Position numbers and translations under genes: made by a program | Notes under the pieces: model-generated | What the model saw: the letters and a program-made list of their open reading frames with translations, nothing else | Databases searched by the model: none | Told to the model about the DNA's origin: nothing | Shown: in pieces, positions 1 through 64,000 of the stretch | Layout: each line of letters starts with the position of its first letter | How positions within the stretch are numbered: the first letter of the stretch is position 1 | NCBI GenBank assembly: GCA_025677605.1 | Contig: GCA_025677605.1_4110.1 | Length of the DNA stretch: 64,000 nucleotides | Strand: one strand, 5' to 3' | Source: a phage

Positions 1-161
1 CCATGTGAGTCAACAACAATTTTTTTAGGAATTGGTGTATCTTCTTCGCATCGTTCTAATAAGATTTCCTGGGTGATTATTGGTGACGCTTGAACTGGAA
101 CCTTATTAGAACACCCAGTGATAAACATAAAAGTAATCAAGAATGTTAATATGTATTTCAT
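1..161 (-). CDS. o-spanin-like outer-membrane lipoprotein (Rz1-type); C-terminus lies beyond window start
   Basis: Minus-strand ATG at 159-161, not in ORF track because truncated; translation MKYILTFLITFMFITGCSNK... has a signal peptide and lipobox ITGC; ATGA overlap with stop of the upstream ORF. Confidence 0.5.
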   Translation of the reverse strand, partial: MKYILTFLITFMFITGCSNKVPVQASPIITQEILLERCEEDTPIPKKIVVDSH

Positions 162-532
162 TTAAATTTCTCTCTAGCTGCAAGTGAATTTTGTTTTAGA
201 TCATTCAAAAGTTTTACCCCTTCTTCATCTAAACATACATTTCTATACACTTCACGCTCAATAATAACTGGTACTTTAGTTTCTATTACCTTTGCATTAT
301 TTTGCATTATCTGTTTAGTTTCTACATAGTTTTTAGTATTTTGGCTTTCAATTTTACTTAAAGCCGCATCTACTTTCTTCTCTATTTTTAATTCAATACT
401 TTCTTTATACCCAGTATAAAAAGTATTAGCCTTCCAGCCACCAAAAGTACATGATGCCATCAGGAGAACAAACGCAATTGGTTTCCAGAACGGTATCAGT
501 ACTTTTGAAACAATAATATCTAGTACACTCAT
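158..532 (-). CDS. i-spanin-like protein (Rz-type: N-terminal membrane anchor, helical periplasmic part)
   Basis: 124 aa; hydrophobic N-terminal segment, charged helical remainder; immediately followed by overlapping lipoprotein gene, the usual two-component spanin arrangement. Confidence 0.5.
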   Translation of the reverse strand: MSVLDIIVSKVLIPFWKPIAFVLLMASCTFGGWKANTFYTGYKESIELKIEKKVDAALSKIESQNTKNYVETKQIMQNNAKVIETKVPVIIEREVYRNVCLDEEGVKLLNDLKQNSLAAREKFK

Positions 533-577
533 AATAATATCTCCTATAGATGATGATATTATTTAGAGTGCTGAAAA

Positions 578-1003
578 TTATCGTTTATCGATCATTGTTT
601 GTACATGTGCTACGAGATGTACGATTCTGGTATCACCTGATTCATACTTATCTTCGATCTCAACCTTAAATTCATCTTCAAGTTCCATGATCATTTCTAC
701 CCAGTCCAGTGAATCAAATTTGAATTTTTCTTCAATTTCTAAGGAGGTTAAATGTAAATTCATCAGTACATCTTTCTCTGATACATCACTATAACGACCA
801 GAAATGAATTTTGCAATTGCTTTTTCAACGTCAGATGGTTCACGTGTACGGTATTCTGGTTCAAGGAACCATTCACCCTTATTGATAGCTTCTAATTCTA
901 GTTTAATTTCATGCATTACTTTATAACGATCAGTACTTTTATGGATGCGACTAACTTCGCGATTCAGTACACGTAGTGCGTCTTTGATTTGTTCGTTTAG
1001 CAT
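578..1003 (-). CDS. acyl-carrier-protein-like domain protein
   Basis: C-terminal FDSLDWVEMIMELEDEFKVEIED matches the ACP phosphopantetheine-attachment motif (DSLD..VEL.M.LEEEF); likely ATG at 1003 with AAGGTG RBS (track start at 1012 is GTG). Confidence 0.55.
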   Translation of the reverse strand: MLNEQIKDALRVLNREVSRIHKSTDRYKVMHEIKLELEAINKGEWFLEPEYRTREPSDVEKAIAKFISGRYSDVSEKDVLMNLHLTSLEIEEKFKFDSLDWVEMIMELEDEFKVEIEDKYESGDTRIVHLVAHVQTMIDKR

Positions 1004-1017
1004 TTTTTTCACCTTAT

Positions 1018-1047
1018 AAAAAAAGAGAACCTCTCATGAAGTTCTCT
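1018..1047 (-). terminator. rho-independent terminator-like hairpin
   Basis: 7-bp stem agagaac/gttctct (1024-1047) followed on minus strand by U7 (plus-strand A-run 1018-1024). Confidence 0.5.
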
Positions 1048-1078
1048 TAGTTTATATCACTGTTTGTTGGTTGTCAAC

Positions 1079-3862
1079 TTATAATTCACTATAACGATTG
1101 TGTGAGTTCAGTCTGTACATTGAGTACAAACCAAGACCACGCATGATTTCACCAGCCCAAAATCCAAAGAACATCCCATTGTCTGAATCTTCTCGAACTG
1201 CTGGACTCCATGAGCCGTTCATCGGTGAACCTGGTTTTGTTATTACATAGTTATTTTGCAATTCATCAACCAATCTGTCAACCATTTCTGGTAAGCGTTC
1301 AATCTTGCACCCAGCTAAGCCACATGCACTACCACCTGCCAACCACAATCCACACATATGTCCTGTGAAATCCCATGCTGGGCCTTCAACTGTTCCATCT
1401 TTATTAAAGATTGTTGGTGAACGACCTTCATTTTCATCCTGGAATTGAATTAAAAAGTTAATCCAGTTCTCACAGAACTCAACCAATTCAACTGGTGGTT
1501 CTTCACCACGCTCTGCTAATTCTTGCCAGCAACGAGCCGCCCCAAAGAATGCACGTGGTTCATATCCACTCCATGCTTCATCACCCCAGTGTAACATTGT
1601 AAACGTATCAGGTTCACCATATTTGAGGTTGTCCCAGCGGTTCCATACATATGCCTGTGCACAAGGACCAACTGTACCGAATTGGTTTGTAAACCATTCT
1701 TGTGAATCTTTCATAAAATCCAACATATTACCCATTCTTGTATGGTCTACTGGTTCGTCTTTAAAGCAGTAAATTACTGGGTATTGGTATCCAGGATATG
1801 GTAGTCCACGCCACCCACCGTACTGATTTGCATATGGGTCAGTAATATTTGAAAATGGAATAGTACCAGGAGTGTAACGTAACGAATTTAATTCATAATC
1901 TTTAATTACACAATCCCCCAAATACGCCGAATATGCTGCTGTTCCAGAAACAGTAATAGAGAATGTCATTGTATAGTCATCGCCATTTTCGGATGTATAT
2001 AGTGGTGGAATATCATTTATACAATACCATTGGATTTTAGCAGTCCCATTGATTGGTGTTGTATCGGGTAATAGAGTGAAATCTTCCAATTCACTATATA
2101 CTGGGGCTTCTGGGTCAGGATCATCGCTGTGATTTGGCTGATACCCAGAAAGATGTAAATCCTCTGGTTTCAATTCTATTGTGGTCCATTCGCCATGTGT
2201 AGCAGGAATCATCCACCACCAACGCCATCCATTATCATCTTCGATTCTGATATTAAAATCATCATCATATGAACGATATGTAAAAGAATTAATAGGTGCT
2301 TTTTCTGAATCCAGTAGCCAGAATCCAACAACTATACCACCATCTTCACCAGTACTGATATCGCATATAGTATCAACTCTGGAACCAAGAATATCAGTAC
2401 TATATTCCATTTTATATATAGCCCCACCATAATCCACTACTGAACGACTGTCAGCCATAATATAAGAGCTACCATCATCTTTCTTCTCACGGACAAAAAC
2501 ACTTAATGGAGTTTCAGAGTGTTTAATTTCAGTACTGGTACTCAGTGGTAAACCACAACGGTATCTTATAGCATCATTATCACTTTTTGTTTTTGATAAG
2601 TCAAGTACTGGCTTAAATGTTAATGGAGAACCATCATCACATATTCCACCATAATCAACAACCAATTTCGAATCAGAATTTAGTCTGAACCATATTGCTT
2701 GCTGTTCAAGAGTACTTTGTGCACTTTGTTCCTGGCGTATTCTGATATAACCATCAACGTTGCGGGAATATGTAGCAATCGCATCACTTGGATAAAAATA
2801 ATCATATGAAATACCATCAGTAAATGGCGTAGATACTTTAGTACTTTGTCTGAAGAATTTATCAAATGCATCAATGTCACCATATGCATAACAAGTAAGT
2901 AAAGAACATTTCCATCCAAGATAATGTTTTCTTTCCTTTGTTATTTTATATAACAAGTAAGAAGCATCACTGAACCATAATTCAGCATCAGATGCGTTAT
3001 CAGCAAAGTCAAGCGTAATAGGAACATGTAATGGACGGTTGTGTTGCATCTGATTACGTGCGATGTACGTACCACCAAATTCAACAGGTTGTCTATTAGC
3101 GAAGTTTAATTTATAAACACCATTTAATGTTCTGTCTTTTACCTGTACTGTTCCTTTTTCTGACTCATAGTGTCCAGTACTGATAATATCCCCATTATAA
3201 TCTACTTTACGTCCTAAGTAATCAATTACCCAATCAACATCATATTGTTCACCAGGGTTATCCCAGTCAGTACTACCATCTGGTAATATTGCCTGTACTG
3301 ACGCGTTAATCTGATTCCATGCAAGTGCACCTTTGAATGCAAAAGTAACTTTATCAAGGAATTGACCATAATACGGCTCATCATGTGGAATACGACATTG
3401 ACCATCTATGAAATTAAATTCTACGCCTTTGAATCCACCGTGAGTAGGCCAATCATCATCTGACAAAGGCCAGTTAGCAAGTATTGGTTCTTTAGCATTC
3501 ACAATCCAGTTACATTGTAATGGACGTGGTGGATCTGGAAACTGTCTATTAGCATAAAAATATTTGTGATATGCGTCCCAATAATACTTAGCTTTATCCA
3601 AAAACATTTCATCATTAGTTGCAAGATAAGCATAGATATAACCAATGATCAAAAGACTTTGACCCTCAGTTGTCCCGTCACCATTTGGTTGACCTTCCAT
3701 TGCACTGAAATTAATAAAATGACGGTTATTTGCTAATACACCTTGATCGTTTATTACGTAATGCTGTTTTGTTGGATCTACTGTATCACCTGTATTTCTT
3801 TCTAAAAATCTATGATGACCATAAAGTAATTGTATAACGTTATCTATGTTATATTTTGTCAT
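1079..3862 (-). CDS. large hypothetical protein, possibly virion-associated (glycan-hydrolase-like or fibre-associated); function unverified
   Basis: ~927 aa ORF, Trp/Tyr/Gly-rich; probable ATG at 3862 (MTKYNIDN) overlapping stop of upstream gene; located in the fibre module. Confidence 0.45.
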   Translation of the reverse strand: MTKYNIDNVIQLLYGHHRFLERNTGDTVDPTKQHYVINDQGVLANNRHFINFSAMEGQPNGDGTTEGQSLLIIGYIYAYLATNDEMFLDKAKYYWDAYHKYFYANRQFPDPPRPLQCNWIVNAKEPILANWPLSDDDWPTHGGFKGVEFNFIDGQCRIPHDEPYYGQFLDKVTFAFKGALAWNQINASVQAILPDGSTDWDNPGEQYDVDWVIDYLGRKVDYNGDIISTGHYESEKGTVQVKDRTLNGVYKLNFANRQPVEFGGTYIARNQMQHNRPLHVPITLDFADNASDAELWFSDASYLLYKITKERKHYLGWKCSLLTCYAYGDIDAFDKFFRQSTKVSTPFTDGISYDYFYPSDAIATYSRNVDGYIRIRQEQSAQSTLEQQAIWFRLNSDSKLVVDYGGICDDGSPLTFKPVLDLSKTKSDNDAIRYRCGLPLSTSTEIKHSETPLSVFVREKKDDGSSYIMADSRSVVDYGGAIYKMEYSTDILGSRVDTICDISTGEDGGIVVGFWLLDSEKAPINSFTYRSYDDDFNIRIEDDNGWRWWWMIPATHGEWTTIELKPEDLHLSGYQPNHSDDPDPEAPVYSELEDFTLLPDTTPINGTAKIQWYCINDIPPLYTSENGDDYTMTFSITVSGTAAYSAYLGDCVIKDYELNSLRYTPGTIPFSNITDPYANQYGGWRGLPYPGYQYPVIYCFKDEPVDHTRMGNMLDFMKDSQEWFTNQFGTVGPCAQAYVWNRWDNLKYGEPDTFTMLHWGDEAWSGYEPRAFFGAARCWQELAERGEEPPVELVEFCENWINFLIQFQDENEGRSPTIFNKDGTVEGPAWDFTGHMCGLWLAGGSACGLAGCKIERLPEMVDRLVDELQNNYVITKPGSPMNGSWSPAVREDSDNGMFFGFWAGEIMRGLGLYSMYRLNSHNRYSEL

Positions 3863-3863
3863 T

Positions 3864-4493
3864 TTATACCCCTGCTCGAATAAGAGCACCGTACCATGTA
3901 ATACCACCATCATAGGTTTCTAGGGAAATTATATCTTTTTGGGATTGTTCATATGAAAGAAGAACTTGACGATTGAATGACCATTTCACATTAGAACTCC
4001 AGCTTACAAGATTTGAACCTGTGCCTTGTTCTATGATAACAGTGCAATCATATACTTGAGTTTTAGCATTAGGAAGGATATTAATTGTAGTGTTTGGTTT
4101 GTTTAGAGTTAAATTAAAAACTTTATTACCAGTACTGGTATCTATATCGTAACTATCAGCTTGTGGTAATACTGTCACAGTACTGTTGGAGCTATCATAT
4201 AATGTAACCCATTCAGTACTGTTTGTGTCATTTGTTGTGCGTGCTTGTATTTTAACACCGTTATTAGTCTCTGTCATCCCAGCCCACGCAGCAATCTGTA
4301 ACGATTGGTTGCTATCTGTTCCTAGTGTTGTAATCACTGAATTACTTAAATGATTATCTGCACCAGAAATTTCGTGTGTTCTGATAATATTAAAAGACGA
4401 TGTATCAAATGTTAATATTGGTTTTTTAAATTCAGCTTTCGAGAATTTAACAACACCAGTAACTTCCATTGTGGTGTAAAAGGAAATAGCCAT
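3864..4493 (-). CDS. hypothetical structural (fibre-like) protein
   Basis: 209 aa, Ser/Thr/Asn-rich beta-like composition typical of fibre or baseplate proteins; tightly coupled to downstream large gene. Confidence 0.45.
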   Translation of the reverse strand: MAISFYTTMEVTGVVKFSKAEFKKPILTFDTSSFNIIRTHEISGADNHLSNSVITTLGTDSNQSLQIAAWAGMTETNNGVKIQARTTNDTNSTEWVTLYDSSNSTVTVLPQADSYDIDTSTGNKVFNLTLNKPNTTINILPNAKTQVYDCTVIIEQGTGSNLVSWSSNVKWSFNRQVLLSYEQSQKDIISLETYDGGITWYGALIRAGV

Positions 4494-4577
4494 AATCCAT
4501 CCTTAAATTAGTTATTATTGGGTATTTATTGGTCTAAGTGGATTTTTTAGACCCATTTAGACCAATATTCAATAATA

Positions 4578-5819
4578 CTATTTCTTACCGTACCACTGCA
4601 TTTCTCGAATATCGATTAGAACTTTTGCAGCTAGTTGAATGTTTGGTTTCTTTGGTAGAACTGACTTAGGATACACCACATTGCGGATATAGTCAACCTT
4701 TTCATTGAAATAATCCATGACTTCTTCATACTTCCATTTACCGTTGCGGATATCCATTAGCATATCAGCATCAGGACGTTTAACAAGGATAATACCGCTT
4801 TGTAATGCTTCTTCGGCACTATTTAGCAGCCTGATCGTATGCATAGCATGTTTTAGATCGAAGCCGTGCTGTGATTCCATAAGAGCACGTTTAGCATTAC
4901 GATTCTCTTTCCATTTGTGATAACTTTTACGGTTCTCACTGTTCTCACTGTATTCTTTTTCATTGAATTTGACAATGAGTTCAGGTCGTACTTTCAATTC
5001 TTCAGTACTGCGTTCTTTGTTGAAATAACGTAAAGAACCATCAGCGTTAATTGTACTTTCATTAGGATTGATAATAACACCAAAGATATTTTCACCGTAA
5101 TGAATTAATTCGTACCCATTGTTATAATCCAATAAGTTGAAATCACGGTCTAGTACTTTATCAGTACTGTAATTATGTACTAAACGTACAAAATGATACT
5201 GTTTCAACGGATGAGTTGAAACTAACTGCAATGAAGTATCACGCATGTATTTTTCAAAATCTATTTTCTTAGCATTAAATGGATGTAGTTTAGAAGTATC
5301 TAAACGTTCTACCAAATAGTGTGGGAAGTTTTCATACATCCATGCTAAAGTTTCATCTACTGGAAAATCTTCTAAGATTTCATTTAGACGTTTTTCAGCA
5401 ATACGCTCTTTATCCATCCACCCGTGGTGATTGGACATACGCTTAACCTGATTATATGCATAACCGGTATAAGAGAATGCAATCTTAGAACTAAGTAATT
5501 GTTGATTGAATGTACGTAGATAATCATAGATTTCAGTACTTTCTACGATGTGTTCAGGATCAACCCATAGTGATTCAAGGATATTTGGGTTAGCCTCTGT
5601 GTATAGTCTTAAGTACTGATTTAGTTCATAGAATTTAGTATCTTCTTCTCTTGAATCAGAAACTTCTTTTACATTATAAAAAGGTGTCAGAATGAACTCT
5701 TTGTTAGCAAGAAAAATACCACGATAATCCGTATCACTTTCAGGTGTACTGGTTCCATACGCTTGTGAACCTGCTAAGTGCTTCACAATTGTTTGTTCAA
5801 GAAATTTGTTATTATTCAT
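4578..5819 (-). CDS. Pol-beta-superfamily nucleotidyltransferase domain protein
   Basis: N-terminal GSQAYGTSTPESDTDYRGIF fits the GS-x(9-13)-DxD nucleotidyltransferase signature; 413 aa. Confidence 0.55.
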   Translation of the reverse strand: MNNNKFLEQTIVKHLAGSQAYGTSTPESDTDYRGIFLANKEFILTPFYNVKEVSDSREEDTKFYELNQYLRLYTEANPNILESLWVDPEHIVESTEIYDYLRTFNQQLLSSKIAFSYTGYAYNQVKRMSNHHGWMDKERIAEKRLNEILEDFPVDETLAWMYENFPHYLVERLDTSKLHPFNAKKIDFEKYMRDTSLQLVSTHPLKQYHFVRLVHNYSTDKVLDRDFNLLDYNNGYELIHYGENIFGVIINPNESTINADGSLRYFNKERSTEELKVRPELIVKFNEKEYSENSENRKSYHKWKENRNAKRALMESQHGFDLKHAMHTIRLLNSAEEALQSGIILVKRPDADMLMDIRNGKWKYEEVMDYFNEKVDYIRNVVYPKSVLPKKPNIQLAAKVLIDIREMQWYGKK

Positions 5820-6217
5820 AGATGTAATGTTAGCTCCTTAAGAAACCCATTATAGTACTTCATGAAATCTTTATGAAGAACTTTGTATTCTGATAAACTA
5901 AAACCTAGATTGATTATAGTATCTTCTTGAAAGAACTTTTCTTCTTCGGATAAATCCAGAGAAATAGATTGTTTGCCACCATTTAATATTTTAGTAAAGT
6001 GTAAACCATCATTATTGATTTCAACGTACATGAAGTTATTTTCACGGTCACGAGGGCAAACAATATTAATGGAACTTTCACCAGTATCATCGTATTCGAA
6101 TGATATTACATCATACTCCCCGATTCCATAAAATTGTTTATCACTCTTGTAACCACTATATACTTTTTTATACGAATCCATCTGTCTTATGGTGCTATAC
6201 ACATCATCAAGATCCAT
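5816..6217 (-). CDS. hypothetical protein
   Basis: 133 aa ORF, 4-nt overlap with downstream gene. Confidence 0.5.
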   Translation of the reverse strand: MDLDDVYSTIRQMDSYKKVYSGYKSDKQFYGIGEYDVISFEYDDTGESSINIVCPRDRENNFMYVEINNDGLHFTKILNGGKQSISLDLSEEEKFFQEDTIINLGFSLSEYKVLHKDFMKYYNGFLKELTLHL

Positions 6218-6220
6218 ATA

Positions 6221-6724
6221 TTAACTCCTGTAATATTGTAAGTATTCGTTCTTTGCATCATCCAATTCTTTTTGTTCCTGAATTTTATTGTCGATATCTT
6301 TCACGTTAGTAATACTGTTATATAGTGCGTGAAGTACAAGAAAATCAGATACAGAAGTTGAAAAATCCTTCCACCCAACCGATATTTTAATACGCACACG
6401 TATATCACGTCCGTCCATCCAGAACATGAACCCTCGATTCCCACGTAAATCATTAATCATATACACTTTAAAACAAGAATCTCGTGTGCTGCTTTCTAGT
6501 CTTTCAAAATCTACATGAATACTGAACAAGTTTTTTGAACAGTACTTACAAAATGCATAGATAACAGGATCACATTTTGAAAGAAGATATTTGTTTTGGA
6601 TAATTTCTCTGCGATCTTTGTCTGATTTAATATTAGGTACTAATAAAGTACTTTTGTTTAAAATCAACGCAACTAAGTACTGAATAATATCATTATCTTT
6701 TACTTTATGTTTACCGAAGATCAT
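6221..6724 (-). CDS. fibre-module paralogue 3 (possible fibre chaperone or adhesin accessory)
   Basis: 167 aa; shares a K..L..K...D..R..I..K motif with the 166-aa and 186-aa neighbours. Confidence 0.5.
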   Translation of the reverse strand: MIFGKHKVKDNDIIQYLVALILNKSTLLVPNIKSDKDRREIIQNKYLLSKCDPVIYAFCKYCSKNLFSIHVDFERLESSTRDSCFKVYMINDLRGNRGFMFWMDGRDIRVRIKISVGWKDFSTSVSDFLVLHALYNSITNVKDIDNKIQEQKELDDAKNEYLQYYRS

Positions 6725-7224
6725 TAGTATAATCCTTTTAGTTTATTAAATTCATTAAGTTTATGCTGCTCGTATTCTAACTTCTTGTACTTTGTTTCAA
6801 GCTCACGAAGTGCAACGAGTAAATGAAACAAAAACATTTGTTCATGTTTAGGTAGAATATTCGCATCTCCGTTAATATAAACAAATGTATGTTTTTCATC
6901 ATAATCTTTAGATGAATATGTTACTGCATTAAAATCAACCTTAGTTTCGGTATCAAACAATTTTACACGGTTGATATGATTACCATATATGAATACTGGT
7001 TCATATAACCAACGTTCACCGTATGGTTCTTTAACTAGGTCTGTGATTAGTTTCATTAGAGAATGAGAACTTAACATTTCTTTAATTTTAAGTATAGTTC
7101 TACGATCTTCATCAGTACGGATAATTTCTTTTAAAGAATAGCTTTTCATCAGTACTGGAAGAATTAATGTACACCACTCTACATTTTCTCTTTTGTGATC
7201 ATTATTTTTCTTTTTGAAAAACAT
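6724..7224 (-). CDS. fibre-module paralogue 2
   Basis: 166 aa; TLILPVLMKSYSLKEIIRTDEDRRTILKIK aligns with TLVVRLLCKSVTLKDFVKTDNERKSLIELK of the upstream paralogue. Confidence 0.5.
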   Translation of the reverse strand: MFFKKKNNDHKRENVEWCTLILPVLMKSYSLKEIIRTDEDRRTILKIKEMLSSHSLMKLITDLVKEPYGERWLYEPVFIYGNHINRVKLFDTETKVDFNAVTYSSKDYDEKHTFVYINGDANILPKHEQMFLFHLLVALRELETKYKKLEYEQHKLNEFNKLKGLY

Positions 7225-7233
7225 AGTAACCTC

Positions 7234-7794
7234 TTAATATAAATCAGTTATTCTCTTTTGGATTTTGAATTTACGCTGTTCTTCTTCAATTTGTGATAAC
7301 TTTTCTTTAATATCTTCAGCACCAATAATCACATGGAACAGGATCATTAACTCATCGTCATCAAGCATATCATAATGAACACCGAAGTTTGAAGAAACAA
7401 CACATGATAAATCTCTTGATTGAATGATAGTTTCTTCGGTTCTGTGTTCAATCCCTGCTGGTGTATAATCGACCTTAAACATGATTGCATTTTTTAAATC
7501 ACGTAGTGTGAATTCTTCATCACCACCCCACAGTTTTTTTTGAACCATAGACCAACGATCACTGAATGGATTTTGGGTGTATTCTGCCAGTAATCCATAT
7601 AGTTTATGCTTACTTAACTTGTACTTAAGTTCGATAAGTGATTTACGTTCATTATCGGTTTTCACAAAATCTTTAAGAGTTACACTTTTGCATAGCAAAC
7701 GAACTACTAGGGTATTCTGAAAGTGCTGCTCTTTTTCTTTTAAACGTTGTAACTGTGCTGGTGACAGCGGTGGTCTAAAACGTGATTGTACCAT
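7234..7794 (-). CDS. fibre-module paralogue 1
   Basis: 186 aa; ATG at 7794 with strong AGGAGG RBS; first of three tandem paralogues downstream of the fibre genes. Confidence 0.55.
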   Translation of the reverse strand: MVQSRFRPPLSPAQLQRLKEKEQHFQNTLVVRLLCKSVTLKDFVKTDNERKSLIELKYKLSKHKLYGLLAEYTQNPFSDRWSMVQKKLWGGDEEFTLRDLKNAIMFKVDYTPAGIEHRTEETIIQSRDLSCVVSSNFGVHYDMLDDDELMILFHVIIGAEDIKEKLSQIEEEQRKFKIQKRITDLY

Positions 7795-7835
7795 AGTTTC
7801 CTCCTAGTTTTTTAGCATTATACGGATAAAAGAAA

Positions 7836-7856
7836 AGCCTGTCAATAGACAGGCTT
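7836..7856. terminator. hairpin terminator (bidirectional context)
   Basis: 8-bp stem agcctgtc/gacaggct with loop aata, flanked by A-rich and T-rich runs; just downstream of fibre gene. Confidence 0.5.
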
Positions 7857-7863
7857 AATTTTT

Positions 7864-10605
7864 TTAACTCCAACGAGTACCAGATTGTGATGGTAACCCA
7901 GAACTAGCTGGGATAGCAGAACCACGATTGTAGGTACTTGGGCGGTATAGCAAGAATCTGGACACTTTTTCAGACTCGATTGATGCAATACCATTAGCAT
8001 CAGTTACTATCTTACCAATGTAGGTTGATGTCATAGTTTCTGATAATTGATATAGTGATATCTGATACGAAGCTGTAGATGTACCTCTATCCATAACCGC
8101 ATATATGTAGAATGTTGAATTATCTGGTGTAGTACTTATGGTAGATAAGTCTATCATAGTCGGTGGTATCTTTGCAAACTTTCCACCCAAGAAAACTGGT
8201 ACTTCTTGTGAAAAGTACACGTTGAACCCTTGTGCCACATCCTGTGAAGCAACAACTAAGTACTGTGATATCGTTTCATTACCAGATATTAGTTTATCCA
8301 TATCTGCTTCAGTAGTACCACATACAGCAAAAACTGATTTAGTTTGATAATCGTTTTTGTTCATTTGGTAATATCCAAACCCAATCCCTGGAATTGTACC
8401 TATATCAAATTGTGCGTTTGAAATATAAGTTGTTTCCATATATCGTTGACTTGAAATAATACCATTTTTCACTTTAGCAATCATGTTAGGATAACGAGTC
8501 CAACCTGGGGTATCAATGCCATATAAAATGTTCACACCTAAGTAGTTAAAACCACTAAACTTAGCAACAGTCATACCAGCCCAACGTTTGATCATTTCAT
8601 TTGGTGAAATTTGGAATGTATTCGTGATTGATGTATATCTTGCTGTATCAACACTAATACCACGTAAAATTATAGTACCACTTGTACCCAGTGCACTACA
8701 TGATATTTCGGAAAAAATAATATAACACACGTTGGTAGTACCGTTTAGTGCAGAAGTGACTGCAATAGATTTAGAATATGTAGTATCAGGTACATAATAA
8801 AAAACAGTTTTATGTTCAGTTATTCCAGTCAATCCGGCTTTAGCAACGGCATTATAACCTATACCTGATAATGTAGTTCCTGAAATTTCATATCTATCAC
8901 TGTTAAAGTCCATTGTAACAGGGTCGAATTTTCCATAAGCTGGTTTATCGATACCTTCTATTAAAGAAGATCCATAAGTGCTGACATTTCCATTGGCATC
9001 AACCAATGTTACCATACCTGCATATTTGTAATCAGTACTTAAATAGTGTCTATTACCTGATGGTGCAAAACCATTCATTGTGGTATTTTGTTCCAAGTTT
9101 TTATAACTATAAGTTGGATTCTCACCTATTTCAGTAAAAACTGTACTATCATAACCATAAGAAATTCCATCAGCAGTACCAGAACATGCAACAAGTATCT
9201 TACGTTTATCTACGAAACGAACACCTATTAAGTTTTCACCGACAGGGGAGCCATAAACTGGCATTACTTCTACACGTTTTAAATTACTACCAGTACGTGT
9301 TTTAGCAACCCAACTATCATAAGGTGTACCAGAAACTTTGTATGTTTGTACTGCATAGGTCGGCATGGATGACCATCTTGCTTTGGTAGTGAAAACAAAA
9401 CCATCAGAAGTTTGACAGATTGAACCATAGTTACCAAGTGCACCATCATAAAACCCTGTAAAGTTTTCCATATTGATTGAAAACGGGTTACTCACTGTTA
9501 TACTACCAGTTGATGTATTAGCTGATACTCTGATTGGACCACGTTCAGAACCGTCAAGTGTCATTGTTTTAGTACTGATATCATATGTAAAGCTGATACC
9601 AAGTGCATATACACCAGATGTTTTTGTTGCGGTAAAGACACGAAACCCTGGATATATCGCTACTCTTATTTTTGTACCATCAGGACTGATAACTGCTTGT
9701 GTATTAAATGCGTTATTTTCCCAATAATCTATTCTGGAAACACCATTATCATATGCTATTAGTGCATCACCACCTGAACCCAACACTGAATAACTATCAT
9801 AAACACGAATATTATTAGATGCAGTGTATGTTACATTTCTTATAGTTCTTCCTGAATAACCACTAATCTGTGTTACTGTCGAAACTGAACCAGTATTAAA
9901 TGCAGTTAAAGGTACTGTGTATATGATAAATGCACACCCGCGAACACTACTCAATACACTTGAATCCATACACCATATATAAACTGAATCATTTACGATG
10001 TGTGCATAGATTGGTTTATTTGTTATTGCTGTTTTTGGAATTCTGCAATGTTTGTGTGCTGATTCATTTAATGTTTCATTTGTTAATGTAAGGTAGTATG
10101 ATGCTCTATCAGTTGATTCCCAAAATAGTAATTCATATGCATTTGACCCATAAAATTCATAAATGTAATCAGTGCTTGGTAGCACAGAAGGTCTATACAT
10201 CGTGTTGGTTGTAATTATATTATCTTGAGTTAGTGTTTCTATATCTCTTATATTTTTAATATAAGCATAATAGTAACCATACGAACTTCCATTTGTACCT
10301 GCACGTAAAATTACACCAGTACCATCATTTTCAATGATACAAGGTTGCATTATTTTTGCAAATGAAAAGGAAGAAGCACCTTCAAATGTACCGTTAATAC
10401 TCATCGGTAGGTAATCTTGATCACCTACCCTTGAAACTGGAAGCATATCAAACATCTGATCTACTTCCGCTTTGTCATAATATTGGTAAGTGATTTTACC
10501 AGCAGAATCAGCAGGGAATCCATTAAAGGAACGTAATGCATACTTTCCATTAATTTTCAAATTCCCTAGTATTTCTGCGTTTCCTATAATTCGTCTCGAA
10601 GCCAT
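7864..10605 (-). CDS. tail fibre protein
   Basis: ~913 aa, Gly/Ser/Thr/Asn/Tyr-rich; C-terminal ~120 aa shared with the two upstream fibre ORFs; ATG at 10605 with AAGGA RBS (track start 10632 is upstream alternative). Confidence 0.7.
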   Translation of the reverse strand: MASRRIIGNAEILGNLKINGKYALRSFNGFPADSAGKITYQYYDKAEVDQMFDMLPVSRVGDQDYLPMSINGTFEGASSFSFAKIMQPCIIENDGTGVILRAGTNGSSYGYYYAYIKNIRDIETLTQDNIITTNTMYRPSVLPSTDYIYEFYGSNAYELLFWESTDRASYYLTLTNETLNESAHKHCRIPKTAITNKPIYAHIVNDSVYIWCMDSSVLSSVRGCAFIIYTVPLTAFNTGSVSTVTQISGYSGRTIRNVTYTASNNIRVYDSYSVLGSGGDALIAYDNGVSRIDYWENNAFNTQAVISPDGTKIRVAIYPGFRVFTATKTSGVYALGISFTYDISTKTMTLDGSERGPIRVSANTSTGSITVSNPFSINMENFTGFYDGALGNYGSICQTSDGFVFTTKARWSSMPTYAVQTYKVSGTPYDSWVAKTRTGSNLKRVEVMPVYGSPVGENLIGVRFVDKRKILVACSGTADGISYGYDSTVFTEIGENPTYSYKNLEQNTTMNGFAPSGNRHYLSTDYKYAGMVTLVDANGNVSTYGSSLIEGIDKPAYGKFDPVTMDFNSDRYEISGTTLSGIGYNAVAKAGLTGITEHKTVFYYVPDTTYSKSIAVTSALNGTTNVCYIIFSEISCSALGTSGTIILRGISVDTARYTSITNTFQISPNEMIKRWAGMTVAKFSGFNYLGVNILYGIDTPGWTRYPNMIAKVKNGIISSQRYMETTYISNAQFDIGTIPGIGFGYYQMNKNDYQTKSVFAVCGTTEADMDKLISGNETISQYLVVASQDVAQGFNVYFSQEVPVFLGGKFAKIPPTMIDLSTISTTPDNSTFYIYAVMDRGTSTASYQISLYQLSETMTSTYIGKIVTDANGIASIESEKVSRFLLYRPSTYNRGSAIPASSGLPSQSGTRWS

Positions 10606-10615
10606 ATATATTCCT

Positions 10616-11206
10616 TTACCATTCTGTCCCACTATTCACATCTGGTGTACCAGAACTGATAGGGATAGCTGAACCAATTTTTGTAGCACTTACTCTGAAG
10701 TCGTCAAATCTTGACACTTTATTTATACTGACCCCTGTAATGCCATCTGGGAAAACTGTCAGTTGTCCTATGTACATATTAACACTACTTTCAGGGCGTT
10801 GAGTTTTAGAAATGAGGTAGTCAGCTACCCCAACATCTAATATAACATATACATAATGTGTTTCAATATTAGTACCAGTAACTCCTGGGTCCGTTATTGT
10901 TTTAGCAGGGAGGGTATAAACCGCTCCCGCCATGAACAATGGTAATTCTTTACTGAAAGTCAATTTGAATCCAGCGGCAGTAATACCTAATGGTTCATTA
11001 CTGTAAAGTGAACCAAATTGTGATAACGGAAAGGAACTGGTAATGTAATTCACATCATCTGTACTCATGAGTGGTACATCAACATTCCCATTAGCATCAG
11101 CTTGATACACATTACCAGAACGATCAGTTATCGTGGTCCCAGTATTTTTTCCTTGTGATTTAACGGAAGCATACGCTTCCACATCAGATCTAAATTTATA
11201 AGCCAT
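10616..11206 (-). CDS. small tail-fibre-related protein
   Basis: 196 aa; C-terminus (...KVSRFDDFRVSATKIGSAIPISSGTPDVNSGTEW) is homologous to the C-termini of the flanking large fibre proteins. Confidence 0.6.
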   Translation of the reverse strand: MAYKFRSDVEAYASVKSQGKNTGTTITDRSGNVYQADANGNVDVPLMSTDDVNYITSSFPLSQFGSLYSNEPLGITAAGFKLTFSKELPLFMAGAVYTLPAKTITDPGVTGTNIETHYVYVILDVGVADYLISKTQRPESSVNMYIGQLTVFPDGITGVSINKVSRFDDFRVSATKIGSAIPISSGTPDVNSGTEW

Positions 11207-11216
11207 ATTATCTCCA

Positions 11217-13901
11217 TTACCAATTCACATTACCAGAACTTGAAGGGAACCCAGAACTAACTGGGAAGGAACTTCCGGCAGCGTCGAATGATGAACCAAA
11301 CAGGTCTAAACGCGAACGTTTTGCTATATTAATTTCGGTTATTTGTAAATTATCAGTTTTCACTGTACCAATCCAGAATATTGAATGAGTTTCAGCTAAT
11401 TCAGTTGTTGATATATGATAGTTTGCAATACCCTGTACTAATTTAATATACACATAAAATGTAGTATTGGCAGGATTTGCTTTCACAGTTGTTAAATCTA
11501 TATTTGATATTGGTAATGTATAGTGTTTACCGGATATCAGTACTGGTGTCTCTTCGGTGAAGTATATAATAAAACCTTGAGCAACATCTTGGGAAACAAG
11601 ACATATAAATGGATTTCCTTTATCAGTCCATGCATTATAATCCGCTAATGTTGTACCATATGTTCTAAAAATTGTTTTGTTATTATTATCTATACTTTGA
11701 AGAATACCAAACCCAATGTTAGGTAAAGCGAATGGTTGACCATCTAATGCATAGATCGGACGTGCACCAGCTATATGGAAATTATTAAATTGGGCTGTCG
11801 CTTTATCCACTGTAGCACGGAAAAATGGAGAGTTTGTATTACCAACTGTATTAAAGAAACCAGGAATACCACCACCAATGAAGTAGAAAGAACCCGCATC
11901 ATATATAGTAATACCAATACTTCCACTATCAAGATGATATGCGGTATCTGTTTTGTAATCCCCAGCTTGAACACTTTCATGTACTAAACGTTTGAACGAC
12001 CATGTTGTAATATCACCAGTTCTTGTATTGACATTCAATTCAACAACTCGAATATATAGACCACGGGCTGTAGTAGATGCTGCAAGAACACCAAAAACAG
12101 GAATATCAGTTTGTTGTGGAACAAATACAGATAATGTTTTTATTGATGCTGGTGATATATTCCATGAACTAGCAACTTTAGCAAATTCGGAATTTCTAAT
12201 GGAATTCATTATATCTTGTGACATACTGATTGTACCATTATTCAGTACATTACCTTTATAATCAAAACTAATTGGCGTTGATGTTCTATTATCAGCCACC
12301 AAAACACCACCATTAGTCGTTACCGTTGAACCAGAAATTGAACTTATAAAAATTCTAGATTCTGGTGTAGTTATAAACGCTCGGTCTGGTGTTGGTTCAT
12401 AGCCAAGAACATTACCATAGTCTAGAGACTTAAATGTAAAGTTCGGGGTAGCTTTATGTACAGCATAGGATGGATAAAAACGACCATCACCTGAACGTCT
12501 TGAATATTGCTTAGTACTGTTATTTGGTAATAACTCCACACCCACTTGGAATGAACCAACTGCTGAACCAAATCTTGGTGATACGACACCATTAATAAAA
12601 TCAGTTGCCGATACACTTCTAACATCCATTAAATCAAATAATGATTTGGGTGGGTATTTTGCATATGATATATTCAATGCTTCTGCAAGGTTTGGTGAAA
12701 ATGAGCAAAACGCATCCCCAGTTGATGGAACATAGCAATAATTACTGAAAATGTTACGTCCACCTGCGTGAAGATAAAACGGGTCAGTTGTTAAACATGG
12801 ACCAGATTCATTCATGCTTGTACCATTATCATAAACAGCAACTGGTGTAGTAGTTGTCATATTATCCAATGCACATTGCTTAGTAGCAATATCAAAAGTC
12901 ATACTAAAACTGTGTTGTGGTCGTATATCATATCTGCCGTTAGTCATCCACATATCGCCACATAATCTAAATTTAAATGTAGTTGTACCTGATTTCTGTG
13001 CAACATATAAATCTGGATCTGTCATATAAATACCAAACCCAATAATACCACTTGGAATTAAAACGTATGGATTATCATTGGTATTTGTTGAATTTATTTT
13101 CATAGTTGGAACAATATTGTCATCATATACCATTGCATTATAAAAAGTTCTTGTGGCCCAACCAGTAATTCTAGTAACACTATAAGTACCACCACCTGGG
13201 TTATTACTTGGACTAAAAGTAACTTTAACCACTGATATTTTAAGAGTATTGCTTGGTGTATCTAAACTGAAAAAGTATAATGCACCATCTTCTGCACGAA
13301 TAACAAATTGTACTTCACCAATTGGCCTAACTGAAGCATAGTCATCAATTAAAATTCCGGTATGCATTGCATCGTTCATTGTGCCATTATTAACGGATAC
13401 AAAAAGTTTATTAATTGAACCATTACTTGCCATACCACATGTAATATCATCACTACATGAATATAAATGGTATGCATAATAATCACCAAAATAATTTGGT
13501 TTATATGCACGAGTAGTATTAACCATACGACTTGTATTTGTTGTACCAACCGCCTGGGTCATATAACTATAATAAACCCCTTGTGTACTCCCATTTGTAC
13601 CAGGACGTAGCATTACTAAAGTGTTATCATCTTCCAAAAATAATTTTGTATTTCTGGATTTAGTATTTTCTGAAGAACCAACTGTTGTACCATTGACACC
13701 AGCAGGTAGATAGTTTTGTGTACCATAACGAGAAATGGGTAACATACCAACCATTTCCAGCATATCATCTTGTGTATATGCATCTATTGTGAGATTGCCA
13801 TTTTCATCAAATACGTTATCATTGATGCTCTGAACACTTCTCTTACCTTTGACTGTTACATTATGTGTAACATCAATGCCACCATATATTTTCTTTGCCA
13901 T
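11217..13901 (-). CDS. tail fibre protein
   Basis: 894 aa; fibre-like composition; C-terminal module QDVAQGF..YF..E.PV...GK...P......T homologous to the 913-aa fibre; ATG 13901 with AAGGGA RBS. Confidence 0.7.
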   Translation of the reverse strand: MAKKIYGGIDVTHNVTVKGKRSVQSINDNVFDENGNLTIDAYTQDDMLEMVGMLPISRYGTQNYLPAGVNGTTVGSSENTKSRNTKLFLEDDNTLVMLRPGTNGSTQGVYYSYMTQAVGTTNTSRMVNTTRAYKPNYFGDYYAYHLYSCSDDITCGMASNGSINKLFVSVNNGTMNDAMHTGILIDDYASVRPIGEVQFVIRAEDGALYFFSLDTPSNTLKISVVKVTFSPSNNPGGGTYSVTRITGWATRTFYNAMVYDDNIVPTMKINSTNTNDNPYVLIPSGIIGFGIYMTDPDLYVAQKSGTTTFKFRLCGDMWMTNGRYDIRPQHSFSMTFDIATKQCALDNMTTTTPVAVYDNGTSMNESGPCLTTDPFYLHAGGRNIFSNYCYVPSTGDAFCSFSPNLAEALNISYAKYPPKSLFDLMDVRSVSATDFINGVVSPRFGSAVGSFQVGVELLPNNSTKQYSRRSGDGRFYPSYAVHKATPNFTFKSLDYGNVLGYEPTPDRAFITTPESRIFISSISGSTVTTNGGVLVADNRTSTPISFDYKGNVLNNGTISMSQDIMNSIRNSEFAKVASSWNISPASIKTLSVFVPQQTDIPVFGVLAASTTARGLYIRVVELNVNTRTGDITTWSFKRLVHESVQAGDYKTDTAYHLDSGSIGITIYDAGSFYFIGGGIPGFFNTVGNTNSPFFRATVDKATAQFNNFHIAGARPIYALDGQPFALPNIGFGILQSIDNNNKTIFRTYGTTLADYNAWTDKGNPFICLVSQDVAQGFIIYFTEETPVLISGKHYTLPISNIDLTTVKANPANTTFYVYIKLVQGIANYHISTTELAETHSIFWIGTVKTDNLQITEINIAKRSRLDLFGSSFDAAGSSFPVSSGFPSSSGNVNW

Positions 13902-13932
13902 ATATATCCCTTTTATCTAGATATCCATAGTG

Positions 13933-13940
13933 TATTTATA
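13933..13940 (-). promoter_or_regulatory. T4-type late promoter motif TATAAATA
   Basis: plus-strand tatttata (minus strand TATAAATA) about 32 nt upstream of the fibre gene ATG. Confidence 0.45.
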
Positions 13941-13946
13941 ATAGTA

Positions 13947-13969
13947 TAAAAAAAGCACCCAAAGGGTGC
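13947..13969 (-). terminator. rho-independent terminator
   Basis: stem gcaccc/gggtgc with loop aaa followed on minus strand by U-run (plus A-run 13947-13954). Confidence 0.5.
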
Positions 13970-13978
13970 TTCTTCATA

Positions 13979-14137
13979 TTAACCGCCGTGTTTAGAAAAT
14001 TCAACTGCTCTTAATTGTTTAAGTGCTTCTTTTCTGGTTGGGTGACGACCGAGAACTTTCTTCCCTGTGTGGTCAGTAACAACCCACTCATTTCCACGTT
14101 TCTGTATCTTTTCAGAAATAATATCAAGATAACGCAT
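13979..14137 (-). CDS. small hypothetical protein (52 aa, below ORF-track cutoff)
   Basis: ATG 14137 preceded by AAAGGAG RBS; translation MRYLDIISEKIQKRGNEWVVTDHTGKKVLGRHPTRKEALKQLRAVEFSKHGG; overlaps nrdG stop by 14 nt. Confidence 0.4.
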   Translation of the reverse strand: MRYLDIISEKIQKRGNEWVVTDHTGKKVLGRHPTRKEALKQLRAVEFSKHGG

Positions 14138-14603
14138 AATCTACTCCTTTACGAAGAATACGTTGATTATTAGAGCCTCTAAATGGTAATTCTAAATTCT
14201 TTTCTTCAAGAATAAATTTACCATCAACTAATACATCAATGTACTCTAGTATTGCGGAGGCATGATTATTTATTATTTCCTCTAAAGTATAACCACTCCA
14301 GCACCAAATATCTTTATTTGGATATTTTTCTTTTACTACTTTACATAACTCAATAACAGTACTGATATTCTTTGGCATCAATGGATCACCACCTAAAAGG
14401 GATAATCCTTGTACATATGGCTTGTTAAGTTCATTCAGGATGATTTCAACTGTTTCAGTACTGAATACTTCCCCACTGCGATAATCCCATGCTTTTTCGT
14501 TGAAGCATTCTTCACATCCGTGGCTACACCCTGAAACAAAAAGGGAGCATCTAACTCCCTCCCCATTAACTAAATCATCCTTGATTATCGTTTGGTAATT
14601 CAT
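14124..14603 (-). CDS. nrdG: anaerobic ribonucleotide reductase activating protein (radical SAM)
   Basis: 159 aa with CSHGCEEC (C-x3-C-x2-C) iron-sulfur motif; adjacent to nrdD. Confidence 0.85.
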   Translation of the reverse strand: MNYQTIIKDDLVNGEGVRCSLFVSGCSHGCEECFNEKAWDYRSGEVFSTETVEIILNELNKPYVQGLSLLGGDPLMPKNISTVIELCKVVKEKYPNKDIWCWSGYTLEEIINNHASAILEYIDVLVDGKFILEEKNLELPFRGSNNQRILRKGVDYALS

Positions 14604-14910
14604 CTAATATTGCACTCACTATTTCCACAAGAACATCACCATGACATGATTTTGGCTTACAAAAGCACCCAAGACGCTTCCCAGCCAATTCAAGTAGTTC
14701 TTCGATAGTAACCTCACCATTTTCAATTCTTTGGATAAGATACTCTCTGAACTTCTCAATCGACTCTTCTCGTGTCGGAACTATAAACTCTGCCTTTGTT
14801 TGTTTGTCATTAATGTGGGTAAATGGATTTCCCCATTTGGACCCACGACCAATATACACATCATATGGTTCTTTATATTTGTTAACTACAATTGGTTTTA
14901 AGTCCATCAT
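14575..14910 (-). CDS. conserved hypothetical protein (GNPF motif)
   Basis: 111 aa, [12 protein letters not shown] motif, Cys pair [11 protein letters not shown]; family assignment not verified. Confidence 0.45.
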
Positions 14911-15269
14911 AGACCTTTAGTAAAAGTACGATTGATTACATCATCTTGTTGTTCTTTTGTTAGTGAATTGAAACGAACTGCATAACCACTAACACGAATT
15001 GTAAGTTGCGGATACTTTTCTGGATTATTTTGTGCATCAATGAGTTGTTCTTTAGATAGAACATTTACATTCAAGTGCTGACCACCTTCAATATTCGGTG
15101 CGTGTTGAATTTCCACATCACGCAGTACCTCGCCATCAAAAGTACTCAAAAGTACTTCATCATCTTCGGAAAAGGTCTTTGATACAATAATACGTGCAAT
15201 ATCATTTTCTATTAGCATGATAGTTCCACGGTGCTCACCTGACATGACTTGTTTACCTTGAATTGACAT
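14907..15269 (-). CDS. autonomous glycyl-radical cofactor (GrcA/YfiD-like; T4 Y06I-like)
   Basis: 120 aa; C-terminal [11 protein letters not shown]....[32 protein letters not shown] matches the GrcA glycyl-radical domain. Confidence 0.8.
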
Positions 15270-15278
15270 AATATCTCC

Positions 15279-17084
15279 TTACATGTGTTGTATACGTTGA
15301 ATAACTTCAGCTTGTTTACCTTTATTGAACGGGCGACTATTTGGTGCACTAAGATATCCTGATACTCTGCGAATAACCGACATTGTACGTTCATTGCGGT
15401 TGTCACATACCGGACAATGGAAACCATTTTTATCTACACTAAATTCACCCTCAAAATCACATTCAAAACACTTATCGACCTTCTGATTAATACCAAAATA
15501 TGGAATTTTAGTATAAGCAAAATTTATTAATGTTTCAAGTGCTTGTATATTATTAGCTAGATTTGGTGTTTCGACATAGCTAATATTACCACCATTGCTT
15601 AGATAAGCAAAGTTTTCCTCATAATCCCATTTAGCAAAAGGTGTACTTTCAACCCATACTGGTTGATGGAATGAGTTAGTGATAAAGTCACGTTTCAGTA
15701 CTGAAGGATGTTTTGCCTCAATACAACGTGCAAATTTATAACATAGTGATTCTGCTGGTGTACCGTAAAGACTAAATGCAATGTTACTCTCTTTTTTGAA
15801 TTCATCACATTTTGCTTTCATGTAGTTCAAAATACTCATACAGAACTCTTTACTAATTGAACCAGTGAGGATCTCTGAGCACTCAGATAACCCAACATAA
15901 CCAATACTGATACTAGCATAACCATTATAAAATAAATGGTCAATAGTGTCTTCAGGATCAAGACGTGCAATCGCACCTTCAGCGAAAAGTATAGGGTTTT
16001 GTTTTGCCTTTGTACCTTTTAAACGTTCTACACGGTTCATCTGTGCTCTGTAAGCAATATTCATGTGCTCGTCAATCTTATCAAAGAAATCACCATCAGA
16101 CTCACTCTCAAGAGCAATTAGTGGTAAGTTGATAGACACAACGCCAAGGTTGAATCTACCATTGTATTTTTCTTCTCCTTGTATATTTTCCCATTTCCCT
16201 AAGAAACTTCTGCATCCCATAGGAGTAACAGGAATAGTTGTGCTTCCAGTAACTTTTTGATTCAAAGGTACTGATACAAAATCAGGATAGATGCGTTTAG
16301 CTGCACAACGCATAGCTAATTGTTTTAAGTCATAATTACAATCAGTACTGTTCATATTAATTCCATCCTGAAGAAAGAATATTACTTTAGGGAATACTGG
16401 AGTAATCTTATCTTTACCTAGTCCATTTTCATGTACTTTCAAATATTGTTCAGTGATTAGTTTTTCAAATTTAGATGTACCTAATCCTAAACTCAAAGAA
16501 ATGAACGCAGCCTGACCATTAGTACTGATCATTGAGTTTGTTTGATATAGAATTGTTTGACAACCGTCATAAACTTCCTTACGCAACTCATCTTCGATGA
16601 ATTCAGTACTAAGATTGTATTTCTTTTGTTTTTCTAGAAGTTTATCCCATGACTTTTGTACATATGGTGCAAGGCCAGTGTCAATGTGAGCCAACGACTG
16701 ACCACCGTACTGTGAACTTGCCACAGCCTGAACAATCTGTGTTAGTACTGTACAAGCTACCCCAAAGCTTTTTGGTTCTTCAATCTTGGCACAACCAATC
16801 ATGAAGCCATTAGCAAGCATATCAGGATAATTAACTAAACAACAGTTTGTTAATGGGCTAATGTAATAGTCTAAATCATGAATATGACCGTAACCTTCAT
16901 TATGCCACTTCATCAATTCATCAGGAATCACATCTTGGGAATAATGTTTAGAAAGAATACCTGCCAATAAATCACGATGTGTATTAACACATTTAGCGTC
17001 TTTATTTGCATTTTCGTTTGTTAAATCAGCGTTACTCTGGTTGAGGAAGTTAGTTACGTCCGTATATAATTTATCTATTTGCAT
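15279..17084 (-). CDS. nrdD: anaerobic ribonucleoside-triphosphate reductase
   Basis: 601 aa; C-terminal Zn-ribbon cysteines (CFECDF...CPVCDN) and glycyl-radical motif RRVSGYL; co-located with nrdG. Confidence 0.9.
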   Translation of the reverse strand: MQIDKLYTDVTNFLNQSNADLTNENANKDAKCVNTHRDLLAGILSKHYSQDVIPDELMKWHNEGYGHIHDLDYYISPLTNCCLVNYPDMLANGFMIGCAKIEEPKSFGVACTVLTQIVQAVASSQYGGQSLAHIDTGLAPYVQKSWDKLLEKQKKYNLSTEFIEDELRKEVYDGCQTILYQTNSMISTNGQAAFISLSLGLGTSKFEKLITEQYLKVHENGLGKDKITPVFPKVIFFLQDGINMNSTDCNYDLKQLAMRCAAKRIYPDFVSVPLNQKVTGSTTIPVTPMGCRSFLGKWENIQGEEKYNGRFNLGVVSINLPLIALESESDGDFFDKIDEHMNIAYRAQMNRVERLKGTKAKQNPILFAEGAIARLDPEDTIDHLFYNGYASISIGYVGLSECSEILTGSISKEFCMSILNYMKAKCDEFKKESNIAFSLYGTPAESLCYKFARCIEAKHPSVLKRDFITNSFHQPVWVESTPFAKWDYEENFAYLSNGGNISYVETPNLANNIQALETLINFAYTKIPYFGINQKVDKCFECDFEGEFSVDKNGFHCPVCDNRNERTMSVIRRVSGYLSAPNSRPFNKGKQAEVIQRIQHM

Positions 17085-17222
17085 TTCACATTCCTTGTAT
17101 GTTATTCGTTTGGGTGAATTTATTTAACTTCAACAAAGAGCATTATAGCCTCATATTGGCCTTTTTCTCTTGACCTAAATCAAGGAAAAGTGCAATTGAT
17201 TAAGTACTGTACAAACACAAAA

Positions 17223-17239
17223 AGCACCACTTGGGTGCT
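17223..17239. terminator. hairpin terminator with A-run and T-run flanks
   Basis: stem agcacc/ggtgct with loop acttg, flanked by acacaaaa and ttta; downstream of nrdD operon start region. Confidence 0.4.
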
Positions 17240-17318
17240 TTTATAGAATAGACAAAATAACAACTGACCAGATTAGCATAACATATAAATTGCAATTGCA
17301 CTGCAACCAATGAATAGT

Positions 17319-17504
17319 TTAATTAGTCTCATCTGGACTCCATGTAATAGTTACAGTAAATGTACCTTCCTGGAATCCATACTCATCTTGTGGAATTTGA
17401 GCAACTAATGGATTGAATCTGGAATTAAACGCTTCATGTACATCACGTTGGATATCACAGATACTTTCACCATCATATTCTTTTTTAAAAATTTCAATCT
17501 GCAT
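17319..17504 (-). CDS. hypothetical protein
   Basis: 61 aa ORF. Confidence 0.4.
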   Translation of the reverse strand: MQIEIFKKEYDGESICDIQRDVHEAFNSRFNPLVAQIPQDEYGFQEGTFTVTITWSPDETN

Positions 17505-17904
17505 TTAAACGTAATGACCCTCGTATTGTCTCTGGATAACTGTCTAATAGATCGATTAGCCTATTAAACGCATGAGTACTGATGAATGGATGTTTCTTCG
17601 CGAGTTCGATGCGTTTCTCAAAATCCATTAATGTAATCTCGGTTCTATTGAAACTACCTTTACGTCTGTACGTTAGTAAACGCTCTTTGTGTCCATTAAG
17701 CTGGAAATCAAAATATGTTGTTGCAGTATAATCACTATCATCACTGATAGGCTTTGAAATATCCAGATTATACGTAGATCCAAATGCGAAAAAGAAACCA
17801 CCATCTTCCAATGGGATATCTTTATCGCTTAGATTGAAATCTGTTTCATCACCTAGTATATCAAATATCTTTCTACTTAATTTTAGAAACTCATCTTCTA
17901 ACAT
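17494..17904 (-). CDS. hypothetical protein
   Basis: 136 aa ORF. Confidence 0.5.
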   Translation of the reverse strand: MLEDEFLKLSRKIFDILGDETDFNLSDKDIPLEDGGFFFAFGSTYNLDISKPISDDSDYTATTYFDFQLNGHKERLLTYRRKGSFNRTEITLMDFEKRIELAKKHPFISTHAFNRLIDLLDSYPETIRGSLRLNAD

Positions 17905-17906
17905 AG

Positions 17907-18128
17907 TTATTCCTCGTTTTCATTTGGAATACAATATACAAATACTAAATGCTTAAAGTGATCAGTACTGGAATATAATGCCAATTCATGTAATGGGAAA
18001 TTGGTATCTTTAAATTTACCATTTTCGTATATAGTTATTTGTAACGAATGTTTTGGCTCAAAAATATAATAGTACATTATTGATTCACCAAACAGTACAG
18101 TATGGTGCTGATATCGTTCAATTTTCAT
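17907..18128 (-). CDS. hypothetical protein
   Basis: track ORF 17907-18176 trimmed to internal Met to avoid 52-nt overlap with upstream deaminase-like gene; start uncertain. Confidence 0.4.
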   Translation of the reverse strand: MKIERYQHHTVLFGESIMYYYIFEPKHSLQITIYENGKFKDTNFPLHELALYSSTDHFKHLVFVYCIPNENEE

Positions 18129-18493
18129 GTATGGATAATCTCTTTTACCCCGTACTCCTGAATTGCTAATGTACAAATCTCACAAGGTTTTGCTGAAACT
18201 GGAATTCCATCTTTACTTACACGAGCGATAAGAAGAGTATGTACTTCAGCACGAGCAGCAAGAAGACACGAAATTTCAGCGTGTAAAAATTCCCCTTGAG
18301 GGCGACCAGCACGAATTGCAAAGCCTTTCTGCTTAGGGTGAGTCTGTGTGTAAGAGTTGGTACGAGTAGCCAGTACTCGACCTTTCTTATCCAGTGCACG
18401 AGCAATTACTCTATACCGTTTGTAATTGCCAACTTGTTCAATCGGCGGCATCTCACGGAGTTCTTCTACCAGTTTAAGCAATTTCGGGTTCAT
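18125..18493 (-). CDS. CDA-fold zinc deaminase-like protein (second deaminase, distinct from cd)
   Basis: 122 aa with HAE...PCEIC zinc-binding signature of cytidine/deoxycytidylate deaminase superfamily. Confidence 0.55.
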   Translation of the reverse strand: MNPKLLKLVEELREMPPIEQVGNYKRYRVIARALDKKGRVLATRTNSYTQTHPKQKGFAIRAGRPQGEFLHAEISCLLAARAEVHTLLIARVSKDGIPVSAKPCEICTLAIQEYGVKEIIHT

Positions 18494-19107
18494 ATGTTGT
18501 AGTCTATGCCTTTTCTAAGTGATTCCTCAAGCACCCATAGTTTACATTCCTCGGATTGTAAATGTTTGTTTGCCTCTTCTTGTTCTTCTATTGTACAAGT
18601 TTTGAGGAATTCTTTCAAGGCTTTTATTGTACCTTTAATGTTTTCAATATCACCTGGAATATAATCAAGTTCAATTTCAGATAATTTTGAGTTCTCCCAT
18701 GTGTTACGAAGTTCTGCTGGTTGGAACATTGATGAAGGAAAAGCACTTTTCGTCACTACACGCTGATGTACAGCATCATACTTAGCTTCCGCTTCTTCTT
18801 GTGTGTAATCACCGTACTTTTCTAGGATCTTGGTGTATAAATTATCAATTGCTTCTTCATATGTATCACCACCACAATCCAACTCGTACTCATGTCCACG
18901 AACGAACTTCCCTTCGTCTTCATCGAAAAACGGAGTTAGCATTTCGATCCAGTACTGTGTTTTTGTATTCAGTGCCGGATAATCTTCAATACGATTGGTG
19001 ATAGGACATACATCGTGTGGCTCAACATCAATGCGAGCATCAACGTAGTCTTTATTGATAAATTCAGGGTGTCCCAAAATCCACCAGTACTTTTGTGATG
19101 TTGTCAT
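18490..19107 (-). CDS. hypothetical protein
   Basis: 205 aa ORF, coupled to neighbours. Confidence 0.5.
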   Translation of the reverse strand: MTTSQKYWWILGHPEFINKDYVDARIDVEPHDVCPITNRIEDYPALNTKTQYWIEMLTPFFDEDEGKFVRGHEYELDCGGDTYEEAIDNLYTKILEKYGDYTQEEAEAKYDAVHQRVVTKSAFPSSMFQPAELRNTWENSKLSEIELDYIPGDIENIKGTIKALKEFLKTCTIEEQEEANKHLQSEECKLWVLEESLRKGIDYNI

Positions 19108-19114
19108 GATATCC

Positions 19115-19474
19115 TCAAATGTAACGTTTCTTTTTATAATCGTACCCTATTGCTTTGTAAAAGTCAAATAACGAAGCATGTTCAAACGTAGGTAATAGAT
19201 CATATGGGTGCTGATAGTTTGCAATGCCAACAATTTTAAGCATTGATACCGCAGTTCTTGCATTCTCTTCATCCCATTCGTCTAAACGCCAAAGGGAACA
19301 AAGTACTGCTCGTTCATGTTGCTTACCGAGAAAGAATTCAGCTTCACGGTCACGGAATGCACCTACGCTGATAGTACTTTTGTACCAGTCTTTCTCACCA
19401 TAAGCTGGTAGACGAATGATGTGCTTTTCTTCAGCTTTACCAAAACGATGTAGGAATGCAACATAATCACTCAT
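19115..19474 (-). CDS. hypothetical protein
   Basis: 119 aa ORF. Confidence 0.5.
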   Translation of the reverse strand: MSDYVAFLHRFGKAEEKHIIRLPAYGEKDWYKSTISVGAFRDREAEFFLGKQHERAVLCSLWRLDEWDEENARTAVSMLKIVGIANYQHPYDLLPTFEHASLFDFYKAIGYDYKKKRYI

Positions 19475-19496
19475 AGTTTATATCCCATTACGTCTT

Positions 19497-19730
19497 TCAT
19501 TGAGCATCCTTTGGGACTGTTGTTAAGCGTTTGCGGTTAACAATTTTGCGACACATAAGATTTAGATCCTGTCCGTGACGCATCTCATGACAGGCATAGA
19601 GTGTGCCATTATGATTCAGTTTAGTTAAGTCCTTACGGATCATTTCTGCATCCATCTCGTTAACTTTAGGTGCACAGCCTACGAGTAAGGTTGCCCCAGC
19701 AACTAAACAAGAAATGATAATCTTTTTCAT
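19497..19730 (-). CDS. small lipoprotein
   Basis: 77 aa; signal peptide MKKIIISCLVAGATLLVGC with lipobox LVGC. Confidence 0.55.
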   Translation of the reverse strand: MKKIIISCLVAGATLLVGCAPKVNEMDAEMIRKDLTKLNHNGTLYACHEMRHGQDLNLMCRKIVNRKRLTTVPKDAQ

Positions 19731-19733
19731 GAA

Positions 19734-19919
19734 TTAATCCTCTTTGCAAATGTATTGTAATTTTGTTTCACCATTAATGACATACATCTGATTACTTTCT
19801 AGTAAACAGTTATCTGGTGCTTCTTCAAACACTGAATAGTATTGTGTACTGTATTTAAAGTCCATTAGTGAACAAGATGATATTAACATTAATACTAATA
19901 CATATGCAAGTCTTTTCAT
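19734..19919 (-). CDS. small lipoprotein
   Basis: 61 aa; MKRLAYVLVLMLISSCS signal peptide with lipobox-like ISSC. Confidence 0.5.
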   Translation of the reverse strand: MKRLAYVLVLMLISSCSLMDFKYSTQYYSVFEEAPDNCLLESNQMYVINGETKLQYICKED

Positions 19920-19937
19920 GATTATTTTCCAATGTTT

Positions 19938-20588
19938 TTAAGTTTTGGTCTTAGCTAATGCAATCTGGATTCGTGTAATGAACTCACGCTCAATTTCATC
20001 GGCATTTGTACCTTGGTATTGCGTCTTGAATAGTTCCATAGCTTTAAGTGCCATTTGTACTGAAATGTCAGCAATGCTCTCAGTACTGGAATTGTCAAAT
20101 ACACATTTGAGGCTTAGTTCACCGTCACTTACATCATCTACTAAAATTGGCGTTTTGTTCTGTTCATCAATGTAACGCAACGCTTTGAACTCTGCTTTGG
20201 TTAGATTTTCATACCAACGTGGATGGTTGAACAAATCATACATTGTAACTTTCGCTGATTCCATGAGAAGCAATAGCTCTTCATTTCTGCGAATATGTTT
20301 TTCTTCACCTTTGTGATTTTTGTAAGCATATGCACAACGCATAATGGCTAAACGAACTTCACCTGCTTTGGTGATAGTATATGAATGTGTTGCATTATCA
20401 TAATCACTTTCCCATTGCTGTCCAGCGTATTCATACCAAAGAACATTAGTTTCCCATTTCAGGAAATCAAATTCCAATAAATTATCAATCAACTTAGCCA
20501 TATGACCAACGTATTCTCGGCTAATAATATTGAAAGAACCGTTATGTTTAGCGTGATACAGAATCTTTTCTTGAGTTACATTTTTCAT
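19938..20588 (-). CDS. hypothetical protein
   Basis: 216 aa ORF. Confidence 0.5.
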   Translation of the reverse strand: MKNVTQEKILYHAKHNGSFNIISREYVGHMAKLIDNLLEFDFLKWETNVLWYEYAGQQWESDYDNATHSYTITKAGEVRLAIMRCAYAYKNHKGEEKHIRRNEELLLLMESAKVTMYDLFNHPRWYENLTKAEFKALRYIDEQNKTPILVDDVSDGELSLKCVFDNSSTESIADISVQMALKAMELFKTQYQGTNADEIEREFITRIQIALAKTKT

Positions 20589-20916
20589 TACATGTAATCC
20601 TTGATATATTTTAGAAGTTTAGATTTCTCTTCAGTACTTAATGATTTCTTGTTCATTAAATGTTTCATTTCTTGACGTTCAATTTCTTCGCGACGTTGTG
20701 ATTCTAACTGCAAACGGATATTGTATTCTTCATCCGTTTCTTCTCGTGTCCAAATTACATTGTATCCATCGAAACCGCCGTAACCACCGTCTGGTGAAAG
20801 ACTAATGTGTCCCTTGTACTCTGCACGGTACTTATTAAGAGTGTCAATCAATGTATCAATACAACACTGTTCAATTTCAATATAGCCAATAACTACATCA
20901 ACATCAACTTTGCTCA
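20588..20916 (-). CDS. hypothetical protein
   Basis: track ORF 20588-21079 trimmed to ATG at 20916 (MSKVDVDV...), because the upstream part runs through a terminator hairpin and the preceding gene. Confidence 0.45.
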
Positions 20917-20931
20917 TAACGTTTAACCTAT

Positions 20932-20955
20932 AAAAATAGGGAGCATTAGCTCCCT
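20932..20955 (-). terminator. rho-independent terminator
   Basis: stem gggagc/gctccc with loop atta (stop codon of upstream gene in loop) followed on minus strand by U5. Confidence 0.5.
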
Positions 20956-21503
20956 TTGTATTGTTTTTTACGCTTAGTACTGTATTTCCAGCCAGTACTG
21001 TGTCTTGTTCTAAAATCGTCCCAATATGTCGGTAGTGAACGCATCTTGCGTTTTCCACGAATATCAGGTTCACCATCATCCTTCAGTACTACACACGCCA
21101 TACGACGCTCTTGTTGGGTCTTAGGACGTTTGTAGCGAGAATGGTTATGCTTGTACATGTAAGAGCGTTTGTGTCGCCATTCGGTGTCACGGGCCTTACG
21201 TTTATGTTCCCAGTACTCATTATAGAGAACCATGTATTCACCCATAAGTAAATCAGGCGATACTAATAAACCTTTTTCAGTACAGAGATAATAACCGACA
21301 AACTTTTCAGGATACATTTCGTAATAGAAACGATTTTTCCAGAATGATTCACGATTCTTCTTGTTGAACTCGGATAAATCAAATTTCATTTTGCTGTGAA
21401 ATAGTTCAACCCCTTCGTGGTCAGCAATATATTGTAGAAGATTATCAACAATCTCTACTTTTCCAGAATCATGGTACAACGTAAATGTTTGGTCAAAGAA
21501 CAT
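20946..21503 (-). CDS. hypothetical basic protein
   Basis: 185 aa; Lys/Arg-rich C-terminal third suggests nucleic-acid binding. Confidence 0.5.
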   Translation of the reverse strand: MFFDQTFTLYHDSGKVEIVDNLLQYIADHEGVELFHSKMKFDLSEFNKKNRESFWKNRFYYEMYPEKFVGYYLCTEKGLLVSPDLLMGEYMVLYNEYWEHKRKARDTEWRHKRSYMYKHNHSRYKRPKTQQERRMACVVLKDDGEPDIRGKRKMRSLPTYWDDFRTRHSTGWKYSTKRKKQYKGS

Positions 21504-21511
21504 ATTATTTT

Positions 21512-21539
21512 CTCCATTAAGTTAAAGTTCCTTAATGGA
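21512..21539 (-). promoter_or_regulatory. stem-loop overlapping the ribosome-binding site of the 185-aa gene
   Basis: 9-bp stem tccattaag/cttaatgga; the GGAG Shine-Dalgarno (plus 21512-21515) lies at the base of the stem. Confidence 0.35.
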
Positions 21540-21566
21540 AAGTCATGCGACCTCTGAAAGTATCTT

Positions 21567-22313
21567 TCATACATCCTCCTTGGGGTATAATTTTCTAAAT
21601 TCAGTCATCAGTTTGTTACGAATCGGTTTCGCATAATCAATAACAGCTTGTGCTTTTACATGATAATCACCATATGTTTCATCATATATCTTATAGATGT
21701 TGTCGCGAATGTTCAGCATTTCAAGCACATCAAACTCTTGTTTCATTGACGCAATATTCATTTCATGTTCAGTATTGGATCTGTACAGATTGTAATAATG
21801 CGTAATGATATAGATGAAGTGAATGCTATGCCAGATGTTCTTCAGTCCTAACATCTTATCGTAATCTTCCAGTACTGTCAACTTCTTTTTTCCTTTATTA
21901 AAGGCTTTATCTGATGCAGTACTGCAAATTTTACGAATCTCACTGTTACGGCGTGTCATCATAACCGAACCGATATGACCAAGGTACATCAAAAGATGAT
22001 TTGCACATTTCGGTACAATAGTACCAAAACCGATGGTATAGTATTTAACATCACCACGCATTAATTCGACACGAAGATGATTGAGAGTCATACATTCAAT
22101 ATTGACAGGTATATCAATACAATCTAATTTTACAGAGAACTCACCTTCTTCAAACTCTTCTGGTACTATATTAATAACATCAATATCATTTGGTAATTTG
22201 TCATCATACTTATACAAACAAAAAGTATTCCACGAACCATAGATAAATGGGCATTTATAACCAATTTTGATTAGTTCGGTGATGATTGCTTCGGTTTGTT
22301 TTTCAAGATCCAT
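21567..22313 (-). CDS. hypothetical protein, possible minimal nucleotidyltransferase
   Basis: 248 aa; IYGSWNTFCLYKYDDKLPNDIDV loosely fits GS...DxD; weak. Confidence 0.45.
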   Translation of the reverse strand: MDLEKQTEAIITELIKIGYKCPFIYGSWNTFCLYKYDDKLPNDIDVINIVPEEFEEGEFSVKLDCIDIPVNIECMTLNHLRVELMRGDVKYYTIGFGTIVPKCANHLLMYLGHIGSVMMTRRNSEIRKICSTASDKAFNKGKKKLTVLEDYDKMLGLKNIWHSIHFIYIITHYYNLYRSNTEHEMNIASMKQEFDVLEMLNIRDNIYKIYDETYGDYHVKAQAVIDYAKPIRNKLMTEFRKLYPKEDV

Positions 22314-22325
22314 AGTTTACCACCA

Positions 22326-22353
22326 ATAAAAAATCCCTGCCAATTGACAGGGA
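22326..22353 (-). terminator. rho-independent terminator
   Basis: stem tccctg/caggga with 8-nt loop, followed on minus strand by U-run (plus A-run 22326-22333). Confidence 0.5.
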
Positions 22354-22457
22354 TGAAAAACTTACTGAAATAACACATGGAGTTCTTTTTAAATTCATAA
22401 AAAGTATTATTATTCTTATGAAAGTATTTATTAAGAACTCCAAAAAAACGCGTTAAA

Positions 22458-22646
22458 TCAAAAACCTTTTTGTGCAACCAGTTCACGATATTGTGCACGT
22501 GTTAGTACACCTTGCTTACGTAGAGACTGAAGCCCACTTAAAGTTTCAGCTTTACGTAGCTCATAAGTGCGTTGTTCTTTGGATTGAATAACTTTCACTT
22601 TTTTAACTTTAACTTCTGGTTCTTTTTTCTTAGGTTGTTTAGCCAT
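22458..22646 (-). CDS. small basic protein
   Basis: 62 aa, Lys-rich N-terminus (MAKQPKKKEPEVKVKKVK). Confidence 0.45.
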   Translation of the reverse strand: MAKQPKKKEPEVKVKKVKVIQSKEQRTYELRKAETLSGLQSLRKQGVLTRAQYRELVAQKGF

Positions 22647-22714
22647 GATTTACTTCCTTCTTCGATAATGGTGTGTTCATTATAGCAATGAACACATTTA
22701 ATGTCAATAATAGA

Positions 22715-24154
22715 TTACATATTTTCTTCTGCAAACTCTGCAAGTGCAGAACGTACAACACCTTCCAATTCAATGATACGACACCCTTCCCAATCTTTGA
22801 ATTTTTCAGTTACATATGTCAAACCACTATTAACTGGACTAATAAACTTACTATCAATCTGTGCTAAGTTACCCATAATGATAACCTTACAGTTTTGACC
22901 TGCACGGGTAAGAATAGTTTTTGCCTGTGCAGGGGTGATGTTCTGGAATTCATCAACAATTAGAATTGTATTAGTAAAAGAACGACCACGAATAAAGTTC
23001 AATGCTTTAAACTGCATTACGTTACGTTTGAGAATCTCTTCAATGCTACCTTGTGGGTTAGCATCATCTTTGTGTAGATACTCTAGAGCATCGATTGCAG
23101 CCCCACAGAATGGGATGACCTTTTCAGCTTCAGAACCGGGTAAGAAACCAATTTCTTCAAATTGTGAATCTTGTGTTTTGGAGAAGATGATACGATCGTA
23201 TTTACGCTTCTCTAGTACTAATTCGAGTGAAGTAGCAACAGTAATCAATGTTTTACCAGTACCTGCTGAACCAAGTAGTACTGTCAAATGTACATCAGGG
23301 TCAAGAATACTGTTAATTGCTAGTGCCTGTTGAATATTCTTTGCTTTAATATCCCAAACTTTAGCACGAAGAGCGATACTTTGACCAATATCCTGGAATA
23401 CCAAAATATCTTCAGGTGTTAGTGAACCGTCTTCTTCTTCGATAGCAGATTGACCTTCGTATACGAATAGTACATCAGCATTATCATATAGATAATCACC
23501 AATACATAGATTATCTGGAAGAACATCTTGAATCAATGCGGTTGGAATATAGTGATATAGACGGCGACCTTCTTGTTGGGATTTAATTTCAGCATTGTTA
23601 ACTTCACTGAATGTTTTCCAGAAATCAATATCAAGGTGGTGCTGCCCAATATGAATCAACTCACTATCTTCGATTGCAACGTCATGACGGTAATCTTGTA
23701 CCTCAACACCGTAGCTCATTGCTTTGATACGCATGTTAATGTCGCGAGTTACCAGTACTGATTGTGATGCCAAAGCCACTAGAATGATTTTGTCATCTGG
23801 TACAGTACTTTTAAGTAGAGTTTCTACTTTATCTTCACTGCCGCCCATACGAATAAGTGCTTCAGCTTCTTCATTCGTCATAACGAATAGCTTACTGGAT
23901 GCATCCATATTTTTGTGGATATTGGCAATATTAACACCAGTACTGCTGATTTCTTCATGAGTAGCATCTTTCAAAATTGCATCGATGTTACGGATTGCGA
24001 AACGTGCATCACGTGATACGTCAACATTACGGCTCTTGATTGAATCAAGTTCTTCAAGAACAGTGAATGGTAGAATCACTGCTGCCCCATCAAATGCTAC
24101 GGTTGCATTTGGATCGGATAGTAGTACGTTTGTGTCAATTGTGTATTTTTTCAT
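22715..24154 (-). CDS. phoH: PhoH-family ATPase with N-terminal PIN domain (YlaK-like)
   Basis: Walker A GSAGTGKT; N-terminal PIN-like region; likely ATG at 24154 (MKKYTIDTN) with AGGA RBS. Confidence 0.75.
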   Translation of the reverse strand: MKKYTIDTNVLLSDPNATVAFDGAAVILPFTVLEELDSIKSRNVDVSRDARFAIRNIDAILKDATHEEISSTGVNIANIHKNMDASSKLFVMTNEEAEALIRMGGSEDKVETLLKSTVPDDKIILVALASQSVLVTRDINMRIKAMSYGVEVQDYRHDVAIEDSELIHIGQHHLDIDFWKTFSEVNNAEIKSQQEGRRLYHYIPTALIQDVLPDNLCIGDYLYDNADVLFVYEGQSAIEEEDGSLTPEDILVFQDIGQSIALRAKVWDIKAKNIQQALAINSILDPDVHLTVLLGSAGTGKTLITVATSLELVLEKRKYDRIIFSKTQDSQFEEIGFLPGSEAEKVIPFCGAAIDALEYLHKDDANPQGSIEEILKRNVMQFKALNFIRGRSFTNTILIVDEFQNITPAQAKTILTRAGQNCKVIIMGNLAQIDSKFISPVNSGLTYVTEKFKDWEGCRIIELEGVVRSALAEFAEENM

Positions 24155-24218
24155 AAAACATCCTTGAGTTATGAGCACATCCTTGTGCTCTACGGTAGAT
24201 TATAGACTCAGACACTTC

Positions 24219-24518
24219 TTATTGTGGCTCATAGTCAACGTAGCAGCGGTGACCGCGAGCCTTTTCTGTCCAGCATTCATTGTAAACAATTTGCCCAACT
24301 GAAACTGGTTTCCTTGATGCTCCATACTTAATAGACCCATCTTCAGTCTTATAAGTAAATGAACATGTATTTTCTTCACACTGCCCTATGTCAGTAACAA
24401 CAGCAGTACGGTAGTATATATCTCTGTGTTTGGTTTGATCTTGATGATAAAAGAACCAAAACCCAATAAGAAATATAATACTTGTGATTATAAAGCTTTG
24501 TATATGATGTTTTGTCAA
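24219..24518 (-). CDS. small membrane-anchored protein
   Basis: 99 aa with N-terminal hydrophobic segment IITSIIFLIGFWFFY and Cys-containing extracytoplasmic part. Confidence 0.5.
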   Translation of the reverse strand: MTKHHIQSFIITSIIFLIGFWFFYHQDQTKHRDIYYRTAVVTDIGQCEENTCSFTYKTEDGSIKYGASRKPVSVGQIVYNECWTEKARGHRCYVDYEPQ

Positions 24519-24847
24519 TTGTCCCCTCTCAAAAATCTAAAACCATTCTGTAAGTACGTGTCAATGTTGACCTTCCCTACAGGATTACTGCTATGGATGA
24601 TATAATCGAATTCAGTACTGATATTGTTTTCGACCATATAATCAATTAGAAATTTTGCAAATGAATACCCTGTCTTTTCATCCTCCCCAACATCACCTAA
24701 GTCATGATCGAAGCTAATAAATTGTGGTAAACCATGTTCATTTACATAAGCACATGCACTTTCATAATCACGACATAAAACCATGTTTTGATTTGGATAA
24801 TACTTTTCAGGATCACGAATATCATCCAGAAACATTGAGTAAGACAT
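24515..24847 (-). CDS. hypothetical protein
   Basis: 110 aa ORF, 4-nt overlap with downstream gene. Confidence 0.5.
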   Translation of the reverse strand: MSYSMFLDDIRDPEKYYPNQNMVLCRDYESACAYVNEHGLPQFISFDHDLGDVGEDEKTGYSFAKFLIDYMVENNISTEFDYIIHSSNPVGKVNIDTYLQNGFRFLRGDN

Positions 24848-24858
24848 TATAATTCACC

Positions 24859-25407
24859 TTATAAGTAACTAATCAGTAAATTCTCGGATTGAACAAGATG
24901 TTCTAATTCCATTTTAGCAGTTCCTATGAAGTTTTGTGTCATAAGATTATTATATCCTGCTTCTCGGTTTTGTCCCTTTGAATAACGAGAAATGTGACAT
25001 AAATTAACACCAGCCACTTCTGCACTTGCATGTTTAGCAGTACTGTATCCATCGCGAATCGCTTTCAATTCTTCGTAAGTAACTTCATAACTATAGCTAT
25101 GGGTATGTGCTCCTAGATATAGTTCGTAAGTTTTCAATGGTTTCAATTGTTCGATGAAAATATTATAATTCATCTCTTCCTGAATTTCACGGAATAGTGC
25201 ATCTTCTAAGGTGGCATCGGTATCTTCGACTGTTCCACCACAACCACCCAGTAAACCATCCCAACGAAGCTGGAGTAATACCAGATTCACAACAGGGATA
25301 TCATTTAATTCATAACCTTTATATGGGTTACAATTTCGAGCAAAGAAGTAACAGAATACAAAGTTTGCTCGTTTACCATACTCACCTAGAGGTACTTCTC
25401 GAATCAT
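24859..25407 (-). CDS. Nudix-like hydrolase (divergent Nudix box)
   Basis: GGCGGTVEDTDATLEDALFREIQEEMN resembles Nudix box G-x5-E-x7-REUxEExGU with a short insertion. Confidence 0.5.
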   Translation of the reverse strand: MIREVPLGEYGKRANFVFCYFFARNCNPYKGYELNDIPVVNLVLLQLRWDGLLGGCGGTVEDTDATLEDALFREIQEEMNYNIFIEQLKPLKTYELYLGAHTHSYSYEVTYEELKAIRDGYSTAKHASAEVAGVNLCHISRYSKGQNREAGYNNLMTQNFIGTAKMELEHLVQSENLLISYL

Positions 25408-26156
25408 TTCATTCTATCCTTAATGATAGTTTCCAGTACTGGAATCGCTTTTGTAGCTGGTTTTATAATTTTTTCATTGAACATGAAATCGTTATCATTT
25501 TTTCTGATGTTGATATTAATACTAAAGCATGGCAAACAAGCAACCAGATGTGACCATTTCAGTACTGTGTCACTGCTACCAATGACTACAACTGTATCAT
25601 CTTCTGTTAAGGATTGCAATACTAAATTACGCTCATCGTATATTGGGAGTTTTTCACCATCAACATAACGATAATATTCACCAATGAACACTACGTTTGG
25701 TTTCGCAAAGACACCTTCTTTCGGAATGTACGGTTCATAACCACAATCCACAATACTATAATCGTCACCACCAATTGTAAAATTCTCAATAACTTCTTTT
25801 AAATTACCATGTAACTTTAATTCATTGCCACCAATACGAGTATAGAGATCATCCATATTCGAAGTCATATGTAAAAAGTTATCACCGTATGTATCTTCTA
25901 GAGATTTGATATAATAATGCATATCATTAGGAACACAATCTTTCATTTTAACACGTAATGTGTTATAGAAAGTATGCACTAAATGGTACTTAGTACTAAG
26001 ACGTGCAATGTTACATACATCATTTATTTGAAATTGATCCCATAGGCCATCGTCCATGCGAAACGGTTCCATCCCACTTTCAACGGATAGACCTGCACCG
26101 GAAATAACCAATACACGTTTATTACCTTTATTTTTTATAAAAGAGTCAGAAATCAT
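25404..26156 (-). CDS. Sir2-family (sirtuin-like) NAD-dependent enzyme, no zinc-ribbon module
   Basis: GAGLSVESGMEPFR matches sirtuin NAD-binding motif GAG(I/L)S.ESGIP.FR; LHG catalytic-His motif; 4-nt stop/start overlap with Nudix gene. Confidence 0.75.
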   Translation of the reverse strand: MISDSFIKNKGNKRVLVISGAGLSVESGMEPFRMDDGLWDQFQINDVCNIARLSTKYHLVHTFYNTLRVKMKDCVPNDMHYYIKSLEDTYGDNFLHMTSNMDDLYTRIGGNELKLHGNLKEVIENFTIGGDDYSIVDCGYEPYIPKEGVFAKPNVVFIGEYYRYVDGEKLPIYDERNLVLQSLTEDDTVVVIGSSDTVLKWSHLVACLPCFSININIRKNDNDFMFNEKIIKPATKAIPVLETIIKDRMK

Positions 26157-26365
26157 AGCTTACCTACTGTACCTAATGAACTCAAATCGTATACAAATAA
26201 GATACACACAACCGAGATGACAATGTGATATATCATCCATCCATTGAATTTCTCTTTGTTTTTGATAATTTTATATATACATTTAATATTATTGTACGCT
26301 ACAACTGCTAGAAATACAACAACAAAATAAACAAAGCATAGTGAAAAGTAATTGATAGTTATCAT
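26153..26365 (-). CDS. small membrane protein (two predicted TM helices)
   Basis: 70 aa, two hydrophobic stretches. Confidence 0.45.
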   Translation of the reverse strand: MITINYFSLCFVYFVVVFLAVVAYNNIKCIYKIIKNKEKFNGWMIYHIVISVVCILFVYDLSSLGTVGKL

Positions 26366-26397
26366 AGTTATAATACTCTCCTTATTAAATTAATATA

Positions 26398-26422
26398 GGG
26401 GATTATAAGAATCCCCTTTTTT
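26398..26422. terminator. hairpin with T-run
   Basis: 7-bp stem ggggatt/aatcccc with loop ataag followed by T6 on the plus strand; A/T-rich on the other side. Confidence 0.35.
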
Positions 26423-26425
26423 GTA

Positions 26426-27028
26426 TTACAGCTTAGGATAGCTTAGTAAATCATACTCAGCACTAACGCTGGTAACATTATCACTTACAATTTTGAAGAT
26501 AGAATCGGTGCGATCAACCATCTTAACACCTGTTTCTTTTTGAACTTCAATATATGCTTGCATAGCTGCAATTGCATGATATGTACCACTACCAACAGAT
26601 GTAATTTGTGTCTTAGGTTGGAGTACTGAAAAATCCTCTTGAACTTCATAAATTGTATGATTATGAAGAATAATAAACTGTCCACCACCAACGTCTTGAG
26701 TTGTATCACGAGCACCCCATTCTTCTTTAAATAGTGTGCGAATACGTGGGATTACCTCAAGTACTAAGTACTGTGAGAATGTTTGGTTTGATTGCTGTTC
26801 AGGTAAATCAAGTTTATACGTCAGCAATTGTCCCATGCGGAAGCTCGACGTGTATCCCATTGCCATAACTTCTTTGGTGCGATTCAATCCACTTTCATCG
26901 ATTTTGATGAATTCTTTTTCAAACACTTTTGGTTCAGTTTGAATTGCTTTAGTGAAACCATTACTACCCAGTTTGTCACCCGCGATAAAAGATGTGTTAC
27001 CATCAGTGTAAGCAATAATACAAGTCAT
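26426..27028 (-). CDS. HslV/proteasome-beta-like Ntn-hydrolase
   Basis: N-terminus MTCIIAYTDGNTSFIAGD aligns with HslV TTIVSVRRNGHVVIAGD (Thr1 nucleophile); later SVGSGTYHAIAAMQA resembles the GSG...A motif. Confidence 0.6.
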   Translation of the reverse strand: MTCIIAYTDGNTSFIAGDKLGSNGFTKAIQTEPKVFEKEFIKIDESGLNRTKEVMAMGYTSSFRMGQLLTYKLDLPEQQSNQTFSQYLVLEVIPRIRTLFKEEWGARDTTQDVGGGQFIILHNHTIYEVQEDFSVLQPKTQITSVGSGTYHAIAAMQAYIEVQKETGVKMVDRTDSIFKIVSDNVTSVSAEYDLLSYPKL

Positions 27029-27039
27029 TGATATCTCCG

Positions 27040-27336
27040 TTATAAAAGATGCATTACATCTAAGATTGTGTACATGAAATACAATAGTAAACCCAAAATT
27101 ATGAGTAAAATTGTATACGAAATTTTAAAGAAATAATAAAAGTACTTTTCAGTTTTAGAAGAAAACTCACCATTTTCTTCAAGAAAACCACTCTTGAAAT
27201 CACTTGCCATAATCACTGATAAAAGAACAATGATTCCATATGTAACTATAGTAGCATAGAAGATGAACTCTGTCCAGCCTTGAAGATGTGATAATTCTGT
27301 CATTTTTTGTTTCCTTGGTTGATAATGTACAACCAT
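27040..27336 (-). CDS. small membrane protein
   Basis: 98 aa with several hydrophobic segments. Confidence 0.5.
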   Translation of the reverse strand: MVVHYQPRKQKMTELSHLQGWTEFIFYATIVTYGIIVLLSVIMASDFKSGFLEENGEFSSKTEKYFYYFFKISYTILLIILGLLLYFMYTILDVMHLL

Positions 27337-27430
27337 TATATCTTAAAATCGGGTGGCAGTACACCACCCTTAACCAAAATCATGAATTAGTATTAGGATT
27401 ATATCATTGCTTCATAAAAAATACAACTTT

Positions 27431-28036
27431 TTATTGAATGATTCCCCATTTAACGAGATCTGATCTTCGTAATACAACGATATCCTCACCATGTTTAGTA
27501 CTGATATCAATGAGTGTTTCAGCGGGGATACCGTTATGTGCGTACAGTGTAAAAAGATACCCAACTTTAGTTGAGACTTGATGTGTAAACTCCATCAACT
27601 GTCTAACTGAAACGAATGTCGTATCTGGATCTGCACCATTCGTAGATACTAGTGAGATGTTATGTAAACCCATCACTGCGGTATCACTCATATCCCTACG
27701 TTCAGATGATGCAGAGAAAAAAACCAGACTACAAGACGAATTACATTGCTTTGGGACATAAACAGTTAACTTTTTAGCAGCCACAAAAAATCCCAAATCT
27801 AATCCTGCATCAAAATCTCCACCAGGTGATGTTATTGTTATAATTTTAAATCTTGTTTCTTTCCACAACTTCTTCACTTCTTGTACAGTTTCATCATTTA
27901 GTTCACCATCAATTGACACAACATGTTCATTTAATAGAAAAACAGATGATTTTTTTGAAACTTCTGCCGCTGCCGGAAAGTTTAATGCAGCGATTAAAAC
28001 AACGGTTTGTACAATCTCTTTCAAGATTCGTTTCAT
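27431..28036 (-). CDS. secreted ClpP/S49-like serine-protease-fold protein
   Basis: N-terminal signal peptide ending AAAEV; ITSPGGDFDAGLDL resembles the ClpP INSPGG..AGLAIYD motif. Confidence 0.45.
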   Translation of the reverse strand: MKRILKEIVQTVVLIAALNFPAAAEVSKKSSVFLLNEHVVSIDGELNDETVQEVKKLWKETRFKIITITSPGGDFDAGLDLGFFVAAKKLTVYVPKQCNSSCSLVFFSASSERRDMSDTAVMGLHNISLVSTNGADPDTTFVSVRQLMEFTHQVSTKVGYLFTLYAHNGIPAETLIDISTKHGEDIVVLRRSDLVKWGIIQ

Positions 28037-28234
28037 TGATTACCTCGGATTTGAGTTAAGGAACATAAATAATAGTACAATAATTGATCAATTATGTCAA
28101 GTGCAAAACTGAACAATTATGACTGTAGTATCAAGTGTTTTTGTTAAGTTCATTGATTTACCAATTGACCATTTGAACTATGGTATCATATTGGGAGGCA
28201 GTTTACAATCCCATTTTTAAGGTAAGGAGATGTT
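28037..28234. promoter_or_regulatory. divergent intergenic control region
   Basis: 198-bp AT-rich gap between divergent genes; TTGACC and TATCAT hexamers, GTTTAC at 28201, duplicated CAATTATG and palindrome TTGATCAA; AAGGAG RBS before ATG 28235. Confidence 0.35.
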
Positions 28235-28750
28235 ATGAAACCAATAGCTGGCTTAGATCAATTTCCATTTGTTATAGGTGGATTGCAGGTTACTGCTGCA
28301 AAGATAGAAGGGCAAGTATTTGTTAAAGAATTGTATGTTATAAAACAAAGAACATTCGATTCATATGATTTAATATCTGAAAATTTCAAGATTTACAAAG
28401 ATATAAAAATCACAGGTAGAAATAAAGATAAATCAACATTGTTGTATGATGATGACGATGCTGAAATTGCTAAATCTTTAGCAAATAATACATTTTGCAT
28501 AAAAGAAGCTGATGCTATTAATAATAAGTATGGTTTTGGTATTCAATATCAAAGTAATAAAATAAAATTACATAATGGTGAAATAATTTTCAGAAGAACG
28601 AACGTGGAGCCAAATTCGTTGTCTAAAGTTATAATAAAGCCAGATGATTTTGTTCTTTATTCAAATGATAAAATGCAATTCACTGCTTACTTCTCTCCGA
28701 AAGATTGGCCTGACCAAACCAGATTTCCACCGTATGCTCGTTTCCAATAA
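28235..28750 (+). CDS. island paralogue A (shared N-terminal domain only)
   Basis: 171 aa; AAGGAG RBS; N-terminal ~130 aa homologous to N-termini of the two following plus-strand ORFs. Confidence 0.8.
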   Translation: MKPIAGLDQFPFVIGGLQVTAAKIEGQVFVKELYVIKQRTFDSYDLISENFKIYKDIKITGRNKDKSTLLYDDDDAEIAKSLANNTFCIKEADAINNKYGFGIQYQSNKIKLHNGEIIFRRTNVEPNSLSKVIIKPDDFVLYSNDKMQFTAYFSPKDWPDQTRFPPYARFQ

Positions 28751-28761
28751 CTTTATATTTT

Positions 28762-28788
28762 AAGGAGTCTTCGGACTCCTTTTTTTAA
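28762..28788 (+). terminator. rho-independent terminator
   Basis: stem ggagtc/gactcc with TTCG tetraloop (28764-28779) followed by T8. Confidence 0.7.
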
Positions 28789-28810
28789 TCCTAAAATACT
28801 TTTGGTATAA

Positions 28811-28818
28811 TATAAATA
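28811..28818 (+). promoter_or_regulatory. T4-type late promoter motif TATAAATA
   Basis: tataaata located 37 nt upstream of ATG 28855, after the terminator. Confidence 0.4.
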
Positions 28819-28854
28819 ATATAACACTACAATACAATTTATAAAGGAAAGTAT

Positions 28855-31023
28855 ATGAAAGCAATATCTAGTGAAGGTAAATTGCCTTTTGGTATTGGTG
28901 GTATTAAAGTTTCTGTCGCTAAAATCGATGGTAAGGTGTTAACCGAAACTTTATATATTAACCGTCAACGTTCCGGTAACGTGTATGATCTCATCAATGA
29001 TAATGGTGATATCTATTACAAAGTTTCCATGCGTTGGTATGATACTCGTGGTATCGACATTCCAAATTCTGTTGAACCAGCAGACGCAATTAATATGGTT
29101 CAAGACAATTCATTCATGATCTATGTTGATGATGGTATTAGCATGGGATATACTATGCTTTATATGGGTCGTGTTATTAAATTAAATAATGGTCGCATCG
29201 TAAAACGCGATTATGTTAATGCTGATATCCCCGTAACTGGTGTTGTAATTACACCCAAAGATGCATCTCTTAAAGTTGGTGCAACAAAACAACTATCAGC
29301 CCAAGTAGTTCCATCTAATGCAAAAGACAAGGCAGTAACCTACTCTTCATCTGCTCCTACAATCGTTGAAGTTGATGCTCAAACAGGTCTAGCAACTGCA
29401 CTTGCAAATGGCAATGCTGATGTAACCGTAACAACTCACGATGGTGATTTCACAGATGTGTGTTCTATCGTTGTCAGTACTGGTGTTACAGGTGTTACTG
29501 TTTCTCCTAAAACTGCAACGGTGAATGTTGGAGAAACTCAACAATTGTTAGCTGAAGTTTCTCCTGCATCTGCAACTGATAAGAAAGTTACATGGGCTTC
29601 ATCTGCTCCATCCGTTGCAACAGTTGATAAAGATTCTGGGTTGGTAACAGGTGTATCCAATGGTGATGTTACTATTACTGCAACAACTGAAGATGGTTCA
29701 TTGACTGATACTTCTTCTATTAAAGTTCAAACAGCAGTAACTGGTGTTACGTTAACACCTGAAACATATACATTCACTACTATTGGTGCAAATGAACCAT
29801 TAACAGCAACGGTACTACCAAGAACTGCATCAAATCAGGAAGTTCGTTATGAATCTTCTGCACCTACAGTAGCAGAAGTTGATGATGACGGTTTAGTAAC
29901 TTCTGTTAATAATGGTACTGCCACTATTACCGTAACAACTATTGATGGTGAAAAAACCGCACAATCAATTATTGATGTGACGATCCCAGTAACTGGTATT
30001 AACCTAACACCTGCAACCGCTTCATTAACTTCTGTTGGTGCAACACAGCAATTAACTGCAACTGTTCTACCAGCTAATGCTCGTAACAAAGCAGTAACAT
30101 ACGCAACTTCTGCTGCTGGTGTTGCAACCGTTAGTACAAGTGGTTTAATCACTGCGGTAGCGAATGGCACTGCTAATATCACGGCTACTACTGCTGATGG
30201 TGGCTTTAGTAAAGTTTGTGCAGTAACTGTAGCAATTCCAGTTCCAGTAACAACTATTAATGTTACTCCAGCAACTAAAACATTGACTGCTGTTAACGCA
30301 ACTCAAGCAATGGCTGCTGAAGTTCTTCCAGCTAACGCAACTAATAAAGCTGTAACATGGTCTTCTAGTGCACCTGCTGTAGCGAAAGTTGATGCTAGTA
30401 CTGGTGTTGTAACTGCGTTAACTAACGGTACTGCAAACATTATCGCAACTGCCGCTGATGGAAGTGGTAAAACAGGTCAAGGTGTCATTACTGTGTCAAT
30501 CCCAGTTCCTGTAGCTAGTGTTTCTGTTTCTCCAACAACAGCAACATTAACATCTGTTGGTGCAACTCAACAACTAACACCAACTGTACTACCAGCTAAT
30601 GCTACTAACAAAGCAGTAACTTATAGTACTTCTGCTGCTGGGGTCGCAACTGTTAGTGCAAGTGGTTTAATCACTGCTGTTGCAAACGGTACTGCTGATA
30701 TCACTGTAAAAACTACTGATGGTGCAAAAACTGCAAAATGTGCTGTAACTGTTAATATTCCAGTACCAGTATCCAGCGTTGGTTTAACACCTAAAGCCAC
30801 TGATCTTTCACTATCAGGTACTAAAACAGTTCAACTAGTTCCAGAAGTTCTTCCAGCTAACGCAACTAACAAATCAGTAACTTATAGTGCAGATGAACCT
30901 ACTAAAGTATCTATTAGTGATGATGGATTAGTAACTGCTCTAGAAGAAGGTACTGTAGTCATTACAGTGACTACTGTGAATGGCAATAAAACTGATACTG
31001 CAACTGTAACAATCAGTGCTTAA
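28855..31023 (+). CDS. island paralogue B: shared N-terminal domain fused to seven tandem Big_2 (bacterial Ig-like) domains
   Basis: 722 aa; N-terminal domain paralogous to A and C; then seven ~85-aa repeats of pattern VTGV.. P.tat..vG.tqqL.a.VLPanAtnK.VT..SS.p.vAtV...GlvTav.nGTa.ITa.T.DG. Confidence 0.85.
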   Translation: MKAISSEGKLPFGIGGIKVSVAKIDGKVLTETLYINRQRSGNVYDLINDNGDIYYKVSMRWYDTRGIDIPNSVEPADAINMVQDNSFMIYVDDGISMGYTMLYMGRVIKLNNGRIVKRDYVNADIPVTGVVITPKDASLKVGATKQLSAQVVPSNAKDKAVTYSSSAPTIVEVDAQTGLATALANGNADVTVTTHDGDFTDVCSIVVSTGVTGVTVSPKTATVNVGETQQLLAEVSPASATDKKVTWASSAPSVATVDKDSGLVTGVSNGDVTITATTEDGSLTDTSSIKVQTAVTGVTLTPETYTFTTIGANEPLTATVLPRTASNQEVRYESSAPTVAEVDDDGLVTSVNNGTATITVTTIDGEKTAQSIIDVTIPVTGINLTPATASLTSVGATQQLTATVLPANARNKAVTYATSAAGVATVSTSGLITAVANGTANITATTADGGFSKVCAVTVAIPVPVTTINVTPATKTLTAVNATQAMAAEVLPANATNKAVTWSSSAPAVAKVDASTGVVTALTNGTANIIATAADGSGKTGQGVITVSIPVPVASVSVSPTTATLTSVGATQQLTPTVLPANATNKAVTYSTSAAGVATVSASGLITAVANGTADITVKTTDGAKTAKCAVTVNIPVPVSSVGLTPKATDLSLSGTKTVQLVPEVLPANATNKSVTYSADEPTKVSISDDGLVTALEEGTVVITVTTVNGNKTDTATVTISA
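29236..31020 (+). repeat. tandem array of seven Big_2-coding repeats (~255 bp each)
   Basis: repeat units 4 and 6 (about 30010-30180 and 30550-30720) are roughly 85 percent identical at DNA level by eye. Confidence 0.7.
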
Positions 31024-31038
31024 TTTTTAATAATATAG

Positions 31039-31060
31039 TGCATGAAAATTATCATGCACT
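31039..31060 (+). promoter_or_regulatory. inverted repeat between island genes B and C
   Basis: gtgcatg-aaaattat-catgcac perfect 7-bp inverted repeat without a T-run. Confidence 0.3.
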
Positions 31061-31080
31061 TTACTTGGAGAAGTATAATA

Positions 31081-31455
31081 ATGGGTAAACCAATTGCATT
31101 AACCGGAAGACTTCCTTTTTCTATTAATGGTATCGAAATTACTGGTGCTAAAATTAATGGAGCAGCTATTCTTGGTAAACTATATATTTTAAAACAACGT
31201 TCAGCACATACTTATGATCTAATCGATGAAAGCGGTAAGGTTTATGAATATGTTCAGATGGTGTATAGAAATAAAGATTCATATATCATGAATTTCGAAG
31301 ATTCAGATGAAAGCCTTGTAGAAAGCCTAAGAGATAATACTTTCTTCATTAAATTGAAAGATGAAGAAGCAGGTATTGAAGGGTTTTGCACTATGTACAT
31401 GATTCACAAAATTAAATTACATAATGGACAATACATCCTACGTAAAAAAGCATAA
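31081..31455 (+). CDS. island paralogue C (shared N-terminal domain only)
   Basis: likely ATG 31081 (MGKPIALTG...) with GGAGAAG RBS; 124 aa homologous to N-termini of A and B. Confidence 0.75.
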   Translation: MGKPIALTGRLPFSINGIEITGAKINGAAILGKLYILKQRSAHTYDLIDESGKVYEYVQMVYRNKDSYIMNFEDSDESLVESLRDNTFFIKLKDEEAGIEGFCTMYMIHKIKLHNGQYILRKKA

Positions 31456-31482
31456 TAAAAAAGGAGCCATAGGCTCCTTTTC
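31456..31482. terminator. bidirectional rho-independent terminator
   Basis: stem ggagcc/ggctcc with loop ata, flanked by A7 upstream and T4 downstream; sits between convergent genes. Confidence 0.6.
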
Positions 31483-31743
31483 TCATTTATTTAACTTTTC
31501 AACAACATAATCAACATCAATTTGGTTATCATAGTAAATTGTAAAGCCAAATCTACCAGTTACTTTCATTTCACGACCAGTAGTGTGGCTAACATTCACA
31601 ATGTAGTACTTGTTATTATGCGGGGAAAAACGTACTTGATAATTCTTATTACCACGCATTGAATAATCAGTATCAACTAAACAATAGATAGCAAACAATA
31701 CAAATATAACAATACAACCTAGAAACAAATATACCATTGTCAT
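31483..31743 (-). CDS. small membrane protein
   Basis: 86 aa with N-terminal TM segment VYLFLGCIVIFVLFAIYCLV. Confidence 0.5.
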   Translation of the reverse strand: MTMVYLFLGCIVIFVLFAIYCLVDTDYSMRGNKNYQVRFSPHNNKYYIVNVSHTTGREMKVTGRFGFTIYYDNQIDVDYVVEKLNK

Positions 31744-32222
31744 TTATTGAGTCCATTATCATAGATACAATTTACAATAATCCCAGCATCTTCCAGTACT
31801 TTAATAGCTTCTGGTGGAGTGCGAGGATACGATTTTTCGTAAATTACACGAGAAATACCACTACCAGCGATTAACTTAGAACAAGTATAGCACGGTTGGA
31901 GTGTGGTGTAAAGTGTTGCACCCTGACGTTCTTGTGGTGAACTATATAGTAATGCATTCATTTCCGCATGGATCTCATGAATGTTGCTCCACTCGTGATG
32001 TAAGTGTTTTGCATCTTCATCAATCCAATCCTGAAACTGACCATTGTTTACGAGATGTTTATTAACATCACAACAGTTAGGTTGCTTTGATGGTGTACCG
32101 TTATATCCAGTACTCAATACTCGGTTATTCTTTACAATAACACAACCTACTTTCTGGGAAAGACACTTACTTTCCTCAGCAACGACACTGGCTATCTTCA
32201 ACCACGTTGTATGTTTCATCAT
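31740..32222 (-). CDS. cd: dCMP deaminase
   Basis: HAEMNAL and PCYTCSKLI zinc-binding motifs; overall collinear with T4 Cd. Confidence 0.85.
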   Translation of the reverse strand: MMKHTTWLKIASVVAEESKCLSQKVGCVIVKNNRVLSTGYNGTPSKQPNCCDVNKHLVNNGQFQDWIDEDAKHLHHEWSNIHEIHAEMNALLYSSPQERQGATLYTTLQPCYTCSKLIAGSGISRVIYEKSYPRTPPEAIKVLEDAGIIVNCIYDNGLNK

Positions 32223-32697
32223 ATGTCCCTAAATTGGTTAATAGTTCTTTACAGATCTGATGTGTACGTAAAATACGCATATAGTCTACTATATCTTTCT
32301 GTGTAATGTCAAATGGTTTTGAGCTATAAACATTCCAGCAACGAACGATTTCCAGAATGAAATCCACTTCCTTATTCATAATCTTATCAACTGCCACGAT
32401 AACATCTTTTTCGTTTTGTTCTAATGTACGACCAGTATCTGAAAAAATCCCACCTAATGTGAACATCGCCCCACTATACAACCCAATAAAAATATCAGAT
32501 GGTTTGTACATATTATACATAGTAAGTGCATAAATTTTCATGAAGATATTACGGTGAAAGTGTTTGTATGTTTTTTCTTTAGCTTCGTCTGATACACGGT
32601 CAGCTTCCGAAATACATTGTCGCACAAGTTCCAACGTATTGTTTACGTTCTTTAGCCAAATATCAGTATCTTCTTGTGATAATTGATTATAGTTCAT
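32176..32697 (-). CDS. hypothetical protein
   Basis: 173 aa ORF; 3-prime end overlaps cd start region, exact boundaries uncertain. Confidence 0.45.
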   Translation of the reverse strand: MNYNQLSQEDTDIWLKNVNNTLELVRQCISEADRVSDEAKEKTYKHFHRNIFMKIYALTMYNMYKPSDIFIGLYSGAMFTLGGIFSDTGRTLEQNEKDVIVAVDKIMNKEVDFILEIVRCWNVYSSKPFDITQKDIVDYMRILRTHQICKELLTNLGTYDETYNVVEDSQCRC

Positions 32698-32698
32698 A

Positions 32699-33208
32699 TC
32701 ACTCCTTTAATTTTAAAGATTCAACCATCTCTTCACACATTTTCATGTGATGATATTGTTTTTCATCTAAAGTATATGGGATATTACGACCTTGTAAATC
32801 CATACTAATATCATAATTTCTATACATAAATGACGAGTGCTTAATCATAAATGTTACAGCTTCCCAAACTTTACCCGATTCTTCATATATTTCCTTAGTA
32901 TTGATTGATGTTAATTTTCTAATTTTTTTAATATCCATACCAACAATTGTTGAATTGAAATCAAGTCCAATGTAATTAAAATTCATACAATTATATCTTA
33001 ATACTAGTCCATCTCCCTCAGTTATAGTAGTAAGAAACCACTGGTAATCATTAATTTTATGATACCATTTTCTTGTATTCAAATAATTATCGTACCATTT
33101 CTTGGTTATTTCTATTGCTTCAGTACTGATATTTTTTGCGTACTCATTTATTAAAAACATATTTTTTGAGAACTCAATACTGCTTTCTTTAGTGATTTTA
33201 AAGATCAT
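32699..33208 (-). CDS. hypothetical protein
   Basis: 169 aa ORF. Confidence 0.5.
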   Translation of the reverse strand: MIFKITKESSIEFSKNMFLINEYAKNISTEAIEITKKWYDNYLNTRKWYHKINDYQWFLTTITEGDGLVLRYNCMNFNYIGLDFNSTIVGMDIKKIRKLTSINTKEIYEESGKVWEAVTFMIKHSSFMYRNYDISMDLQGRNIPYTLDEKQYHHMKMCEEMVESLKLKE

Positions 33209-33561
33209 TAAAGTATTACCTCCTTCCTAGTGTTACTTGCGTCGCACCAATAAAAGACGTGCCAGTCAGGAAACTCCTTCTTTATTTGTACTGCACAAGC
33301 TTGACTTAATATATGTGATGCTTGTTGGATCATAAACATCCCAGGTGCTTCCACATTTATCATATCCGATGGTGACAGATATGAACTCCAATTGGATGCC
33401 TCCCAAATTTGCTGGTAAACATACAAGCTATGCATTAAACCTGCACTAAAAAGTTTTTTGTATCCATCAAGATCATCATTAATCCAATAGTCTCCTGTTT
33501 CAGAAGTCCATATAGGATCAGATGAATAATCCATATCAACAGAAATGTAAACTTTACTCAT
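33208..33561 (-). CDS. hypothetical protein
   Basis: 117 aa ORF. Confidence 0.5.
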   Translation of the reverse strand: MSKVYISVDMDYSSDPIWTSETGDYWINDDLDGYKKLFSAGLMHSLYVYQQIWEASNWSSYLSPSDMINVEAPGMFMIQQASHILSQACAVQIKKEFPDWHVFYWCDASNTRKEVIL

Positions 33562-33581
33562 ATAATTTACCTATGCGAAAA

Positions 33582-33599
33582 GGGAGTACAATGACTCCC
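33582..33599 (-). terminator. terminator-like hairpin
   Basis: stem gggagt/actccc with loop acaatg followed on minus strand by uuuucg. Confidence 0.4.
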
Positions 33600-33609
33600 A
33601 TTTATTTAA

Positions 33610-34056
33610 TCACTTTTCGGTCGGTGTATAGTTATATTGTTGACAATCTTCAACAGTTAATACACCTTCATCGTAGCCGTACTGAAGTACAATATCAAAT
33701 GCTTCATCTACCATAGTAACAACATCACGATAACGGACAATAGTATGTGCACGTTTTTCAACAGCTTTCATGATACCCATTAGCAGCCATTTACCTTCGT
33801 CGGTATGTAGTTTTGCAAAACGTGGTCGTTTAGTTGCTGCCATAATATCAGTCCAATCAGCCTTAAAGACTTCAGGACGTTTAGGTATATCAAACAATGT
33901 AGTTGGGAAGGTTACATTGTTTTTCTTCATTGCGTCAGCTTGTGCAGCACGATAGCCTTGACGGAAAATTGGATGCTGCATTTTAAGTTGTTCTGGTGAC
34001 AATACTAGTTTATTTTTAAACGCATCATAACCATCTTTGTATTGTTCATTAGCCAT
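33610..34056 (-). CDS. hypothetical protein
   Basis: track ORF trimmed to internal ATG (MANEQYKDGY) to remove overlap with upstream gene; start uncertain. Confidence 0.45.
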   Translation of the reverse strand: MANEQYKDGYDAFKNKLVLSPEQLKMQHPIFRQGYRAAQADAMKKNNVTFPTTLFDIPKRPEVFKADWTDIMAATKRPRFAKLHTDEGKWLLMGIMKAVEKRAHTIVRYRDVVTMVDEAFDIVLQYGYDEGVLTVEDCQQYNYTPTEK

Positions 34057-34060
34057 TGTA

Positions 34061-34354
34061 TTATTCCTTATCTTCTGTGCTGACAGCTTTTTTCTCGTTG
34101 AATGAACCGTGTTCGGCTCGCAAATTTGCAGCATATTGCACCGCATCAATTGGTTTAATATTGTTCTTCATAAGAACTTCTTGCATCAATTCAAGAATTT
34201 CAGCCATACCAACCAGTAGGTCTTCTGATTCTTTAATGTCTTTTAGTGCTAACGCTTGAGTACTGATCTGCTCTAGTGCAGTACTGATGAATTCCGAATC
34301 ATCAAGAATTTCAACTTCTTCAGTGCTAGAGTTTCGTACAAGTTTCTTTGACAT
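34061..34354 (-). CDS. small acidic protein immediately downstream of clpP
   Basis: 97 aa, Glu/Asp-rich, helical composition. Confidence 0.5.
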   Translation of the reverse strand: MSKKLVRNSSTEEVEILDDSEFISTALEQISTQALALKDIKESEDLLVGMAEILELMQEVLMKNNIKPIDAVQYAANLRAEHGSFNEKKAVSTEDKE

Positions 34355-34417
34355 TTTAACTCCTTAGAAAATGCCCCACAAAGTGAGGCATAATATATTT
34401 TAAGTTTTAGTACTGAA

Positions 34418-35113
34418 TTATACCCACTCTTCCACGCCACCGCGACGTTTAACTAGGTATTGACCTTTTTCATTACGTGGACCAAGGATAATACCATCGA
34501 TAAATCCAAGTTCACCATACTCAAGTGCTTCATCTGCACTCAACCACAAATCGCGGTCCGCATCTTCTAGTAGTTTTTCATGAGAAACACCTACAGCTTC
34601 AGCGATTTCTTTCGTCAGCAATGTGTTCAATGCATCAGAGTGTTTTAGTGCAATTTTCTGATCAGTGATCAGACCTTGTGTACCAGAACTTACTTGGTGA
34701 CACATAAAGTACGAGCGTTTACCACCAAGACGATAACCTTTAGTACCAACTACTGATTGTGTGTAGCAACCCATTGATGCTGCATAACCCATCACTACTG
34801 TGCGGATTGGTGATACACAAGATTTAGCAATATCAGAAATACCCAAACCTGCATGAACACTACCACCCGGCGAGGAAATATAAAGAGTAATTGGTTCAGA
34901 ACCTTGAGAATCCAACCACACCAATTGTTGCTTGATGATATGTGCCATCTGGTCGTTGAAATCAGTATCAAGGAAAATGATACGGTCTTGCATCATACGA
35001 GATGCTAGATCATAAGTACGTTCGTTGCCATTAACTTTTTCAACTACATATGGAATTGAAATGTTAGTTGTTTCACCATTCGCATAACCACCAAACATAA
35101 ATTGTTGAGTCAT
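34418..35113 (-). CDS. clpP: ATP-dependent Clp protease proteolytic subunit-like serine peptidase
   Basis: ISSPGGSVHAGLGI, catalytic GYAASMG, HQ and DRD motifs collinear with ClpP. Confidence 0.85.
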   Translation of the reverse strand: MTQQFMFGGYANGETTNISIPYVVEKVNGNERTYDLASRMMQDRIIFLDTDFNDQMAHIIKQQLVWLDSQGSEPITLYISSPGGSVHAGLGISDIAKSCVSPIRTVVMGYAASMGCYTQSVVGTKGYRLGGKRSYFMCHQVSSGTQGLITDQKIALKHSDALNTLLTKEIAEAVGVSHEKLLEDADRDLWLSADEALEYGELGFIDGIILGPRNEKGQYLVKRRGGVEEWV

Positions 35114-35145
35114 TGTATATTTTCCTCTATTGTTTCATTGATGTG

Positions 35146-35157
35146 AGTATTATATCA
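35146..35157 (-). promoter_or_regulatory. extended -10 promoter-like element upstream of clpP
   Basis: minus-strand TGATATAAT (TGnTATAAT) about 40 nt upstream of the clpP ATG. Confidence 0.3.
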
Positions 35158-35173
35158 CAGTGTTCGTATTTGT

Positions 35174-35557
35174 CTACAATTTTCTTGTAAAATCTAGTAA
35201 ACCGTAAATTGTTTCTTTGTTGTACAGAGTTGGGTCTATCTTCAGTAACCTAACCATACCTGTATCATACACAGAAGTGTTGGTAATGTCAAACAAAGAA
35301 TGCGTATAATATTGGTCAGTACTGACATAAATGAAGAATTCGTTCGATTTATCTAAATCTTCAAAGAAAACTGCATCATAGTATTCAGCACGACCATCAA
35401 TATACACTTCAACTGAATCATCATCCAGCCAGTAGTGAGAGATTTCAGTACTGTTCTGTTGTAACTTTGTTTCACCTCTAGTGTGGTGTAAGTTTGCATT
35501 TAACACGTACTTGATTTCGTTATTATATACAATTGTGTACACAGTAATAATTTTCAT
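35174..35557 (-). CDS. hypothetical protein
   Basis: 127 aa ORF. Confidence 0.5.
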   Translation of the reverse strand: MKIITVYTIVYNNEIKYVLNANLHHTRGETKLQQNSTEISHYWLDDDSVEVYIDGRAEYYDAVFFEDLDKSNEFFIYVSTDQYYTHSLFDITNTSVYDTGMVRLLKIDPTLYNKETIYGLLDFTRKL

Positions 35558-35952
35558 CAGTACTCCCTAATTGATACCAGTGCGTTAAGAAATTCTAAAC
35601 GAATTCCACATGGTATGGTATCAAAATCAACCTCAATCATTCTTAATGAATCAGGGATTTCATTTCTAAAGAACATATTACATGCAAAAGTACTGAAAGG
35701 TAACACATCACCTTTACTATCATCACAAACAACAACGTACACTTTACCACTAAAAGAATCCAAATCATCTGCTCTCTGGATATCACGACTATAGTGATAC
35801 CTATCTTTCAGTACTGAGTTGATTCCTTTCTTATCATCATAGAATTGAACTTTATCACAATATGTCACCAGACGCATACCATATCTTTGGAACATACGAG
35901 CACTTCCATTGATTACGATCATTTTGTCTTTTGTATGCAATGTATATATCAT
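35557..35952 (-). CDS. hypothetical protein
   Basis: 131 aa ORF. Confidence 0.5.
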   Translation of the reverse strand: MIYTLHTKDKMIVINGSARMFQRYGMRLVTYCDKVQFYDDKKGINSVLKDRYHYSRDIQRADDLDSFSGKVYVVVCDDSKGDVLPFSTFACNMFFRNEIPDSLRMIEVDFDTIPCGIRLEFLNALVSIREY

Positions 35953-35961
35953 AGTAATCCC

Positions 35962-36753
35962 TTAGATTTCGAATACCAATTTAGGATTGTAATCGAAATT
36001 CTCACAAGCTCCACTATAAGATTCGTAACCTCTTGGATTACAAATGATACGTGTCTTACCGATGTGGTAATCAAAGCTACTATGAACATGACCATGAATC
36101 CAAACATCAGCACCCAAATCTTCAATGTACTGATCCATGTCTGAACAGTAACAACCATTCAGTGAATCGTTTTTATATTTTGGTGAAACACTTTGAAAAC
36201 TCGGTGCGTGATGGGTAATCACGATGACCTTGAAATCATTATCCTGCATTAAGCGTACTGTGTCAACTGAATTTTTGATAAATTGTTTATCTTTGTGATG
36301 CATGAACTCAGTATCTTCTGGTGTCAGTTTCTTACGCCAAGGCTCGGATGTTGTTCCATGACGGATGTGTTTATAATCGTTCATCTTCTGACGAGCATCA
36401 AACTTCGTCATGGAATTACCTTTGTCAAAGTCTGTCCACAGAGTACTACCAACGAGCAAAACACCATCCAGCCATACAAATTTGTTTTGCAAAAAGATGA
36501 AATTAGGAAACTCATCTTGTATATCGGACAGTACTTGATGCGTTTTGTAAATGTTCGAACCGTAGTACTCGTGGTTGCCAGGAACCAGTACTACATTCTT
36601 GAACTGCTTACACAGTGATTCGATGCCAGTACGATAACGGCTGCGTTTAACTTCATCGAAATCCCCTGCAATGATCAGTACTGTGTCACTGTAATCACCA
36701 CTGTGGAGGTAATCAGTGCCACCGTGCACATCAGATGTTACGACAAATTTCAT
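35962..36753 (-). CDS. calcineurin-like metallophosphoesterase
   Basis: motifs SDVHGG, AGDF, PGNHEY, GHVH; probable ATG 36753 with GGAGG RBS (track start further upstream overlaps ligase gene). Confidence 0.7.
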   Translation of the reverse strand: MKFVVTSDVHGGTDYLHSGDYSDTVLIIAGDFDEVKRSRYRTGIESLCKQFKNVVLVPGNHEYYGSNIYKTHQVLSDIQDEFPNFIFLQNKFVWLDGVLLVGSTLWTDFDKGNSMTKFDARQKMNDYKHIRHGTTSEPWRKKLTPEDTEFMHHKDKQFIKNSVDTVRLMQDNDFKVIVITHHAPSFQSVSPKYKNDSLNGCYCSDMDQYIEDLGADVWIHGHVHSSFDYHIGKTRIICNPRGYESYSGACENFDYNPKLVFEI

Positions 36754-36772
36754 AATTACCTCCAATAAATGT

Positions 36773-38191
36773 TTAGCCAAGTGATTCAATAATACTGTTT
36801 GAGAAGACCTCAACTGCACTATCACGAATTTCTAAGATACGAGTATAATCGTCACAAGTGTTTTTGTCAAATCTAAATTCAATAAACACTGGTAAGAATA
36901 GTGATGGTTCACCAGTACGCTTATCATATACTACGTCATTGCACTCAATTGTAACAACTTTGCCAATGAGTTCTTGCATTCTTTCCCAAATGGTTTTAAA
37001 TGTCCATTCAGCATCTTTCTCTTTAATGCCTGTTCCTACGCTTACTTTTAGTGTACCACAAGCACTTTCCAGTTGTAAAGAACCAAGCATACCTTTACGC
37101 TTACCTTCACCTTCATTGAAACCAACAATACGCAAGTCCAGTTGCATTTTCAATTTCATTTTCAACTGCTTAGGAGAAGTATGAGATTTCCAGATACCAT
37201 CTTCACATTTCAGTACTGAACCTTCTTCACCTGAACTCATGAGTTCAGAGTTGTAAGCAAAGGCTTCTTTGAGATCCTTCACCTTACGATATCCAACCAT
37301 ACGCACGAATTCACTACCTAATGCATTGATTGCACCTTCAAGAATCTCGCGACGTTCCTTACGTTTCACATCCCAGATACCAGCACAATAAGCATCATAT
37401 GGCACTACATCCCAGAGAACGAATACAGTACGCATTGCTTCGTTTTGGGTGATAGTATCCTTACCAGCTTTCTGAATGATGCCGTTACCAGTTGTACGTG
37501 GAAGAATAGTTTCCCCATCAGTATCCAGTACTAAACCCTCGCCCATAAAGACTACACCACTACTGAAACGTTCATCTGTACTTTGAATATGATGAGCAAG
37601 TCCAGCCATTTCAGCATCACGACAACCGAGGAAGTCATAAATCTTACCATTACGGGAAGTGGATGTTAATGATGCATTGATAACAACGTGGTTCAAGTAC
37701 TGACCATCCATCTTAACTTCAGCAACGGCATAACCATAATCTTTGAAGTTGATGTTCTTAGCAGTTTTCTTGTCAATCAATGAACAACGCATATAAGGTT
37801 CATCTTTAATAAAGCCTTTACCGAATACATCATTACAGTTCTTTTCCTGAATACCACAATCAAGGTTCTTCGTGAGCATTTTACGGAGAACTTCCTGATC
37901 ATCTTCAGATACGGAACCCAGTACTGAAGCAATGAAATCACGCCCCGTATTACCCGTCACACCACGCTTATAGATGCATTCTAGCTTATCAATAGCTTCA
38001 TCTAACGTCATATGTTGATACACGTCAGCAGCGTCTGGTAGCTTCTTATAGCCACTTACGATAGTAGGGTCTAGCGTATATTTCAGTACTTTTTTGAGTG
38101 TTTCATTGTTTTTGTTTTCTTCAAGGATTGCTTTCTTACCAAGTGTACTTGAAGTCTTTTTGATTTGTTCCAGAATTGCTAAAATGCTCAT
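36773..38191 (-). CDS. ATP-dependent DNA ligase (T4 gp30-like)
   Basis: 472 aa; adenylation motif EVKMDGQ (KxDG); size close to T4 DNA ligase. Confidence 0.8.
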   Translation of the reverse strand: MSILAILEQIKKTSSTLGKKAILEENKNNETLKKVLKYTLDPTIVSGYKKLPDAADVYQHMTLDEAIDKLECIYKRGVTGNTGRDFIASVLGSVSEDDQEVLRKMLTKNLDCGIQEKNCNDVFGKGFIKDEPYMRCSLIDKKTAKNINFKDYGYAVAEVKMDGQYLNHVVINASLTSTSRNGKIYDFLGCRDAEMAGLAHHIQSTDERFSSGVVFMGEGLVLDTDGETILPRTTGNGIIQKAGKDTITQNEAMRTVFVLWDVVPYDAYCAGIWDVKRKERREILEGAINALGSEFVRMVGYRKVKDLKEAFAYNSELMSSGEEGSVLKCEDGIWKSHTSPKQLKMKLKMQLDLRIVGFNEGEGKRKGMLGSLQLESACGTLKVSVGTGIKEKDAEWTFKTIWERMQELIGKVVTIECNDVVYDKRTGEPSLFLPVFIEFRFDKNTCDDYTRILEIRDSAVEVFSNSIIESLG

Positions 38192-38200
38192 TATATTCCC

Positions 38201-39397
38201 TTATAGATAATAGGTTCCATAAAAAATAGGACAGTCAGTGCTAATATGAACCATAGTTTTTTTATTAGATTCTGATGAATTATTACTATATCGTTTGGTC
38301 GGTGGATAGAAAGGTGAATTATAACCACGCCATGTATTGAAAGATGTATGTTCATCGATATCAACATCCATTGACATTACACCATTCGCATCAACTTCTA
38401 CTGGGTATCCGCAGTATTTTTCAAAATCACCCTTGTACGCTATAGAATAATCATGGCGATAATATCCATAGGAATTTCTGCTGTTGTTATCTGAAATACC
38501 AAAGAATACACGATATTTTTGACCATTCTGTTCAGTCATGAATAATACGTTTTCATTGAAACGACCATTAACAAGAACGTCTTTAGTGATTTCAGTGTAT
38601 TTTACTTTCATATCAGTACTTTTAAATGATTTAGTACTGATCAGTACTGGCCTATTACATTCACCTAATGCGTTCTCAGTTCGCATTCGGTACGTATTGA
38701 AATATGCATTTGCTTTAACAATTTCAGCTTCCATTGTTGTTTTAACGTTATGGAGTGCTCTGGGTGTTAATTCGTATCGGTCAAGGCTTGCACATACACC
38801 ATATGTACCATCAGCGATACAATACACCATATGATAGAAAGAACTTTTGTTAGGTAAAGAGAATTCTTTAGTTTTCTTCAAACAAAGAGCATGAACGCGA
38901 CCACAATAGTAGTACTCTTTTTTGTTATAAAGGAATCCATCACCAACTTTCAACTCACCAACAACGCTTTTACGTTCTTCAGCTTTTTCTTGCTTCTCTT
39001 GCATCTTAGCAAATGTTTTTGTATTACCATTGATGAGTTCAAGATTATTATTAAAGAACATAGCATCTTGGAATACACCATTAACGATATCATTGTGTGT
39101 GATTAAGTCCAGCATATTGTTTGCAGTGATATTGAACTCAAATCCTTCTGGGTGACGACAAACAAAATAGGTATCACGCCCACTGTGAATCAATTTTTGA
39201 ACAATAGCAAAACCTTTTTTCGGTTCATTGTCGAGTATAAGTGACGGCATATTATTGGTTCTTGCCCAGTACTCAACACGTTCTTTCTTAGTTTCAAATG
39301 CTTTAGTGTGCATTTTAGTTGCGTCGATAATATATCCGTCAACCTGATCCCCACTAACAAAACGTCTTGCGACGAAAATCTTTTCAGGAAAATTCAT
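38201..39397 (-). CDS. hypothetical protein
   Basis: ~399 aa from internal ATG (MNFPEK...) giving a one-base overlap with upstream gene; track start 39460. Confidence 0.5.
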   Translation of the reverse strand: MNFPEKIFVARRFVSGDQVDGYIIDATKMHTKAFETKKERVEYWARTNNMPSLILDNEPKKGFAIVQKLIHSGRDTYFVCRHPEGFEFNITANNMLDLITHNDIVNGVFQDAMFFNNNLELINGNTKTFAKMQEKQEKAEERKSVVGELKVGDGFLYNKKEYYYCGRVHALCLKKTKEFSLPNKSSFYHMVYCIADGTYGVCASLDRYELTPRALHNVKTTMEAEIVKANAYFNTYRMRTENALGECNRPVLISTKSFKSTDMKVKYTEITKDVLVNGRFNENVLFMTEQNGQKYRVFFGISDNNSRNSYGYYRHDYSIAYKGDFEKYCGYPVEVDANGVMSMDVDIDEHTSFNTWRGYNSPFYPPTKRYSNNSSESNKKTMVHISTDCPIFYGTYYL

Positions 39398-39816
39398 CAA
39401 ATAGTCCTCATTGTACTCATAGCTTTTAGTGTTTCGTACATATGACCGTATTTGTGACATAGCTGTAAATCAGTCATTGGGTCGTTAGTACGCATCAGTG
39501 CCATGTCATCAATCATTTCTTCAGTGCATAGTACTGCTACACTAGTGAGGGTATCGTTCAAACCTGGTTCATTGAATTTAGCAAATGGAACCTTGCCCTG
39601 TTTGGATAGATTCTCGTAATGAGTGGTTAATTTATCTTGGTTGCCAGCATTGAGAATTACAATAGTTTCGTGCTCATTATACCATTTATCGATTAGAGTA
39701 CTGAATACTGAACCTTCATAATCTTTGACGAGTTTAATACCAGCATGAAATGCCTGAATGCCAGCCTGAACACCCTGACAGTACATGTTTGTTAAGCAAT
39801 ATAGTTTCACTTCCAT
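39397..39816 (-). CDS. hypothetical protein
   Basis: 139 aa ORF. Confidence 0.5.
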   Translation of the reverse strand: MEVKLYCLTNMYCQGVQAGIQAFHAGIKLVKDYEGSVFSTLIDKWYNEHETIVILNAGNQDKLTTHYENLSKQGKVPFAKFNEPGLNDTLTSVAVLCTEEMIDDMALMRTNDPMTDLQLCHKYGHMYETLKAMSTMRTI

Positions 39817-40034
39817 ACCTCTTGTTTTTCTACATATCCTTTACCATCACAATCTGGACATGCATAATATCGACGAAATTCTTCATCGGGAACTTGTTGT
39901 GTTCCGTTACATTTAGGACAAATGCGACGAACACCAGAAATAATACGTTCATGATGCTCAGCTTGTTTAGCTGAATCAAAAATGCGACCATCTTCAGTTT
40001 GATATTTTTCAACCTGAACATAAATTACTTTCAT
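39807..40034 (-). CDS. zinc-ribbon protein
   Basis: 75 aa with CPKCNG ... CPDCDG paired CxxC motifs. Confidence 0.5.
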   Translation of the reverse strand: MKVIYVQVEKYQTEDGRIFDSAKQAEHHERIISGVRRICPKCNGTQQVPDEEFRRYYACPDCDGKGYVEKQEVWK

Positions 40035-40321
40035 TTTATATCCTTATAAAAAGTTAAATCTTCAGTGCTTAATTGTACAAAACATTTGTTAGTTTCATTG
40101 TCAACCAGAATTTCAACATACACCTTCACTTCATGAATTGTTACAATTCTATGAATCACACCAATAGTAGTTCCATCTATATATGGTAGCTCAACCCAAC
40201 GACCAACCAATTTATCACTTAAATGGTCTTTCATTTGTTGGTTGGTATCATTGATTATTGCATCGAGTGATTTTTTAAAAAAGTTAAATTCGGTTAATGC
40301 ACTATCAATCATGTCATGCAT
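40031..40321 (-). CDS. small protein, member of dispersed ~90-aa paralogue family
   Basis: 96 aa; K.LVGRWVEL motif at the family-typical position. Confidence 0.45.
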   Translation of the reverse strand: MHDMIDSALTEFNFFKKSLDAIINDTNQQMKDHLSDKLVGRWVELPYIDGTTIGVIHRIVTIHEVKVYVEILVDNETNKCFVQLSTEDLTFYKDIK

Positions 40322-40326
40322 AATAA

Positions 40327-41070
40327 TTACCTTTTGAATCGACTAAATGAATATTCGTCTTTTTCTTTACGCAAATAACGCATCTTACCACCTTGTGGGG
40401 TAGCAATAGTCAAATCACCAGTAAGAAACTGACTGTCAATCCAGATACGGTTACCATAAATGAGGGGATCAAACACGGCAGTATGCCCACTAAGTACATA
40501 ATCTACGTTGGTAATACGTGATGCATTAAAGACGTTGTTGGCTTTACAGAAATCAAATGTCTTTCTGTCCCATAGGCATGACTCAATTGTATCACTGGAC
40601 ATTGATTTTGTCCCAGTAATGAACTTATTCCAGTCAGTGTGCTTAAGGTCTACACTTGCATGTACGAGGCCAATCTTGAGTCCTCTGTGATTGATTTGGA
40701 TAATCATAGGTAGCTGGTTCAAGTACTGACGGAAGAATTCCACTCCTGATACACCAACTTCTTCCAGGAACTTATCGCCCCCATTCTGTGTCCAGCAATG
40801 ATACCAGTCACGATGAGTTGCAGAATCAATACACATCGATTCATGATTGCCCATGATCATATATCGATTCTCAGCGAATAAAAACTCAAACAAAAGGTGA
40901 GCACTTTGCTCACCTCTGTCAATTAAATCGCCTAAACTGAATACATAATCTTCAGGAGTAATACCAAATTCTTTCTTGGTATGTTCCCATAGTTTTGCAT
41001 TACCGTGAATGTCTCCTACTATATACAAATCTTTTTCATCAGGAACTGTTACTTCTAAGAAATGTTTCAT
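40327..41070 (-). CDS. Ser/Thr protein phosphatase (PPP-family metallophosphatase, lambda-phosphatase-like)
   Basis: GDIHG, GDLIDRG and GNHE motifs in canonical order. Confidence 0.75.
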   Translation of the reverse strand: MKHFLEVTVPDEKDLYIVGDIHGNAKLWEHTKKEFGITPEDYVFSLGDLIDRGEQSAHLLFEFLFAENRYMIMGNHESMCIDSATHRDWYHCWTQNGGDKFLEEVGVSGVEFFRQYLNQLPMIIQINHRGLKIGLVHASVDLKHTDWNKFITGTKSMSSDTIESCLWDRKTFDFCKANNVFNASRITNVDYVLSGHTAVFDPLIYGNRIWIDSQFLTGDLTIATPQGGKMRYLRKEKDEYSFSRFKR

Positions 41071-41321
41071 TGTTCTTTAATCCATATAATTTTATCATAG
41101 GTGACAACTTGAGTATTGGCAATTTGGTCATTAACATAGCAATCTACGTAATATCGCACATCACCATAATATGTTCCCATATCTCTTATGCATATTTTTT
41201 GCCAACCTCTGGAGTGTTTAAGAAGAATTTCTTGACCAATATATTTGTGCTTAGCACGTTGGACAAAATCATCAGATAACGATTGTAACATCTTTAACTG
41301 TTCAATTTCCGTCTTTGTCAT
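41067..41321 (-). CDS. small paralogue-family protein
   Basis: 84 aa; HKYIGQEILL motif. Confidence 0.45.
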   Translation of the reverse strand: MTKTEIEQLKMLQSLSDDFVQRAKHKYIGQEILLKHSRGWQKICIRDMGTYYGDVRYYVDCYVNDQIANTQVVTYDKIIWIKEQ

Positions 41322-41544
41322 GTTTCTTCTTCTTGAATTTTGTTAGTGTATCGTAAAAATCTTTACAGATTGAAATGAAAAGATACACCAACGACACAGG
41401 CCACAGTACTGATAACATAGAGCAGGTACTAATATTAATCATTGTGGTAGGGGTATCTTTAAAAGAACCCCAATTGATGATAAGAAAAGTACTGATAAAT
41501 GTACTCAGTACTCCTACACCATACAAAGCAAAAAATAAAATCAT
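41302..41544 (-). CDS. small membrane protein
   Basis: 80 aa, two hydrophobic segments. Confidence 0.45.
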   Translation of the reverse strand: MILFFALYGVGVLSTFISTFLIINWGSFKDTPTTMINISTCSMLSVLWPVSLVYLFISICKDFYDTLTKFKKKKHDKDGN

Positions 41545-41889
41545 TTATTCCTCTTCTATTAGTTCTAAACGATCTAAACGGTAAGTGAATCCGTACCATT
41601 CAGAACTTTTTGGATTTTCATATTCAACATCAACATAGATTGATGAATTCTTTACTCGCAACAAAGTAATAAACATAACTGTATTTTCGTTGATATGAGA
41701 AGCTTCATCATCACAATAAATCCAGTCAGAATCTACTTCATCCTCCTTAGCCTTATTGATGTGGTCAATATACTCTTGAGTGAATTTTACTTTTTTGCCT
41801 ATTAATTTATTTTTTAAGGTACTAACGAATTCTGATTGAAGATCAAGGAGAGATTCGAAGTACCTTAGTTCAGATGATAACGGAACCAT
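41545..41889 (-). CDS. small paralogue-family protein
   Basis: 114 aa; NKLIGKKVKF motif. Confidence 0.45.
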   Translation of the reverse strand: MVPLSSELRYFESLLDLQSEFVSTLKNKLIGKKVKFTQEYIDHINKAKEDEVDSDWIYCDDEASHINENTVMFITLLRVKNSSIYVDVEYENPKSSEWYGFTYRLDRLELIEEE

Positions 41890-42506
41890 TAATCACAGCT
41901 TCCTGAACTTGAGCTTGAACTATCACAAGAGCCACTGTCATAAGAGGAAGATGAGTCGCTATAGGATGAAGTACTGATAATTGCGGCAGTTGTTGCTGCT
42001 GTCAGTAGAACAGTGCTTGTACCATCATCAGTACTGGTAGTACTGGAAGATGCTTCCTTATCAGTTTTAGTGCTTTTGCGAGTTGTACTGGTTTTTTTGG
42101 TATTTTTAGTGCTAGTCTTGCGACCTTTTGTTTTCTTAGAAGTTTTTGCTTTTGTTTTAGTTGTTGATGCTTTTGGTTGTGGTTCTTCTTTTACTGGAAC
42201 TTCTTCAACTTCTTCCTGAACTGATTTAACTTCTTCAGCCGCACCATCAATGTAAACGTCATCAACAGTTAAAGTTGGCGTATATCCTTCAAAAACTGGT
42301 ACATCATGTACTGCTTTATCACGATTATCGTCAATGACTGGTGTCATGTCACGGCGACCCATAATAATTAGTAAACCTAGTTCTAGTACTGGCGTAAAAA
42401 TAATACCAAATACTGTGTATGCCAGTGCATTACGGTTGTAAGATTTTGCCAAAAACCAACCAATAACCAGACCAAGTACGTATAGTACGTATAGTGCATA
42501 AATCAT
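41889..42506 (-). CDS. membrane-anchored low-complexity protein
   Basis: 205 aa: N-terminal TM helices, Lys/Thr-rich basic tract and Ser/Cys-rich acidic tail (SSSYDSGSCDSSSSSSGSCD). Confidence 0.5.
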   Translation of the reverse strand: MIYALYVLYVLGLVIGWFLAKSYNRNALAYTVFGIIFTPVLELGLLIIMGRRDMTPVIDDNRDKAVHDVPVFEGYTPTLTVDDVYIDGAAEEVKSVQEEVEEVPVKEEPQPKASTTKTKAKTSKKTKGRKTSTKNTKKTSTTRKSTKTDKEASSSTTSTDDGTSTVLLTAATTAAIISTSSYSDSSSSYDSGSCDSSSSSSGSCD

Positions 42507-42802
42507 AGTATGACTCCTTTAATTACAATTATTTTACCGATATCTTCGATATAATTAGAAAAGTGATAGTTGTCTTGGTATATCAACCACGCACCAAACC
42601 CATCTACTATTTCGATTATATTAATTTCTTCAATTGGATTATTTTTACATTCAGCAACTAACGGACAAAAATAATCATTTAAAATTTGAAGATATATTTT
42701 ACTTACCTCTAACCATTCAGTTCTATTATAGTATTTGTCAAAAGTAAAAGTTTCCCACAGAAGTTTATATGTTTCTTCTGCTTCATATAATATTTTAATC
42801 AT
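42503..42802 (-). CDS. hypothetical protein
   Basis: 99 aa ORF. Confidence 0.45.
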   Translation of the reverse strand: MIKILYEAEETYKLLWETFTFDKYYNRTEWLEVSKIYLQILNDYFCPLVAECKNNPIEEINIIEIVDGFGAWLIYQDNYHFSNYIEDIGKIIVIKGVIL

Positions 42803-43101
42803 ATACTAATAATTTCGTTAGTGGATACTACTCTTCCGTACATCAATGGGATTACGTACACATTTGGAACCGAAATCCCCACTGATTTAATTGTATCACA
42901 TAGCTCATTATTTGTCCTGGCATTTTTGAACTTTATTTCTCTACCTTCAAATGCATCAATAACAGATTGTGAATATGAATCCATTAACACCCTGAAGTTA
43001 ATCATCATAGTTGGGTAGTCTAGTATCCCCTCAAGTCGCATATCATGGCACGTTCTGAATAGCATAATGTATGTTTTATGACAAAGTAATAGTTCATTCA
43101 T
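42799..43101 (-). CDS. hypothetical protein
   Basis: 100 aa ORF. Confidence 0.45.
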   Translation of the reverse strand: MNELLLCHKTYIMLFRTCHDMRLEGILDYPTMMINFRVLMDSYSQSVIDAFEGREIKFKNARTNNELCDTIKSVGISVPNVYVIPLMYGRVVSTNEIISI

Positions 43102-43415
43102 ATGAAAATCTCATCCAGATACAATGTAGTACTGGGTCTGTCTGTATTAACATCAGTACTGCAATCAATCATCAGACCGTAGTCAGTACCCCATATTTGC
43201 TTGATATAAAGGTCATAATCACGACTGGTATTTGCTTCATATACTACATTATTATAAAAAAGATCAGTCAATTCGTAATAGAAATCTTTAACACGTTTAT
43301 TCACCTCTTTTCTGTACATATCCATCTCAACGTTATCAATGTACAATAACCATTTCAGACAATAATTAAAATGATTCTCGTACATTATTAATTTATTATA
43401 TTCTTCTTGTGTCAT
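43098..43415 (-). CDS. hypothetical protein
   Basis: 105 aa ORF. Confidence 0.45.
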   Translation of the reverse strand: MTQEEYNKLIMYENHFNYCLKWLLYIDNVEMDMYRKEVNKRVKDFYYELTDLFYNNVVYEANTSRDYDLYIKQIWGTDYGLMIDCSTDVNTDRPSTTLYLDEIFI

Positions 43416-43735
43416 AGTTCAATCTCTTCTATGTACATACTATTTTCTATGTACGGATCAAATGGGTGTATTTTATAATCAACGAATATTCCATATCCTG
43501 TACCAAAAACACCATGAATATATACAATATCATCTTCGCACTTAATAGTTCTGTACTTAAATCTCTTTTCCAATGATTCATATATTTCACTAATTATACA
43601 GTTAATATAGTTATATAACTGATGGTTTGATTTAGTGCATTGTTCTTCAAGAAGTATATTATATAGAATCAGAAAGTATCTGTTTATATAATTCAAATAA
43701 TCTAATTCACTTTTTGTTATTAACGTGTTGGTCAT
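43412..43735 (-). CDS. hypothetical protein
   Basis: 107 aa ORF. Confidence 0.45.
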   Translation of the reverse strand: MTNTLITKSELDYLNYINRYFLILYNILLEEQCTKSNHQLYNYINCIISEIYESLEKRFKYRTIKCEDDIVYIHGVFGTGYGIFVDYKIHPFDPYIENSMYIEEIEL

Positions 43736-44123
43736 ATATAATCTCTATCTCATTTGAATCGTAATATGCTTTATGGGTTCTTGTTTTATTTTGGTATTTT
43801 ATTTTGGTTTTGATAAAATATATAACCTTTTTCCATTCATAATACACGTACTCAATTTTACCATAGTCACCAGTACTAAGTAATACTTTTTTACCTTTGT
43901 ACAGTTCTTGTAATTGTGTTTTATAATCCTCAAGAAATCTACTTTCAAAAATTTTTACATCACTTTCCATCACAAGGTCGATAAGAATAGCAAGATGCCT
44001 ATCCAATAATAGTAAGTTCTCTTGATCGTATTGCATAATATCTTTGTCCATTATCAGATTTTGCCGTATACATGTATGCCCCATAAGAATATGATATGTT
44101 GGTAATTTCAACTTCTCTTCCAA
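43707..44123 (-). CDS. hypothetical protein (start uncertain)
   Basis: 138 aa track ORF overlapping upstream ORF by ~125 nt; true start probably an internal Met. Confidence 0.35.
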   Translation of the reverse strand: MEEKLKLPTYHILMGHTCIRQNLIMDKDIMQYDQENLLLLDRHLAILIDLVMESDVKIFESRFLEDYKTQLQELYKGKKVLLSTGDYGKIEYVYYEWKKVIYFIKTKIKYQNKTRTHKAYYDSNEIEIIYDQHVNNKK

Positions 44124-44370
44124 GATATATAGCTTTTGTTCCTACGTATTTTTTAAGCAGTGGTGTAGTTAGATCAAGGAGATAGGTTTCAAGGAAATCG
44201 GAAATATCATAACATGGGTCTACTAATTGAGTATGAAAGAAACGACGAGTATCTCTTATCAATTTCACTTGCCTGTCATACAATTCTAATCTCGTCATAT
44301 GTTGCATCCCATAAAAAACCTGCTCGTTCGCACCTGTACAAAATATTACCATTCCAGGTCGCCACTTCAA
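43999..44370 (-). CDS. small paralogue-family protein (start uncertain)
   Basis: KKYVGTKAIYL motif; track start is TTG, probable internal ATG. Confidence 0.35.
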   Translation of the reverse strand: MKWRPGMVIFCTGANEQVFYGMQHMTRLELYDRQVKLIRDTRRFFHTQLVDPCYDISDFLETYLLDLTTPLLKKYVGTKAIYLGREVEITNISYSYGAYMYTAKSDNGQRYYAIRSRELTIIG

Positions 44371-44557
44371 TAATTGTCCATGTTAAATCGGTATCATCTA
44401 GAACATTGACACCAAAAACCACTTTTGATAATTCGTTCTCGTAATTATCCATCAGTACTGATAATGATGTTAGTAATCTTTCATCGGATTCTGAAAAATA
44501 TAAACTACGTAAAATACGATAATGATAATAAAAAAACTTCAATGAATCATTATTCAT
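44276..44557 (-). CDS. hypothetical protein
   Basis: 93 aa, ATG 44557. Confidence 0.45.
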   Translation of the reverse strand: MNNDSLKFFYYHYRILRSLYFSESDERLLTSLSVLMDNYENELSKVVFGVNVLDDTDLTWTIIEVATWNGNILYRCERAGFLWDATYDEIRIV

Positions 44558-44859
44558 GAAAAAATAAACCTCGAATATATTCTTGAGCGAAATGTTATAT
44601 TACTTGGGATATATTTGCAACAAAGGTATGGATATCCGTAAGTGCTGGATTCGATTTTGGTAATAATAACATCACTACCTCGATATTTGCACTGAACATT
44701 TGAGTATTTTTTATTCAAAAAGTCAAGATATTCATCATGAAAATGAATGAGTTGTTCTTCAAACTTGTATTGTTTTTCATTATACATTGCAAGAGATTCT
44801 TCTTTAAGAAGATATAATGTTTTCAATAATGCTTGGAATTCATTCGTATTCATATCCAT
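44554..44859 (-). CDS. hypothetical protein
   Basis: 101 aa ORF. Confidence 0.45.
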   Translation of the reverse strand: MDMNTNEFQALLKTLYLLKEESLAMYNEKQYKFEEQLIHFHDEYLDFLNKKYSNVQCKYRGSDVIITKIESSTYGYPYLCCKYIPSNITFRSRIYSRFIFS

Positions 44860-45106
44860 CCACAGTAGTTATTGTTGCTCGCGTTGTGAATTGGTATCTA
44901 TGCCCATACATATCAACGCCAGATACAACTATATTATTGTTAGTATCAAGATATACTGAATCAATTTTAATAATGCGTTCCCAGTCACTTGTATCATAGA
45001 CACATTTAACATATGTATCTTTATATTTTTCTGATAGTTGCTTTACTAAATTTTTCAGTACTTGAATATGTGAATTAACAAATTGGAAATCTATATTAAT
45101 ATTCAT
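44840..45106 (-). CDS. hypothetical protein
   Basis: 88 aa ORF. Confidence 0.45.
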   Translation of the reverse strand: MNINIDFQFVNSHIQVLKNLVKQLSEKYKDTYVKCVYDTSDWERIIKIDSVYLDTNNNIVVSGVDMYGHRYQFTTRATITTVDGYEYE

Positions 45107-45108
45107 GT

Positions 45109-45369
45109 TTATTCATCCGTTATAGATAATTCAGAGATAATTTTTACCATATGTTCACCCAAGAAATTGTTAGATCCAGTTAGGAATATTTTAGCTTTTA
45201 TTTTAATTTCATCACTAAGTGGAGAATAATAAATCTCTACAATTTGTCCACGTCTCCCAGTTGATAAACATGTAGCAATTTTGCCTATGTACTTGATTCG
45301 CAACTCTTCCATTAGGGAGTGCAAAACCAACTGACATTGTTTGAAATGTACATCATAACTATTATCCAT
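45109..45369 (-). CDS. small paralogue-family protein
   Basis: 86 aa; IKYIGKIATC motif. Confidence 0.45.
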   Translation of the reverse strand: MDNSYDVHFKQCQLVLHSLMEELRIKYIGKIATCLSTGRRGQIVEIYYSPLSDEIKIKAKIFLTGSNNFLGEHMVKIISELSITDE

Positions 45370-45393
45370 TATATCACCTAAATTAAAAGAAAA

Positions 45394-45411
45394 GGGATCA
45401 GTACTGATCCC
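45394..45411 (-). terminator. palindromic terminator hairpin centred on CAGTACTG
   Basis: perfect 18-nt palindrome gggatcagtactgatccc flanked by A-rich run; minus-strand U-rich tail; downstream of pseT. Confidence 0.5.
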
Positions 45412-45421
45412 TTTGTAATAA

Positions 45422-46354
45422 TCAAAATAGTCCAGGTTCCACCTGAAATACTTTCAAGCCTAGTAGCTTACGCCACATGAATACAACGGCGGCCCTGTCA
45501 TCAAATACTTTCTTAACATCGTAATGATTAACAACGTTATTCATATACAACTCGAATTTGACAACATCATCAGGACGTTTATCATCGATAGCTCGCATTA
45601 ACAATACATCGTAGGGAATGCCCCAATTCTTAAGCCACTGTTCAGTATCAGCACGACACCCTTCAGTACGCCCACTCATGACGATTACCTTACGCTTATG
45701 GAAAACAGCCTCAGCAATGACAGACAGAATTACTTCTTCATCTGGTGTATCCTGAAGGACAGTACTTTCATCAAACGGGTTACGTCCCCACTTATGAGCA
45801 AGAGTACCGTCGATATCAACAATGATAGCAGCTTCACGTGCATTACCATAGTAACCAATGTGTAATGCCTTTCTATAATAGTACGTATCTGCCATTGTGT
45901 CAATGATATCATATTGAACTGAACGCTCACGCTGGAGGTTATATTTCTTACAAAGTTTTACGAACTCTTTAATCTTAAAGAATTCATGAACATCTGCACC
46001 ACGGTCTTCATTAGGCACAAAATCATCATAGAAGTTCTTTTCTTTGTAATCATAACCATTATCTTTAGCCCAACGTTTCCATTCATCACGAAAACCTTGT
46101 TTCAGGTTCGTATCGGACACAATAATATTCCATCCATTCGCTGCTGCGGCGTTTGCTGCACTGAACTGTTGATTAGTTACGTACTTCTCGTTCGCATCAG
46201 TGAATTTATAAGCATCATGTGACCCAGCCATAGACTCTCGAATATCATCACGGTTGATGTTGATAGTCTTGGACTTTGCTTTTTTAATTTCTTGCACTGC
46301 CCACGTGGTTTTACCACATCCTGGCAATCCAACTGTTAGTGTAATAGTTGGCAT
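45422..46354 (-). CDS. pseT: polynucleotide 5-prime kinase / 3-prime phosphatase
   Basis: N-terminal P-loop GLPGCGKTT and C-terminal HAD-phosphatase motif IVDIDGTLA; 310 aa, near T4 Pnk size. Confidence 0.85.
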   Translation of the reverse strand: MPTITLTVGLPGCGKTTWAVQEIKKAKSKTININRDDIRESMAGSHDAYKFTDANEKYVTNQQFSAANAAAANGWNIIVSDTNLKQGFRDEWKRWAKDNGYDYKEKNFYDDFVPNEDRGADVHEFFKIKEFVKLCKKYNLQRERSVQYDIIDTMADTYYYRKALHIGYYGNAREAAIIVDIDGTLAHKWGRNPFDESTVLQDTPDEEVILSVIAEAVFHKRKVIVMSGRTEGCRADTEQWLKNWGIPYDVLLMRAIDDKRPDDVVKFELYMNNVVNHYDVKKVFDDRAAVVFMWRKLLGLKVFQVEPGLF

Positions 46355-46666
46355 TTAATCCTCAATAAATTTCACATTCTTTAGATTGTACCACGAAAAA
46401 CGTTCATGTCGTGTGTTGTGTCCTATAGTTACTTCTACATAGCACTCGTCAGAAATGTGATGAGTAACTACATGAAATTTAACATTAACATCACTAATGA
46501 TAGTTTCGAACCATGTTTTAGTGTTGTAATCCCAGCATTCAACTTTCTTACCAATGAGTGATTTCTTGTATTGTGTAATCATATCATGAACAATTTCAGA
46601 AATAGTATTAGTTAATTCAATTTCTGCATTCATTAAATTATTAAGTTCTTTTAATGCTTTATTCAT
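46355..46666 (-). CDS. small paralogue-family protein
   Basis: 103 aa; KKSLIGKKVECW motif. Confidence 0.45.
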   Translation of the reverse strand: MNKALKELNNLMNAEIELTNTISEIVHDMITQYKKSLIGKKVECWDYNTKTWFETIISDVNVKFHVVTHHISDECYVEVTIGHNTRHERFSWYNLKNVKFIED

Positions 46667-46920
46667 TAGATTACCTCAATAATATCATCAATTGAGATAC
46701 CAATACAATTATCGACAGTGATATTCAATGTAAAATCATCATCTACATATACATTAGTGATTTTACCATAAACATTCATCCCATCATAAGATGATTTATA
46801 ACGTACTCTTTTGTTAATATATTTTGCACGTAGAGTATTACTCTCACGGTACAATATATCCGTCAAACATTCTGATAGTACTTTATAATATAACAAATCA
46901 CTTGAATGATTGTTTTTCAT
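46666..46920 (-). CDS. small paralogue-family protein
   Basis: likely ATG 46920 (MKNNHSS...; track start is TTG); AKYINKRVRY motif. Confidence 0.45.
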   Translation of the reverse strand: MKNNHSSDLLYYKVLSECLTDILYRESNTLRAKYINKRVRYKSSYDGMNVYGKITNVYVDDDFTLNITVDNCIGISIDDIIEVI

Positions 46921-47134
46921 TGTATTTCCCAACTCCAAATCGCTTGGAGATTTTTACAAGTACAGCTTCATCACAACGAATACTAGCAGTGTCATTGGAT
47001 GAACTGTACTTTAAGGGGGTCCACTGTAATTGAGATTCTTCAAGGAACTTGATACATCTGAAGTAATCTTTCAGAGAAAGAAACTTAACCACTGACATAT
47101 CCTGAACAATACTATGCTGAACTTCAACTTTCAT
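46898..47134 (-). CDS. hypothetical protein
   Basis: 78 aa ORF. Confidence 0.4.
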   Translation of the reverse strand: MKVEVQHSIVQDMSVVKFLSLKDYFRCIKFLEESQLQWTPLKYSSSNDTASIRCDEAVLVKISKRFGVGKYNEKQSFK

Positions 47135-47143
47135 ATGAACTCC

Positions 47144-47401
47144 TTATAGTGGATCGAATTTATTTTCACGTTTTGATGTATAGCGAGTTACATCATGTAT
47201 TCTCGGCTTAACATCCTTTGGTTTCCTTTTCTTCTTATATTCAGTACTACTACACCCAAAAGTATTCTCGATTCGCTTCTTACTAATCTTCACACCTTTC
47301 ATTGAGCGTTTGTGCTGTAAATCATCGATTTCTTGTTGTATTTTCCTGAACTCAGTAGGAGAAAGGGAACCATCATTTTTATACTTAGGTTTAGCCATCA
47401 C
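47144..47401 (-). CDS. small basic protein
   Basis: 85 aa, Lys/Arg-rich. Confidence 0.45.
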   Translation of the reverse strand: MMAKPKYKNDGSLSPTEFRKIQQEIDDLQHKRSMKGVKISKKRIENTFGCSSTEYKKKRKPKDVKPRIHDVTRYTSKRENKFDPL

Positions 47402-47427
47402 TTCTCCTTGTGCTGGGCTAGTTAGTA

Positions 47428-48573
47428 CTAAAAATCCTTTAGTACATCTTTGTAGTACTTTAGTAAAGTCTCTTTATAATCGACACTTTTGCCATTGTAC
47501 AACGCAAAGGCCAAGCCTTGTCGGTTCAATACATTAGGTAAATCTTGCTGAACCTTTTGAGCGAATTCCTTTCGCTCTAAGTGCTTGTATGCATGGACGA
47601 AGCTTTCTACCTCATCTTGTAAAGCATTATAGCACGAAAATACCAATTGTTCCATTCTTAATATCTTATCCATAGCATATGTATCAGTACTGAACAATTG
47701 TTTTAAGTCATCACTTGCACCAGTCAGTACAGCTTCATATAAATGGGAATCAATAAGAATGGAATCTTTTGTTAAATGCAAAGAGCAATACCAGTCAGTT
47801 TTGATTTTGCACATTGTACCATCTTTCATTATACACACAAAACCTTCAATGTCAAGCATAGAACGTACTTTATCGATTGACTCTTTAAATGTAGGCATAA
47901 TCGGGAATGTATGATGAATGTCATTACCTGTCATATTAGTACTGTACTGTGAAAGGCATGGAAACTTATCACGTAGTGCTTTACCGCATAACAACTCACC
48001 ACTAATACGATGACGAACGTTAAGAACAAATAACTGTTCCACCTGATATGGTAACACAATTCGATACTCTGGGCTTGTGTATTCCAGATTCACAGTATAG
48101 CCCAAACGGTCTGCTTCATCAATGTATTGATAGAGATTTTGGTTCTCGTTCAAAAGTCGAGTACTGTTAATAGCATGGTCAGAAGATAACGAAGTGTGTG
48201 ATTTGCAACGGATTTCACCATCATTATCACGGAATGTGCTGATGATAGATCCATCTAGCTTAGGCATTACAACCGCAATATCATCACAGGTAGTATCAGC
48301 ACTGAACATTGTGTACGGGTTTTCATATGCATTGAAGAACTTTTTCATTGTACGTGCTGCACAACGAATCATAATTCCGTTGGAATCAATTTCCCACATA
48401 GAACCACGAGTTTCTAGTGCATTTTTATTTGTGAAATCGGTATAAGATGCCAGACGATAGGTGAATACACGGTATAAACCACCACCAGGGCTTGTGTGAT
48501 CTATATAGAAAAATGCATCATTAGATTCACATAGTTCCATTAAATCATTGTATATTTCTCGTAAATTACTCAT
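47428..48573 (-). CDS. rnlA: RNA ligase 1
   Basis: 381 aa; adenylation motif VMPKLDGS (KxDG); size and context match T4 RnlA. Confidence 0.85.
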   Translation of the reverse strand: MSNLREIYNDLMELCESNDAFFYIDHTSPGGGLYRVFTYRLASYTDFTNKNALETRGSMWEIDSNGIMIRCAARTMKKFFNAYENPYTMFSADTTCDDIAVVMPKLDGSIISTFRDNDGEIRCKSHTSLSSDHAINSTRLLNENQNLYQYIDEADRLGYTVNLEYTSPEYRIVLPYQVEQLFVLNVRHRISGELLCGKALRDKFPCLSQYSTNMTGNDIHHTFPIMPTFKESIDKVRSMLDIEGFVCIMKDGTMCKIKTDWYCSLHLTKDSILIDSHLYEAVLTGASDDLKQLFSTDTYAMDKILRMEQLVFSCYNALQDEVESFVHAYKHLERKEFAQKVQQDLPNVLNRQGLAFALYNGKSVDYKETLLKYYKDVLKDF

Positions 48574-48833
48574 CTAATTACCTCTATATCTACATCTGTG
48601 CCATAGTAGGAAACGTAACCATTATCTGACTTACATTGAATTGATAACTCTGATTCATAGTATGTTACTTTGATCACTGTTAGAACTTTTTCTTCAATTT
48701 CTCCCGTTAAATAATCCATTTCACGAACACGAATGTTGGTTCCTTTTGGGAGTTCTTGTGCAATTTTATTAACAAGTTCAAAAGCAGCTTCTTCAAGTGT
48801 GTGCAACAATTGCAATCTATCTTGGATATTCAT
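48570..48833 (-). CDS. small paralogue-family protein
   Basis: likely ATG 48833 (MNIQDRL...) one base after stop of upstream gene; track start 48878. Confidence 0.45.
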   Translation of the reverse strand: MNIQDRLQLLHTLEEAAFELVNKIAQELPKGTNIRVREMDYLTGEIEEKVLTVIKVTYYESELSIQCKSDNGYVSYYGTDVDIEVIR

Positions 48834-48834
48834 A

Positions 48835-49524
48835 TTATTTCCACCAACTGGTATCACGTCCATTAGATAAAGACTCATTGTACTGATGCCTGAAATTTGT
48901 ATCAGGATTATTAATCATAGTACTAATAAAATCAAATTTAGTGTTCTCTTGGATATATTCAATAACACTATCTTTAAACTTGATAGTACTGAAATCTAAA
49001 TCCAAATGTTCATACGATACTGGATGACAAAACTCATGTGTACGCAATGATCTCATCGTATCCTTAATGTATTGTACGGTGTTAATCATTGCTTCATAGT
49101 CTGGCATTGCACGCATCATCATAAGCTGGAAGTGTTCTTCCTCTGTCATTGATTCATCTAAATCAATAACAACTTCTTCATTCTTAGAGTCATATACTTT
49201 AATCTTACTATTCGTAGGGTCAAGCATAGCCCAATCAGGGTACAGGCATGTTTTCCAGAAAGGATTATTACACTGAAACATACTGACCAGTACTTGATTT
49301 TTATCGAAGATTGCAAAACCAAGATCATTACTGGGCTGTACTTCACACACATATATATCATATGCAGAGTCTTCAGAGCAGAATGATCCAACTACATTTG
49401 ATATATGTGAATATGGAGTTTCTCTTGATTTTAATTCAAAGGCTCTCTCCATGCGGTTAATCTGTGGTTGTAAAGTAATTACACCCCTTAGTACATATAA
49501 AATTCTATCTAAATCTTTAATCAA
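48835..49524 (-). CDS. hypothetical protein
   Basis: 229 aa ORF. Confidence 0.5.
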   Translation of the reverse strand: MIKDLDRILYVLRGVITLQPQINRMERAFELKSRETPYSHISNVVGSFCSEDSAYDIYVCEVQPSNDLGFAIFDKNQVLVSMFQCNNPFWKTCLYPDWAMLDPTNSKIKVYDSKNEEVVIDLDESMTEEEHFQLMMMRAMPDYEAMINTVQYIKDTMRSLRTHEFCHPVSYEHLDLDFSTIKFKDSVIEYIQENTKFDFISTMINNPDTNFRHQYNESLSNGRDTSWWK

Positions 49525-50099
49525 AATTCTATCCCCGTGTCGGTTAATTTTGCCCCGTCCATGTACCTGACAGTTATTTCAATACGACTCTCGGCACTCA
49601 ATTTCTGAAGCTCACTGTAGTACAATTTAAATTCTTCAAAAAACTCAAACGGTGGAATATCGAATAGAGTACTCATCTGGAAGTGCTCAGGTAAGCCAAA
49701 ATCTAATATATTAATCTTAGGAATAAGACCATCTGATGCTGCACCTTCAGGTGTACTGCTGTCTGCTATATAAAACATAGAATCACCATGACGCTGAATG
49801 ACGAATATACAATCATCTTCAGTTACATAAATTATATTTCCTAGGTATGGATCATTATCACACCACTCATCATGGACGAGTTCTTCAACTTGAAGTAAAT
49901 CTTTTATAATTCCCTGACCACTATCATCAACTCGAATATGTAAACCAGAATCATCTTTACTCAACCAGCGGTATCTTGAATCACATCCTGATTCCATAAA
50001 TGGATATTTTGAAAAATCCATGTCAGTACCGTTATAATACCAATTGTACCACTCGTTACGCATAGTAATCAGCTTAGTACTTAATTCTACAATATTCAT
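49521..50099 (-). CDS. hypothetical protein
   Basis: 192 aa ORF. Confidence 0.5.
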   Translation of the reverse strand: MNIVELSTKLITMRNEWYNWYYNGTDMDFSKYPFMESGCDSRYRWLSKDDSGLHIRVDDSGQGIIKDLLQVEELVHDEWCDNDPYLGNIIYVTEDDCIFVIQRHGDSMFYIADSSTPEGAASDGLIPKINILDFGLPEHFQMSTLFDIPPFEFFEEFKLYYSELQKLSAESRIEITVRYMDGAKLTDTGIEF

Positions 50100-50395
50100 T
50101 TTAGTTTTAACCTTTTAGCAACATATTCTCTTAATTTTCCATCTGGAAGTTCTACTACAAAATATGGATGATATGTTAGTCTCAGAGTAACCCTTTTTAT
50201 TACACCTCGGTCATATGATATGGGAATTCCATAGGGATCATCAATTTCAACCTCCTTACCATATAACATTGCATTGCATGTATAGGTGTATTGCGTGAGT
50301 ATACCGAGCATAGTACTAACGGAACCACCACTGCTCCATCTGGCAACATCAGCAAGCATTGTTATAGTACTACTAACTAATTGTATTTTGTCCAT
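50096..50395 (-). CDS. hypothetical protein
   Basis: 99 aa ORF. Confidence 0.45.
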   Translation of the reverse strand: MDKIQLVSSTITMLADVARWSSGGSVSTMLGILTQYTYTCNAMLYGKEVEIDDPYGIPISYDRGVIKRVTLRLTYHPYFVVELPDGKLREYVAKRLKLK

Positions 50396-50406
50396 AATGT
50401 ACCTAC

Positions 50407-50432
50407 AAAAAAGACCAGCAATCCATGCTGGC
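50407..50432 (-). terminator. rho-independent terminator
   Basis: stem ccagca/tgctgg with 6-nt loop followed on minus strand by U6. Confidence 0.5.
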
Positions 50433-50438
50433 CTGTAC

Positions 50439-50717
50439 TTATTTTAATTCTTTATACGTGTATATACCAACAGTATCATTGGAGAAAATAATATAAAAAT
50501 ACACACCATGTGTATCAAAATCAATTTCATCAATGATACCTGATTTATTCATTGATTTATGTGTAACTTCTTTATTAGTATAAAGTGGAATAAACTCAGA
50601 AGAAAAATCATCTATCATAGCCCTTATATCGTCTATGTATGGTTTATTTTTAATATACATATCACCATAAAGTTCTAAAAGATATTCATATGTCCACACA
50701 TCTCTTTGTAAATTCAT
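50439..50717 (-). CDS. hypothetical protein
   Basis: 92 aa ORF. Confidence 0.45.
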   Translation of the reverse strand: MNLQRDVWTYEYLLELYGDMYIKNKPYIDDIRAMIDDFSSEFIPLYTNKEVTHKSMNKSGIIDEIDFDTHGVYFYIIFSNDTVGIYTYKELK

Positions 50718-50725
50718 AACTTACC

Positions 50726-51454
50726 TTAGAAGTAAATCATACCAAGTAATTCAGAATCGTCTGGTCTGTTATAATCTTGCTTCTTAACTTTGAAGTAGAA
50801 AGACTCATGTTCTTCTAAATTATATCTCTTTTTAAGGCAACGTGTGTAAGTCTGACAGTTCGGATGTACCCATTCATAAATGTGTACACCATTCTCATCA
50901 TAACCATTTACACTACAACGATTGCCTTCGTGCTTTTTGTAGTTTTTACTCTTTTCAGTAAATTCACGAGCACATGTGGTATGAGGCTTTTTATAATCAA
51001 AAGGTACTTCAGTTATACGGAAATAATAGAAAAATTCGTCTTCATCATATCCCAAGAGCACTGTGTTAGTTTCACGTACATTGTAATGATTCTTACTTTT
51101 TGCTTCATTTTCGTATATATCTTTCAGTACTTCATCAAATACTACATCACTTGCAGCATTCGGGTTTGACACACCTGATACACGGCGTTCAATAATAAAA
51201 TCGGTAAACTTACGTTCTTCTTCAATATCGCCGTTCATATACAGACTAACAAACTTATCCTTGTATGTTTTGACTGAATATTGTTTACCTTGCACTTCAC
51301 TGTATACATCAGCTAGTAAATTCTCTTGTCCGCATTGGACACCACTTACTGAATATGCAGTTGCATGTTCTGCCATTACGGATGTTAGCATTTGGAAATT
51401 TGCAATGTTTAATTGGTTTGCTAACTCGCTGGCAAATCTGATACGGTCAATCAC
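50726..51454 (-). CDS. hypothetical protein
   Basis: 242 aa ORF. Confidence 0.5.
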   Translation of the reverse strand: MIDRIRFASELANQLNIANFQMLTSVMAEHATAYSVSGVQCGQENLLADVYSEVQGKQYSVKTYKDKFVSLYMNGDIEEERKFTDFIIERRVSGVSNPNAASDVVFDEVLKDIYENEAKSKNHYNVRETNTVLLGYDEDEFFYYFRITEVPFDYKKPHTTCAREFTEKSKNYKKHEGNRCSVNGYDENGVHIYEWVHPNCQTYTRCLKKRYNLEEHESFYFKVKKQDYNRPDDSELLGMIYF

Positions 51455-51512
51455 TCTACACGCTCCTTGTGTTAGTTATTATTCCATACCAACAATTATA
51501 TCACTACTTATA

Positions 51513-51815
51513 CTACTGTCCCGCTTTATAACAATAAAGATTCTCTAATTTGAAGTCCGCAAGGTCACATTCAGAACGTACTCGGTTCTTGTTCCAGTAC
51601 AAAATACGAATCCTTTCATAATCACGATAAACACTAATAATGCTTTTGTGCTTGGATTTATAGTATTCCTGCACAGTCACAAGATACACGGTCCTCAATA
51701 AAGACTTAATGGGATAGGGCATATTCTGTGCTGTAGTAATACTATAAATCATCTTCATTGTTTCAGCAATAAGTACTTCATTTGTTTGATTTGTCATTGA
51801 AATCCTTACATACAC
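51513..51815 (-). CDS. hypothetical protein
   Basis: 100 aa ORF. Confidence 0.45.
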   Translation of the reverse strand: MYVRISMTNQTNEVLIAETMKMIYSITTAQNMPYPIKSLLRTVYLVTVQEYYKSKHKSIISVYRDYERIRILYWNKNRVRSECDLADFKLENLYCYKAGQ

Positions 51816-51960
51816 TATGTAAAGTAAATCCTAAACCTACACCGACAATTGGAAATAGTAAATTGATATACCATGTATTCATTGTTGAAAATGAATAAGC
51901 ACCTGCAACTGTCAGTACTGCAAGAGAAAAAAGACTCCAGATAAAAAATAATGTTCTCAT
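51778..51960 (-). CDS. small membrane protein
   Basis: 60 aa, two hydrophobic helices. Confidence 0.4.
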   Translation of the reverse strand: MRTLFFIWSLFSLAVLTVAGAYSFSTMNTWYINLLFPIVGVGLGFTLHSVCKDFNDKSNK

Positions 51961-52247
51961 AAAAAGGTTACCTCATCGAATGAAAAGTTTAAGTACGTTG
52001 GTGAATTTTGGTCTAAACTATGAATAGTAATATGACCATTGAAATAAAAAGAAACATCCTCTGCTTGAAGTTTTGGATATTTTCTAGTACTGAAATATCT
52101 TCCTACTACTAAGTCAGAAAACATATTTCTGTATTCTTGTGATACGTTTTTGTATAGGTTATGTAGAGCACTTTCTTGTGAATCGAAAGTAATGGAATAA
52201 TCTTTCACCAATATAGCATATGTTTTCTGTATTAAAATGATATTCAT
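51957..52247 (-). CDS. tandem-array paralogue
   Basis: 96 aa; DLVVGRYFS motif; last unit of the tandem array. Confidence 0.45.
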   Translation of the reverse strand: MNIILIQKTYAILVKDYSITFDSQESALHNLYKNVSQEYRNMFSDLVVGRYFSTRKYPKLQAEDVSFYFNGHITIHSLDQNSPTYLNFSFDEVTFL

Positions 52248-52507
52248 AAATCACCTAATACCTCAAAAATTATTGTTATTGGGTATACTGGGTTATCAGA
52301 TGAAGTAACACATACTATTAGTACGTTTTTTCCAGGTGCTACATCCTTTACAGTGAAATTAATATTATTAAGAATCAGTGATTTACCAATATAATGTTCT
52401 TTCAAAGATTCTATAAAATAGTCCAGTACTGGATTATCTACACTATAGGATAACTCAGTACTGGCTATCATTTTATATGTATGAACTATTAGTTCAGCTT
52501 TAGTCAT
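52244..52507 (-). CDS. tandem-array paralogue
   Basis: probable ATG 52507 (MTKAEL...); EHYIGKSLIL motif; track ORF extended to 52630. Confidence 0.4.
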   Translation of the reverse strand: MTKAELIVHTYKMIASTELSYSVDNPVLDYFIESLKEHYIGKSLILNNINFTVKDVAPGKNVLIVCVTSSDNPVYPITIIFEVLGDL

Positions 52508-52700
52508 GTACACGCTCACAATTAAGGCAATAAATGCACTCAATGTCTGGTCGCCATGATTTATCAAAATCTTTGTGCTGTTCTTCAGTGTATTCCGCAT
52601 CATCATTGATGGGAAAGAAATCCCCAGCACCAGTGGCCCAGTCTGAATCTAAGCGGAAACGAGCTAATTGAGTACTGTTACAGTATGGACATTTATTCAA
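52500..52700 (-). CDS. zinc-ribbon protein
   Basis: 66 aa with CPYCN ... CLNCERV Cys pairs. Confidence 0.45.
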   Translation of the reverse strand: MNKCPYCNSTQLARFRLDSDWATGAGDFFPINDDAEYTEEQHKDFDKSWRPDIECIYCLNCERVHD

Positions 52701-52980
52701 AATTTATTCCTTCTAACTGATATACGTTTAATGAAAATGACCCACTATTATTATCGCATCTGAAACACAGTGTTAAAGAACCATTAAAACTAACGACATC
52801 AGTACAGGTACATTTTTCACCATTGGATATGATAGATTTTCCTATATATAAATCTCTTACTATAGTACGGTAATGTTGCCATAAAAAATAATACACACTT
52901 TCATAGTACTCATCTGTTACATATGACAAGTATAAGAAGCTATAAAATACTTGTATTTCCTTTAAGTTGTTTTTCATCAT
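52693..52980 (-). CDS. tandem-array paralogue
   Basis: 95 aa; DLYIGKSIIS motif. Confidence 0.45.
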   Translation of the reverse strand: MMKNNLKEIQVFYSFLYLSYVTDEYYESVYYFLWQHYRTIVRDLYIGKSIISNGEKCTCTDVVSFNGSLTLCFRCDNNSGSFSLNVYQLEGINFE

Positions 52981-53240
52981 TTAAAATCCAGTAAATTTAT
53001 ACCAATGAAGTCCCCGTCTCTGCGGTAGAATTCTAAACGCAACCTACCTCTATGACTTACTACATCAGTACAACGATAGTTTTTATTATTTCTACGTATT
53101 GGAAGTCCTATAAAATGATGTTGTATCTCAGATAGATAATTTGACCATATTTTATTACGTACTTCATAGTAGAAACCTAATTCGTTATTCATATCATCAT
53201 ATAAAAGTTGATATGTGAATTGTAAATCATGATAGTTCAT
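52977..53240 (-). CDS. tandem-array paralogue
   Basis: 87 aa; starts MNYHDLQFTYQ; HHFIGLPIRR motif. Confidence 0.5.
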   Translation of the reverse strand: MNYHDLQFTYQLLYDDMNNELGFYYEVRNKIWSNYLSEIQHHFIGLPIRRNNKNYRCTDVVSHRGRLRLEFYRRDGDFIGINLLDFK

Positions 53241-53512
53241 AGGTACTCCAAATCAACAAATCCGCTTTTCGACTCTTCATTGTTATAGTAAATTCCAACA
53301 AGACTTCCATTATAACTTTTAATTCTGATAATACGTACAGTCATGTCGTCAATCATATATTCTTTATCAACAAAAATCTCGTTAATCATTGCCAAATATT
53401 CACACCACAATGTAAGAAAAAAATCTCGTTCATCGTAAGTTAATATTCCTTCACCACGTTCATATTGTTCATGAAGAATTTTGTACGTGAATTGTAAATC
53501 CTTATAATTCAT
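53237..53512 (-). CDS. tandem-array paralogue
   Basis: ATG 53512 gives MNYKDLQFTYK like its neighbours; track ORF starts further upstream. Confidence 0.5.
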   Translation of the reverse strand: MNYKDLQFTYKILHEQYERGEGILTYDERDFFLTLWCEYLAMINEIFVDKEYMIDDMTVRIIRIKSYNGSLVGIYYNNEESKSGFVDLEYL

Positions 53513-53768
53513 AGATATAAATCTCATGTAATCCATCACTAGAATCTCTACCCCTGAAGCATAGATCCCCGTTGTAACTATCAACTTGAAATATTTTTAC
53601 TGTTTTACCTTCGTATTGAATTATAGTACCTATAAAATGTTCACGTAAAGATTTTATATAATCACTCCACAAACGATGATAAAATGCATTATCCATGCAG
53701 TTGTTATCAGCGTAACGATACATATAAAATGTTAGTTTATAGGTGAAATGTAAATCCTTATAATTCAT
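53502..53768 (-). CDS. tandem-array paralogue
   Basis: 88 aa; MNYKDLHFTYK; EHFIGTIIQY motif. Confidence 0.5.
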   Translation of the reverse strand: MNYKDLHFTYKLTFYMYRYADNNCMDNAFYHRLWSDYIKSLREHFIGTIIQYEGKTVKIFQVDSYNGDLCFRGRDSSDGLHEIYIYEL

Positions 53769-54040
53769 TATAATATCTCTAAATTTATAGATTGTTGTCC
53801 AATAATAGAATCAGTATAGAATAACACAATTTCACCACCTATACTATCAACGCGTGTTAGCTTACGCATTTCACCATCTATAAAGATTTCGTTAGCGTAA
53901 AAGTAATTTTGAATCATTGTAAAATATTCATTCCATATAATATAAACTGGATTTTTATAAATGATAGGATTATGTACTTTACTTTCAATATATGTTTTGT
54001 ATAAAGCTTTATATGTTCTATTCAGTACTCGATAATCCAT
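53768..54040 (-). CDS. tandem-array paralogue
   Basis: 90 aa; MDYRVLNRTYK. Confidence 0.5.
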   Translation of the reverse strand: MDYRVLNRTYKALYKTYIESKVHNPIIYKNPVYIIWNEYFTMIQNYFYANEIFIDGEMRKLTRVDSIGGEIVLFYTDSIIGQQSINLEIL

Positions 54041-54058
54041 TTACTTTTCCTTAAAAAG

Positions 54059-54080
54059 ATGCCCGAACTAAGTCGGGCAT
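54059..54080 (-). terminator. rho-independent terminator
   Basis: 8-bp stem atgcccga/tcgggcat with loop actaag followed on minus strand by cuuuuu. Confidence 0.5.
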
Positions 54081-54085
54081 AATTA

Positions 54086-54700
54086 TTATTCATCGTCGTC
54101 ATCATCATCCAGTTCGATGTAGATTTCACCATCATCATCATCAAAGCTTTCAACGATAACACCTGGAATGTTTAGAGTACTGAATAATACGTCATATTTT
54201 TCATCTGAAGGAATTAAGACAAATTCTTCAATATCTTGAATATCTGGCATCTTATCTTCAGGGATACCCATCTGAAGAAGTGATTGAACCATCTTTGCTT
54301 TGAATTCTTCAAATTTCTCTTTAGATGCAAAATCCATGATAAGTTGTGCTACATATCCATCTTCATTACCAAAAGCAATTGCCATTTGTGGATCTGTACC
54401 TACTAAACACCATGTAGTTTTTGCTGTGTTAGTTTCAATAAATTTATGAATTTCTTTGATTACATCATGTCTTGAACTGTTTACGATGCAATCTAGATTC
54501 TCAATGCCGTCCATAATACCAGTACTGTCATTGGTTTCTTCAAACTCACCGAAGTCACCCAGAACATACTGTACACCATCATCATAAATGGAATATGCAT
54601 AATCTAAATCAGCAAGAGAATCACATTTACCTCGAATTGGACGAAGGGATAGCCCAAGGCGTAGATAACGAAAATAAGTATTACTGTTTGTATTTGTCAA
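54086..54700 (-). CDS. acidic hypothetical protein (poly-Asp C-terminus)
   Basis: track ORF uses TTG at 54742; possible TTG at 54700 preceded by AAGGAG; C-terminus IELDDDDDDE; start uncertain. Confidence 0.4.
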   Translation of the reverse strand: MTNTNSNTYFRYLRLGLSLRPIRGKCDSLADLDYAYSIYDDGVQYVLGDFGEFEETNDSTGIMDGIENLDCIVNSSRHDVIKEIHKFIETNTAKTTWCLVGTDPQMAIAFGNEDGYVAQLIMDFASKEKFEEFKAKMVQSLLQMGIPEDKMPDIQDIEEFVLIPSDEKYDVLFSTLNIPGVIVESFDDDDGEIYIELDDDDDDE

Positions 54701-54971
54701 AATAGTTCTCCTTGGTGAGATAGAATAAATGATCACTTCCAAGATAAATTATATATCCAGTATATGAAAGACTCGGTGATGACCTCACTGTACACAGTTT
54801 ACCTTCAGTACTGCACGAAGTCAAGAGTTTTTTGCATTCAGTACTGAAGCCATTGATACCACGGCATTTAATGTGCCATAGTTCTATACCGTCTAGTACT
54901 GAAAATGTTTCGTATGATCCTAAAATACACTCATCCAATATGATAGAAGTGATATCATTTATTTCAGACAT
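54681..54971 (-). CDS. hypothetical Cys-rich protein
   Basis: 96 aa ORF. Confidence 0.45.
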   Translation of the reverse strand: MSEINDITSIILDECILGSYETFSVLDGIELWHIKCRGINGFSTECKKLLTSCSTEGKLCTVRSSPSLSYTGYIIYLGSDHLFYLTKENYFDKYKQ

Positions 54972-55257
54972 GTAAATTGTCCAGTAAGTTGATTACATCA
55001 TCGTGTGTAAGATCAGTATCAGTACAAAGGAAGTTCATAATGAACTGCATTTGTGAATAAAGATTAGCGAGAAATTCAACTTCATCCAGACGATATGAAT
55101 AACCCATTGGAACCACTTGACATGTCCATTCACCTAGGGTTTTGTTCGCAACAACCGATACAATAGTGTTACCTTTGTATTCTACTTGGATATTACGATA
55201 TCCTGAACTTTCATTTTGTTCCCATAGTACTGGGTTAGTTTTGAAGAGTACTGTCAT
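54964..55257 (-). CDS. hypothetical protein
   Basis: 97 aa ORF. Confidence 0.45.
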   Translation of the reverse strand: MTVLFKTNPVLWEQNESSGYRNIQVEYKGNTIVSVVANKTLGEWTCQVVPMGYSYRLDEVEFLANLYSQMQFIMNFLCTDTDLTHDDVINLLDNLHV

Positions 55258-55793
55258 GGTTCTTTCCTCATGTATTTTATTACATCTTTAAAAAGTTTTA
55301 TTTTCAAGTCATTATCATCACCTGGTAGATAAGAACTGAAGCTTTCAAAATCATCACGCTTAGCAAAAGAACGCATTTCAGTTGAACTGTACTTGCTAAC
55401 GGTTCGGTCTATACCAGCTTGGATTGCTTTTATATTACGAAAATTATACAAGTTTCCATTGTATCTGTCAAGTACATTTTGAAAGTTTTCTATCCTGTCT
55501 GAACCACATATGAAAAGAACATCACTGTACTTACCATTCAATTCCTGCATAATATCAAAAAGATTATCTTCAGTACTGATGTTGTGTTGAATTCTTGGAT
55601 AGAAACCCTCAGTGTAATACATTTTCAATTCAGGTGGTAATGGATTCTTAATACAATCTTGTGTAGTACTAAGGTATATTTTTAAATCAGCATTGTATTG
55701 TTCTTTCATCGATACGGCTTTATCAAAAATTAACCCATGTCCCAAATGCACTGGATTTATACGTCCATACGTTACTATACAAGTGTCTTTCAT
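55254..55793 (-). CDS. HxGH-family nucleotidyltransferase, NMNAT-like (PPAT-like not excluded)
   Basis: TYGRINPVHLGH (T/HxGH motif) and C-terminal SKYSSTEMR (ISSTxxR-type motif). Confidence 0.6.
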   Translation of the reverse strand: MKDTCIVTYGRINPVHLGHGLIFDKAVSMKEQYNADLKIYLSTTQDCIKNPLPPELKMYYTEGFYPRIQHNISTEDNLFDIMQELNGKYSDVLFICGSDRIENFQNVLDRYNGNLYNFRNIKAIQAGIDRTVSKYSSTEMRSFAKRDDFESFSSYLPGDDNDLKIKLFKDVIKYMRKEP

Positions 55794-56311
55794 ATATTCT
55801 TCATCACCTGACCGATAGATTTAAGATGGTTGATTTTAGCTGGTGTTAAGTACTTATCCAGTACTATTAAACAGCTAGGGAATGGAGCACTATCAGTCTT
55901 TTTATCTGGTTCTTCAGGGATGCCAAATTTTAAACGTCCTTTAATAAAACAAATACAGTCACAAAGCTTAGATGCATATTCCTGAAATGCAATTGTATCA
56001 GTACGTGATGGAACAAGTATCAGTACTGTTGCACCATTATTATAAGCATCAACTGCCTTAGATAGCCAAGGTTTCAGGTCGCTGTATGGTGGGTTAAGAA
56101 AGACGATATTGTTTCCCCAATCCTGTGAAAGACTATCATCTTCCGGTGTAAAAAACTTGTCACATAATGCAGTTTCTTTAACACATGCTGCATCAAGTGT
56201 GAATCCCCAGACTTCATCCAAATCTTCAAAGAATTCCTTTGGAGTAGTCCAGTTATCTTTTCCAGTACTGAAGTGTACCGAATGTTTTTTCGAAGCATCC
56301 TTCTTCGACAT
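55790..56311 (-). CDS. DNA N6-adenine methyltransferase (small phage Dam-like family)
   Basis: 173 aa with catalytic NPPY motif (VFLNPPYS) and upstream FTLDAAC segment. Confidence 0.65.
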   Translation of the reverse strand: MSKKDASKKHSVHFSTGKDNWTTPKEFFEDLDEVWGFTLDAACVKETALCDKFFTPEDDSLSQDWGNNIVFLNPPYSDLKPWLSKAVDAYNNGATVLILVPSRTDTIAFQEYASKLCDCICFIKGRLKFGIPEEPDKKTDSAPFPSCLIVLDKYLTPAKINHLKSIGQVMKNI

Positions 56312-56327
56312 AATACTTTCTCCATTA

Positions 56328-56942
56328 TTAAATTTTACTTATTGTTTCTGTTATCAAACCATTATCTAAATCATATTGTAAAATATCTATTCTACGCTTT
56401 ATTCCATTAATAACTCTTAAATCGACAACAGAACTGTATTTTTCTATGATTTCATATAGATATTTTATTTTCTCCCTTTGCCATACTTGATGAGCTTCTT
56501 CAGGTGTGTGAAATAACCCAAAGTTTCGTATTTGTTTTCCAAATTTACATATTGCAGGTCTATATTTTTTGGAACACCTATCATCATTGAAATACGACAC
56601 ACCAATATAATTATTACCTCTATTTCCGTCAATTATACAACTGTTAATTAAACCAGGTATAAAGGCACACGTTTCAGGTGAGTAAATATCTTTATCTCCC
56701 CCAATTATATCTTTATCTAATTGATATCCCTCAATATAGTGAAGTTTAAACCATTTTTTGAAATTGGAATAATATTTCCATTCATCACAAACTGTTGTGT
56801 TTATGTATGATAAATTCTTATCAGTTCTTTTAAGACTATAGCAACGCCTAATTATTCCAGTCCATTTATCATATATATGATAATCCAAACTTGATGGTAT
56901 GGAGTCGCCAGGAATGTCATTAATACCAAAATTATATATCAC
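56328..56942 (-). CDS. hypothetical Cys-rich protein
   Basis: 204 aa ORF. Confidence 0.5.
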   Translation of the reverse strand: MIYNFGINDIPGDSIPSSLDYHIYDKWTGIIRRCYSLKRTDKNLSYINTTVCDEWKYYSNFKKWFKLHYIEGYQLDKDIIGGDKDIYSPETCAFIPGLINSCIIDGNRGNNYIGVSYFNDDRCSKKYRPAICKFGKQIRNFGLFHTPEEAHQVWQREKIKYLYEIIEKYSSVVDLRVINGIKRRIDILQYDLDNGLITETISKI

Positions 56943-56956
56943 TGATTTTCCTTTAA

Positions 56957-57499
56957 TTATAGACAGTTCTGTAAGATATTATCGAACAGTTTACTGTCCA
57001 GGTTGTACTCATATAAAAATTTAAATCTAGAACCGTACTTCATCATTATATTGAATGCTTCATCTTCTGCTAATACATAGAAGTTGAAGTCATCTACTGT
57101 ACCATTGAACCCAATAAAATCCATAATTTCAATAGTAACATCATGTCCTTGATGGAAGTACTTCACTGACAAAGGAAGTCCAAGAACACTATATTGTCTG
57201 GATTCCCCTTCTAATTTCCCATCTACAACATGGAATTTCCTTGATACTGTATTAGAATTATATCGCTCTTCTCCGTAATGTCCATAGCGAACAGAAAAAA
57301 TTACTGGGTTTTTTGTAGGTCTACAAGTGATTTTTGCTAGTTCTACACCTCCCATGTACTCAACAATATGATTGATAGTTCCTTTTTCTTTTACTATTTT
57401 ATATCCATCAAATGAATCTCTATCAAATTCTTCTAGTACTTCAAATTCTTTTGATTTATAAATGATCTCTGTTGTTTTGTTCTTTGAAAATACAGGCAT
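56957..57499 (-). CDS. hypothetical protein
   Basis: 180 aa ORF. Confidence 0.5.
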   Translation of the reverse strand: MPVFSKNKTTEIIYKSKEFEVLEEFDRDSFDGYKIVKEKGTINHIVEYMGGVELAKITCRPTKNPVIFSVRYGHYGEERYNSNTVSRKFHVVDGKLEGESRQYSVLGLPLSVKYFHQGHDVTIEIMDFIGFNGTVDDFNFYVLAEDEAFNIMMKYGSRFKFLYEYNLDSKLFDNILQNCL

Positions 57500-58192
57500 T
57501 ATTATTCCTTTTTAGGAAACATCAAATAATGTACTCGATGTTGATTTCGTTTGCACTCAATCAACATCAGTAGAATTAATTCATCGCTACGCTCTGAATA
57601 ATTCTAATAGTACTAAATGGTTTTAATTAATATTGACGAGGTTTGGAAGAGCATATTTCATCCCCCCACTGGGGGAAAGAATTAAAATTTGACGCTGGTG
57701 GTCTTCACATATTTCATATCACGAATTCTCTTAACGAGGCGAAAGCGGGTTGCTCTGTTTCTCTCTATCGCGGTTCTTGTAGCAACGGTCGTCGGTCTTA
57801 AACATCCCGACACATAATACGAGTACCATATGAACAGTACTGGTATTTGATTTCACCAAATTTTGGACGCAACTATCTTGTACAAATAGTTGACCGCAAT
57901 TTCTAATGAAATCTCCCTTAGCAAATCTGGTAAGGTGCGATCCTTATATGTCTATCTAGGAACTCTCTGTGTGCTTATCGGAGTTCTTTATACAGCCGCA
58001 TTGCCGTGAGGGGTTCATAATATGCCCACATCTGACGGGTTTCATCTGCTGTTCGTACTGAAAGGACTACTCATCTACCCTCTACATTTTCGAGTGGATT
58101 AGGCTCTTAATCATTTCCATATGGAACCTTTCAGGATTAAAAAAAAAGAGTGACAAAGATATATTGCCACTCATCATTATATCACCAAGAAT
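57500..58192. other. ORF-free, GC-richer intergenic region; candidate structured non-coding RNA or decayed element
   Basis: no ORF of 60 aa or more in any frame; visibly more G+C than flanking DNA; G/C hairpin cccccc-act-ggggg at about 57662-57675. Confidence 0.4.
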
Positions 58193-59032
58193 TTATTTGT
58201 CCTGGGTATTTTCAGTAAATTTCTTCCACAGTAGTAATGTATTTTGACGAATTATTTCAATATGTCTTGAACTAAATTGTCTTTCATTATCGTCCCATAG
58301 TGCATCTGAATTCAAAAATGCCAGAAATACAAATGCAACATCTTCTCGTGGGACATTGAATACTGTATTGTTCGTACATACACGATCCATTGGTACAGGC
58401 ATACCACCAGTACGATCACTGTACTGTAAGTCACGTGCCACCAGATTTACATCTTTGACGAATTTATGATTGATATAAGGCTTCAGAACGTTAAGGAAGT
58501 CATTATATCCATTATTGTGGTCAATTTCAAACATTACATGTTCAGTATTGTCCGCGTCTTCACAGTCGTTATTATTGCTATTTTTGAAATCAAAAAACCT
58601 TTCACTCATTCTACTGGAGTTTGAAGATGAACAATTACGTATACCACCAGAACGGCGTTTAATATTTTCTAAATCTTCATCAGTACTGGAATAATAAGTA
58701 AGATCATATGAATCATTACCAATCATAATACGCTTAGTATAATGGTTATAAACTATAAAGTCATAATCTTTAATACCAAGTAACATGAACTGGAATACTA
58801 ATTCATCCGGTACATCAACGAGTGCATGTTCAAAGTCTTCATATCTGGAACGGAATACAACATCCTTAAATCCACGGTAGATAATAAAATTACCAAAGTC
58901 GAAATAATTTTCATGCATATGGACATTTTCATTTCTGATGTATTCAGACGAAGCTGGTGCAACACGGTCATCTTCTGATGCGTAATGATCGGTTTCTTTA
59001 ACATTAAAGTTGATAATAAAATTTAATTTCAT
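58193..59032 (-). CDS. hypothetical protein
   Basis: 279 aa ORF. Confidence 0.5.
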   Translation of the reverse strand: MKLNFIINFNVKETDHYASEDDRVAPASSEYIRNENVHMHENYFDFGNFIIYRGFKDVVFRSRYEDFEHALVDVPDELVFQFMLLGIKDYDFIVYNHYTKRIMIGNDSYDLTYYSSTDEDLENIKRRSGGIRNCSSSNSSRMSERFFDFKNSNNNDCEDADNTEHVMFEIDHNNGYNDFLNVLKPYINHKFVKDVNLVARDLQYSDRTGGMPVPMDRVCTNNTVFNVPREDVAFVFLAFLNSDALWDDNERQFSSRHIEIIRQNTLLLWKKFTENTQDK

Positions 59033-59046
59033 AGTGCCTCATAGAC

Positions 59047-59078
59047 AAAAAGGCCGAGAATATTCCCGACCTTTTTTT
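59047..59078. terminator. imperfect hairpin flanked by A-run and T-run
   Basis: ggccgagaat/attcccgacc stem with two mismatches, A4 upstream and T7 downstream. Confidence 0.4.
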
Positions 59079-59086
59079 ATTATGTA

Positions 59087-59395
59087 TTAGTTTGAGGTTC
59101 CCCAGCAGTAGACTGGTTTCAAATTCTCAAGAGGATTAACTTCAGGTTTCAGTACTGTAACGCGAACTTCATAAGTACTTCCATCTGCACGAGTCATTGT
59201 TTCATAATGAATACTTTCAATGAACGTTTCATATTCTTCTTGTGAACGAGCACGAACTGCTGAAGAGTATTTCTTCTTAGTATCCGATTTTAAGGTAACA
59301 CTTACGAGTTCTGCTTCTTCGCCATTTTCAAGCTTGTTGAAATCAAACTCTGGTACACCTTCAAACATATCAAATTTCATTCCGTTGTCTTCCAT
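59087..59395 (-). CDS. hypothetical protein
   Basis: 102 aa ORF. Confidence 0.5.
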   Translation of the reverse strand: MEDNGMKFDMFEGVPEFDFNKLENGEEAELVSVTLKSDTKKKYSSAVRARSQEEYETFIESIHYETMTRADGSTYEVRVTVLKPEVNPLENLKPVYCWGTSN

Positions 59396-59448
59396 TTTAA
59401 ATTCCTTTTATATAATGTTTAATTAGTTTGTTTTAATAATCGGAGATA

Positions 59449-59835
59449 TTACAGTACTTCGTATTGTAGTGTTCCGTGACGGAACTTCTCTAGTTGTGAT
59501 AGTACTTCTTTACGTTCAACAATCTCTGGTACTTCTTCTTGAAGTTGATTACACACTTCAACAATGAAATCCCAATCTGAATCACAATTCTGACGAACAG
59601 CTTCAATTGTTTTCCAGTCAGTACTGATTTCACCTTCGTCATTGCGATAGTTAGGCCATGCACGACCGTAGTCACCTACTGTTTTATCATTCAAAACACG
59701 AATTGCATTGAAAATCTGACCAGTACCAAAGAATTTAGTTTGTTTCATATCTTCTAAACAACATAGTTTTGGTTCACCTTGTACCTCGATGAGAAGTACA
59801 CCACCAATTGCTTTTAGAATAGAACTTGTATTCAT
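59449..59835 (-). CDS. hypothetical protein
   Basis: 128 aa ORF. Confidence 0.5.
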   Translation of the reverse strand: MNTSSILKAIGGVLLIEVQGEPKLCCLEDMKQTKFFGTGQIFNAIRVLNDKTVGDYGRAWPNYRNDEGEISTDWKTIEAVRQNCDSDWDFIVEVCNQLQEEVPEIVERKEVLSQLEKFRHGTLQYEVL

Positions 59836-59901
59836 CTTTATCTCCGTTTATCAAAAAGATGCGAACATTATATCATTGAATTGTCATATGTCCAGATGAT
59901 T

Positions 59902-60204
59902 TTAGACAATATTTTCAATCCAATTTTCAAAGTCTTGAATTGCAAGGATGAACATATTCTCGTCTTGGAAGTCGAGGATGTGCTCGCTATATAGATAACT
60001 GATGTACTTACTGTCCTCTGTCTTTGTATTGTGCTTACAGTTCATGATAAGCATTTCAACAGCACGCTCATATGAACATGGATTCAAATACAATTTAGTA
60101 CCATCAGGGTGAACAACCTCTACTGCTCCTTCAGGAATAAAACGTTTCCCAGTATTAGGAGTATATGGTTGTGTCAAGAATTTAATTTCAAATTTAGTAT
60201 CCAT
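59902..60204 (-). CDS. hypothetical protein
   Basis: 100 aa ORF. Confidence 0.5.
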   Translation of the reverse strand: MDTKFEIKFLTQPYTPNTGKRFIPEGAVEVVHPDGTKLYLNPCSYERAVEMLIMNCKHNTKTEDSKYISYLYSEHILDFQDENMFILAIQDFENWIENIV

Positions 60205-60224
60205 ACTAAATCTATCTCCATGTA

Positions 60225-61061
60225 TTAACTTACTCTTTCAATATTTTCGAGAATAGTATTAACTATACTCATCTTACCACCTAACTGTTGGTAAGTTTTC
60301 AACTTATTAACTATGCCTTTACGTAAGATATCAAGAATCTCGTACTGCTTAGGGTTCAGTACTAACTCTGCTTGAAATGCTGCCAGCGGATCAAAAATAC
60401 CAAGTAATGATGCATCAGGTACATCCAGTTCTAATGTAAACGAATGTCGGTATCCAGAGGTTATAGTGGCGATTGTTTTATCACCTGTACGAGTGATATC
60501 CAAATCACACATCACTGGACGCCCATCTTCGGTGTTATATCTGAAAAAAGCAACACTACGCATAATAATCCCGTCTGATGACAAACGTTCTTGGAGTGTG
60601 ATGTTGCTTTCTTCTGTACCTTGTGTTAGACGGAAAGTTGTTTCAAATGATCGTACATTATTTTCGACAGTATATTTTGCAAATCTATCAGTACTACGAA
60701 CTGAAACTATACCACTGGCATTAATTCTACGATTAAAAACTATATCATTAATCGTGGTATCTCGGTAACGAATTGTATCTTCTGACTTGTAATAATGGAC
60801 TGATGGTGTGTTGAATATTTCAGACTTAAGATCTGAATCATATTCGTATGATAGTGAAGTTTCATAAGTCTCATTATTACGAATATTAATATCTAGTGTC
60901 GAAGGACGGATATTGTTTTTTACAGAAACAGTATGTCCTGTAATGTTATAAACATCATAAGATTCTCCATTTGCTGTTTTTACTGCACCAAATGTTTCAG
61001 GATTCTCAGATAGAATCTTGATATGATCAAGTACTGAATACTCTTTGAAGTTTAAGAACAT
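60225..61061 (-). CDS. hypothetical protein
   Basis: 278 aa ORF. Confidence 0.5.
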   Translation of the reverse strand: MFLNFKEYSVLDHIKILSENPETFGAVKTANGESYDVYNITGHTVSVKNNIRPSTLDINIRNNETYETSLSYEYDSDLKSEIFNTPSVHYYKSEDTIRYRDTTINDIVFNRRINASGIVSVRSTDRFAKYTVENNVRSFETTFRLTQGTEESNITLQERLSSDGIIMRSVAFFRYNTEDGRPVMCDLDITRTGDKTIATITSGYRHSFTLELDVPDASLLGIFDPLAAFQAELVLNPKQYEILDILRKGIVNKLKTYQQLGGKMSIVNTILENIERVS

Positions 61062-61069
61062 TTACATTT

Positions 61070-61106
61070 CCTCGGACAAAAAATTAGTCGAGATAAAATC
61101 TCGACT
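61070..61106 (-). terminator. rho-independent terminator
   Basis: 9-bp stem agtcgagat/atctcgact with loop aaa followed on minus strand by U-rich run. Confidence 0.5.
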
Positions 61107-61221
61107 GGTGTTTAATTTTTCCATTTTTTGCAGCTTTCTTGCGGTCCACGTGCACTTGAGCCTTATTAAACTCATTACAGTGCTTTGCAACAAAGTTGTT
61201 TACTTTAGATTTCTTAGCCAT
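61084..61221 (-). CDS. small basic protein (45 aa, below ORF-track cutoff)
   Basis: ATG 61221 with GGAG RBS; translation MAKKSKVNNFVAKHCNEFNKAQVHVDRKKAAKNGKIKHQSRFYLD. Confidence 0.4.
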   Translation of the reverse strand: MAKKSKVNNFVAKHCNEFNKAQVHVDRKKAAKNGKIKHQSRFYLD

Positions 61222-61223
61222 AA

Positions 61224-61697
61224 TTACTCCAGGTCTGGATCTTTCACTGTAAGGCTCTCGATATCACTTGCATATAGAACTACGTTGACTTGCTTCTCAG
61301 ATACTTTAAAGTCATGATAACTATCTTTGATTATGAAGTTGTCAAGTAGAAAACCCTTGGTAACGCACATCATAATTTTATCGTCTTTAATAGTATATGT
61401 ATTTTTCTTCTTATGCACTTCACTCTGTGGTGTGATAGAAGGATCATTACGAACAACACAATCAATATATTCTTCATTCGTATTCATTGGTATACCCATT
61501 ATAAATGAGTTTTCAGTACTGATAGTTAGTATAAAAATATTAGTACGTGGGCAATGGAAATGTTCATACATTGACTTGCTGCACAAGAAAAGGCATTGGA
61601 TAATGTCTCTTACGTTAAACATTATATCATGCACTTTGAAAGCGTCCAACTCTAAAATGTCATCAATCTTTCCGTTTTCAACAGTTTTAATCTCCAT
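61224..61697 (-). CDS. hypothetical protein
   Basis: 157 aa ORF. Confidence 0.5.
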   Translation of the reverse strand: MEIKTVENGKIDDILELDAFKVHDIMFNVRDIIQCLFLCSKSMYEHFHCPRTNIFILTISTENSFIMGIPMNTNEEYIDCVVRNDPSITPQSEVHKKKNTYTIKDDKIMMCVTKGFLLDNFIIKDSYHDFKVSEKQVNVVLYASDIESLTVKDPDLE

Positions 61698-61737
61698 GAT
61701 CTATCCTTGATCGTCATCGCACATCCATGTGCTGGTG

Positions 61738-62238
61738 TTACGACACAGCGTTTTCGTAATATTCTATTGCTTCCGAGATATTTTGAATTGCCTGTGCCTT
61801 TAATGATTTGTTATAGCGACCAGTAAATGAACCTAAATTCTTAATGAGATCAAGAAATAATGGAAGTACTTCAGATGTATCAGTAAAATCACACTGATAT
61901 AAAGTTCCCATCTGGAACAATTCACCGCCGTCTACGCACAACGTGTTAAAGTCTTTTTGTACTCCCTTTTCTTCATTGAAAATGAAATACGAAGTCCCCA
62001 TGTGGTGAAGATAAACACCATGTTCATCCTGAACGTGGCAGGGGGTAATACACATCGCCGTATTGTCAATATTATTTACTATCGTCAAACGGAGGCTATG
62101 TAATCCGAAAACTACAGTACTATTGAGTGTACTGCATTGTAAATGGTCATTGGTGATAGTAACTTTACTTGTCCTTTTGTCATCGAATGAACGCATAATC
62201 AAAGAAATGCAAAGTTTCATATCAGTTGTTAGTTTCAT
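61738..62238 (-). CDS. hypothetical protein
   Basis: 166 aa ORF. Confidence 0.5.
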   Translation of the reverse strand: MKLTTDMKLCISLIMRSFDDKRTSKVTITNDHLQCSTLNSTVVFGLHSLRLTIVNNIDNTAMCITPCHVQDEHGVYLHHMGTSYFIFNEEKGVQKDFNTLCVDGGELFQMGTLYQCDFTDTSEVLPLFLDLIKNLGSFTGRYNKSLKAQAIQNISEAIEYYENAVS

Positions 62239-62680
62239 CTAAAATACCCTTAATATGTTTGATTAAATTGACTAGTACTGATTTATCAAATGGATTATTT
62301 AGACCAATACACTCGTACTGGAATAAGTCACCATCAAGAATAACATCTAAATCAATATCTAACTTCTTATTGTTGGTATCAAACATAGTAACATTATCAG
62401 AAGAAACTGTCAACACTTTTTGTGAATTTTTAATCTTATTACTGATATAAACATCAATAAGTAATTTACTGTTCACTGTAACCGTTTCAAAGATGATTTG
62501 ACTAGTACCGTAAATGTATTTTACTGAATTATGTATTCGTGAATATTTTAATTTGTATAAATTAATACCATTGTACTTACATTTGGTATCAATTTTTAAT
62601 TTGCATGATAAGATAGCATTAACTAATTCATTTATATTAGTTAATCTTGTTTCGGCTATCGATAAAGTTGGTAAATTCAT
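62222..62680 (-). CDS. hypothetical protein
   Basis: 152 aa ORF. Confidence 0.5.
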   Translation of the reverse strand: MNLPTLSIAETRLTNINELVNAILSCKLKIDTKCKYNGINLYKLKYSRIHNSVKYIYGTSQIIFETVTVNSKLLIDVYISNKIKNSQKVLTVSSDNVTMFDTNNKKLDIDLDVILDGDLFQYECIGLNNPFDKSVLVNLIKHIKGILDETNN

Positions 62681-63101
62681 TATGTAATACCTTTAGGCAT
62701 TGTAATGTTTCTGACATGATATTTGAATCGAACTCAATACTATCAAATTTGATAAATGTACTTTGTGTGAAGAAGGTAGATTCCACATCGGTTGAATAAA
62801 ATGATTCATCAAAGAGATTAGTACTGAACATACCAGTTTTCTTTTTAAAGAACATCATGAATTTTGAATTATAACGAATGACGGCTTCATCTTTATTGAT
62901 GATGATACGAGAAATCTGTGTTCTCGTTTGTGTGAGAATATTGATTTGGAAAACATTTTTCTTAACTTCAACAATATCAACCATATAACCATCCCCACTA
63001 TAAAAGTTACTTCTAACTTGGATTGGCTTTGATGTGATATTGATAATTGCGTCTTGAATAAAAAAGTTTACCGTATCAATGTTTCCTAAAATGTCTAACA
63101 T
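62637..63101 (-). CDS. hypothetical protein
   Basis: 154 aa ORF; start may be internal because of 44-nt overlap. Confidence 0.45.
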   Translation of the reverse strand: MLDILGNIDTVNFFIQDAIINITSKPIQVRSNFYSGDGYMVDIVEVKKNVFQINILTQTRTQISRIIINKDEAVIRYNSKFMMFFKKKTGMFSTNLFDESFYSTDVESTFFTQSTFIKFDSIEFDSNIMSETLQCLKVLHNEFTNFIDSRNKIN

Positions 63102-63619
63102 AAATTCTCCTTAATAGCTGTCATATTTACGAGAAATTCTTCAAGTACTTCCTCTGTAATACGCTCTGTATACCAGAATATCACAATATCTTTTGAAAGA
63201 CGAACATTCATAAAAATATCTACTAACTCTCTGTAGTACTCTAGAGTTTCTATATCTTTTAGAATTAGTGAGTACTGAAACATAGATTCTTCAGTTAACT
63301 TAAATTCTGGATATAGTAATTCGTTAAATTCAATTGATTCAATCTGTACTTTTATTCCTTTGAAGTTATTGGTTATACAACCTGAATAATTATTTCGGTA
63401 CAACGCGGCATAATCCATGAATTTTGCTTTGTGATTAAAATCAAGAACAGTTTCACCTTTATATGACAATCGGTGGAACGCCGAGAACCTTGTAATTTCC
63501 CACGGTTGCTTAATATCTAGTTCTGTAATATCAATTTGATTGTGCATAAGATCTGTGAAAATCTCACCAATCTTCAATAGTAACTTAGTACGTACCAGTA
63601 CTGTCATTGAATCAGTCAT
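63095..63619 (-). CDS. hypothetical protein
   Basis: 174 aa ORF. Confidence 0.5.
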   Translation of the reverse strand: MTDSMTVLVRTKLLLKIGEIFTDLMHNQIDITELDIKQPWEITRFSAFHRLSYKGETVLDFNHKAKFMDYAALYRNNYSGCITNNFKGIKVQIESIEFNELLYPEFKLTEESMFQYSLILKDIETLEYYRELVDIFMNVRLSKDIVIFWYTERITEEVLEEFLVNMTAIKENLC

Positions 63620-63966
63620 TATACACCTTCATATTCATCAAGAAAATCTTCGATAATCATTTCAGCTTCATCCATATGCATAGCATCAACTTCAACAATA
63701 CGAACTTTAGATGTATCCCAAATCATATAACTAGGAACATTGTCCGGCTCGTATTCATTTTTGTACTGAACTGCATCGTAACCTTCAGTATCACAATACT
63801 CAATAAGTGATCGCCATTCGTCATCACTACCCATATCCTCACACAGAAGCACGTTATCAACGTCAACTTCTAAGGTATGCAAGTACACCGTGTCAGCATC
63901 AACAACGTTCAGTGGGCTTCTCAGCTTGCGTAACGCAGCCTCAAGAGCACTATGCTTCCCTCCCAT
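63619..63966 (-). CDS. acidic hypothetical protein
   Basis: 115 aa, Asp/Glu-rich. Confidence 0.5.
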   Translation of the reverse strand: MGGKHSALEAALRKLRSPLNVVDADTVYLHTLEVDVDNVLLCEDMGSDDEWRSLIEYCDTEGYDAVQYKNEYEPDNVPSYMIWDTSKVRIVEVDAMHMDEAEMIIEDFLDEYEGV

Positions 63967-64000
63967 ATGTAAACCACCATAAGGAATGTAGAAGTTGTCA

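What the first reader, a model, noticed from the sequence alone, without database searches (positions are those of the whole stretch)
26153..28036. HslV/proteasome-like hydrolase and a signal-peptide ClpP-like protein flanked by small membrane proteins
ORF 26426-27028 begins MTCIIAYTDGNTSFIAGD, matching the mature N-terminus and Thr1 nucleophile region of HslV/20S beta subunits, with no HslU-like ATPase visible nearby. Divergently adjacent to the plus-strand island is a ClpP/S49-like protein with an N-terminal signal peptide (27431-28036); two small membrane proteins sit between them. A standalone proteasome homologue plus an exported ClpP-like protein is an unusual combination for a T4-like phage.
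Basis: partly seen in the sequence, partly recalled or inferred. Interest (0 to 1): 0.65.

Follow-up and report, generated by a model that had tools for sequence, protein, structure and literature searches.

The report
Orphan HslV-like and exported ClpP-like peptidases
A giant E. coli phage carries, side by side, a stand-alone relative of the proteasome/HslV peptidase and a secreted relative of ClpP; both folds and catalytic residues are real, but both genes are already annotated in related phages, their functions are untested, and comparative genomics gives no sign that they work as a pair.

The parts
28072..28100 (-). sigma-70-like promoter match TTGACA-17-TACTAT upstream of the ClpP-like gene, in the 198-nt divergent intergenic region
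   Evidence: 10 of 12 matches; sequence, with GAGGT 5 nt before the ATG. This is a consensus match only. The region as a whole has no more promoter-like sites than shuffled sequence (31 found, 26 expected).
27431..28036 (-). Exported ClpP-fold serine peptidase candidate (201 aa). Leader is residues 1-24 (nt 27965-28036, predicted cleavage AAA|EV). Motifs: SPGGDF at 70-75, C98-x-S100-x-C102, and H125.
   Evidence: PHROG 26024 'protease' 5.6e-61. Pfam CLP_protease only 14.6 bits, below the cutoff. AF2 pLDDT 86.6. Foldseek top hits are ClpP, SppA and 1510-N at E 1e-8 to 1e-7. S100 and H125 align with the ClpP Ser and His. S70, G72, G73, C98, S100, C102 and H125 are invariant down to 20% identity. 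Leader analysis.
27040..27303 (-). Small membrane protein with two hydrophobic segments (87 aa from the RBS-supported ATG; the longest ORF runs to 27336)
   Evidence: Conserved in PBECO4 as an unannotated 86-aa ORF (38% identity, E 2e-19) whose stop overlaps the HslV-like start.
26426..27028 (-). Stand-alone proteasome-beta/HslV-superfamily N-terminal threonine peptidase candidate (200 aa). After Met removal the residues are Thr1, Asp17, Lys33, Gly57 and G145-S-G147. The genus has its own insertion at about residues 37-55, between strands S3 and S4.
26397..26417 (.). 8-bp GC-rich hairpin directly after the HslV-like stop codon (terminator-like, with the T-run on the plus strand only)
26153..26365 (-). 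Small membrane protein with two hydrophobic segments (70 aa). Its stop overlaps the Sir2 start (ATGA).
   Evidence: PBECO4 has a 64-aa counterpart.
22715..26156 (-). Downstream context on the same strand: Sir2 (25404-26156), Nudt16-like Nudix (24859-25407), cREC receiver domain (24515-24847), membrane protein (24219-24518) and PIN-PhoH (22715-24178)
34418..35113 (-). Canonical phage ClpP (231 aa, with AASMG, CHQ and DRD motifs), separate from the finding
   Evidence: (PF00574, 7.7e-42).

Best explanation
These are two independent accessory peptidase genes. They sit in a same-strand block that starts at a sigma-70-like promoter match, so they may be expressed early. (1) The 200-aa protein is a cytoplasmic N-terminal-nucleophile threonine peptidase of the proteasome-beta/HslV/BPH group. 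Host methionine aminopeptidase would remove Met1 and expose Thr1, with no propeptide, as in E. coli HslV. Thr1, Asp17, Lys33 and the GSG loop form the active site. By homology it probably self-assembles into a ring-shaped chamber. The phage encodes no HslU, and the loop after helix 2 is about 8 residues longer than in HslV. It most likely acts without a dedicated phage unfoldase, on peptides or loosely folded host or phage proteins during takeover. (2) The 201-aa protein is exported through Sec by a cleavable leader or signal anchor. It would act in the periplasm as an ATP-independent ClpP-fold serine peptidase, working in the manner of SppA or NfeD rather than ClpP. Ser100 and His125 would be the catalytic pair, and the nucleophile turn may be braced by a C98-C102 disulfide. 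Its likely targets are envelope proteins or peptides. Shown here: the folds, the conserved residues, the leader, the gene order, the phylogenetic distribution, and absence from a published virion proteome. Inferred: catalytic activity, oligomeric state, disulfide, compartment, expression timing and substrates.

For: ClpP-like protein. ClpP fold. S100 and H125 align with the ClpP Ser and His and are invariant. Every family member, including bacterial relatives with textbook signal peptides, has an N-terminal hydrophobic leader, and most have small residues at -3 and -1. Between this phage and PBECO4, exported and membrane proteins of the block are 38-52% identical, while cytoplasmic ones including the HslV-like protein are 75-86%. 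This fits a different compartment and selective regime.

Independence of the two genes. Gene orders in RaK2, XaC1, Hallingskeid and L004, and in T5-like, Vibrio, Aeromonas and Salicola phages.

Not morphogenetic. A separate S77 prohead protease lies next to the scaffold and capsid genes. phAPEC6 gp345c and gp346c are absent from the 62 proteins found by virion mass spectrometry (PMC7247149).
Against: No biochemical data exist for either family, and the held literature has no characterisation. The window HslV-like protein itself does not reach the Pfam Proteasome or NCBIfam HslV cutoffs. The ClpP Asp171 equivalent is not conserved in the ClpP-like family. No SignalP-type predictor was available, and some family members have Gln at -1, which argues for an uncleaved anchor. 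One distant contig (L002) has a ClpP-fold gene, a TM gene and an HslV-like gene in the same order as here, so a functional link is not excluded. Host HslU is available in E. coli and could serve as a partner. The promoter is only a consensus match.
Confidence: 0.55

Rival explanations
1. The HslV-like protein hijacks the host unfoldase HslU (ClpY). It would form a hybrid ATP-dependent protease that redirects host proteolysis, which would explain why the phage needs no HslU of its own.
For: By sequence profile the closest solved relatives are HslV proteins. Most phages with this family infect gamma-proteobacteria (Salmonella, Escherichia, Vibrio, Aeromonas, Klebsiella, Yersinia); that these hosts, and E. 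coli in particular, possess HslUV is background knowledge, not tested here. The protein has no propeptide and starts MT-, as E. coli HslV does (alignment).
Confidence: 0.2
2. The ClpP-like protein, TM87 and the HslV-like protein form one trans-envelope proteolytic module. The periplasmic peptidase would make a first cut in a membrane protein, and the cytoplasmic chamber would degrade the released fragment, in the manner of regulated intramembrane proteolysis cascades.
For: The three genes are adjacent on one strand in every Asteriusvirus record examined here, and both genes are present in all roughly 40 Asteriusvirus records. In PBECO4 the TM86 stop overlaps the HslV-like start. One distant contig (L002) repeats the order ClpP-fold (with the same CxSxC...H motif), TM, HslV-like.
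Against: In RaK2, XaC1, Hallingskeid and L004 the exported ClpP-like gene has no HslV-like neighbour. In T5-like, Vibrio, Aeromonas and Salicola phages the HslV-like gene has no annotated ClpP-like neighbour. The L002 ClpP-fold protein has no leader, and its similarity is weak (hhalign E 0.0036, probability 9%). A hairpin and promoter-like sequence separate the ClpP-like gene from TM87. The membrane proteins next to the HslV-like gene in different lineages are unrelated.
Confidence: 0.07
3. The ClpP-like protein is a cytoplasmic second ClpP subunit (ClpP1/P2-style). It would assemble with the phage's canonical ClpP and ClpA/B-like ATPase, and its N-terminal helix would not be an export signal.
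For: The phage encodes ClpP (PF00574, 7.7e-42), a two-module AAA+ Clp ATPase and a ClpS-like protein. Top Foldseek hits include ClpP1P2 heterocomplexes. BLASTP to the phage ClpP gives E 3e-5 over the SPGG region.
Against: Hydrophobic leaders with AXA-type sites are conserved across the whole family, including bacterial members with canonical signal peptides. There is no conserved Asp at the triad position. Two invariant cysteines flank the nucleophile. The protein diverges fast, like the neighbouring membrane proteins. The family does not reach the Pfam ClpP cutoff.
Confidence: 0.1
4. One or both proteins are head-maturation (morphogenetic) proteases, as some GenBank records annotate the ClpP-like gene.
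For: The vB_Ec-M-J record labels the ClpP-like gene 'head maturation protease'. ClpP-fold prohead proteases exist in other phages (PHROG hits).
Against: A T4-type S77 prohead protease lies beside the portal, scaffold and major capsid genes. Neither protein is in the phAPEC6 virion proteome. The leader peptide is incompatible with a role in capsid assembly.
Confidence: 0.03
5. The HslV-like protein is not a degradative peptidase. It would be a specific ligase or transpeptidase like archaeal connectase, or another Ntn amidase.
For: The only Pfam hit for the window protein is Connectase MJ0548_N, on residues 1-19 (E 0.007, below cutoff). The genus-specific insertion lies at the S3/S4 site, where connectase carries its substrate lid (PMC8665760).
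Confidence: 0.05

Closest known systems
HslV (ClpQ), the peptidase of bacterial HslUV
   Different: Only about 15-18% identity. It fails the NCBIfam HslV equivalog cutoffs. There is no hslU gene beside it or anywhere in the phage genome. The loop after helix 2 is longer. The genus has its own S3/S4 insertion.
BPH (beta-proteobacterial proteasome homologue; PDB 5ovs, 5ovu)
   Different: The sequence-profile match is weak (E 7e-4). BPH is bacterial. Its heptameric double ring and its long acidic pore loop could not be tested here.
Phage-associated proteasome homologues PPH, AAH and CPH (Fuchs, Alva and Lupas 2021, PMC8665760); PHROG 1040 'peptidase HslV family'
   Same: These are group I proteasome-like proteins encoded by tailed phages with the catalytic triad conserved and no experimental function. 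The window protein is a clear PHROG 1040 member.
   Different: It is not PPH, which is about 140 aa and lacks helix H2. This protein is 200 aa and has all four helices. Whether it falls in AAH, CPH or an unsampled cluster could not be tested because the reference sequences were not retrievable.
ClpP (MEROPS S14)
   Same: Same fold (Foldseek E about 1e-8, TM 0.6-0.7). It has the SPGG motif, and Ser and His sit at the ClpP catalytic positions with the same 25-residue spacing.
   Different: It is below the Pfam and NCBIfam cutoffs. A hydrophobic leader replaces the N-terminal axial loops. There is no conserved triad Asp. It carries an invariant C-x-S-x-C motif. It is predicted to be outside the cytoplasm, so it cannot use an ATPase. 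The phage has a separate, canonical ClpP.
SppA (S49) and the NfeD/1510-N stomatin-specific protease
   Same: These are ClpP-fold, ATP-independent peptidases that act at or beyond the membrane. Both appear among the Foldseek hits (4kwb, 6m4b), and Pfam gives a weak NfeD1b_N hit.
   Different: They use a Ser-Lys dyad, whereas this family conserves Ser and His. There is no stomatin or OB-fold partner and no tandem domains. The scores are not better than for ClpP.

Membership tests
Proteasome-beta / HslV superfamily (Ntn hydrolase, MEROPS T1) | alpha-beta-beta-alpha Ntn fold of proteasome beta subunits | tested here: met
Proteasome-beta / HslV superfamily (Ntn hydrolase, MEROPS T1) | N-terminal Thr nucleophile with Asp17, Lys33 and the Gly47-type oxyanion glycine | tested here: met
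   T2, D18 and K34 are invariant and G58 is nearly invariant in 29 homologues. T2, K34 and G58 are also invariant across nine distant phage lineages. The start codon is fixed by the RBS and by being the first start after a stop.
Proteasome-beta / HslV superfamily (Ntn hydrolase, MEROPS T1) | Pfam PF00227 gathering score | tested here: not met
   The window protein gives no PF00227 hit at E up to 1. Family members do pass: the T5-like fuchur gp084 scores 38.3 bits against a 22.4 cutoff, and several homologues carry precomputed PF00227.
HslV sensu stricto | Equivalog-level sequence similarity (NCBIfam TIGR03692 / NF003964) | tested here: not met
   19-20 bits against cutoffs of 137-158.
HslV sensu stricto | Partner AAA+ gene hslU in the same operon or genome | tested here: not met
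   No HslU-like ORF in the window or in the A4 genome. The AAA+-type proteins found there are a ClpA/B-like double-module ATPase, an ATPase encoded next to a VWA-domain protein (Pfam AAA hit just below the cutoff), a clamp loader and a 256-aa P-loop protein.
HslV sensu stricto | Dodecameric double hexamer activated by HslU C-termini | not testable with these tools
   No multimer prediction or biochemistry was available.
PPH (Fuchs et al. 2021) | About 140 residues, lacking helix H2 | tested here: not met
   200 aa, with helices at 63-72, 84-104, 149-166 and 170-184. Definition taken from PMC8665760.
PHROG 1040 'peptidase HslV family' | Significant match to the family profile | tested here: met
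   E 3.6e-21 over residues 1-193. The same PHROG is hit by homologues from T5-like and Aeromonas phages and from L002.
ClpP (S14) | ClpP/crotonase fold with the handle helix | tested here: met
   AF2 pLDDT 86.6. Foldseek gives ClpP E 1.6e-8 to 1e-7 and TM 0.60-0.72.
ClpP (S14) | Ser-His-Asp catalytic triad | tested here: inconclusive
   S100 and H125 are invariant and align with the ClpP Ser and His. The position matching Asp171 (D185 here) varies (D, E, R, N, Q).
ClpP (S14) | Pfam PF00574 / NCBIfam ClpP cutoffs | tested here: not met
   14.6 bits against 20.2, and 17.9 against 251. One distant family member, P0101, passes at 31.3 bits.
ClpP (S14) | Cytoplasmic protein that docks an AAA+ unfoldase through N-terminal axial loops | tested here: not met
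   The N-terminus is a hydrophobic leader with an AXA-type site, conserved across the family. This rests on heuristic analysis only, with no SignalP.
SppA / NfeD (S49-type) | Ser-Lys catalytic dyad | tested here: not met
   No lysine is invariant across the wide alignment, while His125 is. K157 is conserved only among close relatives.

The most novel reading that the evidence does not exclude
The exported ClpP-fold peptidase, the small membrane protein TM87 and the cytoplasmic HslV-like chamber act together as a phage-encoded trans-envelope proteolytic relay. The periplasmic enzyme would make a first cut, and the released fragment would be degraded in the cytoplasm. The target would be a host membrane protein such as a receptor, stress sensor or defence sensor. 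The module would occupy the genomic slot that RaK2-like relatives use for NAD+-salvage counter-defence genes.
Probability: 0.07. Interest if true: 0.75.

Novelty: new member of a known kind. Interest (0 to 1): 0.3.

Why it matters
Stand-alone proteasome homologues are common in phages: 198 of 50,697 phage genomes carry this family. None has a known substrate, partner or phenotype. An E. coli phage copy with an intact catalytic apparatus is a tractable entry point, because host genetics (delta-hslU, delta-hslV), inhibitors and proteomics are all available. The exported ClpP-fold family with its invariant C-x-S-x-C...H signature passes no Pfam cutoff, has thousands of distant relatives (some bacterial), and is used by a whole group of jumbo phages. 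If it is active, it would be a phage-deployed periplasmic peptidase, for which I recall no characterised precedent. As it stands the finding re-identifies annotated genes. The pairing that made it look special is a genus-specific neighbourhood.

Tried and rejected
(1) Direct sequence search of both proteins against PDB gave nothing, so profiles and structure prediction were needed.

(2) A profile of the ClpP-like family against PDB gave only a sub-threshold ClpP match (E 0.28). The assignment rests on the fold search.

(3) I looked for an HslU or AAA+ partner. A Walker-A scan of the window and of the A4 genome, followed by Pfam, found a Clp-type system but no HslU.

(4) I tested whether the membrane protein upstream of the HslV-like gene is a conserved partner. 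The T5-like neighbour is an unrelated DUF3307 protein. The idea is rejected as a family-wide feature.

(5) I tested the head-maturation idea. It is rejected on the separate S77 protease and the phAPEC6 virion proteome.

(6) I tried to assign the protein to one of the Fuchs et al. clusters (AAH or CPH). The supplement holds no sequences, so this was left open.

(7) C-terminal extensions of long family members look like HeH/Rho_N motifs, but Pfam support is only E 0.068. They are not relevant to the window protein.

(8) Literature searches for any functional study of phage HslV-like proteins found only annotation-level mentions.

(9) The PhoH-like ATPase recurs near the HslV-like gene in four lineages. 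I considered it as a partner and set it aside, because Pfam assigns it to PhoH and related P-loop NTPase families rather than to the classical AAA family, it is a virion protein in phAPEC6, and the shared neighbourhood is the general nucleotide-metabolism early region.
Full report
**What is in the sequence**

The region holds four ORFs on the minus strand. In order of transcription they are:
- 28036-27431, 201 aa, the ClpP-like protein.
- 27336/27303-27040, a small protein with two hydrophobic segments.
- 27028-26426, 200 aa, starting MTCIIAYTDGNTSFIAGD, the HslV-like protein.
- 26365-26153, 70 aa, with two hydrophobic segments.

The same strand continues with Sir2, a Nudt16-like Nudix hydrolase, a cREC receiver domain, another membrane protein and a PIN-PhoH ATPase.

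Upstream of the ClpP-like gene is a 198-nt intergenic region that faces plus-strand structural genes starting at 28235. It contains a TTGACA-17-TACTAT match and a GAGGT ribosome-binding site. This is a consensus match only. The whole region has no more promoter-like sites than shuffled sequence.

The HslV-like start is the first start codon after a stop and has GGAG 7 nt upstream. The membrane ORF between the two peptidase genes most likely starts at 27303 (87 aa, AAGGAA RBS), as annotated in phage A4. The 70-aa ORF ends in an ATGA overlap with Sir2. An 8-bp GC-rich hairpin follows the HslV-like stop.

**What phage this is**

Positions 24000-29000 of the window are 98.6% identical to Escherichia phage A4 (355.5 kb, genus Asteriusvirus) and about 75-85% identical in part to other Asteriusvirus records. 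These are RaK2-like jumbo myoviruses, not T4-like phages. They do carry a T4-type S77 prohead protease.

In A4 the two genes are annotated 'protease' and 'ClpP/crotonase-like domain protein'. In RefSeq PBECO4 they are 'peptidase HslV family' and 'protease'.

**The HslV-like protein**

By direct sequence search it matches nothing in PDB, and in Pfam only a sub-threshold stretch of the connectase N-terminal domain. It matches PHROG 1040 'peptidase HslV family' at 3.6e-21.

Sixty-five homologues were found. In an alignment of 29 of them, M1, T2, C3, D18, K34, G146 and G148 are invariant and G58 is nearly so. After removal of Met1 these are Thr1, Asp17, Lys33, the oxyanion glycine and the GSG loop of proteasome beta subunits. 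Removal of Met before Thr by methionine aminopeptidase is established knowledge. The residue definitions follow PMC8665760.

The family profile hits solved HslV structures at 2e-9, actinobacterial proteasome beta at about 3e-4 and BPH at 7e-4.

The AlphaFold2 model is confident (pLDDT 90.8). Its fold matches are:
- Foldseek: HslV at 2e-9 and BPH at TM 0.69-0.75.

All four flanking helices are present, so the protein is not the roughly 140-aa PPH type of Fuchs et al. It sits in their 'group I' (HslV/BPH/AAH/CPH/PPH). Which cluster it belongs to could not be determined.

It does not qualify as HslV proper. The NCBIfam equivalog scores are 19-20 bits against cutoffs of 137-158. The loop after helix 2 is about 8 residues longer than in HslV (alignment). 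The Asteriusvirus proteins also carry their own roughly 15-residue insertion between strands S3 and S4.

**Distribution and neighbours of the HslV-like family**

tblastn finds the family in 198 of 50,697 phage records. These include all Asteriusvirus, a large number of T5-like Epseptimavirus phages, and Aeromonas, Vibrio, Yersinia, Erwinia, Salicola, Moorella and Geobacillus phages. The T5-like member passes the Pfam Proteasome cutoff.

In these genomes the gene sits in early nucleotide-metabolism regions (RNR, TS, DHFR, dCMP deaminase, PhoH, ligase), and no ClpP-like gene is annotated next to it. Aeromonas phage 2L372D has two adjacent paralogues.

The literature held here describes phage proteasome homologues bioinformatically (PMC8665760) and notes HslV without HslU in a Salmonella jumbo phage (PMC7823757). 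I found no functional study.

**Is there an ATPase partner?**

In the window, only two ORFs of at least 100 aa match the Walker-A pattern G-x4-G-K-[ST]: PIN-PhoH and polynucleotide kinase. I read the whole A4 genome and scanned it. Pfam shows a two-module ClpA/B-type AAA+ protein (761 aa), a canonical ClpP (PF00574, 7.7e-42; in the window at 34418-35113), a ClpS-like protein, and an ATPase next to a VWA-domain protein. There is no HslU.

So the phage has its own Clp system elsewhere, and the HslV-like protein is an orphan. It either works alone, like BPH, or uses host HslU. This cannot be decided computationally with the tools available.

**The ClpP-like protein**

Sequence methods give only sub-threshold ClpP and NfeD hits, although PHROG 26024 'protease' matches at 5.6e-61.

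The family alignment has invariant SPGGDF, C98, S100, C102 and H125. In the profile alignment to a solved ClpP, S100 falls on the catalytic Ser (AAS*M), and H125 falls on the residue after '...VMI', which is the catalytic His. The Ser-to-His spacing is 25 residues, as in ClpP. The position matching the triad Asp is not conserved.

The AF2 model (pLDDT 86.6) has an N-terminal helix at residues 2-19, a disordered linker, and then a ClpP fold. Foldseek returns ClpP at 1e-8 to 1e-7, and also SppA and the NfeD-type 1510-N protease.

An exhaustive profile search found 9,699 cluster representatives at E up to 1e-3 and 377 at up to 1e-10. A sample down to 20% identity keeps S70, G72, G73, C98, S100, C102 and H125. 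These relatives include chromosomal bacterial proteins, for example from Ferrimonas balearica, and one member that passes the Pfam ClpP cutoff.

Every aligned member starts with a hydrophobic leader. Most have small residues at -3 and -1; here the site is FPAAA|EV after residue 24. The bacterial relatives have textbook signal peptides. No SignalP was available, so export is a strong inference rather than a result. Two invariant cysteines bracket the nucleophile, which fits an oxidising compartment. I could not measure their distance in the model.

**Are the two peptidases a pair?**

Among phages the exported ClpP-like gene is confined to RaK2-like jumbo phages, in 48 records. In RaK2, Xanthomonas phage XaC1, Erwinia phage Hallingskeid and a metagenomic relative (L004), it sits in the same place, after dCMP deaminase and an opposite-strand structural gene. 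There it is followed by an NMNAT-type cytidyltransferase and NAMPT, and in RaK2 and L004 the recorded stretch continues to Sir2 (with Acb1 before it in L004). No HslV-like gene is present in these stretches.

Asteriusvirus has the TM87, HslV-like and TM70 genes in that slot instead. The pairing is therefore genus-specific.

One observation points the other way. A distant contig (L002) has PhoH, a leaderless ClpP-fold protein with the same C-x-S-x-C...H motif, a TM protein, an 82-aa protein and an HslV-like gene. The similarity is weak (hhalign E 0.0036).

Between this phage and PBECO4, the cytoplasmic proteins of the block are 75-86% identical (HslV-like 79%). The ClpP-like protein and the three membrane proteins are only 38-52% identical. 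This fits different compartments and different selective regimes.

Neither protein is among the 62 virion proteins of phAPEC6, whereas the flanking PhoH (gp341c) and gp347 are (PMC7247149). A separate S77 prohead protease lies next to the scaffold and capsid genes. A morphogenetic role is therefore unlikely.

**Most likely mechanism**

Confidence is 0.55 for the package.

The HslV-like protein is a cytoplasmic Thr1 peptidase, probably ring-forming. It is possibly made early and acts without a phage-encoded unfoldase.

The ClpP-like protein is secreted to the periplasm. There it acts as an ATP-independent Ser/His peptidase on envelope proteins or peptides, working like SppA or NfeD rather than like ClpP.

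The two are independent accessory functions placed in a variable slot. In relatives that slot carries NAD+-salvage and anti-CBASS-type genes, so a role in host takeover or counter-defence is plausible but unshown.

The rivals are:
- Hijack of host HslU (0.2).
- A cytoplasmic ClpP2-like subunit (0.1).
- A trans-envelope module with TM87 (0.07).
- A connectase-like non-degradative enzyme (0.05).
- A head-maturation role (0.03).

**Verdict**

Its sense of rarity was not: both genes are conserved and already annotated in this phage genus, the HslV-like family is widespread in phages and described in the literature, and the adjacency is not conserved beyond the genus.

The finding is a new member of known but functionally uncharacterised kinds. 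The most useful by-product is the C-x-S-x-C...H signature, together with the leader, of a large family of exported ClpP-fold proteins that has no Pfam assignment. Interest is 0.3.

Noticed in passing
window 22715-26156 (-), and L004, L013, L021, L022: Directly downstream of the finding lies a block of Sir2, Nudt16-like Nudix, cREC receiver domain, membrane protein and PIN-PhoH. In RaK2-like relatives, the slot held here by the HslV-like cassette carries NMNAT-Nudix and NAMPT (plus Acb1 in L004), and in L004 the Nudix and cREC domains are fused. This looks like a variable island for NAD+/ADP-ribose metabolism and counter-defence.
   Followed up: partly
window 34418-35113 (-); A4 178050-180335, 263162-263707, 153818-156621: The phage encodes its own Clp system: a canonical ClpP with an intact Ser-His-Asp triad, a 761-aa two-module ClpA/B-like AAA+ protein and a ClpS-like adaptor. 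It also has an ATPase paired with a protein carrying a DUF2201 putative-metallopeptidase domain and a VWA-like domain, two GroES homologues and a DnaJ-like protein.
   Followed up: partly
window 24219-28036 compared with L014 (PBECO4): Between this phage and PBECO4, cytoplasmic proteins are 75-86% identical. The exported ClpP-like protein and the three small membrane proteins are only 38-52% identical, so the envelope-located products diverge much faster.
   Followed up: yes
P0068/P0069 (phage UE-S1 type) in alignment A2: The ClpP-like protein of UE-S1-type phages looks mosaic. Its N-terminal half resembles the window/A4 allele, while residues from about 78 onward are nearly identical to the PBECO4 allele. 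This suggests recombination within the gene.
   Followed up: no
L014 3744-4004 and 4622-4816 (PBECO4 NC_027364): RefSeq PBECO4 leaves both small membrane ORFs that flank the HslV-like gene unannotated. The 86-aa ORF's stop overlaps the HslV-like start codon (ATGA).
   Followed up: yes
L017 4001-5454 (Aeromonas phage 2L372D); L019 3501-4484; P0048, P0053: Some phages carry two adjacent HslV-family paralogues (183 and 294 aa). Others have long forms with an acidic linker and a C-terminal motif resembling HeH/Rho_N (Pfam E 0.068 only). This hints at hetero-oligomers and at nucleic-acid tethering in parts of the family.
   Followed up: partly
L002 4668-5435: A leaderless 255-aa ClpP-fold protein (PHROG 1827) carries the same C-x-S-x-C...H motif as the exported family. 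It sits three genes upstream of an HslV-like gene, with a one-TM protein in between.
   Followed up: partly
window 28235-28750 (+) and 28855-31023 (+): The plus-strand island encodes a 171-aa virion-protein homologue and a 722-aa protein with many Ig-like repeats. The two share a similar N-terminal segment (MK..., G.LPF.IGG..V..AKI.GkV). In A4 the first ORF is annotated as two short pieces (A4_466 and A4_465), which suggests a frameshift or an annotation difference between A4 and the window.
   Followed up: no
Asteriusvirus, L002, L017, L019: A PhoH-like ATPase gene lies within one to six genes of the HslV-like gene in four separate phage lineages. In phAPEC6 the PhoH-like protein is a virion component (8 peptides).
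   Followed up: partly

What the first reader, a model, noticed from the sequence alone, without database searches (positions are those of the whole stretch)
28037..31490. Self-contained plus-strand island: three paralogous genes, one with seven Big_2 Ig-like repeats
This is the only plus-strand coding block in 64 kb. Its three ORFs share a ~125-aa N-terminal domain (MKPIAGLDQFPFVIGGLQVTAAKIEG / MKAISSEGKLPFGIGGIKVSVAKIDG / MGKPIALTGRLPFSINGIEITGAKING). The middle one adds seven tandem Big_2-type repeats and is preceded by a TTCG-tetraloop terminator and a TATAAATA late-promoter motif; the block ends in a bidirectional terminator. The layout fits a family with a common anchor domain and different displayed parts (capsid or tail decoration, or a secreted or surface-active protein), and the near-identical DNA repeats give scope for repeat-number variation. 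The shared N-terminal domain is not one I can place in a known family.
Basis: partly seen in the sequence, partly recalled or inferred. Interest (0 to 1): 0.75.

Follow-up and report, generated by a model that had tools for sequence, protein, structure and literature searches.

The report
Jumbo-phage anchor-plus-Ig virion protein island
This is a small late-gene island of a 121Q/RaK2-type jumbo E. coli phage that encodes three related virion-surface proteins sharing an uncharacterised N-terminal attachment domain (one carries a seven-domain Ig-like fibre, one is anchor only, one is the stump of a once-giant gene), and it gains and loses genes and Ig domains quickly between related phages.

Summary
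The window is an Asteriusvirus jumbo phage, 99% identical to Escherichia phage A4. Positions 28037-31482 are its only plus-strand coding block. The three ORFs share a ~120-aa N-domain (pairwise BLASTP E 5e-22 to 9e-34), and ORF2 has seven Big_2 domains. One detail is wrong: the Ig repeats are 56-76% identical in DNA, not near-identical.

The N-domain defines a small family confined to phages (PHROG 33171/10468; 99 clusters among 1.84 billion proteins). It always starts at residue 1. It is followed by nothing, or by up to about 1,700 aa of Ig-like modules or, in some members, sequence with no recognised domain. The island is syntenic across RaK2-like phages and holds one to four paralogues. Orthologues are abundant virion proteins: phAPEC6 gp347 had 75% MS coverage, level with the major capsid protein.

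AlphaFold gives a confident all-beta fold with no solved whole-domain counterpart. It is unrelated to T4 Hoc.

ORF1 is the 5' stump of a gene that is 1,859 codons long in a relative. It decays or is deleted in close relatives, as is ORF3.

Best reading: late-expressed surface decoration built as anchor plus Ig display. This works like Hoc or T5 pb10 but uses a different anchor. The binding site on the virion is unknown.

The parts
28065..28074 (+). ATAAATAATA late-promoter-like motif upstream of ORF1, about 160 nt before its ATG
   Evidence: One of only two copies of this 10-mer in 64 kb. It is intact in A4 but mutated in UE-S1 and ph0011, which have deleted ORF1. ATAAATA is the predicted late promoter of CBB/GAP32.
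28235..28750 (+). ORF1 (171 aa): intact N-domain plus a 50-aa disordered tail. It is the 5' stump of a gene that is 1,859 codons long in a relative.
   Evidence: 76% identical to residues 1-169 of the L017 protein, and DNA homology stops near 28717. AF2 gives pLDDT 86-98 for residues 21-120 (67 for 11-20) and 32-50 for residues 121-171. A4 has a nonsense mutation plus a 12-nt deletion; UE-S1 and ph0011 have deleted the gene.
28762..28781 (+). Intrinsic terminator with a TTCG loop, after ORF1
   Evidence: 8-bp stem, 4 G-C pairs, T-run. It is degraded in UE-S1 and ph0011.
28811..28821 (+). TATAAATAATA late-promoter-like motif, 34 nt before the ORF2 ATG
   Evidence: It is invariant in A4, UE-S1 and ph0011. 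A similar ATAAATA lies upstream of most orthologues.
28855..29235 (+). ORF2 N-terminal anchor domain (aa 1-127)
   Evidence: HMM and BLASTP matches to ORF1 and ORF3. 88-90% identical to UE-S1 and ph0011.
29236..31023 (+). ORF2 array of seven Big_2 Ig-like domains (aa 128-722) plus the stop codon
   Evidence: Pfam Big_2 E 2e-116, 7 stretches. Orthologues carry 6 (UE-S1) and 9 (ph0011) domains.
31037..31060 (.). Conserved 9-bp hairpin immediately after the ORF2 stop codon
   Evidence: The stem is identical and the loop varies in UE-S1 and ph0011. There is no T-run on the + strand, so its function is not established.
31081..31455 (+). ORF3 (124 aa): anchor-domain-only paralogue
   Evidence: A4_463 'putative structural protein'. 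PHROG 10468 and 33171. AF2 pLDDT 86.6, pTM 0.81. Only decayed remnants remain in UE-S1 and ph0011.
31457..31483 (.). Bidirectional intrinsic terminator that closes the island and the convergent - strand gene
   Evidence: Found on both strands. A terminator is annotated at the same place in UE-S1.

Best explanation
The island is a late-transcribed, fast-evolving cassette of a RaK2/121Q-type jumbo phage. It encodes paralogous virion-surface decoration proteins.

Each protein starts with the same ~120-aa all-beta domain, which I infer to be the module that attaches the protein to the assembled particle. Its strongly conserved but flexible N-terminal arm (MGKPIAG..PF) is the likely contact. Whatever follows the domain projects outward.
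- ORF2 displays a string of seven Big_2 Ig-like domains. By analogy with the 18-nm, four-domain Hoc fibre, this would be a flexible fibre of roughly 25-30 nm, probably for weak, multivalent adhesion to glycans or cell surfaces.
- ORF3 is the anchor alone. It would occupy the same or equivalent sites without a fibre.
- ORF1 is a truncated leftover of a giant paralogue. If it still works, it works only as another anchor-only protein.

Shown here or in cited papers:
- the paralogy;
- the domain architecture;
- the family-wide layout of an N-terminal domain with a variable C-terminus;
- synteny of the island;
- virion presence of orthologues;
- gain and loss of genes and domains between relatives.

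Inferred:
- late timing;
- that the N-domain is the anchor;
- the site, where I lean to the capsid surface over the tail;
- the adhesive role of the Ig array.
For: Identity and context:
- The window is an Asteriusvirus, and the island is syntenic in all RaK2-like phages, on the opposite strand between a protease or NMN-adenylyltransferase gene and dCMP deaminase.

Family architecture:
- 99 clusters were found among 1.84 billion representative proteins. In nearly all of them the N-domain starts at residue 1, and lengths run from 102 to 1,859 aa.
- C-termini are Big_2, Invasin_D3/Big_1, HYDIN-like Ig, or unassigned.

Virion association of orthologues:
- phAPEC6 gp347 (N-domain only, same locus) gave 8 peptides and 75.2% coverage, the highest in the table and level with the major capsid protein at 74.9%.
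- CBB_112 was detected in virions.
- 121Q gp471 and gp155 are annotated as structural proteins.
- phAPEC6 and 121Q cryo-EM maps contain unassigned surface densities: one copy per capsid protein, and one at each hexamer centre.

Structure and conservation:
- The AF2 model is confident (pLDDT 86.6). Residues 1-9 are disordered, yet this is the most conserved stretch of the family.
- Between the window and UE-S1/ph0011 the N-domain is more conserved (88-90%) than the proximal Ig domains (64-69%).

Late-promoter evidence:
- ATAAATA occurs 8 times against about 50 expected. Copies sit before ORF1, ORF2 and a tail-fibre gene (literature).
Against: - No experiment or structure places the N-domain on any virion component.
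- The anchor role rests on architecture and on analogy with Hoc and pb10.
- No proteomic or transcript data exist for this phage itself.
- 121Q and phAPEC6 look 'hairy' although their copy at this locus has no Ig array, so the visible fibres there must be other proteins.
- ORF1 and ORF3 are lost in close relatives, so they are dispensable and may contribute little.
- No glycan-binding site or binding assay supports adhesion.
Confidence: 0.65

Rival explanations
1. Same architecture, but the anchor binds the tail (sheath rings, collar or baseplate periphery) rather than the capsid. The proteins would then be tail whiskers or tail decoration.
For: - phAPEC6, 121Q and CBB carry hair-like fibres and unassigned decoration densities on the tail.
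- Big_2 domains are common on tail tube and tail fibre proteins (PHROG and PDB hits).
- RefSeq labels several orthologues 'major tail protein'.
Against: - Those labels come from the Big_2 part only. The PHROG 'major tail protein' matches all lie in residues 121-720.
- The N-domain has no fold similarity to tube or sheath proteins.
- MS coverage of gp347 equals that of the capsid protein, which suggests hundreds to thousands of copies. That fits a T=28 capsid surface better than a few tail rings.
- GAP32 carries the family too, and the CBB authors looked for whisker genes among those absent from GAP32.
Confidence: 0.2
2. The N-domain is itself the functional part: a capsid cement protein that stabilises the very large T=28 shell, in the manner of Soc or gpD. 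The Ig arrays would be optional add-ons of little consequence.
For: - The N-domain-only form is the sole copy at this locus in 121Q, phAPEC6 and PBECO4, and it is highly abundant there.
- An elongated second-layer protein, present once per capsid protein, is unassigned in phAPEC6.
- The predicted fold resembles tandem small beta-barrels, which could be elongated.
Against: - UE-S1 and ph0011 have lost both anchor-only genes at this locus and keep only the Ig-bearing one.
- Ig arrays of 6-9 domains, and proteins of up to 1,859 aa, are maintained as open reading frames.
- The phAPEC6 authors could not exclude that the second layer is a domain of the capsid protein itself.
Confidence: 0.2
3. ORF2 is a primary or accessory receptor-binding adhesin that determines host range, and the hypervariability of the island reflects an arms race with host surface structures.
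For: - Intimin- and invasin-type Ig arrays are adhesins.
- RaK2 authors suggested a host-interaction role for the orthologue gp496.
- The proximal Ig domains diverge faster than the rest of the protein.
Against: - These phages have elaborate dedicated tail fibre and spike sets.
- 121Q-type phages infect E. coli with no Ig array at this locus.
- No enzymatic or lectin tip domain follows the Ig array in ORF2.
Confidence: 0.1
4. The proteins are not virion components in this phage. They would be secreted, intracellular, or non-functional remnants.
For: - ORF1 is clearly decaying.
- No proteomics exist for this phage.
Against: - Orthologues have been detected in purified virions of two phages.
- ORF2 and ORF3 are intact, have Shine-Dalgarno sequences, and are 99% conserved in A4.
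- There is no signal-peptide-like N-terminus (sequence).
Confidence: 0.04

Closest known systems
T4 Hoc (highly immunogenic outer capsid protein)
   Same: Both are non-essential-looking surface proteins. Both have one conserved capsid-binding module plus a string of variable Ig-like domains, and the domain number varies between related phages (PMC10385173 abstract). Both appear to be expressed late.
   Different: - The anchor is N-terminal here and C-terminal in Hoc.
- No sequence relation was found (hhalign probability 1%, BLASTP E 1.8), and tblastn found no T4-like phage.
- The Ig type here is Big_2.
- There are several paralogues per genome, including anchor-only forms.
- The binding site is unknown.
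T5 pb10 decoration protein
   Same: [quoted passage not shown]
   Different: - This family has 0-9 or more Ig domains, against one in pb10.
- Here there are multiple paralogues in a hypervariable island.
PHROG 33171 / PHROG 10468 'virion structural protein' (121Q gp471 and gp155, phAPEC6 gp347, RaK2 gp496, CBB_112)
   Same: This is the family the three ORFs belong to (E 2e-18 to 5e-20 for ORF1 and ORF3; 1.5e-13 for ORF2). The locus, strand arrangement and N-domain are the same.
   Different: - The window's phage has three tandem copies at the locus, against one in most relatives.
- One copy carries a 7-domain array and one is a stump.
- The family has no Pfam or NCBIfam model, no solved structure and no tested function.
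Big_2-bearing tail tube or 'major tail' proteins (lambda gpV C-terminus, T5 pb6) and intimin/invasin
   Same: All share Big_2 Ig-like domains.
   Different: Only the Ig part matches. The N-domain is not a tube fold, and there is no outer-membrane beta-barrel or lectin tip as in intimin.

Membership tests
RaK2-like jumbo-phage N-domain virion protein family (PHROG 33171/10468) | Significant profile match to the ~120-aa N-domain, placed at the very N-terminus | tested here: met
   PHROG E-values are 5e-20 (ORF1), 1.5e-13 (ORF2) and 2e-18 (ORF3). In the family-wide search the domain starts at residue 1 in nearly all of the 99 hits.
RaK2-like jumbo-phage N-domain virion protein family (PHROG 33171/10468) | Syntenic opposite-strand island between a protease or NMN-adenylyltransferase gene and dCMP deaminase | tested here: met
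   Same neighbours in A4, UE-S1, ph0011, 121Q, phAPEC6, RaK2, Munch, XbC2, Yen9-04, Turkey5, EJP2 and metagenomic contigs.
RaK2-like jumbo-phage N-domain virion protein family (PHROG 33171/10468) | Presence in purified virions | not testable with these tools
   Shown by MS for the orthologues phAPEC6 gp347 and CBB_112. No data exist for this phage.
Big_2 (PF02368) Ig-like domain proteins | Pfam match above the gathering threshold | tested here: met
   ORF2 scores 380.5 bits against a cut-off of 22.8, with 7 stretches. ORF1 and ORF3 have none; ORF1 keeps only half a domain.
T4 Hoc family | Homologous capsid-binding domain | tested here: not met
   hhalign of the N-domain profile against T4 Hoc gives probability 1%. 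BLASTP of ORF2 against Hoc gives E 1.8. No T4-like phage appears among the tblastn hits.
T4 Hoc family | One copy bound at the centre of each capsid hexamer | not testable with these tools
   phAPEC6 and 121Q maps show an unassigned protein at the hexamer centre, but nothing links it to this family.
T5 pb10-type decoration | pb10-like N-terminal capsid-binding fold | tested here: not met
   [not shown]
Tail tube / 'major tail protein' | Tail-tube fold or profile match outside the Ig domains | tested here: not met
   The PHROG 'major tail protein' matches all lie within ORF2 residues 121-720, the Big_2 array. The N-domain model has no tube-protein match.
Peptidase S24 / LexA-CI beta-domain | Pfam match above threshold and a conserved Ser-Lys dyad | tested here: not met
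   [not shown]

The most novel reading that the evidence does not exclude
The ~120-aa N-domain is a previously unrecognised, phage-specific virion-docking fold. It would underlie a 'plug-and-display' system in RaK2-like jumbo phages. Several diverged paralogues would compete for, or partition among, quasi-equivalent sites on the T=28 shell: anchor-only, short-Ig, long-Ig and giant forms. The surface would then be a tunable mosaic, with its composition reset by rapid gene birth, truncation and loss at one late-gene hotspot. Anchor-only proteins would act as spacers that set fibre density.
Probability: 0.2. Interest if true: 0.6.

Novelty: new variant of a known kind. Interest (0 to 1): 0.42.

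Why it matters
Ig-decorated phage surfaces such as Hoc and pb10 are used for antigen display. They are also thought to govern phage retention in mucus and on epithelia.

This family would provide a second, unrelated anchor for such display on some of the largest known capsids. It could also identify abundant surface densities that remain unassigned in 121Q and phAPEC6 maps.

The island is a clear natural example of modular turnover. Across relatives it holds 0 to 9 or more Ig domains and 1 to 4 paralogues, with truncation and deletion caught in progress. That is useful for understanding how phages retune their surfaces.

It is not a new principle, and the family was already flagged as 'structural' in databases.

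Tried and rejected
- **Solved structures, by sequence.** A search of all PDB chains with the N-domain profile found nothing (best E 0.8).
- **Curated families.** Pfam and NCBIfam have no model for the N-domain. The weak Peptidase_S24 and CI-repressor hits were rejected: they are below threshold and the Ser is not conserved.
- **Hoc homology.** Rejected. A 2026 paper on a 'Hoc-like mucin-binding protein' of Klebsiella phage PMBT63 turned out to concern a true T4-type Hoc, not this family.
- **Slippage-prone repeats.** Rejected. TRF finds no array and DNA identity is 56-76%.
- **Collection scans.**
  - IMG/VR scans with window-derived patterns found nothing.
  - A scan with patterns from the CBB-like subgroup found 11 loci, mostly with a single 218-303-aa gene.
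  - A bacterial and archaeal genome scan with ORF3 found no relative.
- **RNA genes.** There are no tRNA or Rfam RNA genes in the window.
- **Literature.** I found no high-resolution structure of a 121Q/RaK2-type virion that assigns this protein.
Full report
**What the window is.** The 3.5-kb region is 99% identical to Escherichia phage A4 (355 kb, genus Asteriusvirus) and 83-88% identical to parts of phages UE-S1 and ph0011. So the window comes from a 121Q/PBECO4/RaK2-type jumbo myovirus. G+C is about 35% throughout, and GC skew changes sign only over the island, as expected for a switch of coding strand.

**Checking the observation.**
- ORFs lie at 28235-28750 (171 aa), 28855-31023 (722 aa) and 31081-31455 (124 aa).
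- Their first ~120 residues are homologous: BLASTP E 5e-22, 3e-22 and 9e-34, with 30-43% identity.
- ORF2 has seven Big_2 domains (Pfam E 2e-116, 7 stretches; boundaries at aa 128-722).
- Every other + strand ORF of 80 aa or more is nested in a longer - strand ORF. The only large stretch free of - strand ORFs is 28037-31482. A4's annotation shows no other opposite-strand gene across the whole region.
- The TTCG-loop terminator (28762-28781) and the bidirectional terminator (31457-31483) are both found. TATAAATA is at 28811.
- One statement fails. The Ig repeats are 56-76% identical in DNA and 41-74% in protein, and TRF sees no array.

**The family.**
- All three proteins match PHROG 33171 and/or 10468, labelled 'virion structural protein'. 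Pfam and NCBIfam have no model for the N-domain.
- tblastn finds the domain in 70 phage records. All are RaK2-like jumbo phages of Escherichia, Klebsiella, Salmonella, Erwinia, Yersinia, Serratia, Cronobacter, Pectobacterium and Xanthomonas, with usually two places per genome.
- A full HMM search of 1.84 billion representative proteins gives only 99 clusters. In nearly all of them the domain starts at residue 1. Lengths run from 102 to 1,859 aa.
- What follows the domain is nothing, or Big_2, Invasin_D3/Big_1, HYDIN-type Ig domains, or unassigned sequence.
- The most conserved stretch of the family is the extreme N-terminus, MGKPIAG....PF, followed by KQRS....DL.

**The locus.** In every relative examined the gene or genes sit on the opposite strand to their neighbours. 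They lie between a ClpP-like protease or NMN-adenylyltransferase gene and dCMP deaminase. The content differs widely.

| Phage or contig | N-domain genes at the locus |
|---|---|
| 121Q, phAPEC6 | 125 aa (N-domain only) |
| RaK2 | 212 aa |
| Munch | 224 aa |
| XbC2 | 218 aa |
| Turkey5 | 302 aa |
| UE-S1 | 633 aa |
| ph0011 | 890 aa |
| Yen9-04 | two tandem genes, 345 + 301 aa |
| EJP2 | two genes, 218 + 139 aa |
| Metagenomic contig L016 | four tandem genes, 231-631 aa |
| Metagenomic contig L019 | 820 + 298 aa |
| Metagenomic contig L017 | 1,859 aa, followed by further large genes |

- Eleven IMG/VR loci of the CBB/GAP32 type mostly hold a single 218-303-aa gene.
- A second, separately conserved paralogue of about 380 aa (121Q gp155 is 384 aa; CBB gp483 is 377 aa) is also a lone opposite-strand gene in an early block.

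**Turnover at the island.**
- *ORF1.* It is collinear with the first 169 residues of the 1,859-aa L017 protein (76% identity). DNA homology between the two genomes stops near 28717, inside the first Ig-like domain. AlphaFold folds ORF1's N-domain confidently (pLDDT 86-98) but leaves residues 121-171 disordered (pLDDT 32-50). So ORF1 is the 5' stump of a once-giant gene.
- *Decay of ORF1 in relatives.* In A4 it carries a TTG-to-TAG change and a 12-nt deletion. In UE-S1 and ph0011 it has been deleted, leaving the leader and the last ~50 nt. Its upstream ATAAATAATA is mutated in exactly those two phages.
- *ORF3.* UE-S1 and ph0011 retain only broken remnants of it.
- *121Q.* Its 'gene 472' is a remnant of another N-domain paralogue.
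- *ORF2 orthologues.* They have 6 (UE-S1), 7 (window, A4) and 9 (ph0011) Big_2 domains. Domain-by-domain matching shows gain and loss of whole domains. Window repeat 6 is absent from UE-S1, and ph0011 has two extra.
- *Relative conservation.* The N-domain (88-90% identity) and the distal repeats (87-92%) are better conserved than the first three repeats (64-69%).

**Expression signals.**
- ATAAATA was proposed as the late promoter of CBB and GAP32, upstream of structural genes, and resembles T4's TATAAATA (PMC5259590).
- In the window ATAAATA occurs 8 times against about 50 expected. The extended ATAAATAATA occurs only twice, before ORF1 and before ORF2.
- A - strand copy lies 36 nt before a tail-fibre gene (PHROG 32568, E 4e-57). 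Another lies before an 894-aa gene whose size matches a phAPEC6 virion protein (the size match is my inference).
- A similar motif precedes most orthologues.
- ORF3 has no such motif. It follows a conserved hairpin and is probably co-transcribed with ORF2 (inference).
- Late expression is therefore likely but not shown.

**Virion association.**
- In phAPEC6, an isolate of the 121Q species, the protein at this locus (gp347, 14.1 kDa, N-domain only) was found in purified virions with 8 unique peptides and 75.2% coverage. That is the highest coverage in the table and equal to the major capsid protein at 74.9%.
- The other paralogue is probably gp077 (42.9 kDa, 37.8% coverage). I matched it through its neighbour gp078c and 121Q gp154.
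- CBB_112, the 218-aa paralogue mislabelled 'major tail protein', was also detected.
- The 10-Å phAPEC6 map and the 121Q map show two unassigned surface components. One is an elongated second layer with one copy per capsid protein. The other is a protein at each hexamer centre that anchors fibres.
- Nothing yet ties either density to this family.

**Structure.**
- AlphaFold2 with a 19-sequence alignment gives a confident model of ORF3: pLDDT 86.6, pTM 0.81, eleven strands and one short helix. Residues 1-9 are disordered.
- Foldseek against the whole PDB finds nothing (best E 0.4).
- BFVD returns family members, two proteins of Agrobacterium jumbo phage Atu_ph07, and a few uncultured-phage proteins. 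All are uncharacterised.
- T4 Hoc is unrelated (hhalign probability 1%, BLASTP E 1.8).
- pb10 and tail-tube proteins do not appear among the fold matches.

**Interpretation.** The best-supported reading is a set of late, surface-exposed virion proteins built as anchor plus display. It works like Hoc (anchor plus Ig string, variable number of domains) and has the domain order of T5 pb10. It is not a member of either family.

I lean to a capsid site because of the abundance of the anchor-only orthologue and the unassigned capsid densities. A tail site remains possible. The conserved, flexible N-terminal arm is the obvious candidate for the contact, but this is an inference.

The Ig array would give a fibre of roughly 25-30 nm. 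This is scaled from the 18-nm, four-domain Hoc fibre (PMC10385173). Adhesion to glycans or surfaces is a plausible function that has not been tested.

The anchor-only proteins are dispensable in some relatives and are the only form present in others. This argues that what selection keeps is at least one N-domain protein at the site, with the displayed part free to vary.

**Verdict.** This is a real feature and largely as described. It is a catalogued but uncharacterised family, so it is a new variant of a known kind of system rather than a new kind.
- the identification of the phage clade;
- published virion evidence for orthologues;
- the family-wide rule that the domain is always N-terminal;
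- the absence of any solved counterpart for the fold;
- the demonstration that ORF1 is a stump;
- the finding that the island turns over rapidly.

Noticed in passing
window 28037-28234 (- strand promoter 28100->28072): The 200-nt region between the island and the - strand protease gene holds a good sigma-70-type promoter (TTGACA-17-TACTAT) pointing leftward, plus the ORF1 late motif pointing rightward. These are divergent early and late promoters. The region stays about 95% conserved in UE-S1 and ph0011 even though ORF1 is deleted there.
   Followed up: partly
window, whole; copies at 4529(-), 10726(-), 13939(-), 14273(-), 22431(-), 13026(+), 28065(+), 28812(+): ATAAATA is about six-fold under-represented (8 copies against ~50 expected). 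Several copies lie 35-40 nt before likely late genes: a tail-fibre gene at 3864-4493 and an 894-aa gene at 11217-13901. This suggests T4-like late promoters scattered through an otherwise early-looking, single-strand gene block.
   Followed up: partly
window 31037-31060: A hairpin lies directly after the ORF2 stop codon. Its 9-bp stem is identical in UE-S1 and ph0011 while the loop differs. There is no T-run on the + strand. It could be an RNA stability or processing element, or a weak terminator.
   Followed up: no
L005 (121Q) 4870-5001; L001 (A4) 6236-6739: 121Q 'gene 472' (43 aa) is a leftover of an N-domain paralogue. A4's two small CDSs, A4_466 and A4_465, are the two halves of ORF1, split by a nonsense mutation.
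   Followed up: yes
L017 11603-17580 (metagenomic relative): After the 1,859-aa N-domain protein, the island of this relative continues with + strand genes of 874, 713, 84 and at least 325 aa read in the locus (the gene call is 680 aa and runs past the locus end). None has an N-domain. They may be partners or further fibre components.
   Followed up: no
RefSeq records NC_019526 (RaK2), NC_027399 (K64-1), NC_041878 (CBB), OP292654 (XbC2): Orthologues are labelled 'major tail protein'. The label follows only from the Big_2 domain and is very probably wrong for a myovirus that has its own tube protein.
   Followed up: partly
window 57500-58192: A 693-nt stretch has no ORF of 60 aa or more on either strand (longest 52 aa), no tRNA, no Rfam match and no notable repeats. 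It corresponds to an unannotated gap in A4.
   Followed up: partly
window 26426-28036 and about 33000-35000 (- strand): The island is flanked by an unusual concentration of protease-like genes (ClpP/crotonase-like, HslV-like and ClpP). The window also carries two separate dCMP deaminase genes, according to A4's annotation.
   Followed up: no

What the first reader, a model, noticed from the sequence alone, without database searches (positions are those of the whole stretch)
40031..54040. Expanded family of ~90-aa paralogues, including a tandem array
At least 15 small ORFs share a K/H-Y/F-I-G-K/x motif about 25-45 residues from the N-terminus (HKYIGQEILL, NKLIGKKVKF, KKYVGTKAIYL, IKYIGKIATC, KKSLIGKKVECW, AKYINKRVRY, EHYIGKSLIL, DLYIGKSIIS, HHFIGLPIRR, EHFIGTIIQY). 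Six or seven lie head-to-tail at 51957-54040, several beginning MNYKDLQFTYK or MNYHDLQFTYQ. Such expansion points to gene duplication and diversification, as seen for anti-defence or host-takeover families.
Basis: seen in the sequence. Interest (0 to 1): 0.55.

Follow-up and report, generated by a model that had tools for sequence, protein, structure and literature searches.

The report
Expanded small helix–SH3-like phage protein family
A 14-kb stretch of this jumbo coliphage genome holds about 20 fast-diverging copies of one small, previously undescribed protein (a helical N-terminus on an SH3-like β-barrel), seven of them in a head-to-tail array; the family is real, its function is unknown, and its members are reasonable candidates for host-takeover or anti-defence screens.

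Summary
The window is an Asteriusvirus jumbo phage, 98.6% identical to Escherichia phage A4. Seven minus-strand genes at 51957-54040 form a clear paralogue array, interrupted by one unrelated, highly conserved Zn-ribbon gene at 52500-52700. Iterated profile searches were run against 2,144 real ORFs plus 4,288 decoys. They gave no hit among 1,259 ORFs from the rest of the genome and one decoy hit. These searches tie 12-13 scattered ORFs between 40031 and 50717 to the array, about 20 members in all, every one inside this 14 kb. AlphaFold (pLDDT 91.5) gives a two-helix hairpin followed by a four-stranded SH3/Tudor-like β-barrel. There is no match in Pfam, NCBIfam, PADLOC or PDB sequences, and PHROGs splits the ORFs into families of unknown function. 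The array subfamily has only about 15 relatives among 1.84 billion representative proteins. Members are mostly acidic, lack conserved catalytic residues and are absent from the phAPEC6 virion proteome. They are under purifying selection (dN/dS 0.19-0.38), yet are 30-45% identical between lineages whose neighbouring enzymes are 75-90% identical. Duplication and diversification are supported. An anti-defence or host-takeover role is plausible but untested. This is a new family of an ordinary kind.

The parts
53768..54040 (-). Array member 1 (90 aa), first gene after a terminator-like hairpin
   Evidence: Core HMM E 1e-23 to 1e-32; hhalign 98-100% to other core members; matches phrog_32291
53502..53768 (-). 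Array member 2 (88 aa), MNYKDLHFTYK..., EHFIGTIIQY; this is the protein modelled
   Evidence: AlphaFold2 pLDDT 91.5: H3-22, H27-45, E49-52, E55-65, E68-74, E80-84; blastp E 4e-11 to 53237
53237..53512 (-). Array member 3 (91 aa), MNYKDLQFTYK...; motif degenerated to IFVDK
   Evidence: Start corrected from 53584 with the A4 annotation; hhalign 100% to 53502 and 53768
52977..53240 (-). Array member 4 (87 aa), MNYHDLQFTYQ..., HHFIGLPIRR
   Evidence: blastp E 2e-9 to 53502; hhalign 99.9-100% to core members
52693..52980 (-). Array member 5 (95 aa), DLYIGKSIIS; 97% identical to its 121Q and G17 orthologues
52244..52507 (-). Array member 6 (87 aa), EHYIGKSLIL; divergent
   Evidence: hhalign 85-88% to 52693 and 52977; core HMM E 3e-24; start corrected from 52630
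51957..52247 (-). Array member 7 (96 aa), most divergent (DLVVGRYFS)
   Evidence: Core HMM E 3.5e-26; blastp 31% over 85 aa to 52693
52500..52700 (-). Not a member: 66-aa CxxC...CxxC Zn-ribbon gene embedded in the array
   Evidence: 85-100% identical across Asteriusviruses; present in K64-1 (gp587) and metagenome contig L011; never recruited by the family profiles
50439..50717 (-). Scattered member (92 aa)
   Evidence: hhalign 84.9% to the 41067 group and 41% to the core; its iterated search reaches the core and subfamily B with 0 decoys and 0 background hits
50096..50395 (-). Probable member (99 aa), MLYGKEVEI; weaker support
   Evidence: Recruited from the 50439 start; a likely positional counterpart, L011 7117-7428 (inferred from position and motif only), is hit by both the core and subfamily-B HMMs
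48570..48833 (-). Probable member (87 aa)
   Evidence: Recruited from the 41067 and 46355 starts; hhalign 48% to 41545 over 66 columns
46666..46920 (-). Scattered member (84 aa), AKYINKRVRY
   Evidence: Recruited from the 41067, 46355 and 50439 starts; hhalign 41% to 41545 and 39% to 50439
46355..46666 (-). Scattered member, subfamily B (103 aa), KKSLIGKKVECW
   Evidence: hhalign 75.5% to 41067; strict iterated search (inclusion 1e-4) joins 41067, 41545, 44840 and 46355
45109..45369 (-). Scattered member (86 aa), IKYIGKIATC
   Evidence: Its iterated search reaches 41067 and 43707; hhalign 32% over 72 columns to 41067
44840..45106 (-). Scattered member, subfamily B (88 aa); orthologues carry KYKGxRVxCW
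   Evidence: hhalign 62% to 41067 and 48% to 51957
44554..44853 (-). Probable member (99 aa), specific to the A4 lineage
   Evidence: Recruited from the core starts 53502 and 52977; hhalign 20% over 65 columns to the core, above all decoys
43999..44298 (-). Possible member (99 aa), KKYVGTKAIYL; not annotated in phage A4
   Evidence: Carries the motif; linked only through K64-1 ORF 11711 and weak hhalign hits to 44554 and 52244; fills an annotation gap in A4
43707..44036 (-). Probable member (109 aa), LYKGKKVLLSTGDYGKIEYV
   Evidence: Recruited from the 45109 start; hhalign 27% to 41067
41545..41889 (-). Scattered member, subfamily B (114 aa), NKLIGKKVKF
   Evidence: Its iterated search reaches 41067, 46355 and four core members; hhalign 63% to 41067 and 57% to 46355
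41067..41321 (-). Scattered member and hub of the network (84 aa), HKYIGQEILL
   Evidence: hhalign 66% to the core, 85% to 50439 and 76% to 46355; AlphaFold2 pLDDT 67: H3-27 followed by five strands
40031..40321 (-). Possible member (96 aa), SDKLVGRWVEL
   Evidence: Recruited from the 46355 and 50439 starts; several hhalign links at 9-26%, above all decoys
42503..44557 (-). Same-sized small ORFs not tied to the family by the iterated searches: 44276-44557, 43412-43735 and 43098-43415 (a pair of their own), 42799-43101 and 42503-42802. The span also contains the members 43707-44036 and 43999-44298, listed separately.
   Evidence: The iterated searches stay with their own orthologues; 43098 and 43412 match each other at hhalign 92.5%; 42799 has one hhalign link (45%) to 41067
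53197..53773 (+). 49-nt direct repeat at the 5' ends and junctions of three adjacent array genes (53197-53245, 53469-53517, 53725-53773)
   Evidence: 69-78% identity, spacing 272 and 256 nt
54059..54080 (-). Terminator-like hairpin immediately upstream of the array
   Evidence: a terminator is annotated at the same position in phage G17

Best explanation
Between the DNA-ligase/phosphatase end and the Dam-methylase end of a non-structural gene block, this Asteriusvirus genome carries one lineage-restricted multigene family. It has about 20 members of 84-114 aa within 14 kb, all on the minus strand. Shown: seven members form a tandem array made by duplication, and the others are interspersed with conserved enzymes (polynucleotide kinase, RNA ligase 1, Ser/Thr phosphatase). 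Shown for the array subfamily by a confident model: each protein is an N-terminal helical hairpin packed against a small four-stranded SH3/Tudor-like β-barrel. The scattered members appear to have one long helix followed by five strands, but that rests on a low-confidence model. The Y/F-I/V-G-K-x-V motif is the helix cap plus the first β-strand, so it is a structural signature and not an active site. The members are real coding genes under purifying selection. Between phage lineages they are either replaced or diverge to 30-45% identity while their neighbours stay at 75-90%. Inferred: the proteins are soluble, mostly acidic, non-virion and lack conserved catalytic residues. They therefore most likely act as small binding modules. 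A conserved scaffold would present a variable surface, and each paralogue would bind and modulate a different host (or rival-element) macromolecule during infection. That is a host-takeover or counter-defence repertoire. The binding targets, the timing of expression and any anti-defence activity are not shown.
Against: A direct profile-profile comparison of the merged array alignment with the merged subfamily-B alignment gives only 1.5% probability over 22 columns around the motif. The signal shared between subfamilies is concentrated in about 30-45 residues (last helix, motif, first strand). The model of 41067 is low-confidence (pLDDT 67), and its Foldseek search does not retrieve the array family. 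Individual hhalign probabilities for many scattered members are modest, 10-60%. Five same-sized ORFs remain unlinked. dN/dS is below 1 and only 1-2 times that of the neighbours, so an arms race is not demonstrated. There are no expression, interaction or phenotype data.
Confidence: 0.6

Rival explanations
1. Only the seven-gene array and a few small sub-clusters (41067/41545/46355/44840 and 43098/43412) are true paralogue groups. The other small ORFs are unrelated helix-plus-β proteins. On this view they share a short convergent helix-cap/β-strand junction motif and a similar size because of common constraints on small accessory phage proteins.
For: The merged-profile hhalign between the array and subfamily B gives 1.5% probability over 22 columns. 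The cross-subfamily signal is limited to about 30-45 residues. PHROGs places the ORFs in 17 separate families. A 9-11 residue CxxC motif alone gave 82% hhalign probability between two unrelated controls, which shows that a short motif can inflate the scores. The low-confidence 41067 model does not find the array family.
Against: There are no hits among 1,259 ORFs of the same genome, which include hundreds of other small hypothetical proteins, while 19-20 ORFs inside 14 kb are inter-linked from many independent starting points. Candidate-candidate pairs make up 36 of the 39 above-decoy hhalign pairs although they are only 45% of all pairs. Several links span 55-72 columns. Bridging sequences exist in L011 and K64-1. 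The order of secondary-structure elements and the position of the motif are the same in both models.
Confidence: 0.2
2. The family consists of small nucleic-acid-binding proteins, with KOW-, Tudor- or Sm-like barrels. They would work with the neighbouring RNA-repair and translation-rescue genes (polynucleotide kinase, RNA ligase 1, PTH2-like hydrolase), for example as RNA chaperones or specificity adaptors.
For: SH3/Tudor-like barrels are common RNA- and DNA-binding modules (established knowledge). The G-K-x-V...G-x-I-x-x-V pattern recalls a KOW hairpin (my reading of the consensus). The genes are interleaved with pnk and rnlA in every relative examined, including K64-1.
Confidence: 0.12
3. 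The family acts in competition between phages or in superinfection exclusion, against rival phages or mobile elements, rather than against host defences or host machinery.
For: The signature is the same as for the main explanation (hypervariable, accessory, non-virion), and nothing in the data discriminates between targets.
Against: There is no match to any PADLOC defence model. The genes show no membrane or periplasmic features of the kind typical of exclusion proteins (GRAVY negative in 22 of 25, no transmembrane segments seen).
Confidence: 0.05
4. The genes encode minor virion, decoration or assembly-chaperone proteins.
For: Small β-barrel proteins can decorate capsids or tails (general knowledge). 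Jumbo phages of this group carry many uncharacterised virion proteins (PMC7247149).
Against: None of phAPEC6 gp361c-gp386c, the homologous region, is among the 62 proteins found by mass spectrometry in virions. No virion protein lies between gp347 and gp549. The region is far from the structural modules.
Confidence: 0.03

Closest known systems
Blocks of small non-essential early or host-takeover genes in large lytic phages (T4 hyperplastic regions; Bacillus phage SPO1 host-takeover module) - from my own knowledge, not tested here
   Same: Dense runs of 60-120-aa genes on one strand, often overlapping by a few bases. They are non-virion, poorly conserved between relatives and interleaved with nucleic-acid-metabolism genes such as pseT and rnlA.
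   Different: Those blocks consist mostly of unrelated genes. Here about 20 genes appear to derive from one ancestral domain. No expression timing or host target is known for this family.
Tandem gene arrays reported in jumbo phages 121Q and G (Hua et al. 2017, PMC5646251; phAPEC6 paper PMC7247149)
   Same: Genome expansion of jumbo phages by tandem duplication, in the same phage group (121Q is an Asteriusvirus).
   Different: [quoted passage not shown] The family here is a different set of about 90-aa, highly diverged, non-virion genes. No paper read or searched here describes it.
SH3-like / Tudor-like small β-barrel folds (e.g. PDB 8jvz_B SH3, 6hq9_B ERCC6L2 Tudor)
PHROG families phrog_32291 and phrog_21004 (unknown function), and other singleton PHROGs
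   Same: Five array members match each of these two families (best E 2.5e-12 and 2.7e-11). The other ORFs match their own PHROGs of unknown function.
   Different: PHROGs does not unite them: 17 separate families are hit and none has an annotation.
Small SH3-like phage proteins such as DUF1653 and UBE2O-like SH3-C domain proteins (BFVD hits)
   Same: Weak structural similarity of the β-barrel half (Foldseek E 0.01-0.05, about 40-50 aligned columns).
   Different: These proteins lack the helical hairpin. There is no Pfam DUF1653 hit, and their function is also unknown.

Membership tests
Array subfamily (core paralogue family, phrog_32291/21004-like) | Full-length sequence similarity to the N-terminal MNYxDLQFTYK helix, the W..Y helix, the F/Y-I-G junction and the DV.S..G.L hairpin | tested here: met
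   Seven window ORFs score E 1e-24 to 1e-36 against the seed HMM. hhalign gives 98-100% among five members and 42-88% for 52244 and 51957. The search of 1.84 billion representatives gives 15 genuine hits, all 87-109 aa.
Proposed superfamily (array plus scattered ORFs) | Statistically supported sequence links between subfamilies that real unrelated proteins and decoys do not reach | tested here: met
   In the runs there were 0 hits among 1,259 same-genome background ORFs and 1 hit among 4,288 decoys, while 19-20 ORFs were inter-linked. 36 of the 39 above-decoy hhalign pairs are candidate-candidate.
Proposed superfamily (array plus scattered ORFs) | High-probability direct profile-profile match between the subfamilies | tested here: not met
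   A3 against A4 gives hhalign probability 1.5%, E 0.035, over 22 columns. The best group-level link between the array and a scattered group is 66%.
Proposed superfamily (array plus scattered ORFs) | Shared three-dimensional fold | tested here: inconclusive
   The array model is confident (pLDDT 91.5). The 41067 model has the same order of elements (helix, motif, then five strands) but pLDDT 67, and its Foldseek search gives no significant match. Only two predictions were allowed.
SH3-like / Tudor-like β-barrel fold | Small barrel of 4-5 antiparallel strands superposable on known SH3 or Tudor domains | tested here: met
KOW motif (Pfam PF00467) | Match to the KOW profile | tested here: not met
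   The Pfam scan of all 25 ORFs at E up to 1 lists no KOW hit. The resemblance of G-K-x-V...G-x-I-x-x-V to KOW is my reading of the consensus only.
Sm / Hfq-like | N-terminal helix plus five bent strands carrying Sm1/Sm2 motifs; Pfam LSM or Hfq match | tested here: not met
Known anti-phage defence proteins (PADLOC) | Match to a PADLOC model | tested here: not met
   Only two chance-level hits, E 0.017 and 0.024, each for a single member.
Known anti-defence proteins (anti-CRISPR, anti-restriction, anti-CBASS/Thoeris and similar) | Sequence or structural match to a characterised inhibitor; inhibition of a defence system | not testable with these tools
Virion structural proteins | Detection in purified particles | tested here: not met
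   The phAPEC6 homologous region, gp361c-gp386c, is absent from the virion proteome table (PMC7247149).

The most novel reading that the evidence does not exclude
The family is a cassette-like repertoire of scaffolded binders. A conserved helix-on-SH3 scaffold would carry hypervariable surfaces, and each paralogue would neutralise a different host immunity or housekeeping factor. The set would be reshuffled between Asteriusvirus and Alcyoneusvirus lineages by replacement at fixed genomic slots. That would make it a phage counterpart of a variable anti-immunity gene family, and the set might work together with the invariant Zn-ribbon protein embedded in the array.
Probability: 0.2. Interest if true: 0.75.

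Novelty: new member of a known kind. Interest (0 to 1): 0.42.

Why it matters
About 3% of this jumbo phage's genes (roughly 20 of the 596 annotated features in phage A4) appear to descend from one small domain that has no annotation anywhere. The domain is restricted to RaK2/121Q-like jumbo phages. Its slots in the genome are conserved, while their contents differ between lineages whose flanking enzymes are nearly identical. That pattern is typical of genes at the phage-host interface. The family therefore gives a compact, well-delimited list of candidates for anti-defence or host-takeover screens in therapeutic E. coli and Klebsiella jumbo phages. It also offers a clean case for studying how tandem duplication feeds jumbo-phage genome growth. 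If the proteins instead have a redundant housekeeping role, the finding is simply a tidy annotation of about 20 hypothetical genes.

Tried and rejected
1. Pfam, NCBIfam, PADLOC and PDB sequence searches of all 25 candidates or of the family profiles gave nothing significant.
2. PHROGs gave only families of unknown function.
3. tblastn of all candidates concatenated into one query found only 36 Asteriusvirus records.
5. Foldseek against afdb50 was unavailable.
7. The second structure prediction (41067) was low-confidence, and its BFVD search was uninformative.
8. Three strong-looking hits in the exhaustive search (P0026, P0029, P0031; 1,261-3,256 aa) are highly repetitive giant proteins whose weak per-repeat scores add up. 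I rejected them as artefacts.
9. My first hhalign run on converted Stockholm files was invalid because the rows had unequal lengths. I repeated it correctly.
10. Sigma-70 promoter-like sites are not enriched: 92 found against 91.5 expected. Expression timing therefore could not be inferred.
11. dN/dS gave no sign of positive selection. Comparisons between lineages are saturated at synonymous sites and could not be used.
12. Literature searches found no description of this family. The published 121Q tandem array is a different set of genes.
13. A virion role was considered and rejected.
14. Spurious ORFs were considered and rejected, because the genes have conserved orthologues and dN/dS well below 1.

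Full report
SOURCE AND CONTEXT

The window is 98.6% identical at the nucleotide level to Escherichia phage A4 (ON286972, 355.5 kb). A4 is an Asteriusvirus jumbo myovirus of the 121Q/PBECO4 group, and other members of the genus are about 86% identical over the conserved parts. The region 38-57 kb is an unbroken minus-strand block of non-structural genes (and 12-19 for the orthologues' names):
- a PTH2-like hydrolase (39397-39816)
- a DnaJ-like zinc-finger protein (39807-40034)
- a Ser/Thr phosphatase (40327-41070)
- polynucleotide kinase/phosphatase (45422-46354)
- RNA ligase 1 (47428-48573)
- a cytidylyltransferase-like protein (55254-55793)
- a Dam-type methyltransferase (55790-56311)

Between these enzymes lie about 30 genes of 60-140 aa.

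THE OBSERVATION

The block at 51957-54040 holds seven related genes. Two starts were corrected using the A4 annotation, giving 53237-53512 and 52244-52507. One unrelated 66-aa CxxC...CxxC gene sits inside the block at 52500-52700.

The seven genes are clearly homologous:
- Pairwise blastp gives E 1e-6 to 4e-11.
- A seed HMM scores the seven at E 1e-24 to 1e-36, and the next ORF reaches only 7e-4.
- Profile-profile probabilities are 98-100% among five members and 42-88% for the two divergent ones, 52244 and 51957.

The motif is also more than chance:
- [YFL][IV]G at residues 20-65 occurs in 10 of 25 candidates against 1.7 expected from shuffles. The stricter 5-mer occurs in 9 of 25 against 0.15 expected.
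- In a test without candidate selection, the 5-mer occurs in 7 of 33 region ORFs against 4 of 487 ORFs of the same size elsewhere in the window and genome (P=6e-7).

One correction applies. The literal motif is in about 10 ORFs, and '15 or more' is reached only through profile-based membership.

IS IT ONE FAMILY?

I collected orthologues from eight other Asteriusviruses, two metagenome contigs and the syntenic region of Klebsiella phage K64-1, which belongs to the genus Alcyoneusvirus.

Iterated HMM searches were run from 21 different starting ORFs. The database held 2,144 real ORFs, including all 1,259 ORFs from the remaining 292 kb of the A4 genome, plus 4,288 reversed or shuffled decoys. 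Inclusion was at E<1e-3. No background ORF was recruited in any run, and one decoy was recruited in one run. In an earlier version of the test, ten control small proteins from the same region never left their own orthologue groups.

The runs inter-link these ORFs:
- the seven array genes and 44554
- 41067, 41545, 46355, 44840, 46666, 48570, 40031, 50439, 50096, 45109 and 43707
- 43999, but only through a K64-1 ORF

That is 19-20 window ORFs. A stricter inclusion of 1e-4 defines a tight 'subfamily B' of 41067, 41545, 44840 and 46355.

An all-against-all hhalign of 31 orthologue-group profiles was calibrated with reversed profiles, whose highest score over 465 comparisons was 19.8. It gave 39 real pairs above every decoy:
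- 36 are candidate-candidate pairs, although such pairs are only 45% of all pairs.
- 2 involve ORF 51513-51797.
- 1 is a CxxC zinc-ribbon motif shared by two controls.

In that network 41067 is the hub: 85% to 50439, 76% to 46355, 66% to the array, 63% to 41545 and 62% to 44840.

Two ORFs of the divergent metagenome relative L011 (6797-7120 and 7117-7428) are hit by both the array profile and the strict subfamily-B profile over the same residues. Eleven K64-1 ORFs in syntenic slots also join the profiles. Family HMMs find nothing at E<0.1 anywhere else in the A4 genome, so all members lie between 40031 and 54040.

The evidence against must be stated plainly:
- A direct comparison of the merged array alignment with the merged subfamily-B alignment gives only 1.5% probability over 22 columns.
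- The shared signal is concentrated in the last helix, the motif and the first strand.
- Many individual links are of modest probability.
- 42503, 44276 and the 43098/43412 pair are not linked at all. The 43098/43412 pair is a clear two-member family of its own at 92.5%. 42799 has a single hhalign link.

I put the single-superfamily claim at about 0.8, and the seven-gene array at above 0.95.

WHAT THE PROTEINS LOOK LIKE

AlphaFold2 on 53502-53768 with a 25-sequence alignment gives pLDDT 91.5 and pTM 0.77. The model has helices at 3-22 and 27-45, followed by strands at 49-52, 55-65, 68-74 and 80-84. The F-I-G motif (residues 44-46) ends helix 2 and leads into strand 1, so it is a structural junction.

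Against predicted viral structures, the best matches are Asteriusvirus orthologues. There is also a full-length match to an uncharacterised 89-aa protein of Klebsiella phage RaK2 (TM 0.67, 16% identity), followed by many small SH3-like phage proteins.

The model of 41067 has the same order of elements: one long helix at 3-27, the motif at its end, then five strands. Its pLDDT is only 67, and its structure search is uninformative. The structural unity of the superfamily is therefore consistent with the data but not demonstrated.

The broad consensus is helix - y-i-G-k-x-V - about 8 residues - G-x-I-x-d-V - G-x-l-x-f-x-V. No polar residues are conserved. In the 25-sequence core alignment the only invariant residue is a tyrosine in helix 1.

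OTHER PROPERTIES

- The proteins are acidic: median pI 5.2, with 19 of 25 below 6.5 and 79% of 147 members below 6.5. GRAVY is negative in 22 of 25, and I saw no transmembrane segments.
- They are genuine genes under constraint. Pooled Nei-Gojobori dN/dS for family genes is 0.19-0.38 in five genome pairs, against 0.13-0.21 for neighbouring ORFs.
- Between lineages they diverge far more than their neighbours. Against the 121Q group, the enzymes are 75-90% identical. Non-family small proteins are 95-100% identical (47144, 46898 and the Zn ribbon 52500). Family members are typically 30-45% identical. Five ORFs have no detectable counterpart outside the A4 lineage: 44554, 44276, 43999, 43707 and 42799.
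- Three array members (52693, 52244, 51957) are 93-97% identical to those of 121Q and G17, while the four adjacent ones are 34-40% identical. This mosaic suggests slot-wise replacement.
- Clustering 147 members at 55% identity gives 53 types. Each Asteriusvirus genome carries 13-16 detectable members in conserved order.
- The number of array copies ranges from about 3-4 in K64-1 to 5 in JNE01 and Turkey5, and 7-8 in A4, 121Q and L011.
- A 49-nt direct repeat (69-78% identity) persists at the 5' ends of three adjacent array genes. This is a footprint of tandem duplication or gene conversion.
- The array subfamily is extremely narrow. There are 22 clusters among 5.8 billion proteins. Among 1.84 billion representatives read exhaustively there are 18 hits, of which three are repetitive-protein artefacts.
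- The homologous genes of phAPEC6 (gp361c-gp386c) are absent from its 62-protein virion proteome (PMC7247149).
- Terminator-like hairpins precede the array (54080-54059) and follow 50439 and the kinase gene. They coincide with terminators annotated in G17.
- Sigma-70-like promoter matches are not enriched, so expression timing is unknown.

MECHANISM

Shown: a duplicated, diversified family of small helix-plus-SH3-like proteins. They are non-virion, acidic, lack a conserved active site, and occupy fixed slots among RNA-repair, phosphatase and methylase genes.

Inferred: they are binding modules whose conserved core presents variable surfaces, each engaging a different host (or competitor) macromolecule. 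That is a host-takeover or counter-defence repertoire. This inference rests on analogy with accessory early-gene blocks of T4-like and SPO1-like phages (my own knowledge) and on the pattern of divergence. It does not rest on any functional test.

Rivals are given with probabilities in the report sections:
- several unrelated families that share a junction motif
- nucleic-acid-binding adaptors of the RNA-repair module, which the acidic charge and the lack of KOW/Sm profile matches disfavour
- competition between phages
- virion components, largely excluded

COMPARISON AND NOVELTY

No Pfam, NCBIfam, PADLOC or PDB sequence relative exists, and PHROGs lists the ORFs as 17 separate families of unknown function. 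[quoted passage not shown] I found no paper describing this family.

The phenomenon itself is familiar: lineage-specific expansion of small accessory genes in a large phage. The family and its particular helix-on-SH3 architecture are new. I rate it a new member of a known kind, of moderate interest.

LIMITS

- Only two structure predictions and three fold searches were available, and the AlphaFold-database library was not installed.
- The 'neighbour' class in the dN/dS comparison includes all gene-strand ORFs of at least 50 aa, so it may contain a few spurious ORFs.
- Membership of the weakest ORFs (40031, 43999, 48570, 50096, 44554) is provisional.

Noticed in passing
window 52500-52700 (-): A 66-aa CxxC...CxxC zinc-ribbon protein is embedded in the hypervariable array. 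It is itself 85-100% identical across Asteriusviruses and is present at the same slot in Klebsiella phage K64-1 (gp587, annotated 'TFIIS-like') and in metagenome contig L011. The contrast with its neighbours is striking, and it could be a constant partner or regulator of the variable genes.
   Followed up: partly
window 43999-44298 (-): A 99-aa ORF carrying the family motif (KKYVGTKAIYL) fills a 240-nt gap in the phage A4 annotation, between A4_436 and A4_437. It is probably a missed gene. It overlaps the 3' end of 44276-44557 by about 23 nt.
   Followed up: partly
window 43098-43415 and 43412-43735 (-): Two adjacent genes of 105 and 107 aa form a separate two-member paralogue pair (hhalign 92.5%; shared C-terminal G-T-D/G-Y-G-L/I-x-h-D motif). 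No test linked the pair to the main family.
   Followed up: partly
window 51513-51797 (-): A 94-aa ORF just downstream of the array was used as a control, yet it gave the only two candidate-control hhalign scores above all decoys (21.9% to 52244 over 52 columns, and 7.6% to 50096). It may be a degenerate family member.
   Followed up: partly
window 41302-41544 and 51778-51960 (-): Two small hydrophobic (membrane-type) proteins of 80 and 60 aa are weakly similar to each other (blastp E 0.056; hhalign 23% in the first run and 3.6% in the rerun with larger profiles). Each sits directly next to family genes.
   Followed up: no
window 41889-42506 (-): A 205-aa protein has N-terminal hydrophobic helices and a long Ser/Thr/Lys-rich low-complexity tail that ends in ...SSSSSSGSCD. 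It is poorly conserved between lineages (31-39% identity over part of its length).
   Followed up: no
window 54059-54080, 50412-50434, 45391-45414 (-): Three terminator-like hairpins on the coding strand divide the small-gene block into units. Two of them (54059-54080 and 45391-45414) coincide with terminators annotated in phage G17. No sigma-70-type promoter enrichment was found, so the phage's own promoter type remains unidentified.
   Followed up: partly
window 39397-41070, 45422-48573, 55254-56311 (-): The family is interleaved with a conserved RNA-repair and counter-defence-style gene set: a PTH2-like hydrolase, a DnaJ-like Zn-finger protein, a Ser/Thr phosphatase, polynucleotide kinase, RNA ligase 1, a cytidylyltransferase-like protein and a Dam methyltransferase. 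The gene order is kept in K64-1 (L020).
   Followed up: partly
L012 (phage A4 record 1-50000), e.g. 1143-4139 and 26365-31077: Outside the window, the A4 genome has further long runs of 60-80-aa hypothetical genes of very uniform size. These may be other paralogue families. None matches the family studied here.
   Followed up: no
L015 (phage A4 record 345902-354619): Seven consecutive genes of about 1.1-1.35 kb are all annotated 'putative DNA condensation protein'. This is another tandem array in the same genome, and its homologues are virion proteins in phAPEC6 (gp003-gp010, gp549, gp551).
   Followed up: no
L011 (metagenome contig SRR22590159_5892076, 9.3 kb) and L010 (920 bp): These are fragments of more divergent relatives. 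L011 has the same gene order, from Dam methylase through the array and the 245-aa gene to RNA ligase. L011 carries 7-8 array genes, and its ORFs bridge the array and scattered subfamilies.
   Followed up: partly
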